Shown: positions 1 through 64,000 of the stretch, piece after piece | Layout of the letters: each line of letters begins with the position of its first letter | How positions within the stretch are numbered: position 1 is the first letter of the stretch | From: an uncultured virus (IMG/VR IMGVR_UViG_3300021431_000098) | Taxonomy: Duplodnaviria; Heunggongvirae; Uroviricota; Caudoviricetes; Crassvirales | Reading direction: 5' to 3' (one strand) | Length of the DNA stretch: 64,000 nucleotides | Virus record (IMG/VR): IMGVR_UViG_3300021431_000098 | Program-made: the position numbers and the translations under genes | The notes under the pieces: generated by a model | What the model was told of the DNA's origin: nothing | What the model saw: the letters and a program-made list of their open reading frames with translations, nothing else | Database searches by the model: none

Positions 1-1470
1 GGTAAGCAACCATCCTTCTTTCGGATAACCTGATGATAGTTCATTAACAACAAAACCGTAAGTATTTTCTATTTTATCAATCTTACCGTTTACTTTATTG
101 GCAATACCATTAATTTCATTAACGGCATCTACTATGGTAGATTTATTCGTAGTTTCTAAATTATCTGGATTACCTACTTTATTTAAAATATCCTGATTGT
201 CCTTTGTACTAATAATTTCCTTAGTTTTACATATAGGAGCAGATACCGAAGACTCAGTAAAGGCTTGCACCCTTAACCATACAGCATTATCTGGTGCTGT
301 AACTTCTAAATCTGTTTCGGTTACATAGCGTTCACCTGGATAGAAATTAGAAATCAACCCATTTTCAGAATTATAAAAAGCAGCCATACAAGCTGATGTG
401 CCAGAACCTGTAGAACCTGTAATAAGATATTTATTTCCTGCTGTTACAGCATATTTATTTACTTTAAAACCTGTTACAGGTTGTTCATGTCCTGAAATTG
501 CAATATAAGCATCCTTGGGATACCCAGCTTCTGGTTGTAGTATATTCTCTATTGTTTCATATACAATTTTATCTAACTTCCCCTCATTTAACGCAGCACC
601 CGCCGACGCACTCAGCACACCAGCAGGCCCACTAACCTCCTCTCCTTTCTCATCCTTAATCTTAGTGGCGGGAACAGACTGCCCGCTGCCAAACTCCACG
701 CCAACAACATTGCTCACATCAATAGCAGTGTCAGTCCAAGGAGGAGTTTGTGTGCTGTCATAATGCCAAATAGTAGCCGTAGCAGTCGATTGTTCGTCAC
801 TTGGAGGTGCATAGAGATAATCACCAACAGCACCCGTGGCAGGCTTACTAACGCCACTTGGGTAATACCCTTTGAACGGATTGACAGCATCTTTTCCTTT
901 CTCTCCTTTCTCACCTTTTTCTCCATCTTGTGGCTTATCAACCCATGATACAGCCCCATTTTTATACCCAAGAACTTTATTTTCTGAAGCACCTGTTGGT
1001 ATTTCAAACATATTATCTACTTTTTCTTTATCTTCATTAGTATAATCGTTTGTAGAAAGTCCTTTACCTTGTATTTTATCTACCTTTACAGATACATCAG
1101 GAATTATTGGCTTTTCGGTTAAATCATTATAACTTCCACTAAAATTGCTAGTACCAGCACCAATATTTTGCCTTGCTTGAGATTTTTGAACGTTGGTTAA
1201 AGTTTGTTCTGTATATAATACAGAATTAGGATTAGCATTTATAAATTCTTCTAAAGGGATAAGACCTTGCTCCATATCTATATCTGTGCCATCTAATTTA
1301 GTAACAACATATTCTGTTTGTCTATCTTCAACATAAATATGAAGTCCTACATAAGCTCCTGGAAAATTTGTTTGTAATTGTTCGAAAGTAGCAACAGTTG
1401 CTCTTTCATCAAGTGGTTTATTAGCATAAGCTCCACTTGTTCTTAATTGTTGTGTTACTGCTTGTGACAT
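1..1470 (-). CDS. tail/head fibre protein (3'-truncated by window edge)
   Basis: Not in the ORF track. ATG at 1470, open to position 1: MSQAVTQQLRTSGAYANKPLDER...QARQNIGAG..FSGSYNDLTEKP..KVDKIQGKGLSTNDYT (typical phage fibre motifs), plus short collagen-like GEKGEKGEKG. Confidence 0.75.
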   Translation of the reverse strand, partial: MSQAVTQQLRTSGAYANKPLDERATVATFEQLQTNFPGAYVGLHIYVEDRQTEYVVTKLDGTDIDMEQGLIPLEEFINANPNSVLYTEQTLTNVQKSQARQNIGAGTSNFSGSYNDLTEKPIIPDVSVKVDKIQGKGLSTNDYTNEDKEKVDNMFEIPTGASENKVLGYKNGAVSWVDKPQDGEKGEKGEKGKDAVNPFKGYYPSGVSKPATGAVGDYLYAPPSDEQSTATATIWHYDSTQTPPWTDTAIDVSNVVGVEFGSGQSVPATKIKDEKGEEVSGPAGVLSASAGAALNEGKLDKIVYETIENILQPEAGYPKDAYIAISGHEQPVTGFKVNKYAVTAGNKYLITGSTGSGTSACMAAFYNSENGLISNFYPGERYVTETDLEVTAPDNAVWLRVQAFTESSVSAPICKTKEIISTKDNQDILNKVGNPDNLETTNKSTIVDAVNEINGIANKVNGKIDKIENTYGFVVNELSSGYPKEGWLLT

Positions 1471-1471
1471 A

Positions 1472-2665
1472 TTATTGATTTTTTATTTGTATTTTAAAAG
1501 ATTTTAATGAAACTTGATTATCTAATAAATAAATAGCTTTAAATTTTTTATTATTATAAATAAAACTATCATCTACAACTTTTACATTAGGATATGTATT
1601 CAATTGTTCTATATCTACTTGATACAAAGTTTGACTGCTTCCTCCTAAATCATCATATCCTACTAATGTATGTGTTTTCTTTATTAAAAATACTTGTATG
1701 TAATTATTTGTAGTTCTACCTGTAACATTAATAACATCGTTTGTAGTTATTATAGAATTATCAGCTATTGGATAATTACTTAATTCTTTTACTTTTGTAG
1801 TATCATTAAGTTTATCTGTTGTTACATAATTAACTACAGTACTAGGAGTGTTATATATTGATTTCCGTTCTTGCAGAGTTATAGGTATCTCAAAATAATA
1901 TAATTGATTTGGTTCTTCGTATTTCTTTTGCTGTATAGTATAATTTGTACTATATTCTGCTCCAACATAACCAGATTGTGGAGTTTTTGTTGCTAATGTA
2001 AGTCTTACAGTTCCTACATCATGTTCTGTTGTTATTTGAGAACTACTTACTATAACTTTTCCTTCTTCATCTACACTCAAAGTATCACTAGAAAAAACCA
2101 ACGAAACATTATTATTTTCTAATATTTCATCATCCTCTCCACCATCCTCATATTCTATTATCTTATAGTGATTGTAGCCAATTGTAGGTGATAGTGTTCC
2201 ACCACTACTTTCGGCTTTATTATAAGATAAACTTACATTCCTAAACTCATACCTTATATTACTTATAACTCTTGGTGGAGTATATTCTCCTATAGTATAT
2301 TGTCCATCTTGTGTTATTAAAAGATGATTTTCTAAATCTATTATAACATTCCCATTAGAATCTGTTTCATATATAAAACTTGGAATTTCTTCTTCACCTT
2401 TGTATAAATTATCAATAGTTGCTTCAATATATTTTATCAAAGTATTGTATAACGTTGTATTTGTACTTTTAGCAGCAATAGCTGCATTAAACATATTAAA
2501 AGCATTAATAACTAATTGATTATTTCTTAAACATTCAGCAGTACAATCTTTTAGTTTAGCTTCACCATAGTCTGCCATCAAAGACATTATTCTATGATAA
2601 AGTACAATATCAGATTTTGGAACTGTTATATAGACGTATTGAGCACCAACAATTTCATTACTCAT
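1472..2665 (-). CDS. virion structural protein (fibre/hub-like)
   Basis: 397 aa in the structural module; helical N-terminus, beta-rich C-terminus. Confidence 0.5.
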   Translation of the reverse strand: MSNEIVGAQYVYITVPKSDIVLYHRIMSLMADYGEAKLKDCTAECLRNNQLVINAFNMFNAAIAAKSTNTTLYNTLIKYIEATIDNLYKGEEEIPSFIYETDSNGNVIIDLENHLLITQDGQYTIGEYTPPRVISNIRYEFRNVSLSYNKAESSGGTLSPTIGYNHYKIIEYEDGGEDDEILENNNVSLVFSSDTLSVDEEGKVIVSSSQITTEHDVGTVRLTLATKTPQSGYVGAEYSTNYTIQQKKYEEPNQLYYFEIPITLQERKSIYNTPSTVVNYVTTDKLNDTTKVKELSNYPIADNSIITTNDVINVTGRTTNNYIQVFLIKKTHTLVGYDDLGGSSQTLYQVDIEQLNTYPNVKVVDDSFIYNNKKFKAIYLLDNQVSLKSFKIQIKNQ

Positions 2666-2892
2666 AGTCTACCTAATTTTATAAAAAAGTTTATAAATTG
2701 TTTTTGTTTATCTTCACTAAATATAGTTATATTTCTAAAAGCACCTAAAAGCATAATAGACCATTGGAGTTTCTGTTCTTTATTCTTATTAGGAATATAA
2801 CCTTCTTCTGTTAGTAAAGCCATTATTTTAGCAACATCTAATTCTTTATTAGTTGTCGCACTTATAAGAGCTTGTTGCTGTTCTGTTGTCAT
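2662..2892 (-). CDS. hypothetical protein
   Basis: ATG at 2892 preferred over the TTG at 2922, which lies inside a hairpin; coupled to the next gene. Confidence 0.6.
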   Translation of the reverse strand: MTTEQQQALISATTNKELDVAKIMALLTEEGYIPNKNKEQKLQWSIMLLGAFRNITIFSEDKQKQFINFFIKLGRL

Positions 2893-2911
2893 AATATTAA
2901 GTTTATTAAAC

Positions 2912-2961
2912 AAAAACAACATCCTACATCTCTTTACGGGGGAGTGTAGGATGCTGTTTTT
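2912..2961 (-). terminator. intrinsic terminator hairpin whose loop is a copy of the TTTACGGGGG motif
   Basis: AAAAACAACATCCTACA / TGTAGGATGCTGTTTTT arms (1 mismatch) flanked by A/T runs. Confidence 0.65.
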
Positions 2962-2995
2962 ATATTTTTAGTTTATTCTTCATCATAAAAACCTT

Positions 2996-3619
2996 TTATG
3001 TGTTGAATACTCTATTAGAAATATATGTCGAATAGTCGTTTATGTAAATATTTAGTTTATCATTTATGTGTGCGATTCTCGACATTTCATCTTGACCATC
3101 ATAAATAATACCGATGATACTATCAGAAATAGTCTTTATCCAATCTTCTCTTAGTTTTGTTGCGACATTTACTTCTTTAATTTCATAAGCAGATAAAGCA
3201 GAATAAAGTTTATAATACTCAGTCGAAACTATTTTTCTTATATTGTCTTTAATGAGTTCTTTGTTTTTGTCAATGTTATTATGAGCTACTATTCCTATTG
3301 CTTCTTGAGATATTCTAAAACCGAATGCTTTGAAACCTAGTTGAATAGCTTTATCACACTGACTAATTTCTTTTCTTTCTGCTTTTTCAAAAGTTTTATC
3401 AAGTATAAGATTAAGTTTAGCAACATTGACTGTGATTTCTCTCATTGCCTTACTCATTTCGATTAGAGGCTTGTCTTTTTGTTTTCCTTTGAGATAATCA
3501 ATTATTTTTACTATTGCTGTATAAATTATAAAAACTACACTTGATATAATCGCTGCTGTATATGAAGAGTTCCTAATACTTTCTGAAATGATTTCATTAA
3601 TACTTTGAAACTCATCCAT
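2996..3619 (-). CDS. membrane-anchored protein (holin-like candidate)
   Basis: Single N-terminal hydrophobic helix AAIISSVVFIIYTAIV followed by a helical domain. Confidence 0.45.
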   Translation of the reverse strand: MDEFQSINEIISESIRNSSYTAAIISSVVFIIYTAIVKIIDYLKGKQKDKPLIEMSKAMREITVNVAKLNLILDKTFEKAERKEISQCDKAIQLGFKAFGFRISQEAIGIVAHNNIDKNKELIKDNIRKIVSTEYYKLYSALSAYEIKEVNVATKLREDWIKTISDSIIGIIYDGQDEMSRIAHINDKLNIYINDYSTYISNRVFNT

Positions 3620-3622
3620 TTG

Positions 3623-4534
3623 TTAAACTCCTAAAATAGTATCAAGAATACCAGTATCAGCGTGAGGAGTAGCAATATGCACAATTTGATTAACTACTTC
3701 ATCTCTAGTTTTTGCACTATTTCGAGGAACTGCGAATCTAAGTGTGTAAATATCAAATGTACCGCTTTCTGGAACATCTTTAAGATAACCAGGAATAAAA
3801 TCATGACTTTCGGCATGAGTGTAAAAATATCCTTTATCACCAGCACACTGCATAGCCAAATCTTTAAGATGGTCAATAGTACCTGTACCGCGTTTGTAAT
3901 GTGTCAAAGTGCCTACAGTGATATTGTCAGAAACCTCAACTGTATATTCACATTCAGAACTTGTAAGAGTAAGTTGAGCCCCACTTACAGCAACCTTTAT
4001 ACCTAGAAAAGCATTTTCCTCAATAAGTTTTTTAATTTCTTCAGCAATATTATTTGCAGTAGTTGCCATAGGAGTAGCTCCTGTAGTAGAAATATCTTTT
4101 TTCCTAACTACATATTCAAAATACCAACGATTTCTTTCATGAGGAACAGTACCATATTTATAAAGTTTAATAGCAAAAACATCACCAACTTTAGGAGATG
4201 GAGCTATATATGGAACTTCCTGAGTGTTGTCAGTAGCATCTTGATGTTGCTGTTCTTCATTATACTTTACAGTAATAATTTGAGAAAAATCAACATGAGC
4301 TTCATAAGCTGCTTTACTTATAGTAAAACTTTTATAATCTACTTCAGGAATTACTCTAGCAGCTTGACCATTTATATTGCCTAATGCAATACCAAAATTT
4401 TCAGTAACTGTAGTAGTGATACGACTATAGTCACTCAACTTAAAAAGCATAAGTTGACCAGCCGTAAGAGCAGAAAGACTCTTACCAGTTCCAGAACTAG
4501 CAAGACCCGCATTTGCAATCAAAAGTTGTTTCAT
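3623..4534 (-). CDS. virion structural protein (auxiliary capsid-like, crAss capsid module)
   Basis: 303 aa, G/A/T-rich, third gene downstream of MCP as in crAss-like phages. Confidence 0.55.
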   Translation of the reverse strand: MKQLLIANAGLASSGTGKSLSALTAGQLMLFKLSDYSRITTTVTENFGIALGNINGQAARVIPEVDYKSFTISKAAYEAHVDFSQIITVKYNEEQQHQDATDNTQEVPYIAPSPKVGDVFAIKLYKYGTVPHERNRWYFEYVVRKKDISTTGATPMATTANNIAEEIKKLIEENAFLGIKVAVSGAQLTLTSSECEYTVEVSDNITVGTLTHYKRGTGTIDHLKDLAMQCAGDKGYFYTHAESHDFIPGYLKDVPESGTFDIYTLRFAVPRNSAKTRDEVVNQIVHIATPHADTGILDTILGV

Positions 4535-4564
4535 ATATTAATTATTATTTTAAATTGTTATTAA

Positions 4565-5296
4565 TTATTGACCACCAGCTTCTTGATTTCTCGCTGGAGC
4601 CTGTGGTGCTTGATTTGTTTGTTGATTATACAAACCCCCTTTAACAGAAATATTATATAAATCAACTGCGTGTTTGACAATATCAACATGAAGAGTTTCA
4701 GGTAAATCACAATTTTTAGGAGTTGCTAAATTAACTTCAGCAGGTTTTCTTATAAAAGAAACTCTAACTATAGGGTTAGTAACACTTGTACCAAAGTATA
4801 TCTCTACATTATCTTTATTTTGATTATCTACAACTGTATTGTAAATTACCATTACAGGACTAGTTCTTTTTGGCTTTAAAATTGCATCATTTAGCGTATT
4901 TGCTAATTCAGAACTTTCAATAACTCTAATAGGAAACAATCCACTAACATCAGAATATTTAACAGCAAAATCTATGAGATAAAGATAAGGAGAATTGCTA
5001 CCACTATTTAAAGCAGTAGCAATCTCCTTGGTTAGCATTTCCCCAGTGCCGTTTATATTAATTTCATGTACTTCATAGAGAGTTTTAAGTTCATTAACTT
5101 GATTTATTTTGCCATTTGTAAGACCATTAGGTTCTTTCTTTAGTCCTACGTGTTCTCTAACAAGTTGATTAACTATATCCGAAATGCTAGTGTTAAGTAA
5201 TACGTCAATCTGTTCAGGTCTAATAGCGAGAACATTTTGCATACCCATTTGTTGGGCAAGCTGACGAAACATAACGTGCATATCAGAAATATTCAT
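4565..5296 (-). CDS. head-tail ring/adaptor protein (crAss gene74-like)
   Basis: PEQIDVLLN...FIRKPAEV...CDLPETLHVDIVKHAV, typical of crAss ring proteins; position after MCP. Confidence 0.7.
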   Translation of the reverse strand: MNISDMHVMFRQLAQQMGMQNVLAIRPEQIDVLLNTSISDIVNQLVREHVGLKKEPNGLTNGKINQVNELKTLYEVHEININGTGEMLTKEIATALNSGSNSPYLYLIDFAVKYSDVSGLFPIRVIESSELANTLNDAILKPKRTSPVMVIYNTVVDNQNKDNVEIYFGTSVTNPIVRVSFIRKPAEVNLATPKNCDLPETLHVDIVKHAVDLYNISVKGGLYNQQTNQAPQAPARNQEAGGQ

Positions 5297-5302
5297 TGTT
5301 TA

Positions 5303-6382
5303 TTAATGTTTAAGTTTGTTTTCAAAAACTGTTCTTTCTCCTTTGTTGACAGGGTTTTCAAACCAAGCAATTGCATCATTAATGTTAGCACCAATAAACG
5401 TACCATCAGGTTTAGTAATCTGTTGATTGTAATCGGTACGAACAAGTTCACCTCTAAGAATAAGATTTTCAATGAATGCTTTGAGAATGATTTTCTTGTC
5501 ATTATAAAGTTTATTAAACTTATCAGGATTTGTATTAACATAATCCATAATGACTTGCTGTCTTTCGCTATTATCTCTACCAAGAGCTTCAGTCATATTG
5601 TCATTTTTCTTCTGACAAATAGCAAGATAAACTGCATCAAACTTTTCTTTAGTACCGCTAAGTTCAACATAGTTTGTCATAGCAGTCTTACGCTCAATAA
5701 TAAGTTTTTTACGAAGTTCAGCTTCACGAGCTTCATCCTTAATATAAAAACGAATACTACTATCTGAATTGATAAAAGCTGTATCCTTTGCTACTTCTTT
5801 ATAAAGAAGGCAATGGCGATACATAAGATATTCTTCAAGATTTACAGGGTCACCATATTTATATTTAGTACTTTCAAGCGCATTAAGTCTATCAATCTTA
5901 AGTTTAAGAGCTTTTCTCAATGCATCTTGATTAGCTCTATCAACTTTTTCATATTCAGCGCAAATCTCATCTTCTTGCTTTTTAACGTTCAGATAATCTT
6001 TCTTGTGTTTATACCTGAAAGAAGTATCAAGAACAACATCTTTATCTCTAACTTCAAAGTGAATGTTGTTAAGCCAAGCTTTAACTCTAGCAACAAAGTT
6101 TTCATTGTTAGCCGAAATACCTAATAATGCTGGAAAATAAGCTGCAACTTCTTCTGCATTAGAAGAAAGAATACGAGAAGAAGTAATTGAAGAACCAATA
6201 ACTTCTCTTTTTTGTCCCAATACTTTCATATTAGCTTTACGATAAGCTGAATAATTAAGAACACAACTAATAGTAACACTGCGTTCATCAGTATAAGGAG
6301 CATCCAAATCTTCATCAAATGCACTTACAGTAGGTTTAGTAGCCTCTGAATTTTTATTAGCAATATTTTCATTATCTGCCAT
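5303..6382 (-). CDS. conserved crAss capsid-module protein (gene75-like)
   Basis: 359 aa directly downstream of MCP. Confidence 0.6.
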   Translation of the reverse strand: MADNENIANKNSEATKPTVSAFDEDLDAPYTDERSVTISCVLNYSAYRKANMKVLGQKREVIGSSITSSRILSSNAEEVAAYFPALLGISANNENFVARVKAWLNNIHFEVRDKDVVLDTSFRYKHKKDYLNVKKQEDEICAEYEKVDRANQDALRKALKLKIDRLNALESTKYKYGDPVNLEEYLMYRHCLLYKEVAKDTAFINSDSSIRFYIKDEAREAELRKKLIIERKTAMTNYVELSGTKEKFDAVYLAICQKKNDNMTEALGRDNSERQQVIMDYVNTNPDKFNKLYNDKKIILKAFIENLILRGELVRTDYNQQITKPDGTFIGANINDAIAWFENPVNKGERTVFENKLKH

Positions 6383-6408
6383 AATTCTTACAATTTTAAT
6401 TTAATTTA

Positions 6409-7887
6409 TTAAAGGACACACTTCAACTGCATCATCTTTCTATTGTTATCAACCTGCAAGCCAATAGTACTCTTAACTTCATAACGGCTCATATCAATTT
6501 CAGTGCTGATAGCATTATTAGGAACAGAACCCCAAGATGCAGGAATAGGAGTAAGACCTTTGAGAATACCAATAATATGCTCTTGACCTTTCAAACGAAC
6601 CATTCTAACATTACGAGTTCCCTCATAAGTAGAGAAGTCAAGCAAGAAAGCTTGGTGAGAAGTCATAGGCAAACCACTCTTAGGATGGATATTACCATTA
6701 GCTTTGTCGTTATCGGCAAGACTACCTTTATCAAGGAAAGCAAGATGCTTCAGAGTAATGATATGGTTATCGATGGTCTTATATCTACGGAAATATTTAC
6801 CATAAGAAAGACCACCATCATATTCCTCAATCATCTTATCACCGAGAGCGTCAACAAAACCGTTATTAGTAGCGGCATCTCGCATAGCACCGTCAAAGTC
6901 CTGCCAGAAACCTTTACCGCAACCAAGAACAACTTCCATCGTACCAGTATCAGTATCTTTATCAAGAACATCACCGATAGTACGTTCAATTAGATTAAGA
7001 GTAAGAGTCTCACCATAAGTAGCATAGTTACTCTCACGGCAAATCTCCATCATACCAGCAGTAGAACGAATAGGTTTGCTATTATCTCTATCAAGCATGG
7101 TAATTTCACCATTCTCATTCAAGTTATAATTAGCAAGCCATAGTCTTTCCTCTTCTGCAATACGTTTAGCAATCTCGAACTGACGCATCTCTTCATTAAT
7201 CCAAAGATTGGTAGTACCACCACCCTTAGTCTTAAACTCGTATTCAACAATAGTATTACTGATATTGCCAGCAATTTCTTTAGAATAACGATGATACTCA
7301 AGTTGAGAAGTCATCTTACCAGGTCCCATACTATTGCTACGGTTACCTTTAGAGTAACTAGCAGGAATAGTAGGAGCAGTCATTGTCCAATACTTACCAA
7401 CTTTAAGATTTTCAGTATTAACATAAAAGTTAGGATTAGGATTCCAAAGTTTAAGACGATAAACATAACCGCCATGAGTTCCTTCACCAAGGTCAGCCAT
7501 AATACGAACCTGTGTAACACCATCAGGAGCAACAAGCGACCATTGTTCAATAAGCCAATGAGTAGCAAACTCTACATCAAACATTGCACCACCTTGACCA
7601 GGAGTACTATTTGCAGTATTAAAGTAAACAACATAATCATTAAAATGAAGTCTACCCATAGTTTTCCAAGTCCAAGTTTCAGTTTCAATGCTTTTCACAC
7701 CACTGCTACCTTGACCCTCAGTAAGGAATGAAAGAGGAAATCTATCATCATCCATTCCAAAAGTGTAAGTAAGTGTTCTGTTAATTTCTGCGGGTTTACT
7801 AAGCATAAGATTAGCAATAGACTCTTCATTGCTATAACCTCTGTCATCATAACGCCCACGAGAAACTTCTCTAAGTTTGTACGGCAT
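6409..7887 (-). CDS. major capsid protein
   Basis: 492 aa, crAss-type MCP; highly expressed codon usage (CGT, AAG, AAC); lies between scaffold-like and ring genes. Confidence 0.9.
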   Translation of the reverse strand: MPYKLREVSRGRYDDRGYSNEESIANLMLSKPAEINRTLTYTFGMDDDRFPLSFLTEGQGSSGVKSIETETWTWKTMGRLHFNDYVVYFNTANSTPGQGGAMFDVEFATHWLIEQWSLVAPDGVTQVRIMADLGEGTHGGYVYRLKLWNPNPNFYVNTENLKVGKYWTMTAPTIPASYSKGNRSNSMGPGKMTSQLEYHRYSKEIAGNISNTIVEYEFKTKGGGTTNLWINEEMRQFEIAKRIAEEERLWLANYNLNENGEITMLDRDNSKPIRSTAGMMEICRESNYATYGETLTLNLIERTIGDVLDKDTDTGTMEVVLGCGKGFWQDFDGAMRDAATNNGFVDALGDKMIEEYDGGLSYGKYFRRYKTIDNHIITLKHLAFLDKGSLADNDKANGNIHPKSGLPMTSHQAFLLDFSTYEGTRNVRMVRLKGQEHIIGILKGLTPIPASWGSVPNNAISTEIDMSRYEVKSTIGLQVDNNRKMMQLKCVL

Positions 7888-7926
7888 AATTTAAATTTTT
7901 AAATTAATAATAAATATTATATCAAA

Positions 7927-9162
7927 TTAATCAAGTAACACATCAGAAGCACTAGTAGCTTTAGGCTTAGCAATTTTAACTTGGCTACGAGTTTTATTCT
8001 TTTTGGAATTAATAACAAGTTTTCTTACTTGTTCTTCCTTAATAGCCATATTAACCAAGCTATCATAACTATTGCCTGTAAACATCAACCAAGCATCGAG
8101 AAGTTCTCTATTTAAATGTGCTTCGTTACTAAGGTTACTTAAATCTTTTTGGTATCCAGTTATTGCATTTCCATCTTCATCTTGTTCACTACTTCTAGAA
8201 ACATAATCATAGAAATCATTGAGAGTAAGAGTTACTTTCTGACCATTTCTCTCTGCTACGAATGTTTCAGGAAGCATGTAGTTTCCAATCTTTCTATTCT
8301 TAATAGCGTTATCAACACTATTCCAATATTCATTAAGTTCAGCAAGCTCTTGTTCTCTAGCTTGTTCAGCTCTTTGTTCAATCTCTTCACGAATTTGTTT
8401 ATCGTGAGCAACAAGAGCATCCAATTGACTCTTAGCAGTATCATAAAGTCTACCACTAGTTTTTAAGAAGTCAATATAAGCTTCATCCATAGAAGCATTA
8501 CCAAATTCCTCAGCAGCCATTCTAATAACTGCGGCAAGTTGATTTTCATTATCCTTGTCAAGAACAATTCCACTTCTATCAGGAATTTCACCAAAACCAC
8601 GAGGAGTACCAGTTATCTTAACATAATCAATAAATTGTTTAAGCATAGGATTATCCATAAACAATTTATTAACTGCACCTTCTGCAACTTCATTAGTTTT
8701 AGTAGCAATTACAGAATCAACATAATCTTTTACACCTTGAGGAGTGTCAGGAAAATCAATTTCATTTCCATTTTCATCCTTTACATCAATTCCAATTGCT
8801 TCTTTAATAGAACCAAGAGTAATCTCTTCATCCTCATCAGTAGGTTTATTTTCTTCAAGAAATTGTTTTACATCCTTAGCTTCTTTAAAAACATTACCGT
8901 CTTTGTCAACAATATCACCATTATCGGCAACAGTATAACTAACACCGTCAATTTCAATCTCAGTGCCAGCTTCTAGCCCACTATCATTATTTTCTTCTAC
9001 GGGGGGAGTGTCAGGAGTTCTAGTAAGGTCTGTAGTTTCATTAGTTTTATCATCATGAATATCTACAGGAGTATTATCTACTTTAACTCCATCGCCAGAC
9101 TTTACACCCTCACTACTAGTTGTAGTAGTAGGATTGCCTTCAAAATCAATATCTACATCCAT
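7927..9162 (-). CDS. putative scaffolding protein (crAss gene77-like)
   Basis: Very acidic N-terminus, coiled coil, immediately upstream of MCP. Confidence 0.7.
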   Translation of the reverse strand: MDVDIDFEGNPTTTTSSEGVKSGDGVKVDNTPVDIHDDKTNETTDLTRTPDTPPVEENNDSGLEAGTEIEIDGVSYTVADNGDIVDKDGNVFKEAKDVKQFLEENKPTDEDEEITLGSIKEAIGIDVKDENGNEIDFPDTPQGVKDYVDSVIATKTNEVAEGAVNKLFMDNPMLKQFIDYVKITGTPRGFGEIPDRSGIVLDKDNENQLAAVIRMAAEEFGNASMDEAYIDFLKTSGRLYDTAKSQLDALVAHDKQIREEIEQRAEQAREQELAELNEYWNSVDNAIKNRKIGNYMLPETFVAERNGQKVTLTLNDFYDYVSRSSEQDEDGNAITGYQKDLSNLSNEAHLNRELLDAWLMFTGNSYDSLVNMAIKEEQVRKLVINSKKNKTRSQVKIAKPKATSASDVLLD

Positions 9163-9215
9163 TTTTAGTTAGTTTTTAACGTTACTATTATTATTTTCTA
9201 TTACTAAAAGTTATG

Positions 9216-9223
9216 CAAAAGTA
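9216..9223 (-). promoter_or_regulatory. Bacteroidota primary-sigma -7 element (TACTTTTG)
   Basis: Matches TAnnTTTG, ~55 nt upstream of the scaffold/MCP operon. Confidence 0.6.
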
Positions 9224-9475
9224 ATACTTTTTGTATAATGTGGCTGACACATAACTTTATCATTAGGAAAATATATTATATGAATAATAATAAAATGATA
9301 ACTTACAATACTGCCAATAATCGAAAAAGTTAAAATTCTCTCTAAAAATCAAATCAAAATATGCCCACTGATAGGGCAAATTTAAAGCCTAAGACTCTAA
9401 AATTCAGTTTGTGATAACTTGTTAAGCTCTGAATTTTAAACGTTAAATTTAGAATTTCAAAATATATAAAAATTA

Positions 9476-9507
9476 AAAACTCTCTTCATCATTAAGATAA
9501 AGAGAGT
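9476..9507 (-). terminator. intrinsic terminator
   Basis: ACTCTCTT/AAGAGAGT stem with a T-run on the minus strand, after the 9532..9831 gene. Confidence 0.55.
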
Positions 9508-9531
9508 CAAAGTAGTTTGGGAACACATCTA

Positions 9532-9831
9532 CTAAATACACAACATTATTAACAACATTCCGGTAAGAGTTCCAGTCATACCGTATATTACATCTTTAAT
9601 TTCATAAGAATGTCCTTTATGAACTTCATCATATAATTCTTTTAGATAAACTATAGCAATTGAAATTATTGTAATTATTATTATCCCCCCGTAAGAAAGA
9701 TGATGAGATACTTTAATTACTGCACACATTACTTCAACCAATAACAATCCAAATATATAATGTAATAGTTTATCTTTTTCTATTTCAACAACAGCATTAA
9801 ATATCTTTTGAATTATTTTCTTTACCTTCAT
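9532..9831 (-). CDS. small multi-TM membrane protein (VanZ-like)
   Basis: DKLLHY..., KELYDE..., D-x4-G; three hydrophobic segments. Confidence 0.55.
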   Translation of the reverse strand: MKVKKIIQKIFNAVVEIEKDKLLHYIFGLLLVEVMCAVIKVSHHLSYGGIIIITIISIAIVYLKELYDEVHKGHSYEIKDVIYGMTGTLTGMLLIMLCI

Positions 9832-10051
9832 CTTTATTAATTTTAGGTTCTTTTAAATATAATCCACAATGACAAATATCTCTTTCAAGATAATCAGCAC
9901 AAGGACATTGGTCGTGACCTATTCTAGTTTTAATTCTAGTAGGACAATGTCCACCATTATGTCCTATTGTGTTAAAGATACCATTAACTTTACTATCATC
10001 TGGATTTAATATCCATCCTTCTTTTCTAATGATTTTAATTTCTGTAGCCAT
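9797..10051 (-). CDS. ferredoxin-thioredoxin reductase catalytic-chain-like protein
   Basis: W-x-LNPD...CPT...CPC...CHCGLY signature. Confidence 0.8.
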   Translation of the reverse strand: MATEIKIIRKEGWILNPDDSKVNGIFNTIGHNGGHCPTRIKTRIGHDQCPCADYLERDICHCGLYLKEPKINKDEGKENNSKDI

Positions 10052-10063
10052 AACTTTTAGATT

Positions 10064-12472
10064 TTATTTATCATACTTGTTTTTATTTTGTTTAGCAATC
10101 TTTAATTGATTTTCCATTTGCTCTCTTTTAACTTGTCTATCTGCGGCTTTATTATATAAATCAACTTGTACTTTTTGTTGGTCTAATCTAAGTTTTTCTT
10201 CAGCAATTCTAGTTTTATTTTCTTCAGATACTTGTGCAAGTCTATCTTTTGCTGCGGTATCTTCACCAGAACCAACCATACTCATATCAACATCTATACC
10301 TTTAAGTTGAAGTTCATAATAATATTTAAGTTCTTCTGTTTTTCTATCTTCTTCTCCTTCTGCTTGAATCTTTGTAATCTCAGCTTCAAGTTTCTGTTGT
10401 TCTAGCATTTGGTCTGCCTGCTTTAATTGGTCTTCATGTTGTCTTTTAATTTCCATGAATCTTTGAACAGTTTCTTTAATTTGAGTAACATTCTCACCAA
10501 GAATAGCAGCTAATGCCATATCCAAATCACCATTTTGAGCTGCACTAAATGCCCATTGACGAAGTTGTTGAAGTTTTTCTAATTCCTTTTGGTCATTCTT
10601 AACAATAACGCCATAATCGGAATTTATATAAGAATTTACGTCAAGACTTAAATATCTACGATTGTTTTTATCATCAAAATATGTACGTTGCAAACCATCA
10701 ACATAAGCTAGTTTGGCATAGTCTAAATCTCTTTGATAATCTCTTTTACGCAGTTCATCAAACATTGTAACAACTATCACACTCCCCATAGAAGAACGTG
10801 CAATAGCTTCTTGTGTTGTAGTAGACCCTGCTGACTGTGCAATTTCTCCATATCGTTGCATATTCATATCAACAAGTTCTCTAGCTTCCATTTTAATAGC
10901 TTCAAGAAGATTTGTAAGTTCTGTAATGTATTGACCAATACTAGCATTAAGAAGTCTAATATTAGCCATCTTCTGACCACTATTATCTTCTTCATCATTT
11001 ACAATCAGAACTCCATCTGCTGCCATTCTATAAATCTTATCTTCACTATCATCTGCTATTACAGATTCTGGAAGAAGAAGAATAAGCATTTTATTTTTAG
11101 CAATCGCCATCTCTCTATGATAATATATAATATTTCTCATAATTTGAAATGGTGTGATAAGTTGAATAATACTGAACTTCCCCATAAAAGGAAGAACTTC
11201 TCTTATACCGTTATAAGGAAGTTTACCATCTCTTTGATATGCTATAGGTCTAGCTTTAATAGGATAAATACCTGTATATCTGGTTCCTATTCTATAGCCT
11301 TCATATATTTGAGTTTCATAAACATATTCAATAGAAATATCACCAGCTTCTGTATTTAATTTATAATCAGAATCTACAACATCTTCAACAGACATTCCAA
11401 GTTCATTTATATGTGTAAGAATACCTCTACGAGCTTCTCCTTTCCAAACTACATGCCAGACTTCAAATAGATTTTCATTATTTAAATAGATATTTTGAGC
11501 ATTACTTTTAAAAAGTTCTTTTTCTTCTTTATTAAACTTTTCACAAGCATCTGGAAAATATTCAAAATATTGATTATATAAAAGTCTTGGAGTAGAACTT
11601 ATAGAATCAGATACATAATAATATTTTTCAATAAATGCCCTATCTTTATCAGACATAATATCTCCAAACATATCCATAATCTGATTATAAGATAGTGTCA
11701 TTCTTCTTGCAAACATATCTTGGTCCTCAATAAAGAATTCACTATTAGGAATAGGATATGCTTCAACTACTGGAACATTTTCTTTAATAATCTCTTCACC
11801 ACGAATATCGGAATAAGTATAACACTCACCAAGCGAACAATAATTAAAAAAAGCAGATAGATAAATATAATTATCTTCTGTAATACTTCTAATATAATCA
11901 AGTAAATCTTGTGCTTGTTTACTTTCATCATCGATATATTTATCATTAAAATCTTTAACAAACTGTTCAGGGTCAGGCATTGCTTCTTGAGGATTAAGTT
12001 CTTCCATAGGAGTACCTTGTTGAACAGCTTGTTGTTGCATTTGTTGCCAACGTTTTTTAAACTCTTGTTGGAATGCTTGTTGACATAGCATTCCTACCTC
12101 TTGTCTGAGTTTTGCGTTACGTTTAAGAATAATATCAGGACTATCGGCATGAACAACAAATTCATGAACACCTTTAAAATATTCACTAACATAACGTCTA
12201 ATAATATCAGACATAATATCTAGATTACGCATAGTAGCAGGAAATCTAGTATATTTTTCATTAGTAGCGTTATAAGGATTTAAAGTCTTTTTATAAAATT
12301 CATTTGGAATATCTCCATGAAGAATATTTAAAGACTTTTCAACATCTGTTTTATCGTTATTAGCGATACCAGCTGCAATAACAAAATCAATACAATTTTG
12401 ATACCAATCTGGTTTTTGCTTTTCAGCTTCACTAACACGTTGTTTAGGAAAATCAATTGATTGTGCTCTCAT
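10064..12472 (-). CDS. portal protein
   Basis: 802 aa with N-terminal FPKQRV, long C-terminal coiled coil (barrel); lies between TerL and MCP as in Crassvirales. Confidence 0.9.
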   Translation of the reverse strand: MRAQSIDFPKQRVSEAEKQKPDWYQNCIDFVIAAGIANNDKTDVEKSLNILHGDIPNEFYKKTLNPYNATNEKYTRFPATMRNLDIMSDIIRRYVSEYFKGVHEFVVHADSPDIILKRNAKLRQEVGMLCQQAFQQEFKKRWQQMQQQAVQQGTPMEELNPQEAMPDPEQFVKDFNDKYIDDESKQAQDLLDYIRSITEDNYIYLSAFFNYCSLGECYTYSDIRGEEIIKENVPVVEAYPIPNSEFFIEDQDMFARRMTLSYNQIMDMFGDIMSDKDRAFIEKYYYVSDSISSTPRLLYNQYFEYFPDACEKFNKEEKELFKSNAQNIYLNNENLFEVWHVVWKGEARRGILTHINELGMSVEDVVDSDYKLNTEAGDISIEYVYETQIYEGYRIGTRYTGIYPIKARPIAYQRDGKLPYNGIREVLPFMGKFSIIQLITPFQIMRNIIYYHREMAIAKNKMLILLLPESVIADDSEDKIYRMAADGVLIVNDEEDNSGQKMANIRLLNASIGQYITELTNLLEAIKMEARELVDMNMQRYGEIAQSAGSTTTQEAIARSSMGSVIVVTMFDELRKRDYQRDLDYAKLAYVDGLQRTYFDDKNNRRYLSLDVNSYINSDYGVIVKNDQKELEKLQQLRQWAFSAAQNGDLDMALAAILGENVTQIKETVQRFMEIKRQHEDQLKQADQMLEQQKLEAEITKIQAEGEEDRKTEELKYYYELQLKGIDVDMSMVGSGEDTAAKDRLAQVSEENKTRIAEEKLRLDQQKVQVDLYNKAADRQVKREQMENQLKIAKQNKNKYDK

Positions 12473-12517
12473 ACAAGTACATAGTTTAAAATATGTATTA
12501 TGTTAATTTATATACTA

Positions 12518-12715
12518 TTATTTTTTTGTAGGCAAAAAATCTATACGAATAGATTCATATTGGTTATCATCAGTTAATTCTATCTCAAATCCTTTAATAG
12601 AACAAAGATTAATACCAAAATTATTAGGAAAAACACTTAAAAATTGACTTGGTATAATAGCGTTATCTTTATTACAAGTTTTTACAGCTTCTTCAATTGT
12701 TACATATTGTTTCAT
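12518..12715 (-). CDS. hypothetical protein
   Basis: ATG at 12715; co-oriented with neighbours. Confidence 0.6.
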   Translation of the reverse strand: MKQYVTIEEAVKTCNKDNAIIPSQFLSVFPNNFGINLCSIKGFEIELTDDNQYESIRIDFLPTKK

Positions 12716-12729
12716 ATTGCTTATTTTTT

Positions 12730-12981
12730 TTAATTGTTTAATATTTTTATTTCTTTTATACAACCTTTAGGTATAGTCATAAGGTTACATATTTGTTCAG
12801 GTTCTATTCCATAATTTTGTGCAACAGTTACGTACTCTTCGGTTTCTTTAATTAATTTACCATACGTTTCAATGCATATTGGTTCCATATTTTCAAAGTC
12901 TAAATCTTTTAATAATGTCCAACTTTGATTTGAAGTAAAACTATCTATCCAAATTACTTTAACATTAGTTAATGTTTCCAT
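12730..12981 (-). CDS. hypothetical protein (small beta-rich phage family)
   Basis: VIWIDS..W...ETYGKL...TIPKGCI pattern. Confidence 0.65.
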   Translation of the reverse strand: METLTNVKVIWIDSFTSNQSWTLLKDLDFENMEPICIETYGKLIKETEEYVTVAQNYGIEPEQICNLMTIPKGCIKEIKILNN

Positions 12982-15680
12982 TTTCTACTATTTAAAGCAA
13001 ATACAGCCATTTTCTTTTGAGCAGGAGTTCCATTCTCTTTAAACCAAGTAGCACTATGTCCTGTTCTTTTTTTTAAAGCTGTAAATTTACCACGATTTTC
13101 AGGTTTGATATGAATTATACCTCCATTAGCATAAGTTTCATTATTGGATACTTTATAAACGCCATATCCTCCTAAAAACCAAACCGGAGCTACTTTATTA
13201 GCCCATTCTAAGAATTTTTTCTTATCTTTTATTTTTGAAGAAAACCCATATCTCCCTGTTATTTTATTGTCAGTTATTTTAAGCCATTTATCTAACATCT
13301 TTTCAGTAAGTGGTTCGTTAGCTTGGATTCCTAAGGTTGGTTTAATTTCTCCAGAAATCATAGCAGCTGCTTCATTTGGATTTAATCCTTCTGCTCCAGG
13401 AATATTAAAAGAATTATCAAATCTAAGAACTCTATGAACAGCATCATGTGCTTTCATATATTCGGGATTTGTTATCATATATTTTTCTGGAAGTAAAAAA
13501 GTCTTTCCGTTTGAAGTCATAGCACCATATCCAAATTGTTCTCTTAAGCGCTCTATTGCATCCTCTCTTGCTATTCCAGAATCTATGTATTTTTGAATTT
13601 GTTTTTCTACAGCTTTTTCTGGAATATTAATTACGTCACTACTATTTAAAGGTTTATACTCAACAAGACCATTTTCTCCAACTTTTGGAATATAAGATTT
13701 TAACCTTTGTACTAATTGTTGTTCAGCATCTAAAGAAGTTGCAGAAGGTGTTTGTTCTATATATTTTATTCCTTTCATAGCTTCTCTATTTGGAGATTCA
13801 TAATATCTAATATCATTTATATTAAAATTATCTCTTTCCCCTAAAGGAATTCTAACTCCATTATTATCATAGGTTACTGCATCTGCTGATTTAATTTGTC
13901 TTCCATCTTTAATAACTATTTCAATAGCATCTCTAGGGAAAGGAGATCTTTCATAAACATCTGGCCTAAAAGGAATTACAGCATCATAATTATCCAAGTT
14001 AACTTTTTTTGAAGCTTTCTCCCAACCCATTTCTTTTATTTTATTTTTTAATTCCCAGTACTTTAATTGGATACCTATATCATCCTTGCCAAGTAAATTC
14101 TGAAGATACTTACTTTCTGGATTTTCTTTCAACAAGTGTCTTAATAATCTTTGTTGATTATTCTTTTTACGAAGTGCCATTTTTTGAAGTGCAGTATTAC
14201 CAGGATTTCTACTTAATTCTATGTCAAAAAGAACTTTAGATTCTTTTACTTTTGACAGCTCTTGTTGCCATTTTTCTAAAAAAGAATGATATCCACGATT
14301 ATAGAAATTTTCTGCATTCTTTGCTGCTTCTGATGCATAATTTTCTAAAACTAATGGGTTTTCTATATTAGCATATAAGTGCATGGTATTATTACCATAC
14401 CTATATTGTGGAGACATTGGTGAAACATATATACCTTTCCCAAAATAGCCAGAATCATGCATCCCTGCTCTTTCTACATCAAAAGATGTAAATACATTAT
14501 CTGTGTTATGGTATAAATCAAGGGGTTTATTTCCATCAGTTGAAGTATTTCTATTAGCTTTAATCATCGTATGTAAATCCCTCAACCTCTGAGCTTCAGC
14601 CATGTCTCCTTTAGCAATAGCAGCATCCTGTGCCGCAGTCCATTGTTCTGGAGTCAATTTTGAAATGTCTTTAACCAAGGGTTTTATTGCTTTCTTTAGA
14701 GGTTTCTCAACAATTTTTAACGGTAATGTATTAGAATTAGTAGAATATTTTCTATATCCATACCCTGGCTCCCATACATATTGATTTCCTATTTTAATTG
14801 GATTAGAAGAAACAAATTCTTGATTAGTCACAAATGTTCTATCCTTTGGGTTACCTGTCCATTGTCCTATAGGATAATCTTGGTCTCTTACTCTCAATAA
14901 ACTAGGATTATCTTTAGTAGTAGTAAGTAGTCTAGTTTGCCCATTTCTATAAGGACTGCCTAGATTCCACCAAGTATAAGGTTTTTGCCCATTAGAATGT
15001 TGAGAGGGAAATAGCATTCCGTCTTTAACATAAGCACCATTACCACTAAAACCTGTGTAATCTCCATTGTCTACATGATACATTAAATTAGGGTTATTAA
15101 TCTCTACATCACCTAATTTAAATCTAGTATGAACAGGATTTTCTACAACTTTTGGTTGTAATCTAGTACTTTTAACAGCTTTATTTAATTCAGAAGCAAT
15201 TCTAGCACTCTTACCGAACCTTGTAGCTTCTACTCCTTTATTTAGTAAGCGTAATTCTGGACCTAAAAACGTAAGACCTACATCTAAAGCTGCTTCGCCA
15301 TAATTTTTATCTTCTATATTTTGAGCAGCTGAACCTAAACCTATAGCTCCCCATAAATAAGGATTTGCTAATACTCCACTTAATCCTCCTGCAAGAGCCA
15401 TAGCACCATTTGGCAGCCACGCCAATTTATTAATATCTTTCATATATCCACTAGTGCCAGTAACTCTCTTTTGTGCAATAGACTTTGCTGTTTCAGAGCT
15501 TATCTGACCACTTTTTAATCTAGCTAAGTCATAATCAGTTAAATTATGTTGCCAAGATGGTCTCTTAGCATTTACTTTAACTTCTGGCAATAAACTATTT
15601 CTAGAGTAATAAATATTATTATCATATCCTATAGGAAATGGATTATATTGTTCATCTAAATATCTACGTTTTGGTTTCAT
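12969..15680 (-). CDS. polyvalent (likely ejected) protein with ADP-ribosyltransferase (ART-PolyVal-like) domain
   Basis: LYHNT..FTSFD...YFGKGIYVS...YG..MHLYANIENPL...IEIVI....QIKSA...NDIRY; N-terminal G/A-rich hydrophobic hairpin; basic C-terminal IHIKPENRGKF...KWKH tail. Confidence 0.75.
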   Translation of the reverse strand: MKPKRRYLDEQYNPFPIGYDNNIYYSRNSLLPEVKVNAKRPSWQHNLTDYDLARLKSGQISSETAKSIAQKRVTGTSGYMKDINKLAWLPNGAMALAGGLSGVLANPYLWGAIGLGSAAQNIEDKNYGEAALDVGLTFLGPELRLLNKGVEATRFGKSARIASELNKAVKSTRLQPKVVENPVHTRFKLGDVEINNPNLMYHVDNGDYTGFSGNGAYVKDGMLFPSQHSNGQKPYTWWNLGSPYRNGQTRLLTTTKDNPSLLRVRDQDYPIGQWTGNPKDRTFVTNQEFVSSNPIKIGNQYVWEPGYGYRKYSTNSNTLPLKIVEKPLKKAIKPLVKDISKLTPEQWTAAQDAAIAKGDMAEAQRLRDLHTMIKANRNTSTDGNKPLDLYHNTDNVFTSFDVERAGMHDSGYFGKGIYVSPMSPQYRYGNNTMHLYANIENPLVLENYASEAAKNAENFYNRGYHSFLEKWQQELSKVKESKVLFDIELSRNPGNTALQKMALRKKNNQQRLLRHLLKENPESKYLQNLLGKDDIGIQLKYWELKNKIKEMGWEKASKKVNLDNYDAVIPFRPDVYERSPFPRDAIEIVIKDGRQIKSADAVTYDNNGVRIPLGERDNFNINDIRYYESPNREAMKGIKYIEQTPSATSLDAEQQLVQRLKSYIPKVGENGLVEYKPLNSSDVINIPEKAVEKQIQKYIDSGIAREDAIERLREQFGYGAMTSNGKTFLLPEKYMITNPEYMKAHDAVHRVLRFDNSFNIPGAEGLNPNEAAAMISGEIKPTLGIQANEPLTEKMLDKWLKITDNKITGRYGFSSKIKDKKKFLEWANKVAPVWFLGGYGVYKVSNNETYANGGIIHIKPENRGKFTALKKRTGHSATWFKENGTPAQKKMAVFALNSRKWKH

Positions 15681-15681
15681 A

Positions 15682-15984
15682 CTATATTAAATTACTTATT
15701 AATACCGCCAACGACACACTATCTTTATTAAATCCTAATTTTTTAATAATTTTCGTTATTCTTTTTCTATCCGTAAAAGAAATATCATTTATAGATTTAT
15801 ACTTTCTAATAATAGCTTTTATTTCTTCTCCATCTTTAGATTTAATAAATTTACTAACTTTATCAGCTAAATCTTTTAATTTAACCTCCATTTCTTCTTC
15901 AGACAAGGTAGGCTCAATTTCTCTTTGAGTGCATTCTTTATTGTAACACACACTACATTGCTTTTTGCATTCTAAACTTTCCAT
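15682..15984 (-). CDS. hypothetical protein with N-terminal Cys cluster
   Basis: C-x3-C-x2-C-x4-C. Confidence 0.6.
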   Translation of the reverse strand: MESLECKKQCSVCYNKECTQREIEPTLSEEEMEVKLKDLADKVSKFIKSKDGEEIKAIIRKYKSINDISFTDRKRITKIIKKLGFNKDSVSLAVLISNLI

Positions 15985-15985
15985 A

Positions 15986-18271
15986 TTAGAACCAATCTCT
16001 ATTTAAAATATTATCTCTATTATTGTCAATTTGTTTCTTTCTAGTTGCAAGCTCTTTAGCAGCTTCTACATCTTGAAGTTTCCATCTAAGAGCTCGCATA
16101 ATCATTTCAGAAACTCGGTCATAGTTACCAACACTATTCCATTTCTTTAATTCAAGAATAGTTTGATAATCATAAATAGTGTGAAAGAATCTTTTAGGTC
16201 TGCCAAGTTCATCTTTACCGACTTCTGAATATAACATTTCTTTAAGAAGTCGAAGACCTTCAAGTTTCTTTGTAGAACCTTGTCCATCTCCACCACCCAT
16301 GTTAATACCATAAGAACCAGCAATAGCACCTTTAACGGAAGTATCCCAAATACTAACAGGGTCTCTCATTAAATACTTTAATGCTTTCCATTTAGAAAAG
16401 TTACTTACAGTTTCACCACGGTTGACTTCGACAGCAACACTTCCAATACAATTGTAATATCTAGCTAATAAATAACAAATTCTATCAGCTTCTTCAAGTT
16501 TTTCTGGACGTCCATAATATGCAGCTACAAGAGCTGTTCTAAAACCATTATAAATACATGGTTCCATCCATACTTTGATACTATTATGTGAATGTTTGTT
16601 TGTTAATTCTTTTTTCTCTTTATTAACACCAACAGGGTCATAGCTAATAGAATACATTCCTTTTGGAACTTCATTAACTTGTTCTCCTTTTTCGTTAGTG
16701 TGAACAACTCTTTGTGGATTGAACCATATTCTTATACAACCATGAGGATGTTCGTGTTGTTTTCTAGGAACACCTTCAATCCAATCAAAGAAATCTACAT
16801 TATGTTTTCCTCCTTCAGCTTGTATTCTAGCATTGGTTTTAAACTCTACTTTTTCGCCTTTATCAAAAAGCATACCGTCAGAATAAAACTTAAAGGAACT
16901 ATCAGTTCTAAGTTGCTCTTCCCAAACAATTAGTTCTTCACTAGTAAACATATTTTCAGTAGCAGAACTAAAAGACTCAGCTGGACGATTAGCAAACTGA
17001 CCTAGATAATTAATATAATCAGCAAAACTTTTAGCATTTGCTTTTTGTATTTCTCTTTCTTTACAAGAGATTTTTAATCCAACAACAATGTCAGAATTTC
17101 CATCTTCATCTATACTTTTCTCTCCATCCAATTCACCTTGAAGTCCCCAACAATAAGGTTTAAAATAACCGCAAATTTCATCTCTTTTATCATCATCCCA
17201 AACATTTTCAAACGGCATGAAGTCAAAACTTTTAGGACTATAAAAGTTTCTTTCAAATGTCTGCATATTACCAGACGTTGCAGTACCCCATCCAATAAGA
17301 GTTCCTGTTTTGTAACTACCTGTAGTCATAGCAGGATTTGTAACAGTCATAAATTCGTCAAAGTTTTCCATAGTGGAAACTTCTTCTACTTTGACTTTAA
17401 CTGCATCCTTACCAATAGCACAATCAGGATTATTAGCAGCAGATACACTAAGCAATGCACTTTGCCATGCTTTAGGAGAAATATTACCATTAGGAAGTTT
17501 AAATCCTAGAACAAAGTTTTCTTTATCAGCTGTAAGAATACCTCTTTTGAAAAAGGTATTAAGTTCAAGAAATCTAACATCATTAAGAGCAAATGTAGTC
17601 AAACCTCCTTCTTGTGTTAGATATTTTTTATCAACAGCTACATGAATAACCACTTTATGAGGCTGAAGATTAATGTCATTTGCACTATCAGCAGCCATAA
17701 TATAAGAAAATCCTCCACGACGAGTTTTATCAATCAAAAGATGAAAACCGTTTCGTTGAGCAAATTCTATTATATGCCAAGTCCAAAACTGAGCATCAAT
17801 AAACTTACTAAAATCTTGATGTTTCTTTGCAACAAGTTTATTAGAACCACGAACAATGGTATTCTCATTCAATTGTTCCATTTGAGCATAATTAAGAAAA
17901 TAATAATGCCCACCTGTAATTCTAACATCTTGTATTTTTCCATTTCTTAACAGACAAGGAGCTGTAAAACCATAAGTTCTTCTATATTCTTCTCTCTTTC
18001 TTAATTGTCTATGAGGAATGCTATCAATTTTAAGAGAAGTATATTTTTTATCATTTCTATAAATATCAGCCATTTGCGTAAAAAGTTTAGTATTTACAAA
18101 TCTATCTCCAGGCTGAATATTAAGAAGAAATCCTCCACTATTACCAATAAGAAATAAATCGTCAGGGTCATCGTAACCCATATCCTTAGCATGAGGATAT
18201 TTAGATTTATCTTCTCTTATATATTGAAGAAAAGGATATTCGTTAATATATTTCTCTACATTAATTTCCAT
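15986..18271 (-). CDS. terL: terminase large subunit
   Basis: ITGGHYYFLNY, Walker A KTRRGGFS, Walker B VKVEE, nuclease ISYDP ... YDRVS; uninterrupted. Confidence 0.92.
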   Translation of the reverse strand: MEINVEKYINEYPFLQYIREDKSKYPHAKDMGYDDPDDLFLIGNSGGFLLNIQPGDRFVNTKLFTQMADIYRNDKKYTSLKIDSIPHRQLRKREEYRRTYGFTAPCLLRNGKIQDVRITGGHYYFLNYAQMEQLNENTIVRGSNKLVAKKHQDFSKFIDAQFWTWHIIEFAQRNGFHLLIDKTRRGGFSYIMAADSANDINLQPHKVVIHVAVDKKYLTQEGGLTTFALNDVRFLELNTFFKRGILTADKENFVLGFKLPNGNISPKAWQSALLSVSAANNPDCAIGKDAVKVKVEEVSTMENFDEFMTVTNPAMTTGSYKTGTLIGWGTATSGNMQTFERNFYSPKSFDFMPFENVWDDDKRDEICGYFKPYCWGLQGELDGEKSIDEDGNSDIVVGLKISCKEREIQKANAKSFADYINYLGQFANRPAESFSSATENMFTSEELIVWEEQLRTDSSFKFYSDGMLFDKGEKVEFKTNARIQAEGGKHNVDFFDWIEGVPRKQHEHPHGCIRIWFNPQRVVHTNEKGEQVNEVPKGMYSISYDPVGVNKEKKELTNKHSHNSIKVWMEPCIYNGFRTALVAAYYGRPEKLEEADRICYLLARYYNCIGSVAVEVNRGETVSNFSKWKALKYLMRDPVSIWDTSVKGAIAGSYGINMGGGDGQGSTKKLEGLRLLKEMLYSEVGKDELGRPKRFFHTIYDYQTILELKKWNSVGNYDRVSEMIMRALRWKLQDVEAAKELATRKKQIDNNRDNILNRDWF

Positions 18272-18645
18272 TATAACAAACTTATTATCAATAGCACTAG
18301 TAACAATCCGCTAGTTCCAAACGCTATATTTCTTTGTAATTCAACTTTAGTTAAAGTATTATTATAAACTACTTCATTATGTTCAATAGTATTACGTAAA
18401 TCAGCGATAACAATAGAATCGTTATATAGAACCTCTCTAAGACTTTGATTAATTTGTTTCTCATAATCTAACTCAACCATTTTAGCATTTGCAACCTTAA
18501 GCAATTCTATTGGAATACAAATAGTATCGGATTGTAACTCCCCCATAAGAGAAATAGTTGGAGTCCTATTTGTTTGACACCAACTTGTAGAATAACTTAA
18601 CAGTGCTATCGTTATCAAGATTATATATTTCAATGATTTTCTCAT
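18271..18645 (-). CDS. putative spanin (signal peptide, coiled coil, C-terminal TM)
   Basis: N-terminal hydrophobic signal ending near Cys, C-terminal TM; overlaps 18566..18838, next to the endolysin. Confidence 0.55.
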   Translation of the reverse strand: MRKSLKYIILITIALLSYSTSWCQTNRTPTISLMGELQSDTICIPIELLKVANAKMVELDYEKQINQSLREVLYNDSIVIADLRNTIEHNEVVYNNTLTKVELQRNIAFGTSGLLLVLLIISLL

Positions 18646-18838
18646 TCTTAATACTATCTAATTCATTAATTTCATTTATAAGACTATCTCGTGTTATTAA
18701 TAGTTCATTTATCTCATTTCTTCTTACGGGGGAGGTATCATCAAGTACCTTTAGTGTATATAAAACTATTAATATATAAAGTATTGCACCTATTACTATT
18801 ATAGGATGATTTTTAATATCAATCCAAATCTTCTTCAT
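18566..18838 (-). CDS. putative inner-membrane spanin
   Basis: N-terminal TM followed by coiled coil, downstream of the endolysin. Confidence 0.55.
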   Translation of the reverse strand: MKKIWIDIKNHPIIVIGAILYILIVLYTLKVLDDTSPVRRNEINELLITRDSLINEINELDSIKNEKIIEIYNLDNDSTVKLFYKLVSNK

Positions 18839-19436
18839 TTATTAAAGTATAAGTAAAACAATTACCATATATTTTAGCAGCTTTTTCACATAATTGCATA
18901 AATGATTTAAAATTATCATTATTAGCGATAACTTGGCAACCTGCAGACCATTTATCAATTTGTTTAGAAGCATTTCCTGCTTTATGAATATTTATACCAA
19001 AAACTCCAGTTTCTATAGTTTCTGGGTTCATATCATAAACGTCATCTTTATTTCCATCACGATAAACTTTAATTGGTTTAATTTGTACAAGAGCTTTATA
19101 TTTACCTTGATGTTTTCCAATTTTATAAGCTCCACGATATTGGCCAGGAACCATTATAGCAGTGCCTACTTTATTAGACAAAATGTACATATAATAAGAC
19201 CCTGGCTCAGTAGTAGCAGGGTAATAAAGTTTTTGCCAACCTCTTTTATTTTTAAATATAACTACAATATAATCATCAAATCCATTTGTGATAAGATTAC
19301 CAGATTTTCTAACACCAATTATGTTAAGATTATATTCTCCTTTATCGAAGAAAACATAACCTTTAGACTTAAATAGTTTAGCAAAGTCAGTTCTATTTAT
19401 TTTATGTATAATATTTACGTCTTTCATATTAATCAA
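18819..19436 (-). CDS. putative endolysin, L,D-transpeptidase (YkuD)-like Cys peptidase
   Basis: GINIH-x11-SAGCQV His/Cys motif; next to spanin-like genes. Confidence 0.75.
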   Translation of the reverse strand: MINMKDVNIIHKINRTDFAKLFKSKGYVFFDKGEYNLNIIGVRKSGNLITNGFDDYIVVIFKNKRGWQKLYYPATTEPGSYYMYILSNKVGTAIMVPGQYRGAYKIGKHQGKYKALVQIKPIKVYRDGNKDDVYDMNPETIETGVFGINIHKAGNASKQIDKWSAGCQVIANNDNFKSFMQLCEKAAKIYGNCFTYTLINEEDLD

Positions 19437-20418
19437 ACATCTTTAATTGTTTATCAGCCTTTGCTTCTTCTGCTTTTAAAGAAAGTAGTCTATCATTAAA
19501 AACAGCATCAGCCTCGTTTCTCAAATAATTAATTTTATACCATTTTACAGTTTCATCTTTAGTTTCATCTACATGATAACCATTAAAATCTCTAAGTGGT
19601 TGACCATATTCATTAAGAATAAAAGGACTTCCAATATGGCAAAGTCCTAATGCTGTACACGGTATTTCAAGTATTCTTTCAACAAGTCTAGCATAAATTG
19701 AAAGTTGCATTGTATAATGAGAACCGTTACACTCAGGAAGATGATTTAGTGGAGGAAGCATTTTTTCATTCTTAGAAACCCATTCATTTGTTAATTGATT
19801 AGGTACACTAGATTTATCTTTTTTATAATATCCACTTTCAAATTGTAGTCCTTGTCTATTAGTTTTCCAATCTAAAACAACAAAATCTGTGTCTTTAATA
19901 CACAGTATATCAATAGTACCCGATATAAGAAGTTGAGGGTCAAATACCCCTATCTCACTATATATAACATATCCTTTATTAATATAGAAGTCAAAAACTC
20001 TATAAATTTCATCATATTTATAATCAGTAGCTTTTTTAAATTCTTCTATATCTAAAGGTTTTACACACAAATTAGGAATGTCTGAAACAGTCACACATCT
20101 ACCAGTTTCAAGAACATTCAAATATTTAATAGCATCTTTAAATTTAGATACTTCTTTAATAGCATTTTCAATTCCATTATGTGTATCAGTTCCTCTACTA
20201 CAAGCTTCTTTACTAATCTGTTCCCATTGTCTTAATATCTCTTTGTCACTTACGCCTTGTTCTTTAGCTTTTTTATGAGCCCAATATTTCTTATCAAATT
20301 GAGGGGCATATTTACCAATAATAGTAGTAACAGAAATATATTCATTACCATTACTATCAGTATACTTATGTGGACCTTCATCGAAATAAAGCTCTATATT
20401 TTTATAAATATCTTTCAT
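19429..20418 (-). CDS. PD-(D/E)XK nuclease
   Basis: FDEGPHKY..SVTT, SRGTDTH, SEI, GTIDIL, LDWKT, YTMQLSIY. Confidence 0.85.
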   Translation of the reverse strand: MKDIYKNIELYFDEGPHKYTDSNGNEYISVTTIIGKYAPQFDKKYWAHKKAKEQGVSDKEILRQWEQISKEACSRGTDTHNGIENAIKEVSKFKDAIKYLNVLETGRCVTVSDIPNLCVKPLDIEEFKKATDYKYDEIYRVFDFYINKGYVIYSEIGVFDPQLLISGTIDILCIKDTDFVVLDWKTNRQGLQFESGYYKKDKSSVPNQLTNEWVSKNEKMLPPLNHLPECNGSHYTMQLSIYARLVERILEIPCTALGLCHIGSPFILNEYGQPLRDFNGYHVDETKDETVKWYKINYLRNEADAVFNDRLLSLKAEEAKADKQLKMFD

Positions 20419-20423
20419 ACTAA

Positions 20424-21032
20424 TTAATAGTTTTCTGCATCCATAGAACTGCTCACAATTCCACCACCACGAGATAATTCAGTTTCTTTTTCATACATTA
20501 GATTTTCTCTAGCTTCGTTAAGTTTCTTTACAATACTTGGAATTTGACCTGCTTTTTCATTAACATCATCAATCAATCCAAGAATCTCTTTAGCATTTTC
20601 AGCAGTTAATCCACTACTTATTCTCTCGTGAAGTATATTAGCAATTGCGTCAATAGCTATATTTATAAGATGCAAAGATTTTAAAATATTTTCTACAACT
20701 CTACCTGCTTCACCTATATTTTCTTTATAATATCTTGTTATTAGTTTTCTTACTAGTTCATCAGGAATGTATTCTTTTGGTAAACCTGCTTGTTCAATAG
20801 CCATTTTAAGACATTCAATATCACTAAGTCCAGATTGTCTAGCAGGTGATTTAGGGTCTCCAAGATAATAAATAACAATAGCATCTTGAAGATATTTATG
20901 TTTATCTTTTGATTTATCTCTACGATACAATTCTTGAATATCCTTGTCTAGAAGTTGTGTCAGACTAGGTGGAGTAGGCATACCATTGTCATCAATGGTT
21001 AGCATAGTATTTATATCTAGTTTATTTCCCAT
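20424..21032 (-). CDS. conserved crAss protein (gene86-like; terminase small subunit candidate)
   Basis: RDKSKDK...IYYLGDPKSP; helical; C-terminal SRGGG; typical position before the nuclease. Confidence 0.55.
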   Translation of the reverse strand: MGNKLDINTMLTIDDNGMPTPPSLTQLLDKDIQELYRRDKSKDKHKYLQDAIVIYYLGDPKSPARQSGLSDIECLKMAIEQAGLPKEYIPDELVRKLITRYYKENIGEAGRVVENILKSLHLINIAIDAIANILHERISSGLTAENAKEILGLIDDVNEKAGQIPSIVKKLNEARENLMYEKETELSRGGGIVSSSMDAENY

Positions 21033-21514
21033 GCTCTATTAACTTCATTAAGTTCTATACAAGTATAACAAACAAATTTTGCAATGTTTTCAGAGTTATA
21101 TCTTAACCTCATTAATCTATAAAACATTTTATTTTTAGACAAGAATAAACTTAATTTCCAATTTGCAAATCTTTTCTCTTTAGTAGTTTCTCTTACATCA
21201 TTGTGAAGTTCTTGCCTAAAAAGAATATATTTCTCTTTTGGAAGAGTTTCTCTTGCATAAGATATAATATCTTTTGTTTCTTGAGTATTGAGTATTTTTT
21301 GTGTTTCAGGAACTTTAATATTACCAAGAAAAGGAATACCTGTCCATCTACCAGCACTTATAAAGTTAGCTGCATTTAATTCACAATTGTTAATAACTTC
21401 TAGAACTAGTTCTTTATCTATTATGTTTTCGTCGATACATTCCATAATGTCATCGCGTCTACACACAATAACATCATAACCATTTGGGAATTTAAGAGTA
21501 TCTGCCATATTCAT
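21017..21514 (-). CDS. HU/IHF-like DNA-binding protein
   Basis: Two helices then GRWTGIPFLGNIKV, resembling the HU/IHF V-x-I-x-GFG-x-F strand; ATG at 21514 or 21508 preferred over TTG 21547. Confidence 0.55.
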   Translation of the reverse strand: MNMADTLKFPNGYDVIVCRRDDIMECIDENIIDKELVLEVINNCELNAANFISAGRWTGIPFLGNIKVPETQKILNTQETKDIISYARETLPKEKYILFRQELHNDVRETTKEKRFANWKLSLFLSKNKMFYRLMRLRYNSENIAKFVCYTCIELNEVNRAWEIN

Positions 21515-21519
21515 TATTA

Positions 21520-21567
21520 TTCTTTTTACAGGGGGAGTGTATTCCAACTCCCCCGTAAAGAAGATAT
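21520..21567 (-). promoter_or_regulatory. inverted-repeat element built from two GGGGG motifs (homologous to 48965-49031)
   Basis: Minus strand ATATCTTCTTTACGGGGGAGTTGGAATACACTCCCCCTGTAAAAAGAA. Confidence 0.7.
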
Positions 21568-21573
21568 TAGCAA

Positions 21574-22107
21574 TTAATTATTATTAACTTTAATGTACTC
21601 AAACTTATCAAAATTAGGAGCTTCATTGTAAACTCCTTTAATATCATTATTGGGGATAAGTTTAAATTCTATAAAATATACATTTTCGTTTTTAGTATCA
21701 TCATATTCAAGTTCAGGAAAAACGCCTTTAACTCTTGTTGCAATAGCATTTAAAAAACGAGCAAGATTAAGAGGATTAGTCGGAACTGCTACTCTAACAC
21801 CAAGTTCAATATCATTGGAAGTAACAAGAAGCTTTTGACCAAGTTTAACATCCATTATATTTTGGAGTTGTCCACCTTTTACAAAAATAGGAATAACTCC
21901 AATATCTGAACTCTTAGATTTGTTTTTACCAGCAATAATCAAATCATTAATTTTATTGTAACAAACAATACCTACAAGAGTATAATGCTCAGCAATTTCA
22001 ATACTTTCTCCAACTTTTGTTAGAAAATCATTACTAATCTCATCAAGACTTGTAGGAAGATTAAATGTGGTAACTTTACCTTGTGATTTTACTTTAATTT
22101 CTTTCAT
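21574..22107 (-). CDS. hypothetical protein (first gene of late module)
   Basis: 177 aa ORF with normal phage codon usage. Confidence 0.75.
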   Translation of the reverse strand: MKEIKVKSQGKVTTFNLPTSLDEISNDFLTKVGESIEIAEHYTLVGIVCYNKINDLIIAGKNKSKSSDIGVIPIFVKGGQLQNIMDVKLGQKLLVTSNDIELGVRVAVPTNPLNLARFLNAIATRVKGVFPELEYDDTKNENVYFIEFKLIPNNDIKGVYNEAPNFDKFEYIKVNNN

Positions 22108-23154
22108 TTCTTTAAATGTTAAATTAATACTTGAACTATATTCTTTTCTATTTGTATTATTATTTACAATTTTATATTGGTGATTTACTTGTACAAAAGT
22201 AAGGTTAATAGTTGGATTAAGTGGTTTAAAATTTATTAAAAATTGTTAAAAAGTATTAAATTAACTTAAAATTTTGACTTGGCAGTATTAAAAAGAATTA
22301 ACATTTTTTAAGAAAATAAATTTGCATATTTAAAAATAAAATGTATTTTTTATTAATATACCTTATTTATATTAATATTAATTATTAATTAATAATTAAT
22401 TATTATTTATTATTAATAATATATTTATTATTAATAATAAATATATATTTATATATTATTTTATTATTAATTTTACTTATATTACTAGTAATATTACTAA
22501 TTATAAGAGTTAAAATAGAGATAAATATGAAATTATTAGTAAAATTGTTTATTGAGTTGGACATTATTTTGTTAATATTGTTGGAAAAATTGAAACACTT
22601 ATCGGTTTGGAGAGAGATGTAATGGATTTTTGGAGTGGAGATAAAAATGGAGAAAATATTGCGGAAAGGTGGAAAATGATAGTGAAAATTTTAAAGAATT
22701 ATTAGTATTGAAATAGGTAAAGATAAAAAATATTAAAATAATGGAAGAAAAAGTGAAAATGGAAGTGAAGATGTGAGGAGAAAAGTAGAAAATGTTAAAA
22801 TAAGAGTAAATATGGGAAAATTAGGATGAAATTAAAACAATAAAAGGTAAAGAAGATTTGATGAAATTGAATGTGAAAATGAAAATAGAGAAAATATTGA
22901 GAAAATGTAGAAAAATAAAGAGAAAATAAAGAGAAAATAAAATAATGATAAAAATAACGTAATGTATAGAGATAGGGATAGAAGAAAATGAAAAATATGG
23001 TGTATAGGTGTAAGGAGGGAGGTATGTAGGGGAAGCCCCTACTATCAAGTAACGCTTGTAACACCCCCGCCATCACCTAATGAATAATCAAGTTTGTTCT
23101 CGGCAAGATAGAGTTCTTGCTTAACATAATTATCAACATCAAAATTACAAAACT
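22108..23154. other. divergent non-coding switch region (near-pure AT tract, then purine-rich tract)
   Basis: ~22330-22505 almost free of G/C; ~22505-23030 strongly A/G-skewed on +; coding strand flips here. Confidence 0.8.
22194..22201 (-). promoter_or_regulatory. Bacteroidota -7 promoter element (TACTTTTG)
   Basis: TAnnTTTG upstream of the leftward module. Confidence 0.55.
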
Positions 23155-23664
23155 ATGGCAAACAAAGTTAACACAATCGAAACCAAAATGTTTATTGGTG
23201 AAACTACTCTTTGGCTCAACAATCAGCCTATTACAAAGGAAGAATACCAGGCTAAGAAAGATGCTTGGCAGGCTCAAGATGCTGAATACAAAGCAGCACA
23301 TCCTTTTGTTCATGCTACGGCACAAGCTGACGTTCATTTCGGTGACGATGTTCAACGTGTTGTTGCGTGGAATGACGATTGGACTGCCAAAACAATCCAA
23401 AACACAAGAATTTTGGCAATACCACAAGGAGCTTTGAAGGCGATGTTGCTACAAAGTTACGAGAAGTCAAAAATCTACACTCGCGACTGTCGCAAGAAGA
23501 AGGCTGACGATGAGATGAAGTGGGACATCTTTTGCGACATCTTCGAAGATGTGAAAGTGAGAGTGACGCAAGAACAAGTTGCTGTTGGTGCAACGCATCA
23601 AGGCGGCACTACACCTTACAGCAAAGAAGCATTTCACACAACTATTGAAGTTGTGGAGGAATAG
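23155..23664 (+). CDS. early hypothetical protein, paralog of 23871..24413
   Basis: Host-like codon usage; C-terminal VGATHQGGTTPYSKEAFHTTIEVV. Confidence 0.85.
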   Translation: MANKVNTIETKMFIGETTLWLNNQPITKEEYQAKKDAWQAQDAEYKAAHPFVHATAQADVHFGDDVQRVVAWNDDWTAKTIQNTRILAIPQGALKAMLLQSYEKSKIYTRDCRKKKADDEMKWDIFCDIFEDVKVRVTQEQVAVGATHQGGTTPYSKEAFHTTIEVVEE

Positions 23665-23673
23665 CAACAACAC

Positions 23674-23719
23674 AACAAGTGCCACTGCCAGTGTTACAGC
23701 TGGTGGTGGTGCTTGTTTT
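23674..23719 (+). terminator. intrinsic terminator
   Basis: AACAAGTGCCACTGCCAG / CTGGTGGTGGTGCTTGTT stem with G-U pairs, then T's. Confidence 0.65.
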
Positions 23720-23870
23720 CACAAACCTCAAAATAATCTTGGTCACCTTGTTAATAATCAAGGATGACCTAGGGAATAATCAAGAACGAGTTCGGTGCAA
23801 AGTTATTGTCTTAGTAAGACTTTTGTTGAATTAAGACTTATAATTAGTACCAATTAAAATACTAAACAAA

Positions 23871-24413
23871 ATGAAAAATAAGATTAGGCTCGATTTGGCG
23901 TTAACCTACTGGGTCAAGGTTGACGAAGAGCAAGAAAGAGTGATGACCCTAGAAGAACTAACTGCTTTGCAAGAAAGTAATCTTGCTCTTGATGCAGAAC
24001 AGAGAAAATCAATTAAAGTCCGTCGTGATGGAACTATTCGATTTTCAGAACCTATTAAGCAAGTTGCTAAATGGGATGATGCTTTTGAACCTGCTGAAGA
24101 AGTAGATACTAAAGTTATGAATCGTCCTATGCGTGAAATTATGGGTATGCTTATGACTGATGAGATTTCTGATGCACTTTTCGATAAAGAGTGTGAAGAT
24201 ATGGACAATCAAGAGGCTGCTCATATTGCTAATGGTAGTAAACCTACAAGTACTGGGTGGACCCCTGAAAAGCGTTGGCGTGAATTTGCCAAAATTGTCC
24301 GAAATATGGATGTCGAAGTTGAACAAACTCTTATTCATGTTGGACAAACTCGTCCTAACGGTACAACTCCTTATACGCTTTCACAATATTATACAGAAAT
24401 CAAACCTGTGTAA
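23871..24413 (+). CDS. early hypothetical protein, paralog of 23155..23664
   Basis: C-terminal VGQTRPNGTTPYTLSQYYTEIKPV. Confidence 0.85.
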   Translation: MKNKIRLDLALTYWVKVDEEQERVMTLEELTALQESNLALDAEQRKSIKVRRDGTIRFSEPIKQVAKWDDAFEPAEEVDTKVMNRPMREIMGMLMTDEISDALFDKECEDMDNQEAAHIANGSKPTSTGWTPEKRWREFAKIVRNMDVEVEQTLIHVGQTRPNGTTPYTLSQYYTEIKPV

Positions 24414-24481
24414 CGTTGTGTTAGTGTTGTCTCAGCATCTCGTAGTGAATATAGATGTTGAGACCAAAGATGTTGATAATA

Positions 24482-24564
24482 AACACACTCGTTGTTGAAT
24501 TAAATGTTCGACAATTATTAGTAGAGCTCAAAATGATAAAGAGTGTGTTAAAAGGGCTCTGCTA
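24482..24564 (+). ncRNA. candidate H-type pseudoknot RNA
   Basis: AACACACTC(24482-90)/GAGTGTGTT(24541-49) crossing TAGTAGAGCTC(24519-29)/GGGCTCTGCTA(24554-64), plus inner hairpin 24492-24514. Confidence 0.5.
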
Positions 24565-24888
24565 CCACCACCTTCTCTAACTCTTATTAATCCTTTTTAA
24601 CAACTTAGAGAAGAATATTACCATACTGCCAAGTTTTTAATGTTATTCATTGTCATTAATCTGACTATGTTTATCATTATTCTTGGCAGTGTGTTAATAG
24701 TGGTATTGTGGTTAAAAACTAAGATAATTTATCTTAATTGAAATCACTATACTGCCAAGTTAATATTAATTATTTTAAACCTACTATAGCACATATCCAA
24801 AGTAGTGCAACTCTTAATGAGGAAGGTGATGGAAATAATTATAGAAAACTAATATAATAACAACATAAAATAAAGAAAGGAAATTAAA

Positions 24889-25104
24889 ATGGCAAACACA
24901 GTATCTTATAATCAGCTAACAATTCATGAACGAATTAATCTTCGTTCTGGTTTTGATGTAGCTATAACTAGAGAAATGAACAAAGAAACTTGTAGAATTA
25001 AACAATGTGCAAATTCTCAGATAAATAGAAATGGTTGCCAAAGAGAATATGATATTGATAGATTTTACAGTTCTTCGAGAACGTGGGCTGGACATAGAAA
25101 CTAA
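24889..25104 (+). CDS. hypothetical protein
   Basis: ATG preceded by GAAAGGAAATTAAA. Confidence 0.7.
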   Translation: MANTVSYNQLTIHERINLRSGFDVAITREMNKETCRIKQCANSQINRNGCQREYDIDRFYSSSRTWAGHRN

Positions 25105-25161
25105 AAAGTTGGGGAAATCGTAAAGAAAGTACCCAACTTATAAAAATTGTAGTAATACTAC

Positions 25162-25229
25162 ACGTCATCCTGGAGACGTTAAAATAACATCTGATGAGAC
25201 AGGACGAAATACTATTAAGTATCATGTTA
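25162..25229 (+). ncRNA. hammerhead ribozyme, type I with pseudoknot
   Basis: Stem I TAACAT/ATGTTA, CTGATGA 25191-97, minimal stem II with CAGGA pairing TCCTG in a 5' hairpin loop, GAAA 25206-09, stem III TACT/AGTA, cleavage triplet AUC (after C25223). Confidence 0.88.
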
Positions 25230-25253
25230 AACTAATAATGAAAGGAAATTAAA

Positions 25254-25520
25254 ATGAATTACATTTATTATGGCATTTTCAGTTCTCCTTATGTAAATGA
25301 TGGAGAAAAGTATCTTAGTACAAATCCTGCTGAATCACTGGATGAGCTGTATGAAAGATGTGGTACAGATGAAACTGTAGAAGATTACATTGCATTTGAT
25401 AAAGATGATTTGATTGCTTGCAAAAGTGCATTCAATCAATGTAGAAAATTCATGTGTGATGATTTACTTGTTCGCATGGATTTTGGCAATCTTGATGTAG
25501 ATGCTGTACTAAGTGAATAA
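25254..25520 (+). CDS. small acidic hypothetical protein
   Basis: 88 aa; same leader GAAAGGAAATTAAAATG. Confidence 0.8.
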   Translation: MNYIYYGIFSSPYVNDGEKYLSTNPAESLDELYERCGTDETVEDYIAFDKDDLIACKSAFNQCRKFMCDDLLVRMDFGNLDVDAVLSE

Positions 25521-25560
25521 CCAATTCCCTGAAATGCTATGCAAAGTAGGGGAATAAACT

Positions 25561-25735
25561 TGCTCTTACTTGTTGATAAACCTATAATCAAATCATTAAG
25601 TTAGAGTAAAAACTGATATTGTAATTGTTAATGTCAAAACATACAAGCTAAGTATAGGTTAGCATGGCCTCCAACTAATTGTTAAGATAATTGCTTTGGT
25701 TGGGATAACTGTTTTGGTGTTGATGATTATAGTAT
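25561..25735 (+). ncRNA. candidate structured ncRNA with kissing loops
   Basis: 26-bp stem 25616-41/25710-35 fully paired with 8 G-U pairs; loop CCTATA (25581-86) complementary to loop TATAGG (25653-58). Confidence 0.65.
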
Positions 25736-25770
25736 TCTACTTGGGAGTTTAAAGTTTCAGCCAAGTAATT

Positions 25771-25854
25771 GCCGTCATGGAGGAATTGGAAGTCTCGACA
25801 GACTTAAAATCTGTTGTCCGCAAGGACGTGTGGGTTCAAGTCCCACTGACGGTA
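25771..25854 (+). tRNA. tRNA-Leu(TAA)
   Basis: Acceptor GCCGTCA/TGACGGT, anticodon arm ACAGA-CTTAAAA-TCTGT, long variable arm, TTCAAGT T-loop; no encoded CCA. Confidence 0.93.
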
Positions 25855-25931
25855 CTAAAACAAATGTTTAACTTAAAAAAGGTTGAAATACCTTTGGTGA
25901 TGAAAAATCACCATAAAATCTTTATCAATAT

Positions 25932-26025
25932 GGACTACCTTGACGTGGTGATAAAGCTTTTACTAAGAGTCCTAAATATTGTGCTATAAGAGTTGCAACG
26001 CCATGTCCTTTCTTTGCATAATATT
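25932..26025 (+). ncRNA. two-hairpin loop-loop RNA (skipping-rope-like architecture)
   Basis: GGACT/AGTCC hairpin, short TA linker, AATATTGTGC/GCATAATATT hairpin; loops GACGTGGTG/CGCCATGTC pair over 9 bp. Confidence 0.65.
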
Positions 26026-26082
26026 ATTAGTTTAATAGTTGCAACTCTTTTTAATTGAATTATTAATTAAAATATAAATATT

Positions 26083-26304
26083 ATGCAAATACAAACTAAA
26101 TTTAACATAGGTGACTTTGTAAGAGTTATCGATGAAGATGAATATATCTTTTCTATAAAAGGTATAGAAGTTTATATAAAAGATGATAAAACTTCGATTT
26201 ATTATAGACCTGGAAGTACATATGAGAATGAATATGGTGATACTTGTTATCATGCCATTAGAGAAGATAAACTAATTAAAATAAAGATAATAGAAGAAAC
26301 ATAA
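26083..26304 (+). CDS. hypothetical protein (SH3/KOW-like, TKFNIGD-x-V)
   Basis: Common small phage family pattern. Confidence 0.7.
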   Translation: MQIQTKFNIGDFVRVIDEDEYIFSIKGIEVYIKDDKTSIYYRPGSTYENEYGDTCYHAIREDKLIKIKIIEET

Positions 26305-26313
26305 ATTTAAAAA

Positions 26314-26796
26314 ATGAAGAAATTAAATCCAAATCCTAAGTATCTGCATTCGATTAATACAGTTATATTAGGTATAATGATTGCAATATCGTTATGTGTA
26401 TTTTGTTCCTGCAATAGTTGGAATGGAGATAATTCTAATCCCCCTGTAAAGAAGATTGCATATATTAACTTTCATTTTGATTGTATGATTGATTGTATTT
26501 GGAATGGAAGTAATATTGTAATTGAATATTCTGATGGTACTGATTATACAAAATATAATACTATTAGCGATAGTTTATTCACTAATTATATTTGTATTAA
26601 TGTACCAAACTCTCTAGCACACAATCTGATTGAAGATTACAAAGATTGGTATGCTGCTGATGATACGCTTTACGCTATGCATTTAGAATATCGTTGGTAT
26701 ATTGAAGAAATAATAGAAAATAACACTATAAAATTCACACTTAAAGAAAGGACTGAAAATGAAACAACACCAAACTTGCATCCGTCAAGTAATTGA
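26314..26796 (+). CDS. putative lipoprotein/membrane protein
   Basis: Hydrophobic N-region ending VFCSC (lipobox-like). Confidence 0.6.
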   Translation: MKKLNPNPKYLHSINTVILGIMIAISLCVFCSCNSWNGDNSNPPVKKIAYINFHFDCMIDCIWNGSNIVIEYSDGTDYTKYNTISDSLFTNYICINVPNSLAHNLIEDYKDWYAADDTLYAMHLEYRWYIEEIIENNTIKFTLKERTENETTPNLHPSSN

Positions 26797-26971
26797 CGTT
26801 GATGCAGTAATTCCAACAAGAATCATAATGTCTGGAGAACATGGCAGAAAGTATAATGTTACTATTACAGAACATTATAGTGACCATATTAATAGTATTA
26901 CGATTGTTTGTGATAATCGTGATGCTGCTATTAAAGAAATCAGACAACAAAAGAAAAACAGAAAAAGATGA
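26759..26971 (+). CDS. hypothetical protein
   Basis: Co-oriented, coupled to the next gene. Confidence 0.55.
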   Translation: MKQHQTCIRQVIDVDAVIPTRIIMSGEHGRKYNVTITEHYSDHINSITIVCDNRDAAIKEIRQQKKNRKR

Positions 26972-27168
26972 GAAATACATTTAAATATATTAGAATCAAT
27001 GGAACTACAGGTATTGCTGTTTGGGACAACGAAGACCAGCAATCTTGTAAAAATGCACTTCATACTTTATTTGATAATGTTGTTTCTTTAGAAACATTAC
27101 GTAAACTAAACTTTGGTAGTTTAAATATAGATGACGAGTTTAATGAATATTTTAAACAACCAGATTGA
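26968..27168 (+). CDS. hypothetical protein
   Basis: ATGA overlap with the previous gene. Confidence 0.65.
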   Translation: MRNTFKYIRINGTTGIAVWDNEDQQSCKNALHTLFDNVVSLETLRKLNFGSLNIDDEFNEYFKQPD

Positions 27169-27191
27169 TTTTGGTCTTAGTGATTTAATAA

Positions 27192-27224
27192 TAGTCAGCG
27201 TGCTTGATGAAGAGTACGCTGACT
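27192..27224 (+). terminator. hairpin/terminator
   Basis: AGTCAGCGTGCT / AGTACGCTGACT. Confidence 0.5.
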
Positions 27225-27251
27225 CTTGGTTTAACTTTAATAATTAAAAAT

Positions 27252-27530
27252 ATGGATAAGATTACAAAAACAATATTGTGTGTCATAGTGTCCCTATTGC
27301 TATTAACAGTAGGAGTGCAAATTGGTCTCAAAAAGACAAGAGACCAAATAAACTATAAAAATGCAAGTTTTATTTATAATGAAGAAATTCTTTGTTATAA
27401 AGAACTTGTACAGGCTATTGATGATTATCAGTTTGAAAAATATAATGACACTATTCTTATTGGCGAAAATGTTAGAAGTCAAATTGACTATTTAGAGCAT
27501 CAATTGGATTCAATATATAGTGTAAATTAA
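27252..27530 (+). CDS. N-terminal TM hypothetical protein
   Basis: ATG at 27252; ILCVIVSLLLLTVGV. Confidence 0.65.
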   Translation: MDKITKTILCVIVSLLLLTVGVQIGLKKTRDQINYKNASFIYNEEILCYKELVQAIDDYQFEKYNDTILIGENVRSQIDYLEHQLDSIYSVN

Positions 27531-27536
27531 CTTGAT

Positions 27537-27770
27537 ATGAAACACAAAGAATGGCCGATAATGTTATTATTGTCATTGGCAGTAATAGCACTAATGATTT
27601 CTGGCTATCAAAGGTCAGAATTAGAAAGAGTAATTTGTATTCAATCTGATATTATTAGAAATGTATCAGATATTTATGAACACGATAGTGTTTATAATGT
27701 AGCTCAATATTATCTTGAAGAAATTGAGTTAGATACAAATTATCTAAAAACTAAATGTTATATGTATTAA
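27537..27770 (+). CDS. N-terminal TM hypothetical protein
   Basis: IMLLLSLAVIALMI. Confidence 0.65.
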   Translation: MKHKEWPIMLLLSLAVIALMISGYQRSELERVICIQSDIIRNVSDIYEHDSVYNVAQYYLEEIELDTNYLKTKCYMY

Positions 27771-27783
27771 TAAATCGTTTAAA

Positions 27784-28137
27784 ATGAAAAAGATTATTTT
27801 ACTTATAGCACTTGTTGTTGTTGCTATAAGTGTTAATGCCCAAACCAACAACATATCAACACTTTCTTCTACGGGGGGATATGAATATACTCCTAATACT
27901 AAAACGTATGTAGCAAAGAAAGCTACTAGGAATAAAGTAGAACCAATAAAGACTGAATATAAGTATCAAGACCGTAAAGGTGTTGAACATGATATTTATA
28001 TTAGTTCAAGAGGTAGATGTTTTTACTATGTTACCAACAAAGATGGTGAACAAGATAAAAGATATTTACCTAAAGAACTTAGTAAAGAAATTGCTAGTAA
28101 AGTAGGTGTTGAGTATAAAGAGGATAAGAAATCCTAA
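27784..28137 (+). CDS. secreted hypothetical protein
   Basis: Bacteroidota-type signal peptide MKKIILLIALVVVAISVNA-Q. Confidence 0.75.
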   Translation: MKKIILLIALVVVAISVNAQTNNISTLSSTGGYEYTPNTKTYVAKKATRNKVEPIKTEYKYQDRKGVEHDIYISSRGRCFYYVTNKDGEQDKRYLPKELSKEIASKVGVEYKEDKKS

Positions 28138-28185
28138 ATAATGTTAAAAGGTACTGATAATGTTCTGTAATTCAGATATTGTTAG

Positions 28186-28193
28186 TACCTTTG
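28186..28193 (+). promoter_or_regulatory. Bacteroidota -7 element (TACCTTTG) inside a hairpin arm (28148-28192)
   Basis: TAnnTTTG followed by CA. Confidence 0.6.
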
Positions 28194-28218
28194 CATTGTA
28201 ATTCTAACAAATAATAAT

Positions 28219-28344
28219 ATGTGTACCCATAACGATGACAACGAATATGCTGTAACTATTGATTCAGATTACTTTGATAGTGATTATGATGATGTAGAAG
28301 AACAGCAAGAAGAAGAACAAGAATCAGATATTCTATTTGATTAA
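28219..28344 (+). CDS. 41-aa hyper-acidic peptide
   Basis: MCTHNDDNEYAVTIDSDYFDSDYDDVEEQQEEEQESDILFD; below the ORF-track cutoff; directly after a promoter. Confidence 0.65.
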   Translation: MCTHNDDNEYAVTIDSDYFDSDYDDVEEQQEEEQESDILFD

Positions 28345-28370
28345 TTAATAATTTAAAACGTTTTAAAATT

Positions 28371-28745
28371 ATGGCTAATTATCACACAATGAAAAAAGAT
28401 GAACTTATTAAAGTTCTTAAAGAAAGAGATGAAGAGCTTGACTCAGCAAGAAAAACAATCGCTGAAAGAGATTCAAAAATTAATGGTCTTATAAGAGATT
28501 GCGAAGGAATGACTGAAGAGTGTAACAATCTTCGCAATAAGGTTAATGGCCTTACAGATGACCTTAAGAAAAGTAATGAAACTTGTGAGCGTCTTAATAA
28601 AGAAAAAGATGCTCTTAGAGTTGAAAAGAATGCTGTTAAGACTACTGTTGAGCAGAAAGAAGAGATTATTTCTACTCTTAAGCATCAAAGAGCAATTATT
28701 GGTATTATTACTATTGCAGCAATTCTTATTGCAATTATCTTTTAA
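28371..28745 (+). CDS. coiled-coil protein with C-terminal TM anchor
   Basis: Heptad repeats; IIGIITIAAILIAIIF. Confidence 0.8.
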   Translation: MANYHTMKKDELIKVLKERDEELDSARKTIAERDSKINGLIRDCEGMTEECNNLRNKVNGLTDDLKKSNETCERLNKEKDALRVEKNAVKTTVEQKEEIISTLKHQRAIIGIITIAAILIAIIF

Positions 28746-28818
28746 TTAAAACTATAAGTAGAGAACAAAACAAATTTTGTCATAGTCTTTAAGGATTAAT
28801 ACTAGTTCTCTACTTAAT

Positions 28819-28893
28819 GCTCCCATAGCTCAATAGGATTAGAGTAATTGCCTTCTAAGCAATAGGTTCTGAGTTCGAGTCTCAGTGGGAGTA
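28819..28893 (+). tRNA. tRNA-Arg(TCT)
   Basis: GCTCCCA/TGGGAGT acceptor, ATTGC-CTTCTAA-GCAAT, CTGAG-TTCGAGT-CTCAG. Confidence 0.93.
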
Positions 28894-28960
28894 CAATCAG
28901 TAAAACTAATGTTTAAGTTATTGATGGGCTTATTTTTGAGATTATTAGTTTTACTGATAT

Positions 28961-29031
28961 TGTTCCATGGTGTAACGGTAGCACTCCAGATTTTGGTTCT
29001 GTCAGTCCAAGTTCGAATCTTGGTGGAACAA
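28961..29031 (+). tRNA. tRNA-Gln(TTG)
   Basis: TGTTCCA/TGGAACA acceptor, CAGA-TTTTGGT-TCTG, CCAAG-TTCGAAT-CTTGG. Confidence 0.92.
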
Positions 29032-29172
29032 CTATAGAAGATTGTCTAAAGGAATATCATTAATAAGTTTATTTCATCTCAACTATCGTAACTGAGCGGA
29101 TAATTCAGAGAGTTATGACAATCTTCTATTTTCTATTGTAAATAATTAAAATTAAAATATAAAGTCTTTAAT

Positions 29173-29235
29173 TCGAAACTACTCTTCGGAGTAGTCTATA
29201 TCCTTGAGCAAGATATACTGATGATGATAGCTTAA
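29173..29235 (+). ncRNA. hammerhead ribozyme, type II with pseudoknot
   Basis: GAAA 29175-78, stem III CTACTC-TTCG-GAGTAG, GUC cleavage after C29196, stem I TATATC/GATATA, CTGATGA 29218-24; loop TTGAGC pairs with 3' GCTTAA. Confidence 0.88.
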
Positions 29236-29267
29236 ATTAACTAATATATTAATTAAACGTTTGTAAA

Positions 29268-29531
29268 ATGAAACATGACGAAAGACGTGATGCTCAATTT
29301 TTGAGCAAAAAATGTATTGTAGATGCAATTACTAAAACTATTACTGCTTCTCATTCTACTCAGCTTGGCAATAAAAGTTGGGGACGTATTGATTTTTTGT
29401 GTCATTATTGTGGTTGGATATTTCTTTATGATAATACAGAAATTAATAAGAAAACTTACGATAATGATAAAGAAATTGTCAATATTGTTAAAAAAGAAAG
29501 TAAAGTAAGAAAATTTAAAAATAATGATTAA
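29268..29531 (+). CDS. hypothetical protein
   Basis: LGNKSWGRIDFL pattern seen in Bacteroidota phage proteins. Confidence 0.7.
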   Translation: MKHDERRDAQFLSKKCIVDAITKTITASHSTQLGNKSWGRIDFLCHYCGWIFLYDNTEINKKTYDNDKEIVNIVKKESKVRKFKNND

Positions 29532-29979
29532 CTTTAAGTTAAACCCTATAAAAAAGGTAAAAGCTAGTAAACCAAGTAAACAAATAACTTGTCTTTTATA
29601 TGCTCAAGCAATTAAAAGAGAAGATGGCACTTGGTTTGCAAGAGTTAAAACTAAAGGTTTTGAAGGATATAAAGACATAACTATTTTGCCGTTTAGTGAG
29701 AAAACATTTGAACTTAAAGGTAAAGTAGATGTATTTTATAATAAACCAGATAAAAACGGATATTACACTAGAATTATTCGTACAGAACAAGATTCTATAT
29801 TTTATCCTGGTAATAAAGAAGATTATTCTACTTTATGTGATAAATGTATCTTTCAAGGCTATATTGTTAAAACTATAGAAGGAACATTCTTTGATGTTAC
29901 TAATTATGTAGGAATATATTCAAAATACGGAAACTTAGTAGATGATATGATTGACGATGATAATACAGAAGTTGAATGA
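29524..29979 (+). CDS. hypothetical protein
   Basis: 151 aa, coupled to neighbours. Confidence 0.7.
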   Translation: MINFKLNPIKKVKASKPSKQITCLLYAQAIKREDGTWFARVKTKGFEGYKDITILPFSEKTFELKGKVDVFYNKPDKNGYYTRIIRTEQDSIFYPGNKEDYSTLCDKCIFQGYIVKTIEGTFFDVTNYVGIYSKYGNLVDDMIDDDNTEVE

Positions 29980-31429
29980 AGTACAAAATATAGACATAAG
30001 TGGATTTACTGATGACCAAAGAAAAGCCTATGAGAATATCATAGGCTTTATTAAATCTGATTTTAATCCAAGTAAATCTAAAATAGCTCTTACAGGTCCT
30101 GCTGGAACAGGTAAAACCTTTTTAATTAGAGCTATTATTAAAAACTGTGGATTGCCTTACTCACAAATTGGATTAGTTGCACCAACTCATAAAGCTACCA
30201 GAGTGGCAAAAGAGGCTATTGCTATTCCTCAAATTAAATCTAATACACTTCAATCAGATTTAGGTTTAAAACCTAATTATGATATTGAGAAATTTGATAT
30301 AAATAATATTAAGTTTTCTTTAACTGGTAGAATTAAAATTGGAGATTATAAAGTTTATATTGTAGATGAAGCTTCTATGATTAATAGGGGTTTAGCAATG
30401 TTTCTTGAGAAAAAATGTCTTGAGAATAAATGTAAACTTATATATATTGGTGATGCTTTTCAACTCCCTCCTCCTGGAGAGAATTATAGTAGTGCTTTTA
30501 AAAATATTCAATTATGTGAACTTAAACAAATTGTTAGACAAGATGCTAGCAATCCTATTCTTCCTCTATTAAATATGTTGCGGTATGATATTCAAAATAA
30601 TGCTACAACATTTTTAAATTATATTTACACCGCCCGTAAAGAAAATAATCACATTCAATTTGATGAAACCAATACAAAAGGTTTTGCTGTTTGTAATGAT
30701 GATGAATTTAGGGATGCTGTAAGTATGTATTTTACTAACCCTATACTTCAAGAAAATGTAGATTATGTTAAGGTTGTAGGTTATACCAATATGTGTGTTT
30801 CTAGTTGGAATAAAACTATTAGACAACATATAATTAAAGATGCTGATAAAGTAATTCTTACTCAACATGATTTACTTCTAAGTTACAAAACACTTATAAA
30901 TGCTTTTAATGAATCTATTATTACAAATTCTGAAGATTATATAGTAGATGCAGATGGACTTGTAAATTATGTTCATCCTAAATATGAAATTAAAGGATTT
31001 TTAGTAAAGTTTAAAGCAATTCATGGTGGAAAAGTAACTACTCCTCTATTTGTTGTAGACCATACAGATATGTTTAGTGTTCAAAAATATCTCCAAATAT
31101 ATAATGGACTTATTATGGCTGCTAAAACTGCTCCTAAACAACTTAGAGCACAAAAATGGAAAGAATTTTATGCTTTTACAGAAGAATGTCTTTTACTTAC
31201 AAATATTGTTGATGAAAATGACAATCCTTTAGCATTTCGTAGTATTGACTATGGTTTTGCTTTAACAAGTCATAAATCACAAGGTTGTACATTTGATAAC
31301 GTTTGTGTCGATGTAAGAGATATAGTTTACAATAAATTTGGACAATTAAGAGATAATATTAATATTACAAATAGGCTATTGTATGTAGCTTGTAGTAGAA
31401 CAAAAAATAAATTGTATTTAAAGATATGA
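29957..31429 (+). CDS. SF1B (Dda/RecD-like) DNA helicase
   Basis: GPAGTGKT, APTHKA, VDEASM, GDAFQLPP, LKQIVRQ, HKSQG, YVACSR. Confidence 0.92.
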   Translation: MIIQKLNEVQNIDISGFTDDQRKAYENIIGFIKSDFNPSKSKIALTGPAGTGKTFLIRAIIKNCGLPYSQIGLVAPTHKATRVAKEAIAIPQIKSNTLQSDLGLKPNYDIEKFDINNIKFSLTGRIKIGDYKVYIVDEASMINRGLAMFLEKKCLENKCKLIYIGDAFQLPPPGENYSSAFKNIQLCELKQIVRQDASNPILPLLNMLRYDIQNNATTFLNYIYTARKENNHIQFDETNTKGFAVCNDDEFRDAVSMYFTNPILQENVDYVKVVGYTNMCVSSWNKTIRQHIIKDADKVILTQHDLLLSYKTLINAFNESIITNSEDYIVDADGLVNYVHPKYEIKGFLVKFKAIHGGKVTTPLFVVDHTDMFSVQKYLQIYNGLIMAAKTAPKQLRAQKWKEFYAFTEECLLLTNIVDENDNPLAFRSIDYGFALTSHKSQGCTFDNVCVDVRDIVYNKFGQLRDNINITNRLLYVACSRTKNKLYLKI

Positions 31430-31701
31430 AAACAACTGAATATGATATGGGAGATAAAGTTTATGCTGTTATAGGCTTAAAAGTAATAACTGCTATTATA
31501 ACAGGAATTTCCTTTAAAACAAGCATAAATAACATTTCAGATAAAATTGACGATTCGAATGTTAGTGCTGACTATTTTGTATCTGCAATAAATGAAAACG
31601 GAACTGTAGATACATATCCTTATTCTGTATCTTCTGTAGATTTATTTACAGATATAACTAAAGCCGCTGCTGTAGTAGGAAACAAAGCAATGAAAGTATG
31701 A
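31426..31701 (+). CDS. hypothetical protein
   Basis: ATGA-coupled. Confidence 0.7.
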   Translation: MKTTEYDMGDKVYAVIGLKVITAIITGISFKTSINNISDKIDDSNVSADYFVSAINENGTVDTYPYSVSSVDLFTDITKAAAVVGNKAMKV

Positions 31702-32249
31702 CACCTTGTGATAATTGTCCTTTAAGGTTATACAATACTAAAAACCATAAACTAGAAGGAATTGGAAATCCTTTTAATGGTAGATGTATTGTAGTGCCTA
31801 ACGTTGATTATCCTGCTTATAAAGGAGAGAGTATGTCTTTTAGTAGTCAAGTGAGTATTATAAGAGATACTCTCTCTTCTTTTACGGGGGAGGTACTAAA
31901 CAACTTATATATCTTACCACTTATAAGATGTAATGAAACTATTGGTTGTGAAGTAGATGAAAATATTTATTCTAGATGTATTGAATATTTTAAAGAAGAT
32001 GTAAAGAAATATAATTTTAAACATATTCTTTTATTAGGTGATGCAGCTAGAAGATTTTTCAATATTTCAATATATAATATAATAGATTGTGTACTTGTAA
32101 GTAGAAATAATAGATATTATAGTGTTAATTATTCTCCTCTAGTTAAGAATGTAAATGGTGACTTGGGAAATGCTTTTGAGAATAATCTTAAACAATGGTA
32201 TGGAGATATTCTCAATAAGCATTATACTAATAAAATGATAAAGTTATGA
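31698..32249 (+). CDS. uracil-DNA glycosylase (family 4)-like protein
   Basis: CDNCPL, GIGNP, LIRC...C, ILLLGDAA, NYSP. Confidence 0.7.
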   Translation: MTPCDNCPLRLYNTKNHKLEGIGNPFNGRCIVVPNVDYPAYKGESMSFSSQVSIIRDTLSSFTGEVLNNLYILPLIRCNETIGCEVDENIYSRCIEYFKEDVKKYNFKHILLLGDAARRFFNISIYNIIDCVLVSRNNRYYSVNYSPLVKNVNGDLGNAFENNLKQWYGDILNKHYTNKMIKL

Positions 32250-32617
32250 AAGTTGAATATAAAAATTATGTTCATATAGATTATGATACTAACTTAGAAA
32301 AAGAAATATTGCATTTAGGAAATCATAGACTAAGATTTCGATGTATTCAACGACTATGCTTAAAATATTACGGTGAACAATATCTTGAAACATGGGCTAT
32401 TTATTTTGAGATAGTAGATGATAAAAATAGAATAAGTGGTTCTGATATATTTAATTATTATAAAATAGTTATTTCTTTTGATAGTTGGTATATACCAGAT
32501 GACACAATATTTAAAGATTTTTGTTCTACTATATCAAAAGAAATAGATGTTCCTATAACTAATTTTGAAGAATTGTCCACAGCTTTTAGTTTAAGGAGAT
32601 TTTTCTATTTTGACTAA
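32246..32617 (+). CDS. hypothetical protein
   Basis: Coupled ORF. Confidence 0.6.
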   Translation: MKVEYKNYVHIDYDTNLEKEILHLGNHRLRFRCIQRLCLKYYGEQYLETWAIYFEIVDDKNRISGSDIFNYYKIVISFDSWYIPDDTIFKDFCSTISKEIDVPITNFEELSTAFSLRRFFYFD

Positions 32618-32635
32618 TATAACAATAACAGTATT

Positions 32636-34939
32636 ATGATAATTAGTAAAGCTTTTGATGTTGAAGTATTTCATAATCTATTTTCAGTAACTTTTGTTGA
32701 TATTAAAAGTTATTTTAAAACTTTTACTGATTGTGTAGATGAAAAAGGAAGTCCTATTCCACTTACTGAAAAGTTAAGTGTTAAAGAAATTAAGAATAGG
32801 TTAAATTCTGTTAAATCTGATATTTTCTACATTTCCGACACAAACGATAGTCAATTGCTGGAGCTAGTAGCCTATATTAATGCCATGCGACCACACTACA
32901 GCACTTTTGAAGGTGCAGACGGACAAATCATCAACGAGCCTATAAGACACGATTTATTCGGTTTTAATAATGTGGGATATGACGATATATTGATACAGGC
33001 ATTTATGATGTATTTCAACATGAAAGGTAAAACTAAATATCTAATAGAGTTCTTGAAAGAAATATCCGATAAAGTAATTTCGTTGCAATCGGATAAAAGT
33101 ATGTTCTATGAGGATAAAGAGTTAGAATTAATAAGACAATACAAATTGCCTTATGCAAGTGTTGATGTACAGAAAGTATTTGGTTTAAATTCAGCTACTG
33201 TTAATGTTGATAAAGATACTGGAGAAAGAGTTAAATTTGGTAAAAGTCTTAAACAAACTTCTATTAACCTTAAATGGTATGAACTTTTAGATTTTAAATT
33301 GCCTTCTATTACAGAAGAAGAAAATGATGCTTATTATCGTAAAGATATTGTTAAGTATCATAATTATTCTGCTGCACAATTAAATAAACTTATAACTAAT
33401 GATTTTGACAGGTATGTTATGCCAGGGTATGTAGATGATATGCTACATTATAATTTAAATGATGTATATATTGTTTGTGAAATGGCTAGGATGAAACCTG
33501 ATGAAATCAAACTTCGATATGCAATTTCAAATGCTTTTGGAATTAATGTTTTGAGTTCAGCAAGAGCTAATATTGCAGATAAACTAACTATTAAGTTTTA
33601 TTCTGATATGAGTGGTCTTCATAAAGATAAATTCATAAAAGAAAGAACTGAAAGAAATAGATTATCTTTTAATAAGATTATCTTTCCACATATACAATTT
33701 AAAACTAAACAACTTCAAGATTTACTAGAAGAAATGAAAAAAGTTAGTATTTATCATACAAGTAAAGATGCTTTTAGTAAAGAAGTTGAATTCTACGGAA
33801 CAACTTATACATTAGCTACTGGAGGTATTCATTCAGTAGACCCACCTAGGATATGTAAATCTGATGATGAATATGTTTATCTTCATCATGATTATACCTC
33901 ATATTATCCTAGTATTATGATTAGTTATAATATTGCTCCTAAACATTTACATCAAAAAACATTTACAAAAATGATGAGTTTCTTAAAAGATACTCGCGTT
34001 AAATGTAAACATGGTGGAGATGTCAATGTTATTGAAAATGTACCTAATAAAGTTGCAGCTGAAGCATTAAAGATTGTAATTAATTCTATTTATGGTAAAT
34101 TGGGTAGTGAACTATTCTTTTTATATGATAGATTTGCTCAGATGCAAGTTACTATTAATGGTCAGTTAATGACTATGACACTTATTGAAGAATTAGAACT
34201 AAACGGTATTCACGTTATATCTGCTAATACTGATGGTATTGTAATTAAGCTTCCAAGAGACAAGTTTGATGTCTATAAAGAAATAACTGATAGATGGAAT
34301 GAAACTAACAAAATGGGAGCTGATTATGAAGAATATGAAGAAATTGTAAGTAGAGATGTCAATAATTATTTTGATGTTCAAGTAGATGGAACAGTAGAAT
34401 TTAAAGGTGCTCTTGACCCAAAACAATATCTTAAAGAATTGAAAAAAGGTTATGATATGCCTATAGTTTCTCTTGCTGTTTATAATTTCTTTAGATATAA
34501 CAAACCTGTAATGCAAACTCTACAAGAACATAAAGATATTCTTGATTTTTGTAAGACTCAAAATGTTGGTAGACAATTTGAAGTTGTATATGATATTGTT
34601 GAAAGTGGAGAAGTTAAAACTATTCATTCCCAACGTCATGTAAGATTTTATGTTGCTACTGATGGAGTTGTTATAAGAAAACAAAATGTTAATGACATTG
34701 CAGTTGAAAACAGATTAGCAGGTGGATTACCCGTTCAAATTCTCAATACTCTTGATGATGTACCTATTGAAAATCGTCATATTAATTATAAATATTATTA
34801 TGATGAATGCTATAAACTAATAAATCCTATAATGCTTGGTATTTCCCCAAATCAAAAAGGAAATAAAGCTAGAGGAACTGTTAGTGGAAAAGTGTTATTA
34901 AAACAATATGCAGAACAATATTTAACTTTATTTGATTAA
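32636..34939 (+). CDS. polB: DNA polymerase family B
   Basis: Exo FDVE, GFNN..YD, YNLNDV; pol DYTSYYPS, KIVINSIYGK, NTDG. Confidence 0.93.
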   Translation: MIISKAFDVEVFHNLFSVTFVDIKSYFKTFTDCVDEKGSPIPLTEKLSVKEIKNRLNSVKSDIFYISDTNDSQLLELVAYINAMRPHYSTFEGADGQIINEPIRHDLFGFNNVGYDDILIQAFMMYFNMKGKTKYLIEFLKEISDKVISLQSDKSMFYEDKELELIRQYKLPYASVDVQKVFGLNSATVNVDKDTGERVKFGKSLKQTSINLKWYELLDFKLPSITEEENDAYYRKDIVKYHNYSAAQLNKLITNDFDRYVMPGYVDDMLHYNLNDVYIVCEMARMKPDEIKLRYAISNAFGINVLSSARANIADKLTIKFYSDMSGLHKDKFIKERTERNRLSFNKIIFPHIQFKTKQLQDLLEEMKKVSIYHTSKDAFSKEVEFYGTTYTLATGGIHSVDPPRICKSDDEYVYLHHDYTSYYPSIMISYNIAPKHLHQKTFTKMMSFLKDTRVKCKHGGDVNVIENVPNKVAAEALKIVINSIYGKLGSELFFLYDRFAQMQVTINGQLMTMTLIEELELNGIHVISANTDGIVIKLPRDKFDVYKEITDRWNETNKMGADYEEYEEIVSRDVNNYFDVQVDGTVEFKGALDPKQYLKELKKGYDMPIVSLAVYNFFRYNKPVMQTLQEHKDILDFCKTQNVGRQFEVVYDIVESGEVKTIHSQRHVRFYVATDGVVIRKQNVNDIAVENRLAGGLPVQILNTLDDVPIENRHINYKYYYDECYKLINPIMLGISPNQKGNKARGTVSGKVLLKQYAEQYLTLFD

Positions 34940-35322
34940 TGAATAATAAAACTGATTTAGGAATAGCTCTTCCTAAAGTATTATGTCCTATATGTTGTAA
35001 AGAAATGGATGGTCCAATTATTATTGGAACTAAATTTTCTAAGAAAAATGCAGAACGAGTTAATGCTATGCATGGACAAATTATAGGATTTAACGACGAA
35101 CCTTGTCCAGATTGTCAAAAACTTATTGATGAAGGTTGCTTCTTTATAATAGGTATTGATATAGAACAAAGTCAACCAAATAATCCTTATAGAAGTGGTC
35201 ATATAGTAGGACTTAAAAATACTAGTGAATTTGTTAAACAATTAGATGAAAAATATAAGAAAAGAAATGCTATAATGATGGATTACAGAGAAATGATTAA
35301 ATTAGGAATGATAAATGAATAA
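34939..35322 (+). CDS. Zn-finger hypothetical protein
   Basis: CPIC...CPDC. Confidence 0.7.
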   Translation: MNNKTDLGIALPKVLCPICCKEMDGPIIIGTKFSKKNAERVNAMHGQIIGFNDEPCPDCQKLIDEGCFFIIGIDIEQSQPNNPYRSGHIVGLKNTSEFVKQLDEKYKKRNAIMMDYREMIKLGMINE

Positions 35323-36733
35323 AGCAATACAAATATTTGAAGATGCTTTAAATTTATGGAGGGATAATAGAGGTGTTGGAACATTTTTAATACCTCCTCC
35401 ATTAGAGGATAAAGTAATTGTATTACTATTGTTAGAAATATTATATAATAAAAATCCAGATAACAATGTTTTAATAATAGTAAACAAATATTCAGAAAGA
35501 CAAGAAATAATTGATTATTTAACTAAACAAGATAATGAAGAAAACAATAAAGAATTTCAAAAACTAATAAATGAAAGAAAAATAAAAATTTGGAGTAATA
35601 ACTATATTCAAAATGATACTAGGATTGAACCTAAATATCTTATAATTTATCATTTAGATGAATATAACGATACTATAAATAAACTAATAGCACATTCCAA
35701 ATTCAAACTAATAATTTTGAATAAGCTATTAGAAGATATAGGGCAACTACAGAACTTATATAAGAATTGCCAATTGCTTAAATCATTTGAGCAAAAGATA
35801 ATAAATGAGGTTCGTTGTACCACCCCCGTAGAAGAAATATGGATAGATGTTACTATTCCTACTGACACTGAAGAATTTAAACTTCTTGAATATTATAATA
35901 ACTATATTAATACTTCTCTAACTATATTTGGTAGTTTTGATAATATGAATTATGCTAGAGTTGGTGACTCTAGAAGTAATACATCAGCTACTAATTATTG
36001 TTATAGAATTGCCCAAGAAAATGGTTGGAATGAACAATTGGATATGTCTAATCCTATAGATATAGAAATAGATAATATGTTTAATCCAAACAACATTAAA
36101 GATAGAGCTTCTCAAACTTATGAAATTATTCGTAGTAGGTCTGAACTTCTATCATGTTATAATGGAAAACTAGAAGAAATTTATAGAATAGTAAAAGAAA
36201 ATGAAGGAAAAAAGATTTTAATAATAAATAAAAAAGGAAAATTTGCAACACTTGTAACAACTTACATTAATAATTTATCTACAAAAGAAATTTGTGCAAA
36301 TTACCATAATGATGTTGAAACTGTTCCTGCTAGAGATATAAATGATAATCTTATTTACTATAAGAATGGAGATAAAGCGGGACAATTAAAATATATGGGA
36401 GCCGCTGCACAAAAAACATTGAATGAACAAAGATTTAATGCAGGTATTATTAATATATTATCTACAAATGCTGCAATAGATAAAAAACTAAATATAGATG
36501 TCGATATTGTTATAATTACTTCTCCAGAATGTGATACAATAGAGGATTATTTTAACAGATTAACAAATGTTAATTTCTCACAGAATGGGATAAAATTATT
36601 CAGTATTTTTGTTAAAAATTCTAGTGAAGAGAAAAAGCAATTAAATCGACCACTAAGTGAAACACATATTGTAGTAAATAGTGAAAAAATGTTAAACTTA
36701 TCATCAAACTATCAATATAATTTCTCTAATTAG
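35315..36733 (+). CDS. SF2 helicase-derived protein, Walker motifs degenerate
   Basis: C-terminal RFNAG.INILST..AIDKKLNI-DVDIVII resembles helicase C domain; no GKT/DExH. Confidence 0.6.
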   Translation: MNKAIQIFEDALNLWRDNRGVGTFLIPPPLEDKVIVLLLLEILYNKNPDNNVLIIVNKYSERQEIIDYLTKQDNEENNKEFQKLINERKIKIWSNNYIQNDTRIEPKYLIIYHLDEYNDTINKLIAHSKFKLIILNKLLEDIGQLQNLYKNCQLLKSFEQKIINEVRCTTPVEEIWIDVTIPTDTEEFKLLEYYNNYINTSLTIFGSFDNMNYARVGDSRSNTSATNYCYRIAQENGWNEQLDMSNPIDIEIDNMFNPNNIKDRASQTYEIIRSRSELLSCYNGKLEEIYRIVKENEGKKILIINKKGKFATLVTTYINNLSTKEICANYHNDVETVPARDINDNLIYYKNGDKAGQLKYMGAAAQKTLNEQRFNAGIINILSTNAAIDKKLNIDVDIVIITSPECDTIEDYFNRLTNVNFSQNGIKLFSIFVKNSSEEKKQLNRPLSETHIVVNSEKMLNLSSNYQYNFSN

Positions 36734-36744
36734 AAAAATATGTG

Positions 36745-36752
36745 TATCTTTG
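36745..36752 (+). promoter_or_regulatory. Bacteroidota -7 element (TATCTTTG)
   Basis: 31 nt upstream of the SSAP gene. Confidence 0.6.
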
Positions 36753-36783
36753 TATCAAATAAAACCGAGAGAACATTGACATT

Positions 36784-37698
36784 ATGGATGACAATAAAGA
36801 ACAAAGTAAAGAAGTAAATCTTGTTCAACATAAAGAAACAACTACTAGTGTTGAACTTAAAAAAGATTTTTCTTTTTATTTTACAGATAGTGAACTGATA
36901 GCAGCAGAGTCTTTTCTTAAAAGACTTATGAGTACTCCAAAAGGTGGTATTAGTAATGTTAATGAGGGCATTGCTCTTATGATGCGTGCTAAAGATTTGC
37001 AACTACCTTTTAGTTCTTGTATAGAACATATTCATGTTATTAGTGGTAATACAGGTATTGATATTCATATAATAAGAACATTGCTATTGAGGGCAGGAAT
37101 AGTTTGGGAACACACTAAAGATAATATTCCTCTGTATGAGTATACAGACGGTAGCAATATTTATAAAGAAGAAATGTTACCTGCCTATGCTATAATCTGT
37201 AGAAATCAAGAAGAAGCAGAAAAGAAAACTAATGACAATCAAGTTGGTGTATATCCTCTTAGATATTATATTGATTTGAAAGGTCAAGTATTTAATCAAT
37301 TTCAAATTAACGATAAATTTTCAATAGCTCTTCATCAACCTCAAGCTATTAAGCTAGCTCAAGAAGGTAAATATCCTGTAATTCGTATTCCTCAACAACC
37401 TTATGATATCATTTCAGAATATAAATTTGAAAGATGGCAAAAGGTAAATGGAAGAGAAATACATAGAACTTGTATAGGAAAATATTCCAAGAATGATGCA
37501 ATACTAGCTAAATTAGTTGATAAAGATAATTGGCAAAAACAATTTAACAATATGCTTAACATTAGAGCATTTACTTTTGGTGCTAGAGAAATTGGAGATG
37601 ACGTTTTAATGGGTTGTTATGAAATTAATGAACTAAAGGAGTTTACTAATTCTCCTTTTACTAAAGAAGATTTTGTTGACCCAATTAGTATTCAATAA
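36784..37698 (+). CDS. single-strand annealing recombinase (RecT/Bet-like)
   Basis: DLQLP...IHVISG...AKLVDKDNWQK...MLNIRAFTFGAR....DVLMG.Y...E. Confidence 0.75.
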   Translation: MDDNKEQSKEVNLVQHKETTTSVELKKDFSFYFTDSELIAAESFLKRLMSTPKGGISNVNEGIALMMRAKDLQLPFSSCIEHIHVISGNTGIDIHIIRTLLLRAGIVWEHTKDNIPLYEYTDGSNIYKEEMLPAYAIICRNQEEAEKKTNDNQVGVYPLRYYIDLKGQVFNQFQINDKFSIALHQPQAIKLAQEGKYPVIRIPQQPYDIISEYKFERWQKVNGREIHRTCIGKYSKNDAILAKLVDKDNWQKQFNNMLNIRAFTFGAREIGDDVLMGCYEINELKEFTNSPFTKEDFVDPISIQ

Positions 37699-37761
37699 AT
37701 TAAAGAAAGTAGTAAATCTACAAAATAAACAATTAATTATTAACTTAAAACTTTTACAATT

Positions 37762-38574
37762 ATGTTTTTAAATTTTGGTATTTCCCCTATTCAGAATGGT
37801 CAGAGAAACGCAAGTGCTAACAACGAGCCCCGTCTTATTGCTAATTCTACTGCTGGTAAGTTTCAGCTTAGTGGTATTGTAACTAAAGCTATGGGTGTTG
37901 CCAATGGTGATAGCGTTATGTTCTTGAACAATGCAGATGGTATTACTGCTGCTTTCGACCCGAAGAGTCCTCAACATAATGAGATTCTTAATCTTGCTGC
38001 TGAACTTGGTGTTGACATTAACACTACCGAAGGTCGTAATGCTGTTATTGAGAAAGCTCTTACTTACTTTGTTGCTAAGGGTATTGCTCTTTATGACAAG
38101 GTTGGTAATCACCAGCAAGTTGCAATGCGTCTTACTAAAGAGCAGAAGATTGAGTTTGTGAAGCTTCACGCTGAGGAGATTCTTGCAGCTAAGAAAGCTG
38201 ATGAAGAGAAGTATAACGAACTGATTGAGCGTGTTGGTAATCCTGATGCTACTGACGAGGAACTTAAAGCTGCTTTGACTGTTGATGATGCTACTCCTAC
38301 TGAGGATAAGTATCTTGGTTCTAAGGCTTCGAGTAAGCTTGTTGGTACTGGTAATATGGTTTCTTTCACTGATACTAATGTGTGGATGAAACTGAAGAAC
38401 GACCTTGAAGATAAGGAGAGTAAGAACCGTTACTTTAATGTTCATCTTGATAGTCCTATTACTTTCGCTATGAACAACGGTCATGAGGATGTCAATGTTA
38501 CTGCTTATCCTATTAGTTTCGATAAGGATGTTGACCCCATTGTTCGTGGTGCTAACAGTGATGAGAACGACTAA
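37762..38574 (+). CDS. highly expressed replication-module protein (SSB-like candidate)
   Basis: Strong high-expression codon bias; acidic C-tail; between SSAP and SSB. Confidence 0.6.
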   Translation: MFLNFGISPIQNGQRNASANNEPRLIANSTAGKFQLSGIVTKAMGVANGDSVMFLNNADGITAAFDPKSPQHNEILNLAAELGVDINTTEGRNAVIEKALTYFVAKGIALYDKVGNHQQVAMRLTKEQKIEFVKLHAEEILAAKKADEEKYNELIERVGNPDATDEELKAALTVDDATPTEDKYLGSKASSKLVGTGNMVSFTDTNVWMKLKNDLEDKESKNRYFNVHLDSPITFAMNNGHEDVNVTAYPISFDKDVDPIVRGANSDEND

Positions 38575-38592
38575 TTCTAAGTCATCCATTAT

Positions 38593-38628
38593 GAGGGGGT
38601 AGTTGTAGATGCAGCTACTCCCTTTTTT
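38593..38628 (+). terminator. intrinsic terminator
   Basis: GGGGGTAGTTG / CAGCTACTCCC plus T6. Confidence 0.8.
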
Positions 38629-38661
38629 AGTTTAACAATTATTAATTCATAAATCGCGATT

Positions 38662-39555
38662 ATGACAGAAGAAATTAAGAAAAGAAAAGGTAGAGGTGTT
38701 AGTAATAACACTGTTGCTACAGCACAACTAAAATTCCATGAAGATAATGCAGCTGCTAATAAGCTCTTTATTGGTCACCTTGAAGATGTCACTGTAAATT
38801 GGGCTACTGCTGGAGAAAAGAGTGCTTTTAACGGTTATAAGATTCCTTATCTTACTTTCGCTTTTGAGTCAAACGAAAATGATAAGAGTATTCGTAAGCA
38901 TGTTTATGAAACTCTGTTTCCTCAGCCTAGTAATATTGCTACTATTCCTGGTGGAGACGACGCTTGGAGAGTAGATAATATCTTTAAGTGGATTAAACAT
39001 ATCTTTGATGTGTTTGGTAAAGGTAGAGCTCTTACTGAAGCAGAAGAGGAAGCTCTTACTCTTCCTTTTGTTGATTATGACGAAGATACTAAAGAATGGA
39101 TTAGCGTTGAAGTAGAGGAAGTCATTAATGGTTATGCTTTCCTCTTTAATAACTTTGCTGCTATTCTTAATGGTACTTTTGGTCTTAAAGAGGGTGAAAC
39201 TCCTAAATCTATGTATAAAACTCCTGATGGTAAGATTATTCCTATTTGGATGAAACTTCTTCGTGCTAAGAAGCGTAAGAATAATTGGATTAATGTTACT
39301 CAGAACGGTGACCTTGGTTTTGATGATTTTCTTGGTACAGGTGCTATCGAACTTGTAAACGGAAATAATCCTCCACTTAAGCTTAAGCTAGACATTGCTA
39401 AAGAAAGCATTACTCCAAAGGAATCTACTAAGCCTACTATTGGTGGTTTCCAACAGATGCCTGGTGGTGTTGCAATGCCTAATATGATGGGTGCTCCTAT
39501 TGTCGGAAGTGAAGCTGCGGCATTTAATGCTGTTGGTGGCGATACACCTTTCTAA
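38662..39555 (+). CDS. putative single-stranded DNA-binding protein
   Basis: Flexible G/P/M-rich tail ending GDTPF (SSB-Ct-like). Confidence 0.65.
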   Translation: MTEEIKKRKGRGVSNNTVATAQLKFHEDNAAANKLFIGHLEDVTVNWATAGEKSAFNGYKIPYLTFAFESNENDKSIRKHVYETLFPQPSNIATIPGGDDAWRVDNIFKWIKHIFDVFGKGRALTEAEEEALTLPFVDYDEDTKEWISVEVEEVINGYAFLFNNFAAILNGTFGLKEGETPKSMYKTPDGKIIPIWMKLLRAKKRKNNWINVTQNGDLGFDDFLGTGAIELVNGNNPPLKLKLDIAKESITPKESTKPTIGGFQQMPGGVAMPNMMGAPIVGSEAAAFNAVGGDTPF

Positions 39556-39578
39556 GCCTATTGAGGTTTAGATAAATT

Positions 39579-39610
39579 AAGGCTATAGAGTAGAGATATT
39601 CTATAGCCTT
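39579..39610 (+). terminator. hairpin/terminator
   Basis: AAGGCTATAGA / TCTATAGCCTT. Confidence 0.6.
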
Positions 39611-39632
39611 CTATTATGTAAAAATTACAACT

Positions 39633-40796
39633 ATGAAAAGAAGTGTAAATACAGTCTGTTTAACTAAAGACTTTATTGAATCTAAAATATCTCAGGAATC
39701 TATAATGTCTAAATATCTTAATATTCCTATTGAAGATATTAAAAATTGCATAGATAAAGGAAGTTTGATGTATTCTGTATTTAGAGACGACGATACTAAT
39801 AAAAGTATGGGTTTTGCTTACAATAGAAAAGGAAGATTAAAAGTAAGAGATTTTGGTGGTTTTGGATTTTTTGAAGATGTATATGGTACTGTCGCTTATG
39901 TGTTAAGTTTAGCTTATAATAGACATATTGATTGTAATAATAAACAAGATTTTTATTTTATATTAAAACATATTGCAAAAACATTTTCAAAGATTATAGA
40001 TGGTACTGAAACAGATTATCAATTAGAAGAAGATATAAGATTAGGTGCTTCTAAAAGTAAAAATCATCAAGCTATTATAGAAATTGTTCCTAGAAGTTGG
40101 AATTATGCTGATAAAAAGTATTGGAACTCTATGGGAGTAGGTTTAGATTATCTTAATACTCATTTTGTCTATCCTGTAGATAACTATTATATAGACAGAG
40201 GAGTTGATTCTAAACCTAAATATTATTATACTGAGAAAGACCCTTGTTATGCTTATCTTCTAGGTCAAAATAGAAGAGGAATATTGCAGATGAAGTTATA
40301 CTTTCCTTTAAGAGATAAACATAATGGAATAAAGTTTATTACAAATTGTTATGTTATTGAAGGAATACCTAATTTAGAATTGTTTAATTATGATTATATA
40401 ATCATTACTAAAAGTAGTAAAGATAGATTAGCTATAGGTAATGCTTTATATCATAATTCTTTCTACGGGGGGACAGGAGCCCCACTTAACATTGGCGTTG
40501 TTAATCTTCCAAGTGAAAATCATAGACTAACTCAAATTGAATATGATTATTTAATAAATAAACTATCAGATGATGGTAAACTAATAAGTTTTCTAGATTT
40601 TGATAGAACTGGGAGATTAGGTGCTAATTACCTAAATGAAATGTATAATATTCCATATATATTTATAACTAGAGGAGAATTTGGTCTTATTAATTATGGA
40701 TGTAAAGATTTTTCTGAGTTATATATAAAGTATGGAAAAAGTAAAATTAATGAATTTATTAAAAACACATTAGATTATGTTCGAAACAAATACTAA
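39633..40796 (+). CDS. DNA primase (DnaG/TOPRIM-type, crAss)
   Basis: SVFRDD..SM..RDFG; IIITKSSKD; FLDFDRTG; KDFSE. Confidence 0.85.
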   Translation: MKRSVNTVCLTKDFIESKISQESIMSKYLNIPIEDIKNCIDKGSLMYSVFRDDDTNKSMGFAYNRKGRLKVRDFGGFGFFEDVYGTVAYVLSLAYNRHIDCNNKQDFYFILKHIAKTFSKIIDGTETDYQLEEDIRLGASKSKNHQAIIEIVPRSWNYADKKYWNSMGVGLDYLNTHFVYPVDNYYIDRGVDSKPKYYYTEKDPCYAYLLGQNRRGILQMKLYFPLRDKHNGIKFITNCYVIEGIPNLELFNYDYIIITKSSKDRLAIGNALYHNSFYGGTGAPLNIGVVNLPSENHRLTQIEYDYLINKLSDDGKLISFLDFDRTGRLGANYLNEMYNIPYIFITRGEFGLINYGCKDFSELYIKYGKSKINEFIKNTLDYVRNKY

Positions 40797-41394
40797 AACG
40801 TATGTAAAACATTACTCAAGCGATTTTCCGTGTATGTTTATTTCAAGACCTTATGACGGTAATAATGGTATTAATAAAATTATTTTAACATATTTAACTG
40901 ATGAGGAAGAAGCTAGATTAGAAGCACAAGAAGATATTACAATTACTAGAGGAGATTTAGAATTTACTATTAGAACTTCTCTTCTTTATGCTTATGGTAA
41001 TTTAGATTTAACTCCTAAAAGTGAATTGTTAAAACAAATGCACGACGCTCCTTGGCTTAATAGAGTATATGTTAGACATTTTATGCCTTCTAATTATAAT
41101 TTTGAAACACATACTAGTGTAGCAAATAGTAAACTTGGAAATTGGTTTGATACTGATAATCCTGCTACATTTATGCCGTTTCTATGGAATTGTATTGGTA
41201 GACCTGAAAAAGTTGTTATCTTTAAAGATTATCATGATAAAGCTTTAATCGCAAAACATGAAGAAGAACTTAAAAAGAGAAGAGAAAAACGAAAAGAAGA
41301 GAAAGCTAAACTAACTGAAAAGAATTATTATAGAAAAAAACAACAATCTATTGCTGCAATGAAATTACAACGTGCTAATTTAAAAGTTAATTGA
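40777..41394 (+). CDS. hypothetical protein
   Basis: 205 aa, basic C-terminal helix. Confidence 0.7.
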   Translation: MFETNTKTYVKHYSSDFPCMFISRPYDGNNGINKIILTYLTDEEEARLEAQEDITITRGDLEFTIRTSLLYAYGNLDLTPKSELLKQMHDAPWLNRVYVRHFMPSNYNFETHTSVANSKLGNWFDTDNPATFMPFLWNCIGRPEKVVIFKDYHDKALIAKHEEELKKRREKRKEEKAKLTEKNYYRKKQQSIAAMKLQRANLKVN

Positions 41395-41395
41395 T

Positions 41396-41830
41396 ATGGA
41401 CTTAGAATGGTTGAAGGGTTACACCTCCCCCGTAGAAGAAAATGAGATATATAATTCTCTTTATACTCTTGATTTTAATAAATGGTTTATAAATCAAATT
41501 AAAGTATTTCTTAATTGTAGTAGAGTCATGAAATGTGGACAAAGAGTAATCCAAACTAATGACCCTAGATATAAAGATGAAATGTCTATAACTGTAAAAA
41601 GTATTGAAAGAAATATTGATGAACAATATAAAGAGAAATATTTTAATATATTAAAATTAAGACATGAATTAAATTTAAGATATGAATCTAAACATGGTCT
41701 TGATTATGAAATAAAGAAAAAGAAACAAATTAAAACTAAATCTAAAAAGGTTGTTAAACGTAAAGAGTCTAAACAAACGGCTATACCTTTAGATATAGAT
41801 TTAAGTAAATTAAACTTTATATTGAATTAA
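41396..41830 (+). CDS. hypothetical protein
   Basis: 144 aa. Confidence 0.7.
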   Translation: MDLEWLKGYTSPVEENEIYNSLYTLDFNKWFINQIKVFLNCSRVMKCGQRVIQTNDPRYKDEMSITVKSIERNIDEQYKEKYFNILKLRHELNLRYESKHGLDYEIKKKKQIKTKSKKVVKRKESKQTAIPLDIDLSKLNFILN

Positions 41831-41832
41831 TT

Positions 41833-43026
41833 ATGAAAACATTATATAAAAGAAATGCTCAAGGTAAACCTATATTTTGGACTATAGGTAAAGCCATAGA
41901 AGGAATAGAAATAAGTAATGGACTTGTTGGAAAAATAGGTCATAAACAATTAATAACAACAACAAGAGATAAAGAAAAAGAAATTGAATCTTTAATTAAA
42001 GCTAAAAGAAAAGAAGGATATAAAGAACTTAAAGATTTATATGACGGAAGCCCTGAATCTATCCCAGATGTAGAAAATTTAACACATTATTTAGATACTT
42101 ATCTTCCAAAATATAATACTCATGAAGATGGTAAACGTATTCCAATGCTATGTAAAACATTGGAAGATAATAAACCATTTGAAAAAGGTACATATTTTGG
42201 TGAATGGAAAATTAATGGTGAACGATGTGTAATTTCTGCTAGTAAAAGTAATGATTTATTCCAAACTGTTAAATTAAATTATAGAAGTCGAGAAGGTCTT
42301 GATTGGACTGACAAATTATCATATTTAGATGAATATATTATTCCTTGTATTAAAGGAAAGATTTTAGATATGATGATTGAAGAAGGTATTGAACTGGATG
42401 GAGAATTATATTTACCTGGTTATACTATTAATGAAATTAATAGTTTTATCAAAAATACAGATGCTCCTCAACATTATGAACTTCAATATTGGTGCTATGA
42501 TTTATTAGCAGAAAATATTATTGCTGGTGCTAGATATGAAATTTTAGCTGCATCATTAGCTAAATATATTCCTTTGATTTTAACTCCTGAAGACCATCTA
42601 ACAAGTAAAGAAAGGTTTGTTCTTTTACCTGTTAGTACAGTAAGTGATATTTCAGAAGCTATCGAGAAGAGAGATAAATATATAGATTTAAAATTTGAAG
42701 GTCTTGTTATTAGAAACTATGATAGCGAATATCAATTTGGTGGCAAACGAAATAATGCTATGCTTAAATTTAAAAAGATAGAAGATGGTTTATTTGAAAT
42801 TATAAACATAAAAGAAGATAAACGCGGTCTTCCTATTTTTACACTTAGAAATGATTTGAATAATGAAACATTTGATTGTACATTAAATGCTACACAAACA
42901 ATTCAAAAAACACATTTAACTTTAAAGAATAGTCTAATAGGTAAAAAAGGTCTTGTTGAATTTCGTGAGAGAAGTGGAGTTAAACAAGTACCATTTCATG
43001 CTAAACTAATAAAAATATTTATATGA
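41833..43026 (+). CDS. ATP-dependent DNA ligase
   Basis: EWKINGER (motif I), LDGELY, YD, EGLVIR, LKFK, PFHA. Confidence 0.9.
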   Translation: MKTLYKRNAQGKPIFWTIGKAIEGIEISNGLVGKIGHKQLITTTRDKEKEIESLIKAKRKEGYKELKDLYDGSPESIPDVENLTHYLDTYLPKYNTHEDGKRIPMLCKTLEDNKPFEKGTYFGEWKINGERCVISASKSNDLFQTVKLNYRSREGLDWTDKLSYLDEYIIPCIKGKILDMMIEEGIELDGELYLPGYTINEINSFIKNTDAPQHYELQYWCYDLLAENIIAGARYEILAASLAKYIPLILTPEDHLTSKERFVLLPVSTVSDISEAIEKRDKYIDLKFEGLVIRNYDSEYQFGGKRNNAMLKFKKIEDGLFEIINIKEDKRGLPIFTLRNDLNNETFDCTLNATQTIQKTHLTLKNSLIGKKGLVEFRERSGVKQVPFHAKLIKIFI

Positions 43027-43184
43027 TTGAATTTAGAAACGGATTTGGATATAAAAATCCAAAAGTATTTCATATGCTTCCTAGTATAAGTTTTGTGCAT
43101 GATGAATTAAATTGTTGTTATAATGTGCATATCAACTTATTTAAAAGAGGATATACATTTACAATAACAAAAAGAAGAAAATGA
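43023..43184 (+). CDS. small hypothetical protein (53 aa)
   Basis: ATGA-coupled on both sides; below track cutoff. Confidence 0.55.
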   Translation: MIEFRNGFGYKNPKVFHMLPSISFVHDELNCCYNVHINLFKRGYTFTITKRRK

Positions 43185-43351
43185 AAATAAAAAATTATCA
43201 AATAGAAAAATATATCTATTTTGAATGGGGTAATCAATTTTGTCTTATTCCTACAATACTTATAGATAAATATACAGGTGATATTGAATTTATTTTTCAG
43301 TTTCTGTTTTTAACTATAAGCATTTGTTATATATTTAATCCTAAACATTAA
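43181..43351 (+). CDS. small hypothetical protein (56 aa)
   Basis: ATGA-coupled; FCLIPTI...FQFL pattern. Confidence 0.55.
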   Translation: MKIKNYQIEKYIYFEWGNQFCLIPTILIDKYTGDIEFIFQFLFLTISICYIFNPKH

Positions 43352-43360
43352 TATTATGAA

Positions 43361-43714
43361 ATGAATTTAGCAGCTTATGATAGTATGATAGATAACTTTA
43401 CAGACCACACATACATAGATGAATATTATAGAACTATGTATTCTATGGATATAGAATATAGAAAAAACTATTGTTTTCTTAGTAAATACAATAATGAAAC
43501 TAAAGCTACTGATATTTTTGTATGTATGAGTGATGAAAGAGAGGATGGATATAAATGGTTTCTTACTACTAAAACAAAAATAGGTAGAGTTAAAATTGAC
43601 TTGAAACCTATATGGAATAATCTTCCTCTTAAAACAATTGATTTTAATCAAAGAACTCCTATTAAAGAAGTAGATAGACAAGAAGATTGTATTATCTACA
43701 AATTGGACTTTTAA
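43361..43714 (+). CDS. hypothetical protein
   Basis: 117 aa. Confidence 0.7.
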   Translation: MNLAAYDSMIDNFTDHTYIDEYYRTMYSMDIEYRKNYCFLSKYNNETKATDIFVCMSDEREDGYKWFLTTKTKIGRVKIDLKPIWNNLPLKTIDFNQRTPIKEVDRQEDCIIYKLDF

Positions 43715-43747
43715 CTGAGGTTTTAGTTTGAATTTGAGGTGGAAAAT

Positions 43748-43788
43748 GCCCGTGGATGTCGATTTTTTGGCATCTGCGGGCTTTTCTT
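43748..43788 (+). terminator. intrinsic terminator
   Basis: GCCCGTGGATGTC / GGCATCTGCGGGC (3 G-U) plus TTTTCTT. Confidence 0.75.
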
Positions 43789-43884
43789 ATGCCTTATGGA
43801 TAGTTAATCCACTCCAAAATTTTAGCCGCTTATATGGCTTTAAAAAATATGAAAAATTATGTCTGATTATTGCAAAATATTATG

Positions 43885-43892
43885 TATCTTTG
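43885..43892 (+). promoter_or_regulatory. Bacteroidota -7 element (TATCTTTG)
   Basis: TAnnTTTG-CA upstream of the thyX operon. Confidence 0.6.
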
Positions 43893-43920
43893 CATATTAA
43901 ATGTACTTAAATTATAAATT

Positions 43921-44147
43921 ATGAAAATAGAAATATTGATACAGCAAAAGAGCTAAAAGATAAGATATGTAGATTAAATAGGTTAATAGAATCTGACCAT
44001 CTAAGTAATGTTATTGTAAGTTTTTATGATAAAACTGGATATAAAAGAGATATTACATTTACAGATGAAACTATGTTTGAAACTATTAAACAAACAGTAA
44101 AAGATAAAAAAGATAGCTTAGAAAATAAATTAAATGAATTATTATAA
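43921..44147 (+). pseudogene. frameshifted small gene (1-nt deletion near codon 4-5)
   Basis: ATG AAA ATA GAA + one extra A would give MKIENIDTAKELKDK...LENKLNELL*. Confidence 0.55.
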
Positions 44148-44157
44148 AATAATTAAT

Positions 44158-45153
44158 ATGAAACTAATAGAACCAAAAGTAGAATTAATACAACAAGAAC
44201 CTGGTCTTGTTGGTATGTATAAACATATTGAAAGATGTGCTAGAACTTGTTATAAGACAGAAGATAGTATAACAGAGAGTAGCTATGAAAAACTATGTGA
44301 TAAACTAATGAAAGCAAAGCATTTAGCTATGCTTGAACATGGTACTGTTTATTTATATTTGGAAATTAATACTAATAATTATGCGAAAGCATTTGATTAT
44401 CCGTCTGGTAATTTTACATCACATTACAATTGGACTGATGTTGTTGGAAGAATATATGCTAAATACGATTCTAATCCATATTCTAAAGTAAATAATACTT
44501 TTACAAATGATGGTAAATTTATAAGAAAAGTTTATGTAACAACCAATCTTAGAGTTATTATTGAAAATCATTGGGAAGATGATTTAGAATTTATTTGTGA
44601 ACCAACTGAGTTTCATGAAAAAAGAATTACTCTTAAGTTTATTACTAATATCGGAGTTACAAGAGAAAGTAATAGACATAGAGTTAATTCTATTGCTGAA
44701 GAAAGTACTAGATTTTGTAACTATAATAGTGATAAGTTTGGAAATGAAATAACGTTTATTAAACCTACTTGGATAAGTTGGGAAGAATTACAATGTACTT
44801 CAAATGTGTGTCATTTCTATAGAGTAGATTTATATTATCCTAACAATCCTGCACTTAATGCCTATATAAATTCATTAATTGTTGCTGAAGAACATTATAA
44901 TGCTTTGATAGATGATGGTTGGTCACCTCAACAAGCTAGAGAAGTTCTTCCTCTTGCAACTAAATCGGAAGTAGTTTATACTGCTTTTGCTAGTGATTGG
45001 AAACATTGGTTTGATTTAAGATTAGTAGGTACTACAGGCAAACCTCATCCTAATATGGAACAAGTTGCTTGGCTAGCACAACAAGAATTGATTAAAAATA
45101 ATCTTTGGGATTTAATTTATGACCCAAATAATAAATCGAATAAAAATGGATGA
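44158..45153 (+). CDS. thyX: flavin-dependent thymidylate synthase
   Basis: HLAMLEHG, RHRVNSIAEESTR (RHRx7S), AREVLP; start at 44158 (MKLIEP). Confidence 0.92.
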   Translation: MKLIEPKVELIQQEPGLVGMYKHIERCARTCYKTEDSITESSYEKLCDKLMKAKHLAMLEHGTVYLYLEINTNNYAKAFDYPSGNFTSHYNWTDVVGRIYAKYDSNPYSKVNNTFTNDGKFIRKVYVTTNLRVIIENHWEDDLEFICEPTEFHEKRITLKFITNIGVTRESNRHRVNSIAEESTRFCNYNSDKFGNEITFIKPTWISWEELQCTSNVCHFYRVDLYYPNNPALNAYINSLIVAEEHYNALIDDGWSPQQAREVLPLATKSEVVYTAFASDWKHWFDLRLVGTTGKPHPNMEQVAWLAQQELIKNNLWDLIYDPNNKSNKNG

Positions 45154-45478
45154 CGTATTATTTAAACAAGTAATTCTTCCTAGTGGAAGAAAAAAGTATG
45201 TTCCTTGTGGTATTTATGAAATGGAACTACCAACAGGAATATTTTTTGTAGATATAAGAAAAAATGCAAAAGAAATAGCAACGGAATCTTATATCAGTAG
45301 ACTTTATAAAATTGGAGATCCTAAACCGATTGATTTAAGTGAAATGTGTGGTTTGCATCAATTAGCAAATAAAGTAATGGAAACAAAAGAATTTAGAGAA
45401 CTTATAAGTAAATCTTGTAGTGCAAGTGAGATTGTAGCAAAAACAATAGCAATTATAAATAGTTTTAAAAATGAATAA
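45146..45478 (+). CDS. hypothetical protein
   Basis: ATG at 45146. Confidence 0.65.
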   Translation: MDDVLFKQVILPSGRKKYVPCGIYEMELPTGIFFVDIRKNAKEIATESYISRLYKIGDPKPIDLSEMCGLHQLANKVMETKEFRELISKSCSASEIVAKTIAIINSFKNE

Positions 45479-45481
45479 TAT

Positions 45482-45667
45482 ATGTATATATATGTATTAG
45501 ACTTTTCTACTGCAAGACTTGCTGAAATAAAAGTTCCAAATAATTTAATAAACAAAGAAACAGAAGATATATTAAATAGTTTTGGTTTTAGAGAAAAAGA
45601 CTGTCATTATATGATTACAGAGGATTCTTTAGAATTAGAACATTTAGATAATACAACAAATAATTAA
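45482..45667 (+). CDS. hypothetical protein
   Basis: IYVLDFS..., small phage family pattern. Confidence 0.7.
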   Translation: MYIYVLDFSTARLAEIKVPNNLINKETEDILNSFGFREKDCHYMITEDSLELEHLDNTTNN

Positions 45668-45673
45668 AATAAT

Positions 45674-45985
45674 ATGGAATTTGCAATAAATATTGATGAT
45701 AACTTGTATACTAGAGAAGTAAATGAGTTTATTAACGAATCAGAAGAACTAGTAGACCTTTATGCAAGAAAAAATAATGATTATGGCAATTCTTTTGATA
45801 AAGGAATGGATAATATAGGTATGCCTTATGGTGTTGGTAGGATTTATGATAAAGTTGGAAGACTTGTAAATCTTACCAAACATCCCAATAATCAGCAAGT
45901 AAATGAATCTATTGATGATACACTCAAAGATTTAGCTTGTTATTCAATAATGATGCTAAGATATTTACATCAAAATAAAAATTAA
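45674..45985 (+). CDS. nucleotide-modification-associated domain 1 (DUF1599-like) protein
   Basis: KNNDYGNSF...R..DK..RL...ESIDDTL.DLA.Y. Confidence 0.8.
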   Translation: MEFAINIDDNLYTREVNEFINESEELVDLYARKNNDYGNSFDKGMDNIGMPYGVGRIYDKVGRLVNLTKHPNNQQVNESIDDTLKDLACYSIMMLRYLHQNKN

Positions 45986-45988
45986 GTT

Positions 45989-46726
45989 ATGAATATATTT
46001 AATATAGAAACAGAATTACTTTCTCTTTTTGAAGAGATAGAAAATAATGACGGAGAATTGACTCCTGAACTTGAAAAGCAGTTAGAGATTGCTCAAAATG
46101 ATTTCACTACAAAAGTAAAATCTTATACTGATGTTATTAAATCATTAGATAATGATTTAAAAGCTATCAAAGAAGAACAAGATAGACTTAAGCAACTTGC
46201 TGATAGAAAGAAGAAAACTAGCGATAAACTTAAAGAAATCATTATCAATGCCATCAATATGTTTGGTGATGTTTCTAAAACAGGTACTAAATTTATTGAT
46301 TATGGCACTGGTAAAGTTTCTATCCGTAAAAGCGAAGTTGTAGATATTAATGAACCTCTAGTAGAAAAAGTAAATCAAGTTTTAAGAGATACTGTAAATT
46401 TTAATAAAGAGAATAATCAATTAGATGTAATGGATAGTATTGATTTAAGTACTATTATTACTGAAATTGCACAAACCACAGACTTAGGTATTGGTGGAGA
46501 TGATTTAAATCACCTATATGCTTGTCTCAGATTTGATATTCCTATTAAAGATTTAGCTAATGGAAATGGTTATAATGCTCTTAAAGAAATAGCTAAATAT
46601 ACTGATGATTATAAACTTGATGTAGCTCCTTCAAAAAGTGAACTTAAACAAGAGCTTAAAGAAAATGGTTCTTGTGCACCTAATCTTGCTAAAATTAAAT
46701 TTAATAATAATTTAACAATTAAATAA
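45989..46726 (+). CDS. Siphovirus Gp157-like protein
   Basis: NIFNI...IENNDGELTPE...KV.SY..VI...IKEE..RL...SIRKS. Confidence 0.75.
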   Translation: MNIFNIETELLSLFEEIENNDGELTPELEKQLEIAQNDFTTKVKSYTDVIKSLDNDLKAIKEEQDRLKQLADRKKKTSDKLKEIIINAINMFGDVSKTGTKFIDYGTGKVSIRKSEVVDINEPLVEKVNQVLRDTVNFNKENNQLDVMDSIDLSTIITEIAQTTDLGIGGDDLNHLYACLRFDIPIKDLANGNGYNALKEIAKYTDDYKLDVAPSKSELKQELKENGSCAPNLAKIKFNNNLTIK

Positions 46727-46734
46727 ATAAAGAT

Positions 46735-46893
46735 ATGACAAAGAAAGAACTTATAGAAAGTTTAGCTGATTACAACGATGACGACATTGTTGTAGTAGCA
46801 AGTGATAATCCCGACGTTCATTACGAAGTTATTGATGTTAATTATGGATGGGATGAAGATTATGAAAAAGATGTAATAATTTTATATTCTTAA
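46735..46893 (+). CDS. small acidic hypothetical protein (52 aa)
   Basis: MTKKELIESLADYNDDDIVVV; below track cutoff. Confidence 0.6.
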   Translation: MTKKELIESLADYNDDDIVVVASDNPDVHYEVIDVNYGWDEDYEKDVIILYS

Positions 46894-46896
46894 ACC

Positions 46897-47088
46897 ATGG
46901 CATACTTACAATTAGTAGAAGGAAAAGGAGTTACATTCAAGCAATTAGAAGATTTTGTTAAGGAATGTCGTAAAAAAGGCATTCCTAATAATGCTCCTAT
47001 TCAAGTTGCACAAGATGGAGGAGGTAATACTCCTTGTACTTGTATTATTGCAGAAGAAGATGGTATAACTTTATATGATTGGATTTAA
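46897..47088 (+). CDS. small protein, paralog of 47079..47300
   Basis: GVTFKQLEDFV...IIAEEDGITLYDW. Confidence 0.75.
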   Translation: MAYLQLVEGKGVTFKQLEDFVKECRKKGIPNNAPIQVAQDGGGNTPCTCIIAEEDGITLYDWI

Positions 47089-47300
47089 TTATGTGTAAAC
47101 CTACTAATGAAAAGAAATTAACAAATAAAAACGGTATTACATTTAAAGAATTAAAAGATTTTATTAATAGTATAAATTTTATTCCTGATGATTCTGTTGT
47201 ATACATAGATGTTTATTCTTCAGTTCTTTCAGAGTGTAAAACTAAAGAAATAATAGCAGATGAAGAAGGACTAACAATTTATGATTGGACAAATGAATAA
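47079..47300 (+). CDS. small protein, paralog of 46897..47088
   Basis: GITFKELKDFI...IIADEEGLTIYDW (true start may be ATG 47091). Confidence 0.75.
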   Translation: MDLIMCKPTNEKKLTNKNGITFKELKDFINSINFIPDDSVVYIDVYSSVLSECKTKEIIADEEGLTIYDWTNE

Positions 47301-47302
47301 TT

Positions 47303-48376
47303 ATGAGTAGATATAGAGTAAAAGGTTTGCCTTGGTCTAATGGTATTGGCACTCATGTAGATGGGTGCCATACCTCCCAAGAAGTAATGCAAGAAGCAGG
47401 TCTTAATTGGATTGTTAAAAAATGTGAACTTATGGCTCAAATGCCTTTCACATTTGGTGGTGACAATACTATTACAGACGTAGATAAATTAAATGGTGTA
47501 TTTGCAAAAGATGGATATATTTATAGAAATTGTCCTAATGCTTATGCAACATACCGTACAGATATTAATGTTCCTCTTGGACTAGTAAAGTCTAAATATG
47601 AGGTTGTACAAAATAGAGATGCTTTCAACTTCTTTGATGAAGCTATTGGAGAAGGTAAAGCACTTTGGCAATATGCTGGAATGTTTGGATATGGACATAA
47701 AATATTTGTATGTGCTAAACTTCCTATTGAAACACAAGTAAACGGTGACCCGATAGATAATTATCTTGTGTTTAGTAACTCTCATGATGGTAGTAGTAGT
47801 ATTACTATTATGTTCACTCCTATTAGAGTATTTTGTACAAATTGTCTTAATGCTGGATTAAAATCTACAGATAGTTATATACGTATTCGTCATACAGAAT
47901 CTGCTAAAGAAAAGATAGAAAGAGGTAGTGAAATTCTTAGAATTGCTTGTGAAAATGCTAAAACTTCGCAAGAACTTTATAGTTCTCTAAGTAAAATTAA
48001 TATGTCTGATGATGAAGTATTGAGATATATTTGTGAACTTGTATTGTCAAAAGAAGAATATATGGCTGTTCTTCAGTATGATTCTACTAAAGGTTTTGAG
48101 AAACTTAAAAATAAAAACATTTATGCTATTGAAGCCTCAAAAGTATCTATAACTAAAGCTAATAAAATTGCTACTATTTATGACTATTACTTCAATGGAG
48201 TTGCTCAAGAAAATATTATTGGAACTGGTTGGGGAGCATATAATGCTATTACAGGTTATTTTTCAAATGTAGTTAATCTTGAAGGTGAAAAACGAATGGA
48301 TAGTCTACTTTGGAATAATGGTAATAGAGTTACTCAAAACGCTATTGAAACTATATTTAATCTTAAAGCTGCTTAA
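47303..48376 (+). CDS. DUF932/DUF945-family phage protein
   Basis: AGLNW, Y.VVQN..AF.F, NSHDGS, PIRVFC.N, IRHT, GTGWGAYNAIT. Confidence 0.85.
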   Translation: MSRYRVKGLPWSNGIGTHVDGCHTSQEVMQEAGLNWIVKKCELMAQMPFTFGGDNTITDVDKLNGVFAKDGYIYRNCPNAYATYRTDINVPLGLVKSKYEVVQNRDAFNFFDEAIGEGKALWQYAGMFGYGHKIFVCAKLPIETQVNGDPIDNYLVFSNSHDGSSSITIMFTPIRVFCTNCLNAGLKSTDSYIRIRHTESAKEKIERGSEILRIACENAKTSQELYSSLSKINMSDDEVLRYICELVLSKEEYMAVLQYDSTKGFEKLKNKNIYAIEASKVSITKANKIATIYDYYFNGVAQENIIGTGWGAYNAITGYFSNVVNLEGEKRMDSLLWNNGNRVTQNAIETIFNLKAA

Positions 48377-48377
48377 T

Positions 48378-48605
48378 ATGGTTGAACTAACATATAAAGA
48401 AATAAGAATAATAAGACCACATACAGAAGATGCTATGAAAATTGAAGTAACTTGTAAATGTGATTCTATGTCAGAAATAGTTGGAGTTGCTAAATATATT
48501 CATAAATCTAAAGAATGTTTGTATGCTGTTTGTGATGGTGTTCTTTATTTTCTTGATGGCAGGAACGATGCAGGATATTTGATAAGTAGAATAGTAAATA
48601 TGTAA
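48378..48605 (+). CDS. hypothetical protein
   Basis: ATG at 48378 just after the DUF932 stop. Confidence 0.6.
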   Translation: MVELTYKEIRIIRPHTEDAMKIEVTCKCDSMSEIVGVAKYIHKSKECLYAVCDGVLYFLDGRNDAGYLISRIVNM

Positions 48606-48608
48606 GTT

Positions 48609-48962
48609 ATGGACTATATTAGAAAATTTAATCCTGACACAAGTTATACTCCAAAAGAAGGAGATAAATTGTATGACATTCATCAAAAAGCTATCAAAGG
48701 AGAGAAACTTACTGATGCTGAAAAAGAATATATTACTCATGCTATAATATCTTCTAGCTATCACGGAACAACAACTAGATTATTAGGTTGGGAATTTGAT
48801 TTTTCTCCTATTCTTCATAAGATTCTAGTACAATTTGTATATGGAAGTTATGAAATATTTTATGGTATTAATAAAACCTATTTACGAAATGAACTAGGAC
48901 GTGGTGTCAGAGCAATGACTTATGTTGATTGTGATGGTAAAGTGAAGAAACCATACGATTAA
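48609..48962 (+). CDS. hypothetical protein
   Basis: 117 aa. Confidence 0.7.
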   Translation: MDYIRKFNPDTSYTPKEGDKLYDIHQKAIKGEKLTDAEKEYITHAIISSSYHGTTTRLLGWEFDFSPILHKILVQFVYGSYEIFYGINKTYLRNELGRGVRAMTYVDCDGKVKKPYD

Positions 48963-48964
48963 TC

Positions 48965-49031
48965 ATATCTTCTTTACGGGGGATTGGGAATACAACTTAT
49001 AGTGCTTATTCCTATCCCCCTGTAAAGAGAA
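48965..49031 (+). promoter_or_regulatory. inverted-repeat element built from two GGGGG motifs (homologous to 21520-21567)
   Basis: ATATCTTCTTTACGGGGGATTGGGAATACA...TATTCCTATCCCCCTGTAAAGAGAA. Confidence 0.7.
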
Positions 49032-49132
49032 TTGTGGATAATCTTGTTGATGGAGATTAATGTATTTACTTGGCAGTATATAAATATATTATAATGTGAT
49101 AGAAGCTAATGTATATCAGAGAGTTATGATGT

Positions 49133-49213
49133 AAAAATTAGGTCTATTAAACCAAATTTAACTTTTATTAAGATTAAAAATTGGGTGTAATAGACCAAAT
49201 TTTTGTATTTTTG
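49133..49213 (+). promoter_or_regulatory. 27-bp inverted repeat abutting a -7 element (TATTTTTG 49206-13)
   Basis: AAAAATTAGGTCTATTAAACCAAATTT versus the reverse complement of 49178-49204, 3 mismatches. Confidence 0.6.
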
Positions 49214-49238
49214 TATTCATATTATTACATACGATGAT

Positions 49239-49727
49239 ATGATTATAATCGGAAATAGAATTATTAATTACAACTATTTAAAAAATACATTTACTACAAA
49301 AATTAATTTAGAAAAGGTAGTAACTGATGTAGATGATGATGGCGATGAATATAGAAAAACAGTCAAATATATGCCAAATAAATGTTTAATCGATAATGCT
49401 TTGTTTAATATATTAAGGAAAGAACCTTATTATGTTAGCAGAGTGGTAAGTTATATTATAAACAATTTAGTTTATGGTACAAATACTTTAGAATTGAAAG
49501 GAACAATTATTGCTGAAATTGAACATCTAGATAATAGTGATGTTAGTAAAGCTTTGACTAGACTACAAGAACTTGAAATAATAAAAGCTGTTGCTGATAT
49601 TGATTATTATAAAGATAAAAAAGTAAGTAAAAAATTATATACAATAAATCACAATTATATCTTCAAAGGAAACTTTATGAAATTAAAGAAAGAATTTGAA
49701 GAACAAGAAAAACTTTTAAAACAATAA
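49239..49727 (+). CDS. RepL-like winged-helix protein
   Basis: HTH (VSKALTRLQELEII) and wing YTINHNYIFKG; ATG at 49239. Confidence 0.7.
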   Translation: MIIIGNRIINYNYLKNTFTTKINLEKVVTDVDDDGDEYRKTVKYMPNKCLIDNALFNILRKEPYYVSRVVSYIINNLVYGTNTLELKGTIIAEIEHLDNSDVSKALTRLQELEIIKAVADIDYYKDKKVSKKLYTINHNYIFKGNFMKLKKEFEEQEKLLKQ

Positions 49728-49743
49728 TAAATACATTTAAATT

Positions 49744-50304
49744 ATGTGTACTTTACAATTAAAATCGATAAATGGTGAAGATGTATTTATCGATAAAAAT
49801 GAAATCAGTAAAATTATAAAAGCACTTAACGTAGATATTGAAAATATAACAAGTGTTAAGGTTAAACCAGCTATGGAAGTAAAAATTAAGAAACTTAATC
49901 CTGATGCAGTAATTCCTACTTATGCAAAACCTGGTGATGCTGGAATGGATTTAACTGCTGTTGACATTCATTATGACGATAATTATAATATTGTTTACAA
50001 AACAGGTCTTGCATTTGAGATTCCCGAAGGATATGTAGGACTTATCTTTCCTCGTAGTTCTAACCGCAAAACTGATATGTATTTGACAAATTCAGTTGGT
50101 GTTATTGATAGTGGATATAGAGGAGAAGTTGCGGTATCATTTAAGCATAGAGATATTGATTCTTCTAGAGATACTGAATATAAAAGAGGAGATAGAGTTG
50201 CTCAAATGATTATTATGCCTTATCCTCCTATTGAATTTGTTGAAGTAAATGAATTATCTAAAACTGAAAGAGGAGAAGGAGGCCATGGGTCTACAGGCAA
50301 GTGA
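49744..50304 (+). CDS. dut: dUTPase (trimeric) with N-terminal extension
   Basis: AGMDL, PRSS, GVIDSGYRGE, RVAQ, RGEGGHGSTG. Confidence 0.93.
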   Translation: MCTLQLKSINGEDVFIDKNEISKIIKALNVDIENITSVKVKPAMEVKIKKLNPDAVIPTYAKPGDAGMDLTAVDIHYDDNYNIVYKTGLAFEIPEGYVGLIFPRSSNRKTDMYLTNSVGVIDSGYRGEVAVSFKHRDIDSSRDTEYKRGDRVAQMIIMPYPPIEFVEVNELSKTERGEGGHGSTGK

Positions 50305-50647
50305 TAATAATAAACCTCAAATTAGTCTTAAACTTTATTGTAAATGGCTTACTGATAGATACAATAACCTTAAACGTAAGTGCAATACTCTAAAAGTTGT
50401 CAATATAGCAAAAGATAAAGAGATAGAAAGACTAAAGAAACAAATAGATTTTATTAATTCTAATAATAAAGTTGTAAATAATAAATATCTTAATGAAAAA
50501 CAAGAATTTCAAAAAGAACTTTATAAAGAAGATGTAATAAAATCTTATCAAGGTAAAATTAAAGCTCAAGAACATCAAATAAAATGTTTAAGAGAAGCAA
50601 ATAATAAATTAATTAGTAAAAATTTAAAACTTAAAGAACATGAATGA
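50285..50647 (+). CDS. coiled-coil hypothetical protein
   Basis: Heptad pattern. Confidence 0.6.
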   Translation: MGLQASDNNKPQISLKLYCKWLTDRYNNLKRKCNTLKVVNIAKDKEIERLKKQIDFINSNNKVVNNKYLNEKQEFQKELYKEDVIKSYQGKIKAQEHQIKCLREANNKLISKNLKLKEHE

Positions 50648-50990
50648 TTTTGTAAAAAGAATGATTGTTGAACACAAAGAACTTTGTGAAAAGATTGACA
50701 AACTTAATGAAGTTGTATATAACGATGAGAATCCTATTCATAAACAAACTAATAAGTATGATTACGCTAATATGTGTATGCAACTTATGAGTATGAAGAA
50801 TTATGCTAAGGCTCTTGAGTGTCGTCTTAACAATCAAGGTATTTATATTGATGCCGATTGTGATTATGTACAGAAACTTAAAGTAGATGCTCCTAAAGTT
50901 GTAGATTACTTTGTTGCTGTAGATTTGGCATCCCCCGTAGAGAAGAATAATGATAGACCTCATAATGATGACGTTGACATGAAAAAATGA
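50640..50990 (+). CDS. hypothetical protein (common phage two-helix family)
   Basis: RM..E..EL..KI.KL...QL..M..Y...L..R. Confidence 0.7.
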   Translation: MNDFVKRMIVEHKELCEKIDKLNEVVYNDENPIHKQTNKYDYANMCMQLMSMKNYAKALECRLNNQGIYIDADCDYVQKLKVDAPKVVDYFVAVDLASPVEKNNDRPHNDDVDMKK

Positions 50991-51271
50991 TTGAAGTTAG
51001 AATTATAACAACTGAAGGTTGTGAAGGTTGTAGAATAATGAAAAATATTGCTAACAAAGCAGTTAACCAATTAACTTCTGATTCAAATCTTGATATTAAA
51101 GTTAAAACTTTTGATTGTCTTGATAAATCAATTCGACATTTTGTAAATAGGTATCAAGTTAAAGATTATCCTGCAACGTTCATATTAAAAGATGATAAGG
51201 TTGTTGATAGAATTTTTGGAACGTGTACTAAACAAGCAATGATAAATACATTTACTAAATATATATTTTGA
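50987..51271 (+). CDS. thioredoxin-like protein
   Basis: CEGC motif, cis-Pro YPAT. Confidence 0.85.
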   Translation: MIEVRIITTEGCEGCRIMKNIANKAVNQLTSDSNLDIKVKTFDCLDKSIRHFVNRYQVKDYPATFILKDDKVVDRIFGTCTKQAMINTFTKYIF

Positions 51272-51293
51272 TTGTTGTCTTGTTGGTTTGCTT

Positions 51294-51333
51294 GCCCTCT
51301 TAGTAGTGATACTGAGAGGGCTTATTTTTTTTT
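51294..51333 (+). terminator. intrinsic terminator
   Basis: GCCCTCTTAGTA / TACTGAGAGGGC plus long T-run. Confidence 0.85.
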
Positions 51334-51346
51334 AATATTATTGCTT

Positions 51347-51529
51347 ATGGTTATATTCACTAAATGTAGTAAATGTGGACAGTATCATGATTTACCTATT
51401 ATAAGATTATTTAGTAATTTTAGAACAGGTAGATGTCTTGTGATATGTTGGAATAAATTTAAAGTGTTTAATCTATATTATACTCCTCGTAGTAAAAATA
51501 GTGGAATTGTTAGTAGTAAGCCGAAATGA
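51347..51529 (+). CDS. possible small Zn-ribbon protein
   Basis: MVIFTKCSKCG...C..IC; lies after a terminator, so expression is uncertain. Confidence 0.35.
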   Translation: MVIFTKCSKCGQYHDLPIIRLFSNFRTGRCLVICWNKFKVFNLYYTPRSKNSGIVSSKPK

Positions 51530-51702
51530 TGATTGGATTTGTTAGATTGGAGTTGAAATTGGAGTGTAAAATGGCTGAGAATGCCGATATTATCTTCTTT
51601 ACGAGGGTTTTACATTCCAAGTGGATAGTTAATCCCGAATGAAATTTTAACACGAAAATAATGATTTTGAAAAATATAAAAATTTTTGATTAATAAGAGT
51701 AT

Positions 51703-51742
51703 AAATAAAAAGAGAAGTAGAATTAACTACTTCTCTTATTTG
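51703..51742. terminator. bidirectional terminator between convergent modules
   Basis: AAGAGAAGTAG / CTACTTCTCTT flanked by A- and T-rich runs. Confidence 0.75.
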
Positions 51743-51754
51743 TTTTATTGTTTA

Positions 51755-52939
51755 TTATTTTCTTTTCTTAGCACCTGGCTTACTTTGTGAAGCTCTTTGT
51801 CGTGTAGATTTTGTAGAAACTTTAGGCTTAGGCTGTGGGCCTACTTGAGAATTATATTGACCATAAGGCTGAATATTAGGATTATCGTAAGCTTGTTTAG
51901 TATGTGTTCTTTGATAAATTTTACCTTTTATTCTACTAACTAAATTTTGTCTATTTTCTGATTTAGGTTTAGCTGTACTTAAACTTTTACGTTCTGCTTG
52001 TTTAGAAGCTTTATTAGCTTGTTTGATTCCTCTAACATTATCTCTAGCTATAGTGTTTTGAAGTCTTCTAACTTCTCTCATTGTTCTACGAGTATTAATA
52101 GGAGGTGCAGGTTCTTCCATTAATCTATTTGCTTCTTTAATACCTCTAACATTATCTCTAGCTATACGATTATCTCTAACTCTGTTTATAACATGATTTG
52201 CAGTTCCTCTTGTCATATTAGCAGCTTCTACAACATATGGCAATGCTGCTTCTCCTGCTAATAGAAAACCAGGAGCTGCTGCTGCTACATTAGCAAAAGT
52301 TTCTAATCCTTTATAATTAGGTCTAGCAGCAATTCTTTGCTCAGCTCTTCTACCTTGAGCCATTCTTTGATTTCTATAATATTCGTCTCTAGCTCTTTGA
52401 TTGTTTATCTGTCTTTGATATCTAGCTTTAATCATATCATCATTACTCATTCTATTGCTAGTAACATTTACTTCTGGCAAATCTCTAGTAGCTTTATAGA
52501 TGTTATTATTAGTATCATTTACATTAAATTCTGGCAATGTTTTACCTGTAGCAGGAACGTAATTGTCATTATTATTACTTCTTGTAGTTGCTGGTCTAGC
52601 TGTTTGTCTTTGAGTAGAAGAACTTGTACTTTGAGTATTGTTACTACCAGGAATAGTAAGATTGTCACCTACATAAATTTTATTTACATCTTGAATACCA
52701 TTGGCTTCTGCAATAGCTTGTACAGTAGTACCATAACGTCTAGCAATTGCTGAGAGAGTATCTCCTTTTTGAATAGTATACCCTCCGTTAGTGTTTCTAC
52801 GTTTACGAGTAGCAGGAGCTGTAGCACTTTGACTTCTAGATTGCATTTCTGCAATATAGTCAGTAGGTTGTTGATAATAACGATTTGCTTGTTGCCAAGC
52901 TGGGACTTGACGTCCACGAGTTGTTTCTAAACTTGCCAT
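51755..52939 (-). CDS. LysM-domain, basic, low-complexity virion/ejected protein
   Basis: YTIQKGDTLSAIARRYGTTVQAIAEANGI...LTIP; A/G-rich hydrophobic segment; IARDNVRGIK repeat. Confidence 0.8.
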   Translation of the reverse strand: MASLETTRGRQVPAWQQANRYYQQPTDYIAEMQSRSQSATAPATRKRRNTNGGYTIQKGDTLSAIARRYGTTVQAIAEANGIQDVNKIYVGDNLTIPGSNNTQSTSSSTQRQTARPATTRSNNNDNYVPATGKTLPEFNVNDTNNNIYKATRDLPEVNVTSNRMSNDDMIKARYQRQINNQRARDEYYRNQRMAQGRRAEQRIAARPNYKGLETFANVAAAAPGFLLAGEAALPYVVEAANMTRGTANHVINRVRDNRIARDNVRGIKEANRLMEEPAPPINTRRTMREVRRLQNTIARDNVRGIKQANKASKQAERKSLSTAKPKSENRQNLVSRIKGKIYQRTHTKQAYDNPNIQPYGQYNSQVGPQPKPKVSTKSTRQRASQSKPGAKKRK

Positions 52940-52976
52940 AATTTTATTTGTTTTTTAACGTTAAAAAATGAATTAA

Positions 52977-55900
52977 TTAATCACTTATCCATTCTGCTAT
53001 ACTTTGTGTAGGAATAACTGTTAAAGCTGTTTCTCCAAGTTTATAATATTTATTATTTTTATCAAGTCTACTTAACATATTAATAGAATGATATAGAGGA
53101 ATGTTTCGCATTAATTTAACTTTAACTTTATTTTCTCCAGCATACAAACCTGAAGTATAAGTTGCATCAAATTCATCACCTTGAATGATATATTGTGATA
53201 TAAGACCCATAGTATTCAATAAATCACCAGCCCCAGACATAGCAGCAACAGGAGATGACCAAAGTTTTCTAGCTTCACTAGCAGCACCAAAAGGATTGTA
53301 CATAAAACTTTCAGCAGCAAGTCTATCTGATTCATAAATCATAAAGTTATACAAGAAACCTTTATCATCGTTATCATCAGCAATACATTGAATTGCAACA
53401 CTAAGACAGATAGCAGCGAGAACACCATAAATATCTCCCATAGCTCTACGAATATTTGCTTTATCATATTCACTCATACTATCTTTATAAAGTCTATAAT
53501 GAGTAAAGAAATCAATATAAGTTTTGAATATATTTTGAATCCCTTTAACATTTTGCAATTCACTATCAGTCATTCCAGTATCTTTCTGAAGTTTTTTAAC
53601 ATAATTTCTATTTCGTAATGGCATTGCTAAAAAGTCTATTAATGATTGATAAGCACCTTTTTCTACAGTACCTCTTTCCTCATTATAATAACCTATTCTT
53701 CTATAGCGTTTCATAATACCAGGATAGATATGTTTATGATATTGCATAAGCAAACTTCCATACCAAAATTTTTCAAGTTGTGCAGCATCTAATTTACCAT
53801 AGTTACCATGAATCTTTTTATTAATACTTATAACACGTTGTTTAAATTGTCCTAAAAGCTTATAAGCATCAGCTCCCATAGATTCTAGTTTACCGCCTTG
53901 TTTAAATTCCATAATTCCATTTTCACCAAGAACTAATTCGCTACGAAGAGTTGGATGCAATTCATCATTTTCAAAATCTATTTTAGCTTGCTTAATATAT
54001 TCCTCACGTTTTTGATTATACTCTTTAAGCCTATCTTTAAGATATATTTGACTAAATTTAGCAGCTAAATCTTCTCTAAAATCAGTATAGTTAACTTTAC
54101 TATTATCGTTTCTTAATTCATATGTTTTAAATTCTTCCCACAACTTCTTTTCTTTTTCATCAAGCATACTTTCAAGCACAATATAAGAAGAATCTCTAAC
54201 AACTTCAGCTAAATTTTTATATTCATATTTAGGTTTTCCGTTTATTTTCCAATCAGCATTGAAATAAAGTCTATGAGAAGCTAAAGCACCAAACAATCCA
54301 GCACCTATTTGCATAAGATGTTCACCCATGTGAAGAGGACTATATTCGAAATCTCTAATCTTTTGCAAAGTATCTTCCAAATCAGGAGTTCTAACAACAC
54401 CTTCTAGTTCACCATAATCAAGTACATTAAAGAATTTAGCGATAGCAGATTGAACTGTAGTTGCTTTATCTTTATAAGAATCAGCAGCATAACTTGCCAT
54501 TCCAAGAGCATAATCTTGTAAACCTTTATGTATTGCCTTATATGGAAGAACGTCTCTAGCAGCACCTTCTGCAATAATTTGATATTTACCAACTAAAACG
54601 TTAGCAACACCGCCTGTTATATTAAATGTCATAAACTTAGCAGAAGTAAGAGATTGAACAATATTAGCAGCTTTTATAAGACCTGGATTAGTTTCTTCTT
54701 TATATTGGTCATATAGATAACGTCTAAACCAGTTTTGAAATTGATTTATTAATTGTGTATCTTCAGTTTCTATAACTCCATGCTTATCTCTTTTAAGTTT
54801 TTTAGACATTAATACTCTTTTTTTAGATTGCATAGATTTCAACATCTCTATTGCAAAGAAACCTAAATACTTTTCTTCTTGCTTAGCATTAAAATGACAC
54901 ATATTAAGAATGAAATTATCCATAACATCTTTCCAATTATCATCTATTTGCCCAGCATGAATTTCTTTTCTTTTAGCTTCTTGTTCTCTACGTTTACGTC
55001 TATTTTCTAAAAGTAAATTGTAGTAGTCTTTATCACTCATCCCATTTTCTTTTACGGGGGTGGTATAATCAATCTCAGGAGTTTCATTAGTGACAAGCCA
55101 TTCTAGTAAAGGAAGTCCTGTTACATCATCATGAGCATAATCAATATTTTCTCTAAATTCTTTAGAACTTGTTGACATATCAACCCAACCAACAAGTTTA
55201 CCTAATTCTTTAGCAACTTTTTTACCAGTTAATTCTTCTTTCTTTCTCTGAGCAGGAAGATGATTATTGTTCATCCATTTAATTCCACTATCCAAATGAA
55301 TAAGTTCTTGCATAGTTTTTAAAATAAGATTTTTAAGTCTTATTTCATATTCATTAGGATTGTAATCAGGATTTGAATAATCTTTAGTATCAGTATATCT
55401 AGAATTAGGTGTTTCTAGTTTTTTACCCCCTTTTTTAAAGTTATTGATAGTATATCCATATTTATGGTCATGATTAGTCATGTCTTTAGAACCATCTGGA
55501 TTGCCATAGACATCTTTACCGTCTTTAGGTCTTCTACTTTTTTGAGCATAAGCTGGTTCATATTGATATGTAGAAACCCAATCACCATTATTAGTAGTAT
55601 ATCCAAGAGCAAGATAAGTCCAACAATCAACAGGTACCGTAGTATGAGTATGAGGATTGTAAATATGATTAGCATCATACCAATCTTGATAATTCTTATC
55701 AGCATTAGGATTACCTGCAGCTCTTTCCTCTTCTCTTAAAGCTATACGTCTACGAAGTTCAGCAGTATAATAAGGAGTTTCTAAAGTTCTAGTATGTTCT
55801 TTTATGGTTTTGAGGGCTTCAGTTCTTTGCTTATCTACAAATTTATGATAATTTTTAGCACTAGGAACACAATAACCGAAAATATAATGATTTATAGTGT

Positions 55901-58900
55901 TAATGCCATTTCTATTTTCAATCATTAATTCCATCCATTTTTTATAATAGCCAGGCTCTCTCTTATTTCTTTCTCTAGCAAGTTCAGCTTGTTGATTATA
56001 AAGTTTAGTGTTAACTTTAAATTCAACATTATCTTCTATGAATTTTTTAACTTCTTCTTTCTTTTCTTCAGAAGCATCACCTGTTTTTAACTCATCTAAT
56101 TGAGAATATAATAGTATAAGACTGTCAATATCTTCTTCAGACAATAAAGCAGTTTCTATTATATTTTCTTGACTATTCCAATATTTAGAGAGGATTTTAT
56201 TAATTTCAGTAACTGTTTCATAATATTCACCAGACTTATTTTGGTTAGTACGCATACCATTGTAAAAGTCATCGTTGAACACATCATCACTTTTTATGCC
56301 ATTACTAATTAAACTTCTATCTGAAAATTGGCTATCTTCAAATATTCCATAACGAAGAGCTTGATAATTCTTTACTTTAGCAATTTGTTCAGCTGTAAGT
56401 TTAGTAGCATCTATAAAACCTTTATCATCTCTAGCTTTTGCAGTTCTAGCTATATTAAATAATACACTACGACCTTTTTTCTGCTGATTGAAAACACTAA
56501 AAGCATCACTAACTTTTTGTTGTATTTCAGGTTTAGCTCTGTAAGAAGCATTATATGCTAGCCATTCTTTAGACTCAGCATAATCTGGATGGTTCTCTAA
56601 TAAAGTTTCTATAGGAGTTATAAGATTTCCATTTCTATCATATTTTTCATAAGTTCTGATAACTTTTAGATGTTTATCTAATTCTGCGTCAAAAGTTTCA
56701 TTAGTATCATAAGTATAGTATTTGTCATTCAAAGCACGCATACCATTTATATAGGTTAGTAATGCGTTAGTAGCTTCTAAAGAGAATAATACTGCTTTTT
56801 CTCCTGTAAGACCATTTTCTTCTCTTAAGAAATCTGCAACATCATCTTGATTTAAAGCAACTTTCTTTACAATAGTATGATTCTCTATATCAGTATAATA
56901 TTCAGTTGTAAGATTATCTATTTCTTGATTAATTCTATCCAATTTAGCTTTGTTAGCATCATCAAGTTTTCCATTTCTTTGAAATTCTAATATATCCCTA
57001 CGTTGTTTTTCTAGTTGTTTGTACATTGAAAACACTTTTTTGTAAGGAGAATAAAGAATTTCTGCTATAAGTTCTACTTCTTTTTGATAATAATCATCTT
57101 TTAAAACTTGATTAATATGATTTAATTTCCACTTTTTAAGGTTCAGTTGGGCTTCTAAATGTTGAATACTATTTTCACCATAAGTAGCAGCAGCTAAATC
57201 TTGAGCATCTACTAAATCATTGTAATCTTTTACAAATTGTTCAGAATGCTCTGTAATCCAATCACCGTTTTTAATTAAATGATTTATATCTACTGTATTG
57301 CCATTTCTATTAGCTTCAGCAACTATATCATCCCATTCTTTATCAAACTCTCTTCTTCTCTTAGAAGCAAGCATATCAACTGTATTTAAATTAGCTGTAA
57401 GTTCTTTTGCTACAAGTTGAACTAAAGAATTATTAGACTCTTGTAAATCATTAATCCAAGCCTCAATTCCAGATGTAGTTTGGAAACTATCTACAATAGT
57501 CATTATATTTTGCTTAAAACGTGGGTCATCTGATAAACTAGCAAGATAATCAGTTGCAAATCTTCTAAAAGCATTATTAATTCTAGTATAAGTATCTAAT
57601 CTATTAATATCATTTTGAATAGAATCAAGTTGCCTTTTAGTAGCTGGATTGTCACTAGTATGTTCAAACATAGCAATAGTTCTATATTCGTCAACTAGTC
57701 GTTTAGCGTCAAGTATAGTTTTAAGAAATCTAACTCTTTGAGCCTTATCTGTTTTTATAATAGCTAAACACTCATCAGAATCAATAGGAACCCAATTGCC
57801 ATTAGCATCTTCGATAAAATTATCTATTTCTGATATAAGACTACCAACTTTTTTATGAACATAGTTAGAAGTAATATTTATAACTTTGTCATAATTTATA
57901 GTAACAGAATCTACAGTTGCTTTAATGTCATCTTTCTTAAATTGGTCAGTAGCAGTTTTAGCTAATGGGTCATTTTCTGAAAAAGCCATGTTCTTAATAG
58001 TTTTAACACTACTAATACCAAAGTCTTTATCAGTTACTGTAGAGTGACGAACATTACTTGTAGTTTCTGATTCACTAGAAGGCTTTACAGTATATACAAA
58101 ATTTAAGTTATCTACAATACGTTTTTTACCTATTGTCTTATCATATTTGTTTAATGAATTAAGAACATTCATAAGATGTTCGTTAGGCTGAGTAGGAATA
58201 GTTCCTTTGTTTAAAGCATCTTTAAATCCTTTATCAAAATAGGCAAGTCTAACTTCATATTTTTCGTTATTAACATGAAATACACCAACTTGACCACGAC
58301 TAATATAATGAGTCAATAGAGGTTGAAAAACATAATAAACACTATTAGGATTATTCTTAAAAGCAGCAGCTGTATCTCTTTTTAATTTAGCTATAGTTTC
58401 AATATCACTAGCTCTGGGATTATCTAAAGTAGTAACAACGGTTGTTGTTTTAGTTGATATTCTTTCTTTTGCTTCTTTAGCTTCTTCTTCATATTGAGAT
58501 AATATATCTTGAATGTCAGGTGTTTCTTCAGTAATAATTTCTGCAACTACATCTTCATAGAAAGAAGAAGGATAAAACCTATTATTTACAGGATTTATAG
58601 ACAATTCAGAGTTTTCATTATTCTCAAGTTTATTAAGAGGATAAAGAACTAAACTTCCATCATCAACAGATTGTCTAATTCTATATAATGTATAATTATT
58701 TTCACCTGGAAATTTAAGAATAATATAGTCATTCGCAACATATCCTTTAGCTTTTTTATTAAAGTATGCAAGAGAATATTTTTCTACTAAATTCTTAAAA
58801 TTAGGATTAGAAGCACTTAAGTAAATAATATTGTATCTTGTTTTTACAAGGTCTGTAATAGTTATAGGCTCGCCATATTCATTAGATACAGTTTTATTAC

Positions 58901-61900
58901 TAACTGTGTGTCTTCTTATAGCAATAAGTTTTTCATAGTTGGCTCTTATAAAGTTTTCTCTAAAAGTTCTATAATCAATATATCGTTCACCTATTTTAGA
59001 GTTTATAACAAGTTCTTTTACATTATCAATAACACTCAAGCCATTATATATGGCTTCATTCTTTATTACTTTTCCAACTCCATTAGCAACAGTCTTGCCT
59101 CCATTTACAAGATAATGATATTTTATAATATCTATAGCAGCATCATGAATTAAAGGATTGTTATTGTTAAATGCTTTAGCAAATAATGAGTATATTTCCT
59201 CACTACTATTAGCATTTTCTTTATAAGTTAAACTATGTCTAAAATTATTATATTTATTGCCAATCAAATCAACATCAATGTATTCAAAAACACCTCTATG
59301 TTTAGCTCTTTGTTGTATAAAATATATCTTTTGAGCAGGAGAAAGATGCGACCATGTTTCTAGCTCATTTTTAGTAGGATGATTAATATCTTTACAAACA
59401 AAGTCTATATCTAGTGTGTCAAAACCATATACTCTTCTTTTTTCCTGTTCTAATATTTCATTAAACTCATCTATTTCTAATACTCTATTTTCTGCAATAT
59501 CAAATCTAACCAAATTACCTTCGCTATCAACAACAAAAGGTAAAGCTACATCAGATGCTCTTCTATAAAAATCTCCTAAAATATATTGAGTATAATCACT
59601 ATAATTAGAAGGAGTAAGTTTAGGACTTTCATCCTCTGTCATAGTAAAGCTATCATTCAAACTTCTAACTTCATTATCGAAATTAGTAGTTTTAGTAAGA
59701 AATAGTTCTTTATTAATTTTAATAGAAACAGCCGAAGCATATTTCATAAAATTATACATAGTAGGATAAGTAGAAATACCATCTGTAGAAAGAAATTCTT
59801 CGATAACTTCATCTGTTGTCATGTGATTACTATTCAAACCAGGATATACAGCACGAAGAAGATTAACAAAATTACCTTTAGTATCTTGAGCTTTCAATAA
59901 ACTTTCTTTTCTCTTAAGTATTTCTGTAATTTTATCAAATACTTGAGCAGTATCAAAAATGCTTTGTTTAGCACCAAACTTATCAGGATTTAAACAAGTA
60001 GCATATTCAGTTAAACCACTAGCTAAAGCATTAAGTTTGTTAAATTGTAATATAGTTATTAAATCTACAATATCATTGTCATCAACATTATTAAGTTTAT
60101 TATGGTATCTATCTTGAAGTAAATGAGATATTATAGGAATAACACTCATCTTACTTGGGTCAGTTGATAAAGTAGTATTAGCAACATCAACACCAAAAAG
60201 TCTTTCTATATTTTCTCTATAGGCGGATAGTATATTTGACAATAATGTATTTGTATCAGCTTTTTTAATATTTATATTTTTTCTTTTAGCTAATTCAATA
60301 CATTTTTCTTTAATAAATGCTTCAGTAGGATTGCCATAACTTACTTGATACGCAGAATTTCTACTATTATTTCTATTAACAAGTTCTGTAATAGCAGGTT
60401 GTACCATAAATGCTACAGAAGTCATATAATCAGAACCGATAGAAGGAAATAGTTTATATACAGGAAATGTAAAAGTATTAACATTAGGAATAATACCTTC
60501 TTTAATAGCATCAAGAATATGTGCAGTTGTTTGAGAACTATAAGAAGTTATAAGTTTTCCAACAACATTTTTGTTATTTTTAGACCAACCATATCTTTGA
60601 TGATGTACAACAAAGCATTTATCTCCATTTATTGTTTTAACTTCATATTCTGTTTTATCATACATCGATTCTATATCTTCTTGCTTATATCCATCTTTTT
60701 CGCGATATACAACAGTTATGATGTTATTTGGATTAACAATAGGTCTTGTAGTGTTACATACAGAACAGAAGCCATCCATAAAAACACTCATACCTTTAAG
60801 TTTAAGACCAGACATAGCATCAAAATGATATTCAAATTGGTCAAAAGGATTATATGTACAAGTGCTATTAGGCTTGACATTACCTGTAATCATTTCTCTT
60901 GCACTATAGTCTTCACCAGCGATATCTCTAAAATTAGAAGTACCAAATAATTCTTCAATAACTTCATCTGATTGAAGAATATCTATACAAGAATTGATAA
61001 TAGCATTTTCCAATACTTTTTCATCTAATGCTAACAATTCTTTTTCAGACATCGCTTCTAGTTCTTCCATAGTAGGAAATGGAATTCTAGTTATAACACC
61101 ATTCTCTACTTTAGAGTTAAAATTGATACCATAAATAGAGTCAATATCAAAGTCAGAACCAGTTTGAGCAACCCAACCATCAGGAACAACAATTGTAGAA
61201 CCATAGGCGTCGTCTATAAATCCTTTAATTTTCATTATAGAAATAGACTGTTTACCTTCAGTAGGAATACGATAACCTATAATTTTGTCAAGACCTGCAA
61301 TTTCTAATTCAGTACGAAGTTGCTCATCAGATTTCAAACTACCATCAATATTATATCTATTGAAATTAAAATTATTCTTAGGAAGAAGAATTTCTGTATA
61401 ACTAACTCTAGTAAATTTATTTCTATTTTCTTTTGACAATGCTTTATATTCTTCTTCGCTAATAACATTTCCTAAACTATCGGCATAAGCATTAGGATGA
61501 TATTCCAAATTAGAACTAACACCAATTTGACCATGATACTCATCATAGTATTTCTTTTCTTTAGCAGTAAGAGCTTTATATTCTTCTTTAGTTACAATAG
61601 TTTTAGCATTGTTTTGCTCGCCTAATTTGTTTCGTTTGTAAGTTGTAGTTTTATTCGCTTTAAAACCAATACTTGTCATCTGAGCAGCATGGAAACCAGG
61701 AAGCTTTTGTCTAGTTATTTTATTTTGAATAATACTTTGAGCAAGACTTTCAACTTTTATAGCTACTGTTACATCAAATAATGGCATATTAGTATCACCA
61801 GTATCAGGATTTATTTCAGTAAATGCTAACATATTACTGTCAAGTCCTGTTCTTTTCATTTCATTTCTTAATTCATCAAGAAATGCTTTTTTATCAAAAC

Positions 61901-64000
61901 CTACAATTCTTCCCTCATCAGTAAATTTAAGATTATTATTTTCATCTAATTCTACTCCAAATTTAGTAGCAGTAGTTATAAAAGCTTGCTTAATTTTAGC
62001 GCCATAAACTTTAAATATAATACCTTTTCTACGAAGATTTTCTGGGTCAGATAAATTGTCCAATACTTTCTTCATAAATTGAATACCAGCTTTATTTTTA
62101 GCATTCAAATGTTGAGGAGTATCCAACTGAGTATAAAGATAAGTATAATCAAACAATTCTATAGCATCAGAACCAGTATCAGCTATAGTTGCTTTAAACT
62201 TATTAAGATTAGCTTCTGTTAAAACACCATCATTATTCCAAAATGTAAGTACATTAGTTTTACCAGCTTTTGTAGTTTCCACAGTGTTGCATTGAGCAAT
62301 ATCAGCAGAATCCATAACTTCTGCTAAAATTTCTAATTCAGTACCACGAAGAAGTCTAGGTATTAAAACAAATTCTGCATTCTTAACTTGTCTAGGTGCA
62401 GTAATATGGCTTTCTGTATTAGTATTGTGGTCGTAATAAAAGTTCTTTTGAAGTTGAATAAATTCACGTACAATATCAGGAGTTAATTCTTGAGTTTCAT
62501 CATTTATTGCATCAATGAGAGGTTTATATTTATTTAATTCTCCTCTAAGAGCCACACGTCTTATAAATTCTTTGAATGTTATGAAAGATATAGCGTCATT
62601 AGCTTTAACTCTATCAAATGCTTCTGCTATATTATTAGCAACATTTTCACCATATTGTTTTTTAATCTTAGCATAAACATTGCCACCTTTCTGCATTGAA
62701 GCAACAGCATGAACAGAATTACTAATAGTAATACCTGTAAATGTTTTTCTTTGTTTTAACGTAAAACTAGAAACATTACCTGCACTATCTTTTACATTAA
62801 ATATAGTACTATTCAAAGGACTTTTTACATCGACATTATAGTCATCATCCAAATTAGCTTTATCAACTTTAGTTATATCAAAAGTTGGGTCAAAAATACC
62901 ATAACTGACACCACCTGCTTGTCCTTCTTTAGCTCTTTTAAAGAAATCTTGAGCATTTTTATAAAACTTACTATCACCCTCAACTAATTGGTCATAATTG
63001 ACATACATTAAATATGTATTAAGAGCCCATTCTGTAATATGTTCTTCATTAAATAACGAATTAGGAATAAATTCTTTATATTCCTGCATTTTATTTACAG
63101 AATAGTCAATAAATCTTTCTATAAACTTTTCAACATAAAAATCAATACATTCTTCTTGAGTCATTCTTGTTACAGTGCCGTCATCATTTCTATGTTCTAC
63201 TACTTTATCATCAGTAAATATCACATCAACACCTTTATCGGTAACTCTAGTATGAATGTACTTTCCTGTAGCACCCCCCGTAAGGAAATCAAATGCTTCT
63301 TTAAATAATTGCTCACCGAAGTTTTCTATCTCTATACCTTTTTCAGCAATACATAATTTATTACTTTTAAAACAATTACCAGTGAGAACCCAATTATCAT
63401 TTACTTTTTTAAGAATAGTTTTATCTTTATCGTTATAATGATAATTTGCATAAGCATTAGGACAGTCTTTACTATCAAACCAACCTTCTTTAAAAATAGG
63501 TTTATAGTCTTGACTAGAGTCACCTAATCTAACAATACCTGGAATTTCTTGTTCAAACATTACATACAAAGAATTAGCAATATCTGTTAATTCTTGCATT
63601 ATATTGTTCTTGTATTGTCTGAATATAGCGTGATTTTTATTTATTACTTTAGTTATAGCACCTTTTTTATACCCTTCCTCTATAATAAGATTATTTATGG
63701 TTCTATTCAAACTTTCTGGAATAGTTCTATCAGAAAGAATATAAACTTTATAATCTTTTAAATTTAAACTACTAGAATTACTATTGACAGGACCGTTATT
63801 AGAATTTCCAGCATAAAGAGTACCTTCAAGTACATATTCTAGTACATTACCATCAGGGTCAATATATTTTCTTCTAGTTCTTACAACATCGCCTAAATTA
63901 AAATATGGAGTATCAGAATATAATTCATTAAAAGCTACATTTCTTTGCTTTTTTATCATCGCTAAATCATCAACAACAATATCTCTTTGGTCAGAACCCC
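52977..64000 (-). CDS. giant virion-packaged RNA polymerase (two-barrel), 5'-truncated
   Basis: YRIPTEGKQS and catalytic GSDFDIDS (DFDID at 61140-61154); frame stays open to the window edge (>3670 aa). Confidence 0.92.
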   Translation of the reverse strand, partial: GSDQRDIVVDDLAMIKKQRNVAFNELYSDTPYFNLGDVVRTRRKYIDPDGNVLEYVLEGTLYAGNSNNGPVNSNSSSLNLKDYKVYILSDRTIPESLNRTINNLIIEEGYKKGAITKVINKNHAIFRQYKNNIMQELTDIANSLYVMFEQEIPGIVRLGDSSQDYKPIFKEGWFDSKDCPNAYANYHYNDKDKTILKKVNDNWVLTGNCFKSNKLCIAEKGIEIENFGEQLFKEAFDFLTGGATGKYIHTRVTDKGVDVIFTDDKVVEHRNDDGTVTRMTQEECIDFYVEKFIERFIDYSVNKMQEYKEFIPNSLFNEEHITEWALNTYLMYVNYDQLVEGDSKFYKNAQDFFKRAKEGQAGGVSYGIFDPTFDITKVDKANLDDDYNVDVKSPLNSTIFNVKDSAGNVSSFTLKQRKTFTGITISNSVHAVASMQKGGNVYAKIKKQYGENVANNIAEAFDRVKANDAISFITFKEFIRRVALRGELNKYKPLIDAINDETQELTPDIVREFIQLQKNFYYDHNTNTESHITAPRQVKNAEFVLIPRLLRGTELEILAEVMDSADIAQCNTVETTKAGKTNVLTFWNNDGVLTEANLNKFKATIADTGSDAIELFDYTYLYTQLDTPQHLNAKNKAGIQFMKKVLDNLSDPENLRRKGIIFKVYGAKIKQAFITTATKFGVELDENNNLKFTDEGRIVGFDKKAFLDELRNEMKRTGLDSNMLAFTEINPDTGDTNMPLFDVTVAIKVESLAQSIIQNKITRQKLPGFHAAQMTSIGFKANKTTTYKRNKLGEQNNAKTIVTKEEYKALTAKEKKYYDEYHGQIGVSSNLEYHPNAYADSLGNVISEEEYKALSKENRNKFTRVSYTEILLPKNNFNFNRYNIDGSLKSDEQLRTELEIAGLDKIIGYRIPTEGKQSISIMKIKGFIDDAYGSTIVVPDGWVAQTGSDFDIDSIYGINFNSKVENGVITRIPFPTMEELEAMSEKELLALDEKVLENAIINSCIDILQSDEVIEELFGTSNFRDIAGEDYSAREMITGNVKPNSTCTYNPFDQFEYHFDAMSGLKLKGMSVFMDGFCSVCNTTRPIVNPNNIITVVYREKDGYKQEDIESMYDKTEYEVKTINGDKCFVVHHQRYGWSKNNKNVVGKLITSYSSQTTAHILDAIKEGIIPNVNTFTFPVYKLFPSIGSDYMTSVAFMVQPAITELVNRNNSRNSAYQVSYGNPTEAFIKEKCIELAKRKNINIKKADTNTLLSNILSAYRENIERLFGVDVANTTLSTDPSKMSVIPIISHLLQDRYHNKLNNVDDNDIVDLITILQFNKLNALASGLTEYATCLNPDKFGAKQSIFDTAQVFDKITEILKRKESLLKAQDTKGNFVNLLRAVYPGLNSNHMTTDEVIEEFLSTDGISTYPTMYNFMKYASAVSIKINKELFLTKTTNFDNEVRSLNDSFTMTEDESPKLTPSNYSDYTQYILGDFYRRASDVALPFVVDSEGNLVRFDIAENRVLEIDEFNEILEQEKRRVYGFDTLDIDFVCKDINHPTKNELETWSHLSPAQKIYFIQQRAKHRGVFEYIDVDLIGNKYNNFRHSLTYKENANSSEEIYSLFAKAFNNNNPLIHDAAIDIIKYHYLVNGGKTVANGVGKVIKNEAIYNGLSVIDNVKELVINSKIGERYIDYRTFRENFIRANYEKLIAIRRHTVSNKTVSNEYGEPITITDLVKTRYNIIYLSASNPNFKNLVEKYSLAYFNKKAKGYVANDYIILKFPGENNYTLYRIRQSVDDGSLVLYPLNKLENNENSELSINPVNNRFYPSSFYEDVVAEIITEETPDIQDILSQYEEEAKEAKERISTKTTTVVTTLDNPRASDIETIAKLKRDTAAAFKNNPNSVYYVFQPLLTHYISRGQVGVFHVNNEKYEVRLAYFDKGFKDALNKGTIPTQPNEHLMNVLNSLNKYDKTIGKKRIVDNLNFVYTVKPSSESETTSNVRHSTVTDKDFGISSVKTIKNMAFSENDPLAKTATDQFKKDDIKATVDSVTINYDKVINITSNYVHKKVGSLISEIDNFIEDANGNWVPIDSDECLAIIKTDKAQRVRFLKTILDAKRLVDEYRTIAMFEHTSDNPATKRQLDSIQNDINRLDTYTRINNAFRRFATDYLASLSDDPRFKQNIMTIVDSFQTTSGIEAWINDLQESNNSLVQLVAKELTANLNTVDMLASKRRREFDKEWDDIVAEANRNGNTVDINHLIKNGDWITEHSEQFVKDYNDLVDAQDLAAATYGENSIQHLEAQLNLKKWKLNHINQVLKDDYYQKEVELIAEILYSPYKKVFSMYKQLEKQRRDILEFQRNGKLDDANKAKLDRINQEIDNLTTEYYTDIENHTIVKKVALNQDDVADFLREENGLTGEKAVLFSLEATNALLTYINGMRALNDKYYTYDTNETFDAELDKHLKVIRTYEKYDRNGNLITPIETLLENHPDYAESKEWLAYNASYRAKPEIQQKVSDAFSVFNQQKKGRSVLFNIARTAKARDDKGFIDATKLTAEQIAKVKNYQALRYGIFEDSQFSDRSLISNGIKSDDVFNDDFYNGMRTNQNKSGEYYETVTEINKILSKYWNSQENIIETALLSEEDIDSLILLYSQLDELKTGDASEEKKEEVKKFIEDNVEFKVNTKLYNQQAELARERNKREPGYYKKWMELMIENRNGINTINHYIFGYCVPSAKNYHKFVDKQRTEALKTIKEHTRTLETPYYTAELRRRIALREEERAAGNPNADKNYQDWYDANHIYNPHTHTTVPVDCWTYLALGYTTNNGDWVSTYQYEPAYAQKSRRPKDGKDVYGNPDGSKDMTNHDHKYGYTINNFKKGGKKLETPNSRYTDTKDYSNPDYNPNEYEIRLKNLILKTMQELIHLDSGIKWMNNNHLPAQRKKEELTGKKVAKELGKLVGWVDMSTSSKEFRENIDYAHDDVTGLPLLEWLVTNETPEIDYTTPVKENGMSDKDYYNLLLENRRKRREQEAKRKEIHAGQIDDNWKDVMDNFILNMCHFNAKQEEKYLGFFAIEMLKSMQSKKRVLMSKKLKRDKHGVIETEDTQLINQFQNWFRRYLYDQYKEETNPGLIKAANIVQSLTSAKFMTFNITGGVANVLVGKYQIIAEGAARDVLPYKAIHKGLQDYALGMASYAADSYKDKATTVQSAIAKFFNVLDYGELEGVVRTPDLEDTLQKIRDFEYSPLHMGEHLMQIGAGLFGALASHRLYFNADWKINGKPKYEYKNLAEVVRDSSYIVLESMLDEKEKKLWEEFKTYELRNDNSKVNYTDFREDLAAKFSQIYLKDRLKEYNQKREEYIKQAKIDFENDELHPTLRSELVLGENGIMEFKQGGKLESMGADAYKLLGQFKQRVISINKKIHGNYGKLDAAQLEKFWYGSLLMQYHKHIYPGIMKRYRRIGYYNEERGTVEKGAYQSLIDFLAMPLRNRNYVKKLQKDTGMTDSELQNVKGIQNIFKTYIDFFTHYRLYKDSMSEYDKANIRRAMGDIYGVLAAICLSVAIQCIADDNDDKGFLYNFMIYESDRLAAESFMYNPFGAASEARKLWSSPVAAMSGAGDLLNTMGLISQYIIQGDEFDATYTSGLYAGENKVKVKLMRNIPLYHSINMLSRLDKNNKYYKLGETALTVIPTQSIAEWISD

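What the first reader, a model, noticed from the sequence alone, without database searches (positions are those of the whole stretch)
2931..63288. Genome-wide dispersed TTCTTTACGGGGG motif under DNA-level selection: candidate unknown site-specific system
Seen: 14 exact TACGGGGG/CCCCCGTA copies (~2931, 8992, 9685, 18717, 21547, 27863, 31875, 35821, 40457, 41424, 48968, 50931, 55045, 63272), each preceded by a pyrimidine tract. There are also 3 TACAGGGGG variants (21520, 26440, 49014) and 3 degenerate copies (18540, 30628, 51591). A simple 30% GC model predicts about 0.2 copies of the 8-mer. By eye these account for most G5/C5 runs in the window. They lie in unrelated genes, on both strands and in different frames (PVEE/PVKE in scaffold, helicase-like and vRNAP; YGG in primase and the membrane gene; TGG/TGE in UDG, vRNAP and the secreted protein), so protein constraint cannot explain them. 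There is no strand polarity, unlike Chi or KOPS. Many occur as oppositely oriented neighbours (8992/9685, 18540/18717, 26440/27863, 30628/31875, 40457/41424, 50931/51591). Inference: binding sites for a phage protein acting across the genome (DNA organisation/looping, protection, packaging or ejection pausing, or self-marking).
Basis: partly seen in the sequence, partly recalled or inferred. Interest (0 to 1): 0.85.

Follow-up and report, generated by a model that had tools for sequence, protein, structure and literature searches.

The report
Strand-specific DNA signal in crAss-like phage
This gut crAss-like phage keeps about 20 copies of one 23-letter DNA word, evenly spaced on each strand and written straight through its genes; relatives including the prototype human crAssphage have their own spellings, and what reads the word is still unknown.

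Summary
The window holds 14 exact TACGGGGG, 3 TACAGGGGG, 1 TATGGGGG and 2 one-mismatch copies. These take 18 of its 22 G5 runs. Dinucleotide shuffles give 0.10 copies. Inside genes, 10 copies stand against 0.31 after synonymous-codon shuffling.

The word is about 23 nt: aaT-YYCYTCTAY-GGGGG-AGSTa. Five window sites sit at the same place and orientation in orthologous genes of 5-6 of 7 related genomes, at 30-62% protein identity. crAss002 keeps the primase site in another reading frame and spells the helicase site its own way. Selection therefore acts on the DNA.

Copies on one strand are regularly spaced and rarely under 2 kb apart. Copies on opposite strands are often 23-200 nt apart. Every Intestiviridae genome tested has a spelling, p-crAssphage with 31 copies. 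crAss001 has another word, CTTCTGGAG, 29 copies. The sampled Bacteroidales genomes show no enrichment.

My best reading, unproven (0.33), is a phage-private start signal for primer or strand synthesis. Rivals are a phage RNA-polymerase promoter, a private Chi-like mark and nick sites. Earlier notes of this scan report the same class on other crAss DNA. My limited searches found no paper describing it.

The parts
2926..2948 (+). Signal copy (CTCTTTACGGGGGAG), intergenic. It lies in the loop of a 17-bp hairpin between two - strand genes.
   Evidence: Fold of 2905-2975: -14.2 kcal/mol, z -7.6, core unpaired in the loop.
8989..9011 (+). Signal copy, antisense inside ORF 7927-9162(-).
   Evidence: No orthologous site in the same orientation in 7 relatives.
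9680..9702 (-). Signal copy, sense inside ORF 9532-9831(-).
18534..18556 (-). Signal copy, TATGGGGG variant, sense inside ORF 18271-18645(-). The site is ancient.
   Evidence: Orthologous site in the same orientation in 5 of 7 relatives.
18716..18738 (+). Signal copy, 184 nt from the - copy at 18544. It lies only in a 48-aa ORF, so it is probably non-coding.
21519..21541 (+). Signal copy, TACAGGGGG variant. It is the left arm of a convergent pair in the spacer 21515-21573.
   Evidence: Fold of 21505-21580: -13.0 kcal/mol, z -6.8.
21544..21566 (-). Signal copy, right arm of the same convergent pair.
26434..26456 (-). Signal copy, TACAGGGGG variant, antisense inside ORF 26314-26796(+).
27861..27883 (+). 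Signal copy, sense inside ORF 27784-28137(+).
   Evidence: Orthologous site in G005.
30625..30647 (-). Degenerate copy (CTTTACGGGCG) inside the RecD/Dda-like helicase gene 29957-31426(+).
31874..31896 (+). Signal copy, sense inside ORF 31698-32249(+), which is similar to the gene annotated uracil-DNA glycosylase in cr271_1. The site is ancient.
   Evidence: Same place and orientation in 5 of 7 relatives at 47-59% identity.
35817..35839 (-). Signal copy, antisense inside the helicase gene 35315-36733(+). The site is ancient.
   Evidence: Same place and orientation in 6 of 7 relatives. crAss002 has its own spelling there; G004 lost the site by substitutions.
40455..40477 (+). Signal copy, sense inside the primase gene 39633-40796(+). 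The site is ancient.
   Evidence: PHROG 12622 DNA primase, E 2.8e-60. Same place in 5 of 7 relatives. crAss002 holds it in another reading frame. p-crAssphage has a copy in its primase gene at 16627-16636.
41421..41443 (-). Signal copy, antisense, 35 nt into ORF 41396-41830(+).
48966..48988 (+). Signal copy, left arm of a convergent pair in the spacer 48963-49202.
   Evidence: Fold of 48955-49045: -16.0 kcal/mol, z -5.0. G005 has a like pair at 80981/81019 with a shared central sequence.
49010..49032 (-). Signal copy, TACAGGGGG variant, right arm of that pair.
50926..50948 (-). Signal copy, antisense inside ORF 50640-50990(+), which matches Pfam crAss001_48.
51591..51613 (+). Degenerate copy (CTTTACGAGGG).
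55044..55066 (+). Signal copy, antisense inside the giant virion RNA polymerase gene 52977-63959(-).
   Evidence: No orthologous site in 6 relatives with a homolog.
63269..63291 (-). Signal copy, sense inside the same gene. The site is ancient.
   Evidence: Same place and orientation in 5 of 7 relatives at 30-41% identity. The word is shifted by one base relative to the frame against cr271_1 (LTGGA versus LYGGA).
39633..40796 (+). Primase gene, a candidate reader. This is inference only.
   Evidence: PHROG 12622. Relatives' records call it a DnaG family primase. A review states that primase is the only replication gene universal in crAss-like phages (passage).
52977..63959 (-). Giant virion RNA polymerase gene (3660 aa), the alternative candidate reader. 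This is inference only.
   Evidence: DFDID motif at residue 936, the hallmark described for crAss-like vRNAPs (passages). No PHROG hit.

Best explanation
The TTCTTTACGGGGG copies are this phage's spelling of a ~23-nt asymmetric signal, 5'-aaT-YYCYTCTAY-GGGGG-AGSTa-3'. Intestiviridae crAss-like phages keep 14-31 copies per genome. The signal is maintained by selection on the DNA itself and is read one strand at a time by phage-encoded machinery.

The mechanism I think most likely is a fixed start signal for primer or strand synthesis on single-stranded template, read by the phage's own DnaG-family primase alone or with a partner. In this model the invariant 3' part (AY-GGGGG-AGST) anchors the enzyme. 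Synthesis starts at the T-A-Y junction and copies the ~10-nt pyrimidine tract into a purine-rich primer. A start is then guaranteed every 4-9 kb on whichever strand is exposed.

Shown: the word is real. Selection acts on the DNA. Sites are kept at orthologous places. Spelling differs by lineage. Spacing is regular per strand. The word is not enriched in the sampled host-order genomes. Sites are gained and lost by point substitution.

For: 1) Selection on DNA. In genes, 10 copies against 0.31 after synonymous shuffling; the same result in four relatives.
2) Orthologous places. Five window sites are kept at the same place and orientation in 5-6 of 7 genomes at 30-62% protein identity.
3) Frame independence. 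At the primase site crAss002 keeps the word in another frame (YPLRGN versus FYGGA). At the helicase site it keeps its own spelling (SPIKE versus TPVEE).
4) Reading by strand. Per-strand spacing is regular: window + strand CV 0.34, P=0.0014. At least one strand of cr271_1, G003, G004, crAss002 and ctcc615 reaches P<=0.003, as do p-crAssphage and Rudgehvirus. Same-strand pairs within 2 kb number 8 against 42 expected. Opposite-strand pairs within 200 nt number 15 against 4.2 expected.
5) A private word. TACGGGGG, TAYGGGGGA and CTTCTGGAG are no commoner than reversed controls in 3 + 41 + 16 sampled genomes.
6) Pyrimidine tract. Positions -9..-6 hold at most 9% A and 1% G (none from -8 on) while C and T interchange freely. 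That fits a constraint on the strand or its copy better than base-specific duplex contacts; this step is inference.
7) Hairpin loops. Two intergenic copies sit unpaired in the loop of strong hairpins: window 2905-2975, z -7.6, and G005, z -5.8.
8) Candidate reader. A primase is encoded and is reported as the one universally conserved replication gene of crAss-like phages (passage). The signal class reaches Steigviridae: crAss001 has 29 CTTCTGGAG against 2 for the control.
Against: 1) No primer, transcript or nick has been mapped. Only assembled contigs of public runs were available.
2) Known DnaG-type primases recognise about 3 nt, not 23 (recalled knowledge). I saw no CHC2 zinc-finger pattern in the primase sequence (by eye).
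3) Both strands carry sites over the whole genome with no switch by genome half. This was seen by eye in the p-crAssphage site list. Simple bidirectional replication from the origins predicted for p-crAssphage (passage) would not need that.
4) The T-A-Y junction is not invariant: about half of p-crAssphage copies read CAC, not TAC.
5) A stem between the pyrimidine tract and upstream purines is only weakly enriched: 4.48 against 3.8-4.0.
6) Spacings of 4-9 kb are longer than typical bacterial Okazaki fragments (recalled).
7) The distribution fits a Chi-like protective word at least as well.
8) Spacing is not significantly regular on some strands: cr271_1 -, G005 -, G004 -, ctcc615 -, crAss001 +.
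Confidence: 0.33

Rival explanations
1. The word is a private promoter for a phage-encoded RNA polymerase, the giant virion polymerase or an unknown factor. Transcription would start in the G-run, as T7-group promoters end in ...TATA|GGGAGA. The products could be primers, non-coding RNAs, or transcripts that help draw the genome into the cell.
For: The word is about 23 nt, asymmetric, and far more specific than needed to be absent from a host genome. Each lineage has its own spelling at the same genome places, which is the hallmark of T7/T3/SP6-type polymerase-promoter pairs (recalled). An invariant G-run sits where T7-like transcripts begin (recalled). A 3660-aa polymerase with DFDID is encoded. 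In cr271_1 two intergenic copies lie 37-50 nt upstream of the next gene in sense.
Against: Copies are as often antisense as sense: window 7 sense, 6 antisense, 5 intergenic; six genomes 53, 35 and 34. Ancient sites lie antisense inside the helicase gene in 7 genomes. Convergent pairs 23-42 nt apart would fire into each other. [quoted passage not shown] Free C/T interchange over positions -9, -8, -7, -6 and -4 is unusual for base-specific promoter contacts (inference).
Confidence: 0.2
2. The word is a private Chi-like self mark. A phage helicase-nuclease tracks along one strand, degrades DNA that lacks the word (host or competing phage) and is tamed when it meets the word in the right orientation.
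For: Both orientations occur over the whole genome, each regularly spaced and independent of gene direction. That layout keeps every break close to a correctly oriented site. Density is about 1 per 3-5 kb, similar to E. coli Chi (recalled). The word is absent from the sampled host-order genomes and spelled differently in each lineage, as a self/non-self mark should be. The window encodes a RecD/Dda-like helicase with exonuclease V hits (29957-31426), a PD-(D/E)XK-type exonuclease (19432-20418) and a Gam-like end-protection protein (45989-46723).
Against: Known Chi words are 5-8 nt and belong to the host (recalled); this one is about 23 nt. No RecBCD- or AddAB-like complex was identified. Segment boundaries between G001 and G003 are not clearly concentrated at sites: about 3 of 24 within 100 nt against about 1.4 expected, counted by eye. 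The strict pyrimidine tract has no role in this model.
Confidence: 0.14
3. The copies are sites of programmed single-strand interruptions (nicks) in virion or replicating DNA, as in T5 and in the phiKMV-like and tf-like phages.
For: The word is strand-specific, asymmetric and about 20 nt, and occurs inside genes. Nick consensus words of comparable length are known (recalled). Point-mutational gain and loss is compatible.
Against: In the known cases, as far as I recall, nicks lie on one strand; here both strands carry them about equally (9 + and 9 - in the window). Conserved opposite-strand pairs 23-111 nt apart would risk double-strand breaks. The p-crAssphage culture study searched for read ends and reports an excess only at the terminal region (passage); that is weak evidence. 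Nothing could be tested here because only contigs were available.
Confidence: 0.08
4. One reading: orientation-blind binding sites on duplex DNA for a phage protein that organises, loops, packages or pauses the genome, in the manner of uptake sequences.
For: Copies are dispersed on both strands, inside genes in all stop-free frames, and occur as inverted pairs forming hairpins in spacers. That layout resembles bacterial uptake sequences (recalled).
Against: If orientation did not matter, regular spacing should appear for all sites pooled. It appears per strand instead: window pooled CV 0.79, P=0.25, against + strand CV 0.34, P=0.0014. Opposite-strand copies cluster while same-strand copies repel each other. 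The proposed HU-like and RepL-like readers have no family support.
Confidence: 0.07
5. The pattern is an artefact: a shared peptide motif, codon bias, or a small mobile element that inserted many times.
For: Several copies encode similar peptides (PVEE, YGG).
Against: The synonymous-shuffle null gives 0.31 against 10. Five of 18 copies are intergenic. The same site is held in different frames in different phages. Gain and loss between G001 and G003 is by point substitution without insertion or deletion. GGG is the rarest glycine codon (53 of 1008), yet both YGG tripeptides are spelled TACGGGGGG.
Confidence: 0.01

Closest known systems
Promoter sets of phage single-subunit RNA polymerases (T7, T3, SP6, K11) (recalled)
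   Same: About 23 nt, asymmetric, with a G-run at one end. Private to the phage, spelled differently in each lineage and kept at the same genome places.
   Different: T7-type promoters all point with the genes and lie between them. Here copies are on both strands, half of them antisense and inside genes. No T7-like polymerase is present, and the crAss virion polymerase is of another kind.
Sequence-specific priming signals: T7 gp4 sites (GTC-based), phage G4 complementary-strand origin, RSF1010 ssiA/ssiB read by RepB', mitochondrial OriL (recalled)
   Same: Strand-specific and read on single-stranded template. Some are presented by hairpins. ssiA and ssiB sit on opposite strands close together. 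OriL starts in a pyrimidine (T) stretch of a loop.
   Different: Those signals are either very short and frequent, or occur once or twice per replicon at an origin. About 20-30 long private signals spread evenly over both strands of a dsDNA phage are, as far as I know, not described.
Chi sites of RecBCD/AddAB (recalled)
   Same: Orientation-dependent and read on one strand. About one per 4-5 kb, allowed inside genes, and acting as a mark of 'self'.
   Different: Chi is 5-8 nt and belongs to the host chromosome. This word is about 23 nt, is not enriched in the sampled Bacteroidales genomes, and differs between phage lineages.
DNA uptake sequences (USS of Haemophilus, DUS of Neisseria) (recalled)
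   Same: Both strands, evenly spread, written into genes in tolerated frames, and present as inverted pairs in terminator-like hairpins.
   Different: Uptake sequences belong to competent bacteria and are read on duplex DNA regardless of strand. Here the spacing is strand-specific.
Stoperators of cluster A mycobacteriophages (recalled)
   Same: 20-30 asymmetric sites dispersed over a phage genome.
   Different: Stoperators are 13 bp, lie in short spacers, are oriented with transcription and are bound by the prophage repressor. None of that holds here.
Nick-associated words of T5, phiKMV-like and tf-like phages (recalled)
   Same: Strand-specific dispersed words of 9-20 nt in a lytic phage genome.
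   Different: Few sites, on one strand as far as I recall. Here there are 18-31 sites on both strands, with close opposite-strand pairs.
Dispersed strand-specific words noted earlier by this scan in other crAss-like genomes (e1-5973293, e1-6065830, e1-5973300, e1-5842012, e1-6245700 and others; e1-6076863)
   Same: The same class: pyrimidine tract, TAY, G-run; about 10-30 copies; even spacing per strand; a private spelling per lineage. I re-tested these points on my own set of genomes.
   Different: This window is the Obtuvirinae-like spelling, with G5 and an AGGT/AGCT tail. Those notes are unchecked AI notes on other DNA, not publications.

Membership tests
Phage RNA-polymerase promoter set (T7-group type) | Sites lie upstream of genes and point in the direction of the genes. 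| tested here: not met
   Window: 7 sense, 6 antisense, 5 intergenic. Six genomes: 53, 35 and 34.
Phage RNA-polymerase promoter set (T7-group type) | The phage encodes its own RNA polymerase, and the word co-varies with lineage. | tested here: met
   A 3660-aa ORF carries DFDID. Spellings differ among the window, cr271_1, crAss002, p-crAssphage, Rudgehvirus and ctbg_1.
Phage RNA-polymerase promoter set (T7-group type) | Transcripts start at the site. | not testable with these tools
   No RNA run holds the phage, and only contigs were served.
Primase start sites / single-strand initiation signals | The replicon encodes a primase. | tested here: met
   ORF 39633-40796 matches PHROG 12622 DNA primase, E 2.8e-60. 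Records of relatives call it a DnaG family primase.
Primase start sites / single-strand initiation signals | The signal is strand-specific and each strand is served independently. | tested here: met
   Regular spacing per strand. Same-strand pairs within 2 kb: 8 against 42 expected. Opposite-strand pairs within 200 nt: 15 against 4.2 expected.
Primase start sites / single-strand initiation signals | A hairpin presents the signal, as in ssiA/ssiB, the G4 origin and OriL. | tested here: inconclusive
   Clear at window 2905-2975 and G005 35467. Over 139 sites the best upstream stem is only 4.48 nt against 3.8-4.0 in controls.
Primase start sites / single-strand initiation signals | A primer is made at the site. 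| not testable with these tools
   This needs biochemistry or nascent-strand mapping.
Chi (RecBCD/AddAB) | A short word (5-8 nt) over-represented in the host chromosome. | tested here: not met
   The word is about 23 nt. TACGGGGG and TAYGGGGGA are about equal to the reversed control in 3 + 41 sampled genomes. The true host is unknown.
Chi (RecBCD/AddAB) | Orientation-dependent, with both orientations available along the DNA. | tested here: met
   9 + and 9 - copies in the window, each set spaced regularly.
T5-type localized nicks | Interruptions are present in virion DNA at the word. | not testable with these tools
   Only assembled contigs were available. The 'places where many molecules begin or end' table was empty, and contigs cannot show ends.
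T5-type localized nicks | The sites lie on one strand. | tested here: not met
   Both strands carry sites in all 11 Intestiviridae sequences examined: the window and 10 genomes.
Stoperators (cluster A mycobacteriophages) | Sites lie in spacers and are oriented with transcription. | tested here: not met
   13 of 18 window copies lie inside ORFs, 6 of them antisense.
Small mobile elements (MITE/REP-like) | Copies arise by insertion, so they appear as presence/absence indels. | tested here: not met
   The G003-specific copies differ from G001 by 1 to about 5 substitutions within the word itself.
Dispersed strand-specific crAss signal (class noted by this scan) | Pyrimidine tract + TAY + G-run, tens of copies, per-strand even spacing, lineage-specific spelling at orthologous places. 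| tested here: met

The most novel reading that the evidence does not exclude
The word is a phage-private self mark, a long Chi-like signal read by a phage-encoded strand-tracking helicase-nuclease. The phage could then destroy host DNA and the DNA of competing crAss lineages, which spell the word differently, while sparing its own genome. Divergence of the spelling would be driven by conflict between phages.
Probability: 0.13. Interest if true: 0.95.

Novelty: new variant of a known kind. Interest (0 to 1): 0.76.

Why it matters
[quoted passage not shown] How they replicate and control their genomes is largely unknown. This signal constrains coding sequence in essential genes (primase, helicase, virion polymerase) across genera. 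It is present in the prototype crAssphage (31 copies). It is also present in three cultured phages: crAss002, Rudgehvirus jaberico and, as a different word, crAss001. It can therefore be tested at the bench now. Whichever reading is right, it would expose a core mechanism of this phage order. Possible answers are fixed priming sites, a two-strand promoter set or a private self mark. The word would also give a simple sequence marker for lineages. My searches found no description in print (and passages of three papers). Those searches are limited to the held library.

Tried and rejected
1) Read ends, nicks and expression. The one run search listed only Logan contigs and no RNA holder. The laid contigs of X2, X3, X4 and X6 cannot show molecule ends. 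The table of differences was cut (3424 rows not shown), so variation inside and outside the word could not be compared. No conclusion is drawn.

2) Host Chi or uptake word: rejected for the sampled genomes. The true host is unknown.

3) RNA hairpin (pyrimidines pairing with the G-run around a UACG loop). I considered this and then dropped it, because crAss002 uses TAT about as often as TAC and p-crAssphage uses CAC. No compensatory pattern was tested formally.

4) Shine-Dalgarno or start-codon signal. By eye, no start codon at a consistent distance and no ORF follows the copies in the listings.

5) IHF-like site (ATCAA upstream in G001 and G003). It was seen only in that lineage and was not pursued.

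6) Mosaic boundaries at sites. G001 versus G003 segment ends showed no clear excess near sites (counted by eye).

7) Upstream stem: only weakly enriched.

8) Reader identity. Pfam, NCBIfam and PHROGs gave nothing for the 'HU-like' and 'RepL-like' ORFs. The primase has no PDB relative by sequence.

9) My first self-BLAST and exact k-mer scans missed the crAss001 word. A one-mismatch neighbourhood scan found it.

Full report
**What is in the window.**
TACGGGGG occurs 14 times on both strands, against 0.10 expected from dinucleotide-preserving shuffles.
- TACAGGGGG occurs 3 times.
- One TATGGGGG and two one-mismatch copies lie at the stated places.
- Eighteen of the 22 G5+ runs of this 30% G+C window belong to the word.
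- The window is a crAss-like phage. It has a major head protein, portal, large terminase, primase, DNA polymerase, ligase, dUTPase and a Gam-like protein, and a 3660-aa ORF with the DFDID polymerase motif.
- Its nearest named relatives are cr271_1 and ctcc615 (Intestiviridae, Obtuvirinae), with only about 75% nucleotide identity over 11-12% of a 20-kb query.
- Public contigs holding it come from bovine and other gut metagenomes.

**The word itself.**
- I pooled 139 copies from seven genomes, leaving out G003 as a near-duplicate of G001.
- Information runs from about -12 to +10 around the first G: a/c, a, t, then a strict pyrimidine tract. Positions -9..-6 hold at most 9% A and 1% G (none from -8 on) and lie outside the selecting pattern.
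- The tract is followed by T-A-Y, G5, and A, G, C/G, T, a.
- An additional weak purine enrichment lies at -40..-20 (0.60-0.62 against 0.52).
- The window and G004 favour GGGGGAGGT. cr271_1, G001, G003 and G005 favour GGGGGAGCT(AG).

**Selection acts on the DNA.**
- Shuffling synonymous codons within each ORF of 60 aa or more leaves 0.31 copies on average (largest 2 of 300), against 10 observed.
- The same holds in cr271_1 (11 against 0.07), G001 (18 against 0.28), G004 (10 against 0.08) and G005 (11 against 0.21).
- GGG is the rarest glycine codon (53 of 1008), yet both YGG tripeptides of the window are spelled TACGGGGGG.
- By my reading of the consensus, only three of the six frames of the word are free of stop codons.

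**Sites are old.**
- Five window sites are at the same codon position and orientation in 5-6 of 7 other Intestiviridae genomes, although the proteins are only 30-62% identical.
- These sites lie in ORF 18271-18645, the UDG-like gene, the helicase, the primase and the virion polymerase.
- At the primase site crAss002 holds the word one base out of register: TAT CCT TTA CGG GGG AAT (YPLRGN), where the others have TTC TAC GGG GGA GCT (FYGGA).
- At the helicase site crAss002 has its own spelling (CCCCCATAAAGGAG, SPIKE) where the others read TPVEE.
- The two codons before TAC vary among all-pyrimidine codons: S, F, P and L.
- The DNA word therefore dictates the protein, not the reverse.

**Sites also turn over.**
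- G004 lost the helicase site and ctcc615 the primase site, both by substitutions.
- The two copies that G003 has and G001 lacks differ by 1 to about 5 substitutions within the word itself.
- The copies are therefore not insertions of a mobile element.
- crAss001's primase lacks the whole loop that carries the site.

**Distribution.**
- Relative to genes there is no polarity: window 7 sense, 6 antisense, 5 intergenic; six genomes 53, 35 and 34. These counts use a crude ORF call of 45 aa or more.
- Spacers are only about 6-8% of these genomes, so intergenic placement is roughly four-fold enriched. That is expected if spacers are the cheapest place to put a word.

| Sequence | Strand | CV of gaps | P |
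|---|---|---|---|
| window | + | 0.34 | 0.0014 |
| window | - | 0.49 | 0.039 |
| window | both pooled | 0.79 | 0.25 |
| cr271_1 | + | 0.43 | 0.0026 |
| G004 | + | 0.39 | 0.0004 |
| crAss002 | + | 0.40 | 0 of 5000 |
| crAss002 | - | 0.45 | 0.0018 |
| ctcc615 | + | 0.32 | 0.0002 |
| G003 | - | 0.43 | 0.0016 |

- The decisive feature is this per-strand spacing. I tested it after earlier notes of this scan suggested it; all values above are. Window + strand gaps run from 2.8 to 9.7 kb.
- Several minority strands are not significantly regular: cr271_1 -, G004 -, G005 -, ctcc615 -.
- Over eight genomes, same-strand pairs within 2 kb number 8 against 42 expected. Opposite-strand pairs within 200 nt number 15 against 4.2 expected. 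G001 and G003 are 93% identical over their longest aligned segment (80-95% across segments) and so are not independent.
- The opposite-strand pairs are convergent or divergent about equally and sit in spacers. There the two copies form long hairpins: window 21505-21580, z -6.8; window 48955-49045, z -5.0.
- The simplest reading is that each strand needs its own site and both use the same free space.
- Two other spacer copies lie unpaired in the loop of a strong hairpin: window 2905-2975, z -7.6; G005, z -5.8.

**How widespread it is.**
- Five such contigs hold 11-27 TACGGGGG, against 0-1 for the reversed control.

| Phage | Word | Copies |
|---|---|---|
| crAss002 (cultured) | cTCCTTTAYGGGGGAA | 31 of 35 G5 runs |
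| ctcc615 | local spelling | 18 of 20 G5 runs |
| Carjivirus communis (prototype crAssphage) | YCTYYACGGGG | 31 (13 +, 18 -); control 0 |
| Rudgehvirus jaberico (cultured) | YCTYTAC(N)GGGG | 26 |
| ctbg_1 | YCTYTACGGGCCAG | 14 |
| crAss001 (Steigviridae) | CTTCTGGAG | 29 (11 +, 18 -); control 2 |

- In the prototype crAssphage, per-strand CV is 0.43 (P=0.001) on the + strand and 0.31 (0 of 5000) on the - strand.
- crAss001 lacks the G5 word (0 ACGGGGG). Its own word is regularly spaced on the - strand (CV 0.46, P=0.0002) but not on the + strand (P=0.11).
- The G5 word is rare in three further records. phi14:2 has 1 ACGGGGG; cr127_1 (Crevaviridae) has 2 YYYTAYGGGG and cr108_1 has 1. I did not search those three for a word of their own.

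**Not a host word.**
It also hits two contigs that look like crAss-like phage DNA binned into 'Bacilli' MAGs.
- In three Bacteroidota MAGs, TACGGGGG (10, 102, 11) is no commoner than its reversed control (21, 137, 32).
- In 41 genomes of the same order, TAYGGGGGA tracks the control. None comes near the phage density of one per 3-5 kb.
- The same holds for crAss001's word in 16 genomes.
- The actual host is unknown, so this rejects a host genome-wide word only for the sample.

**What it is likely to do.**
- The facts call for a reader with four properties. It distinguishes the two strands. It needs a site every few kilobases on each. It is indifferent to genes. It changes its specificity between lineages, and so is probably phage-encoded.
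- I favour a start signal for primer or strand synthesis (0.33). Such signals are strand-specific and read on exposed single strands.
- The strict but C/T-free pyrimidine tract of about primer length is most easily understood as a template for a purine-rich primer.
- Hairpin loops would present the word.
- A review (passage) reports the primase as the only replication gene universal in crAss-like phages.
- Against it:
  - Nothing has been mapped.
  - Known DnaG-type primases read about three bases (recalled).
  - The T-A-Y junction is CAC in about half the p-crAssphage copies.
  - Sites cover both strands everywhere and do not switch by genome half.
- The rivals are given above with odds: a private promoter (0.20), a private Chi-like self mark (0.14), nick sites (0.08) and duplex architecture (0.07).
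- For the promoter, the paper on phi14:2 states that the virion polymerase transcribes single-stranded DNA and that its early transcripts share no upstream motif (passages of the bioRxiv version). This weighs against the simplest version.

**Comparison and novelty.**
- The signal works most like a promoter or priming signal in size and privacy. It is most like Chi or uptake sequences in layout. It fails a defining feature of each family I tested (see Membership tests).
- Earlier notes of this scan describe the same class on other crAss-like DNA. I re-tested their main claims on an independent set of genomes and they held.
- My literature searches and passages read in three papers found no description in print. 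Subscription journals and closed supplements were not visible.
- I rate it a new variant of a known kind, because my best reading is an initiation signal of an unusual, dispersed and private form. If the self-mark reading were right it would be categorically new.

**Limits.**
- ORF calls are mechanical.
- Some 'sense' or 'antisense' labels rest on small ORFs.
- P values come from 5000 random placements that ignore gene structure.
- G001 and G003 are close relatives.

Noticed in passing
window 25162-25228 (+): Rfam gathering-level match to the RAGATH-1 hammerhead ribozyme (RF03152, 57.5 bits, cut-off 56.3). It lies in the small-gene/tRNA region, next to tRNA-Leu 25771-25855, tRNA-Arg 28819-28894 and tRNA-Gln 28961-29032.
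   Followed up: no
MH675552.1 (crAss001), whole record; loci L168-L173: crAss001 lacks the G5 word but has 29 exact CTTCTGGAG (11 +, 18 -) against 2 for the reversed control. Spacing is regular on the - strand (CV 0.46, P=0.0002). The word is not enriched in 16 sampled Bacteroidales-order genomes.
   Followed up: partly
MN917146.1 (crAss002) near 4217, 47847, 86215; loci L158-L162: Three signal copies are followed 5-8 nt later by GGAGCGAAGCG(A/G). This holds GCGAAGC, which I recall as a very stable DNA mini-hairpin. These may be terminators sharing the spacer.
   Followed up: no
G009 contig C12 (93.7 kb) and G010 contigs C82, C124, C154, C168: Genomes labelled Bacilli / Coprovivens MAGs carry contigs with 25 and 18 copies of TACGGGGG (controls 1 and 3). 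These are probably crAss-like phage DNA binned into unrelated MAGs.
   Followed up: no
window 31431-31696: In contigs of runs X4 and X6 this 264-nt stretch (ORF 31426-31701) is replaced by 684 other letters. This is a strain-level gene swap next to the UDG-like gene (table 5).
   Followed up: no
window 40410-40480 (primase codons ~265-285): The primase segment that carries the signal is a loop missing from the crAss001 primase in the pairwise alignment. The word sits in a dispensable insertion of the protein.
   Followed up: partly
MH616963.1 (ctbg_1), loci L311-L315: This Intestiviridae genome replaces the G5 run by GGGCCAG (YCTYTACGGGCCAG, 14 copies, control 0). It shows a change of spelling within the family.
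   Followed up: partly
   Followed up: partly
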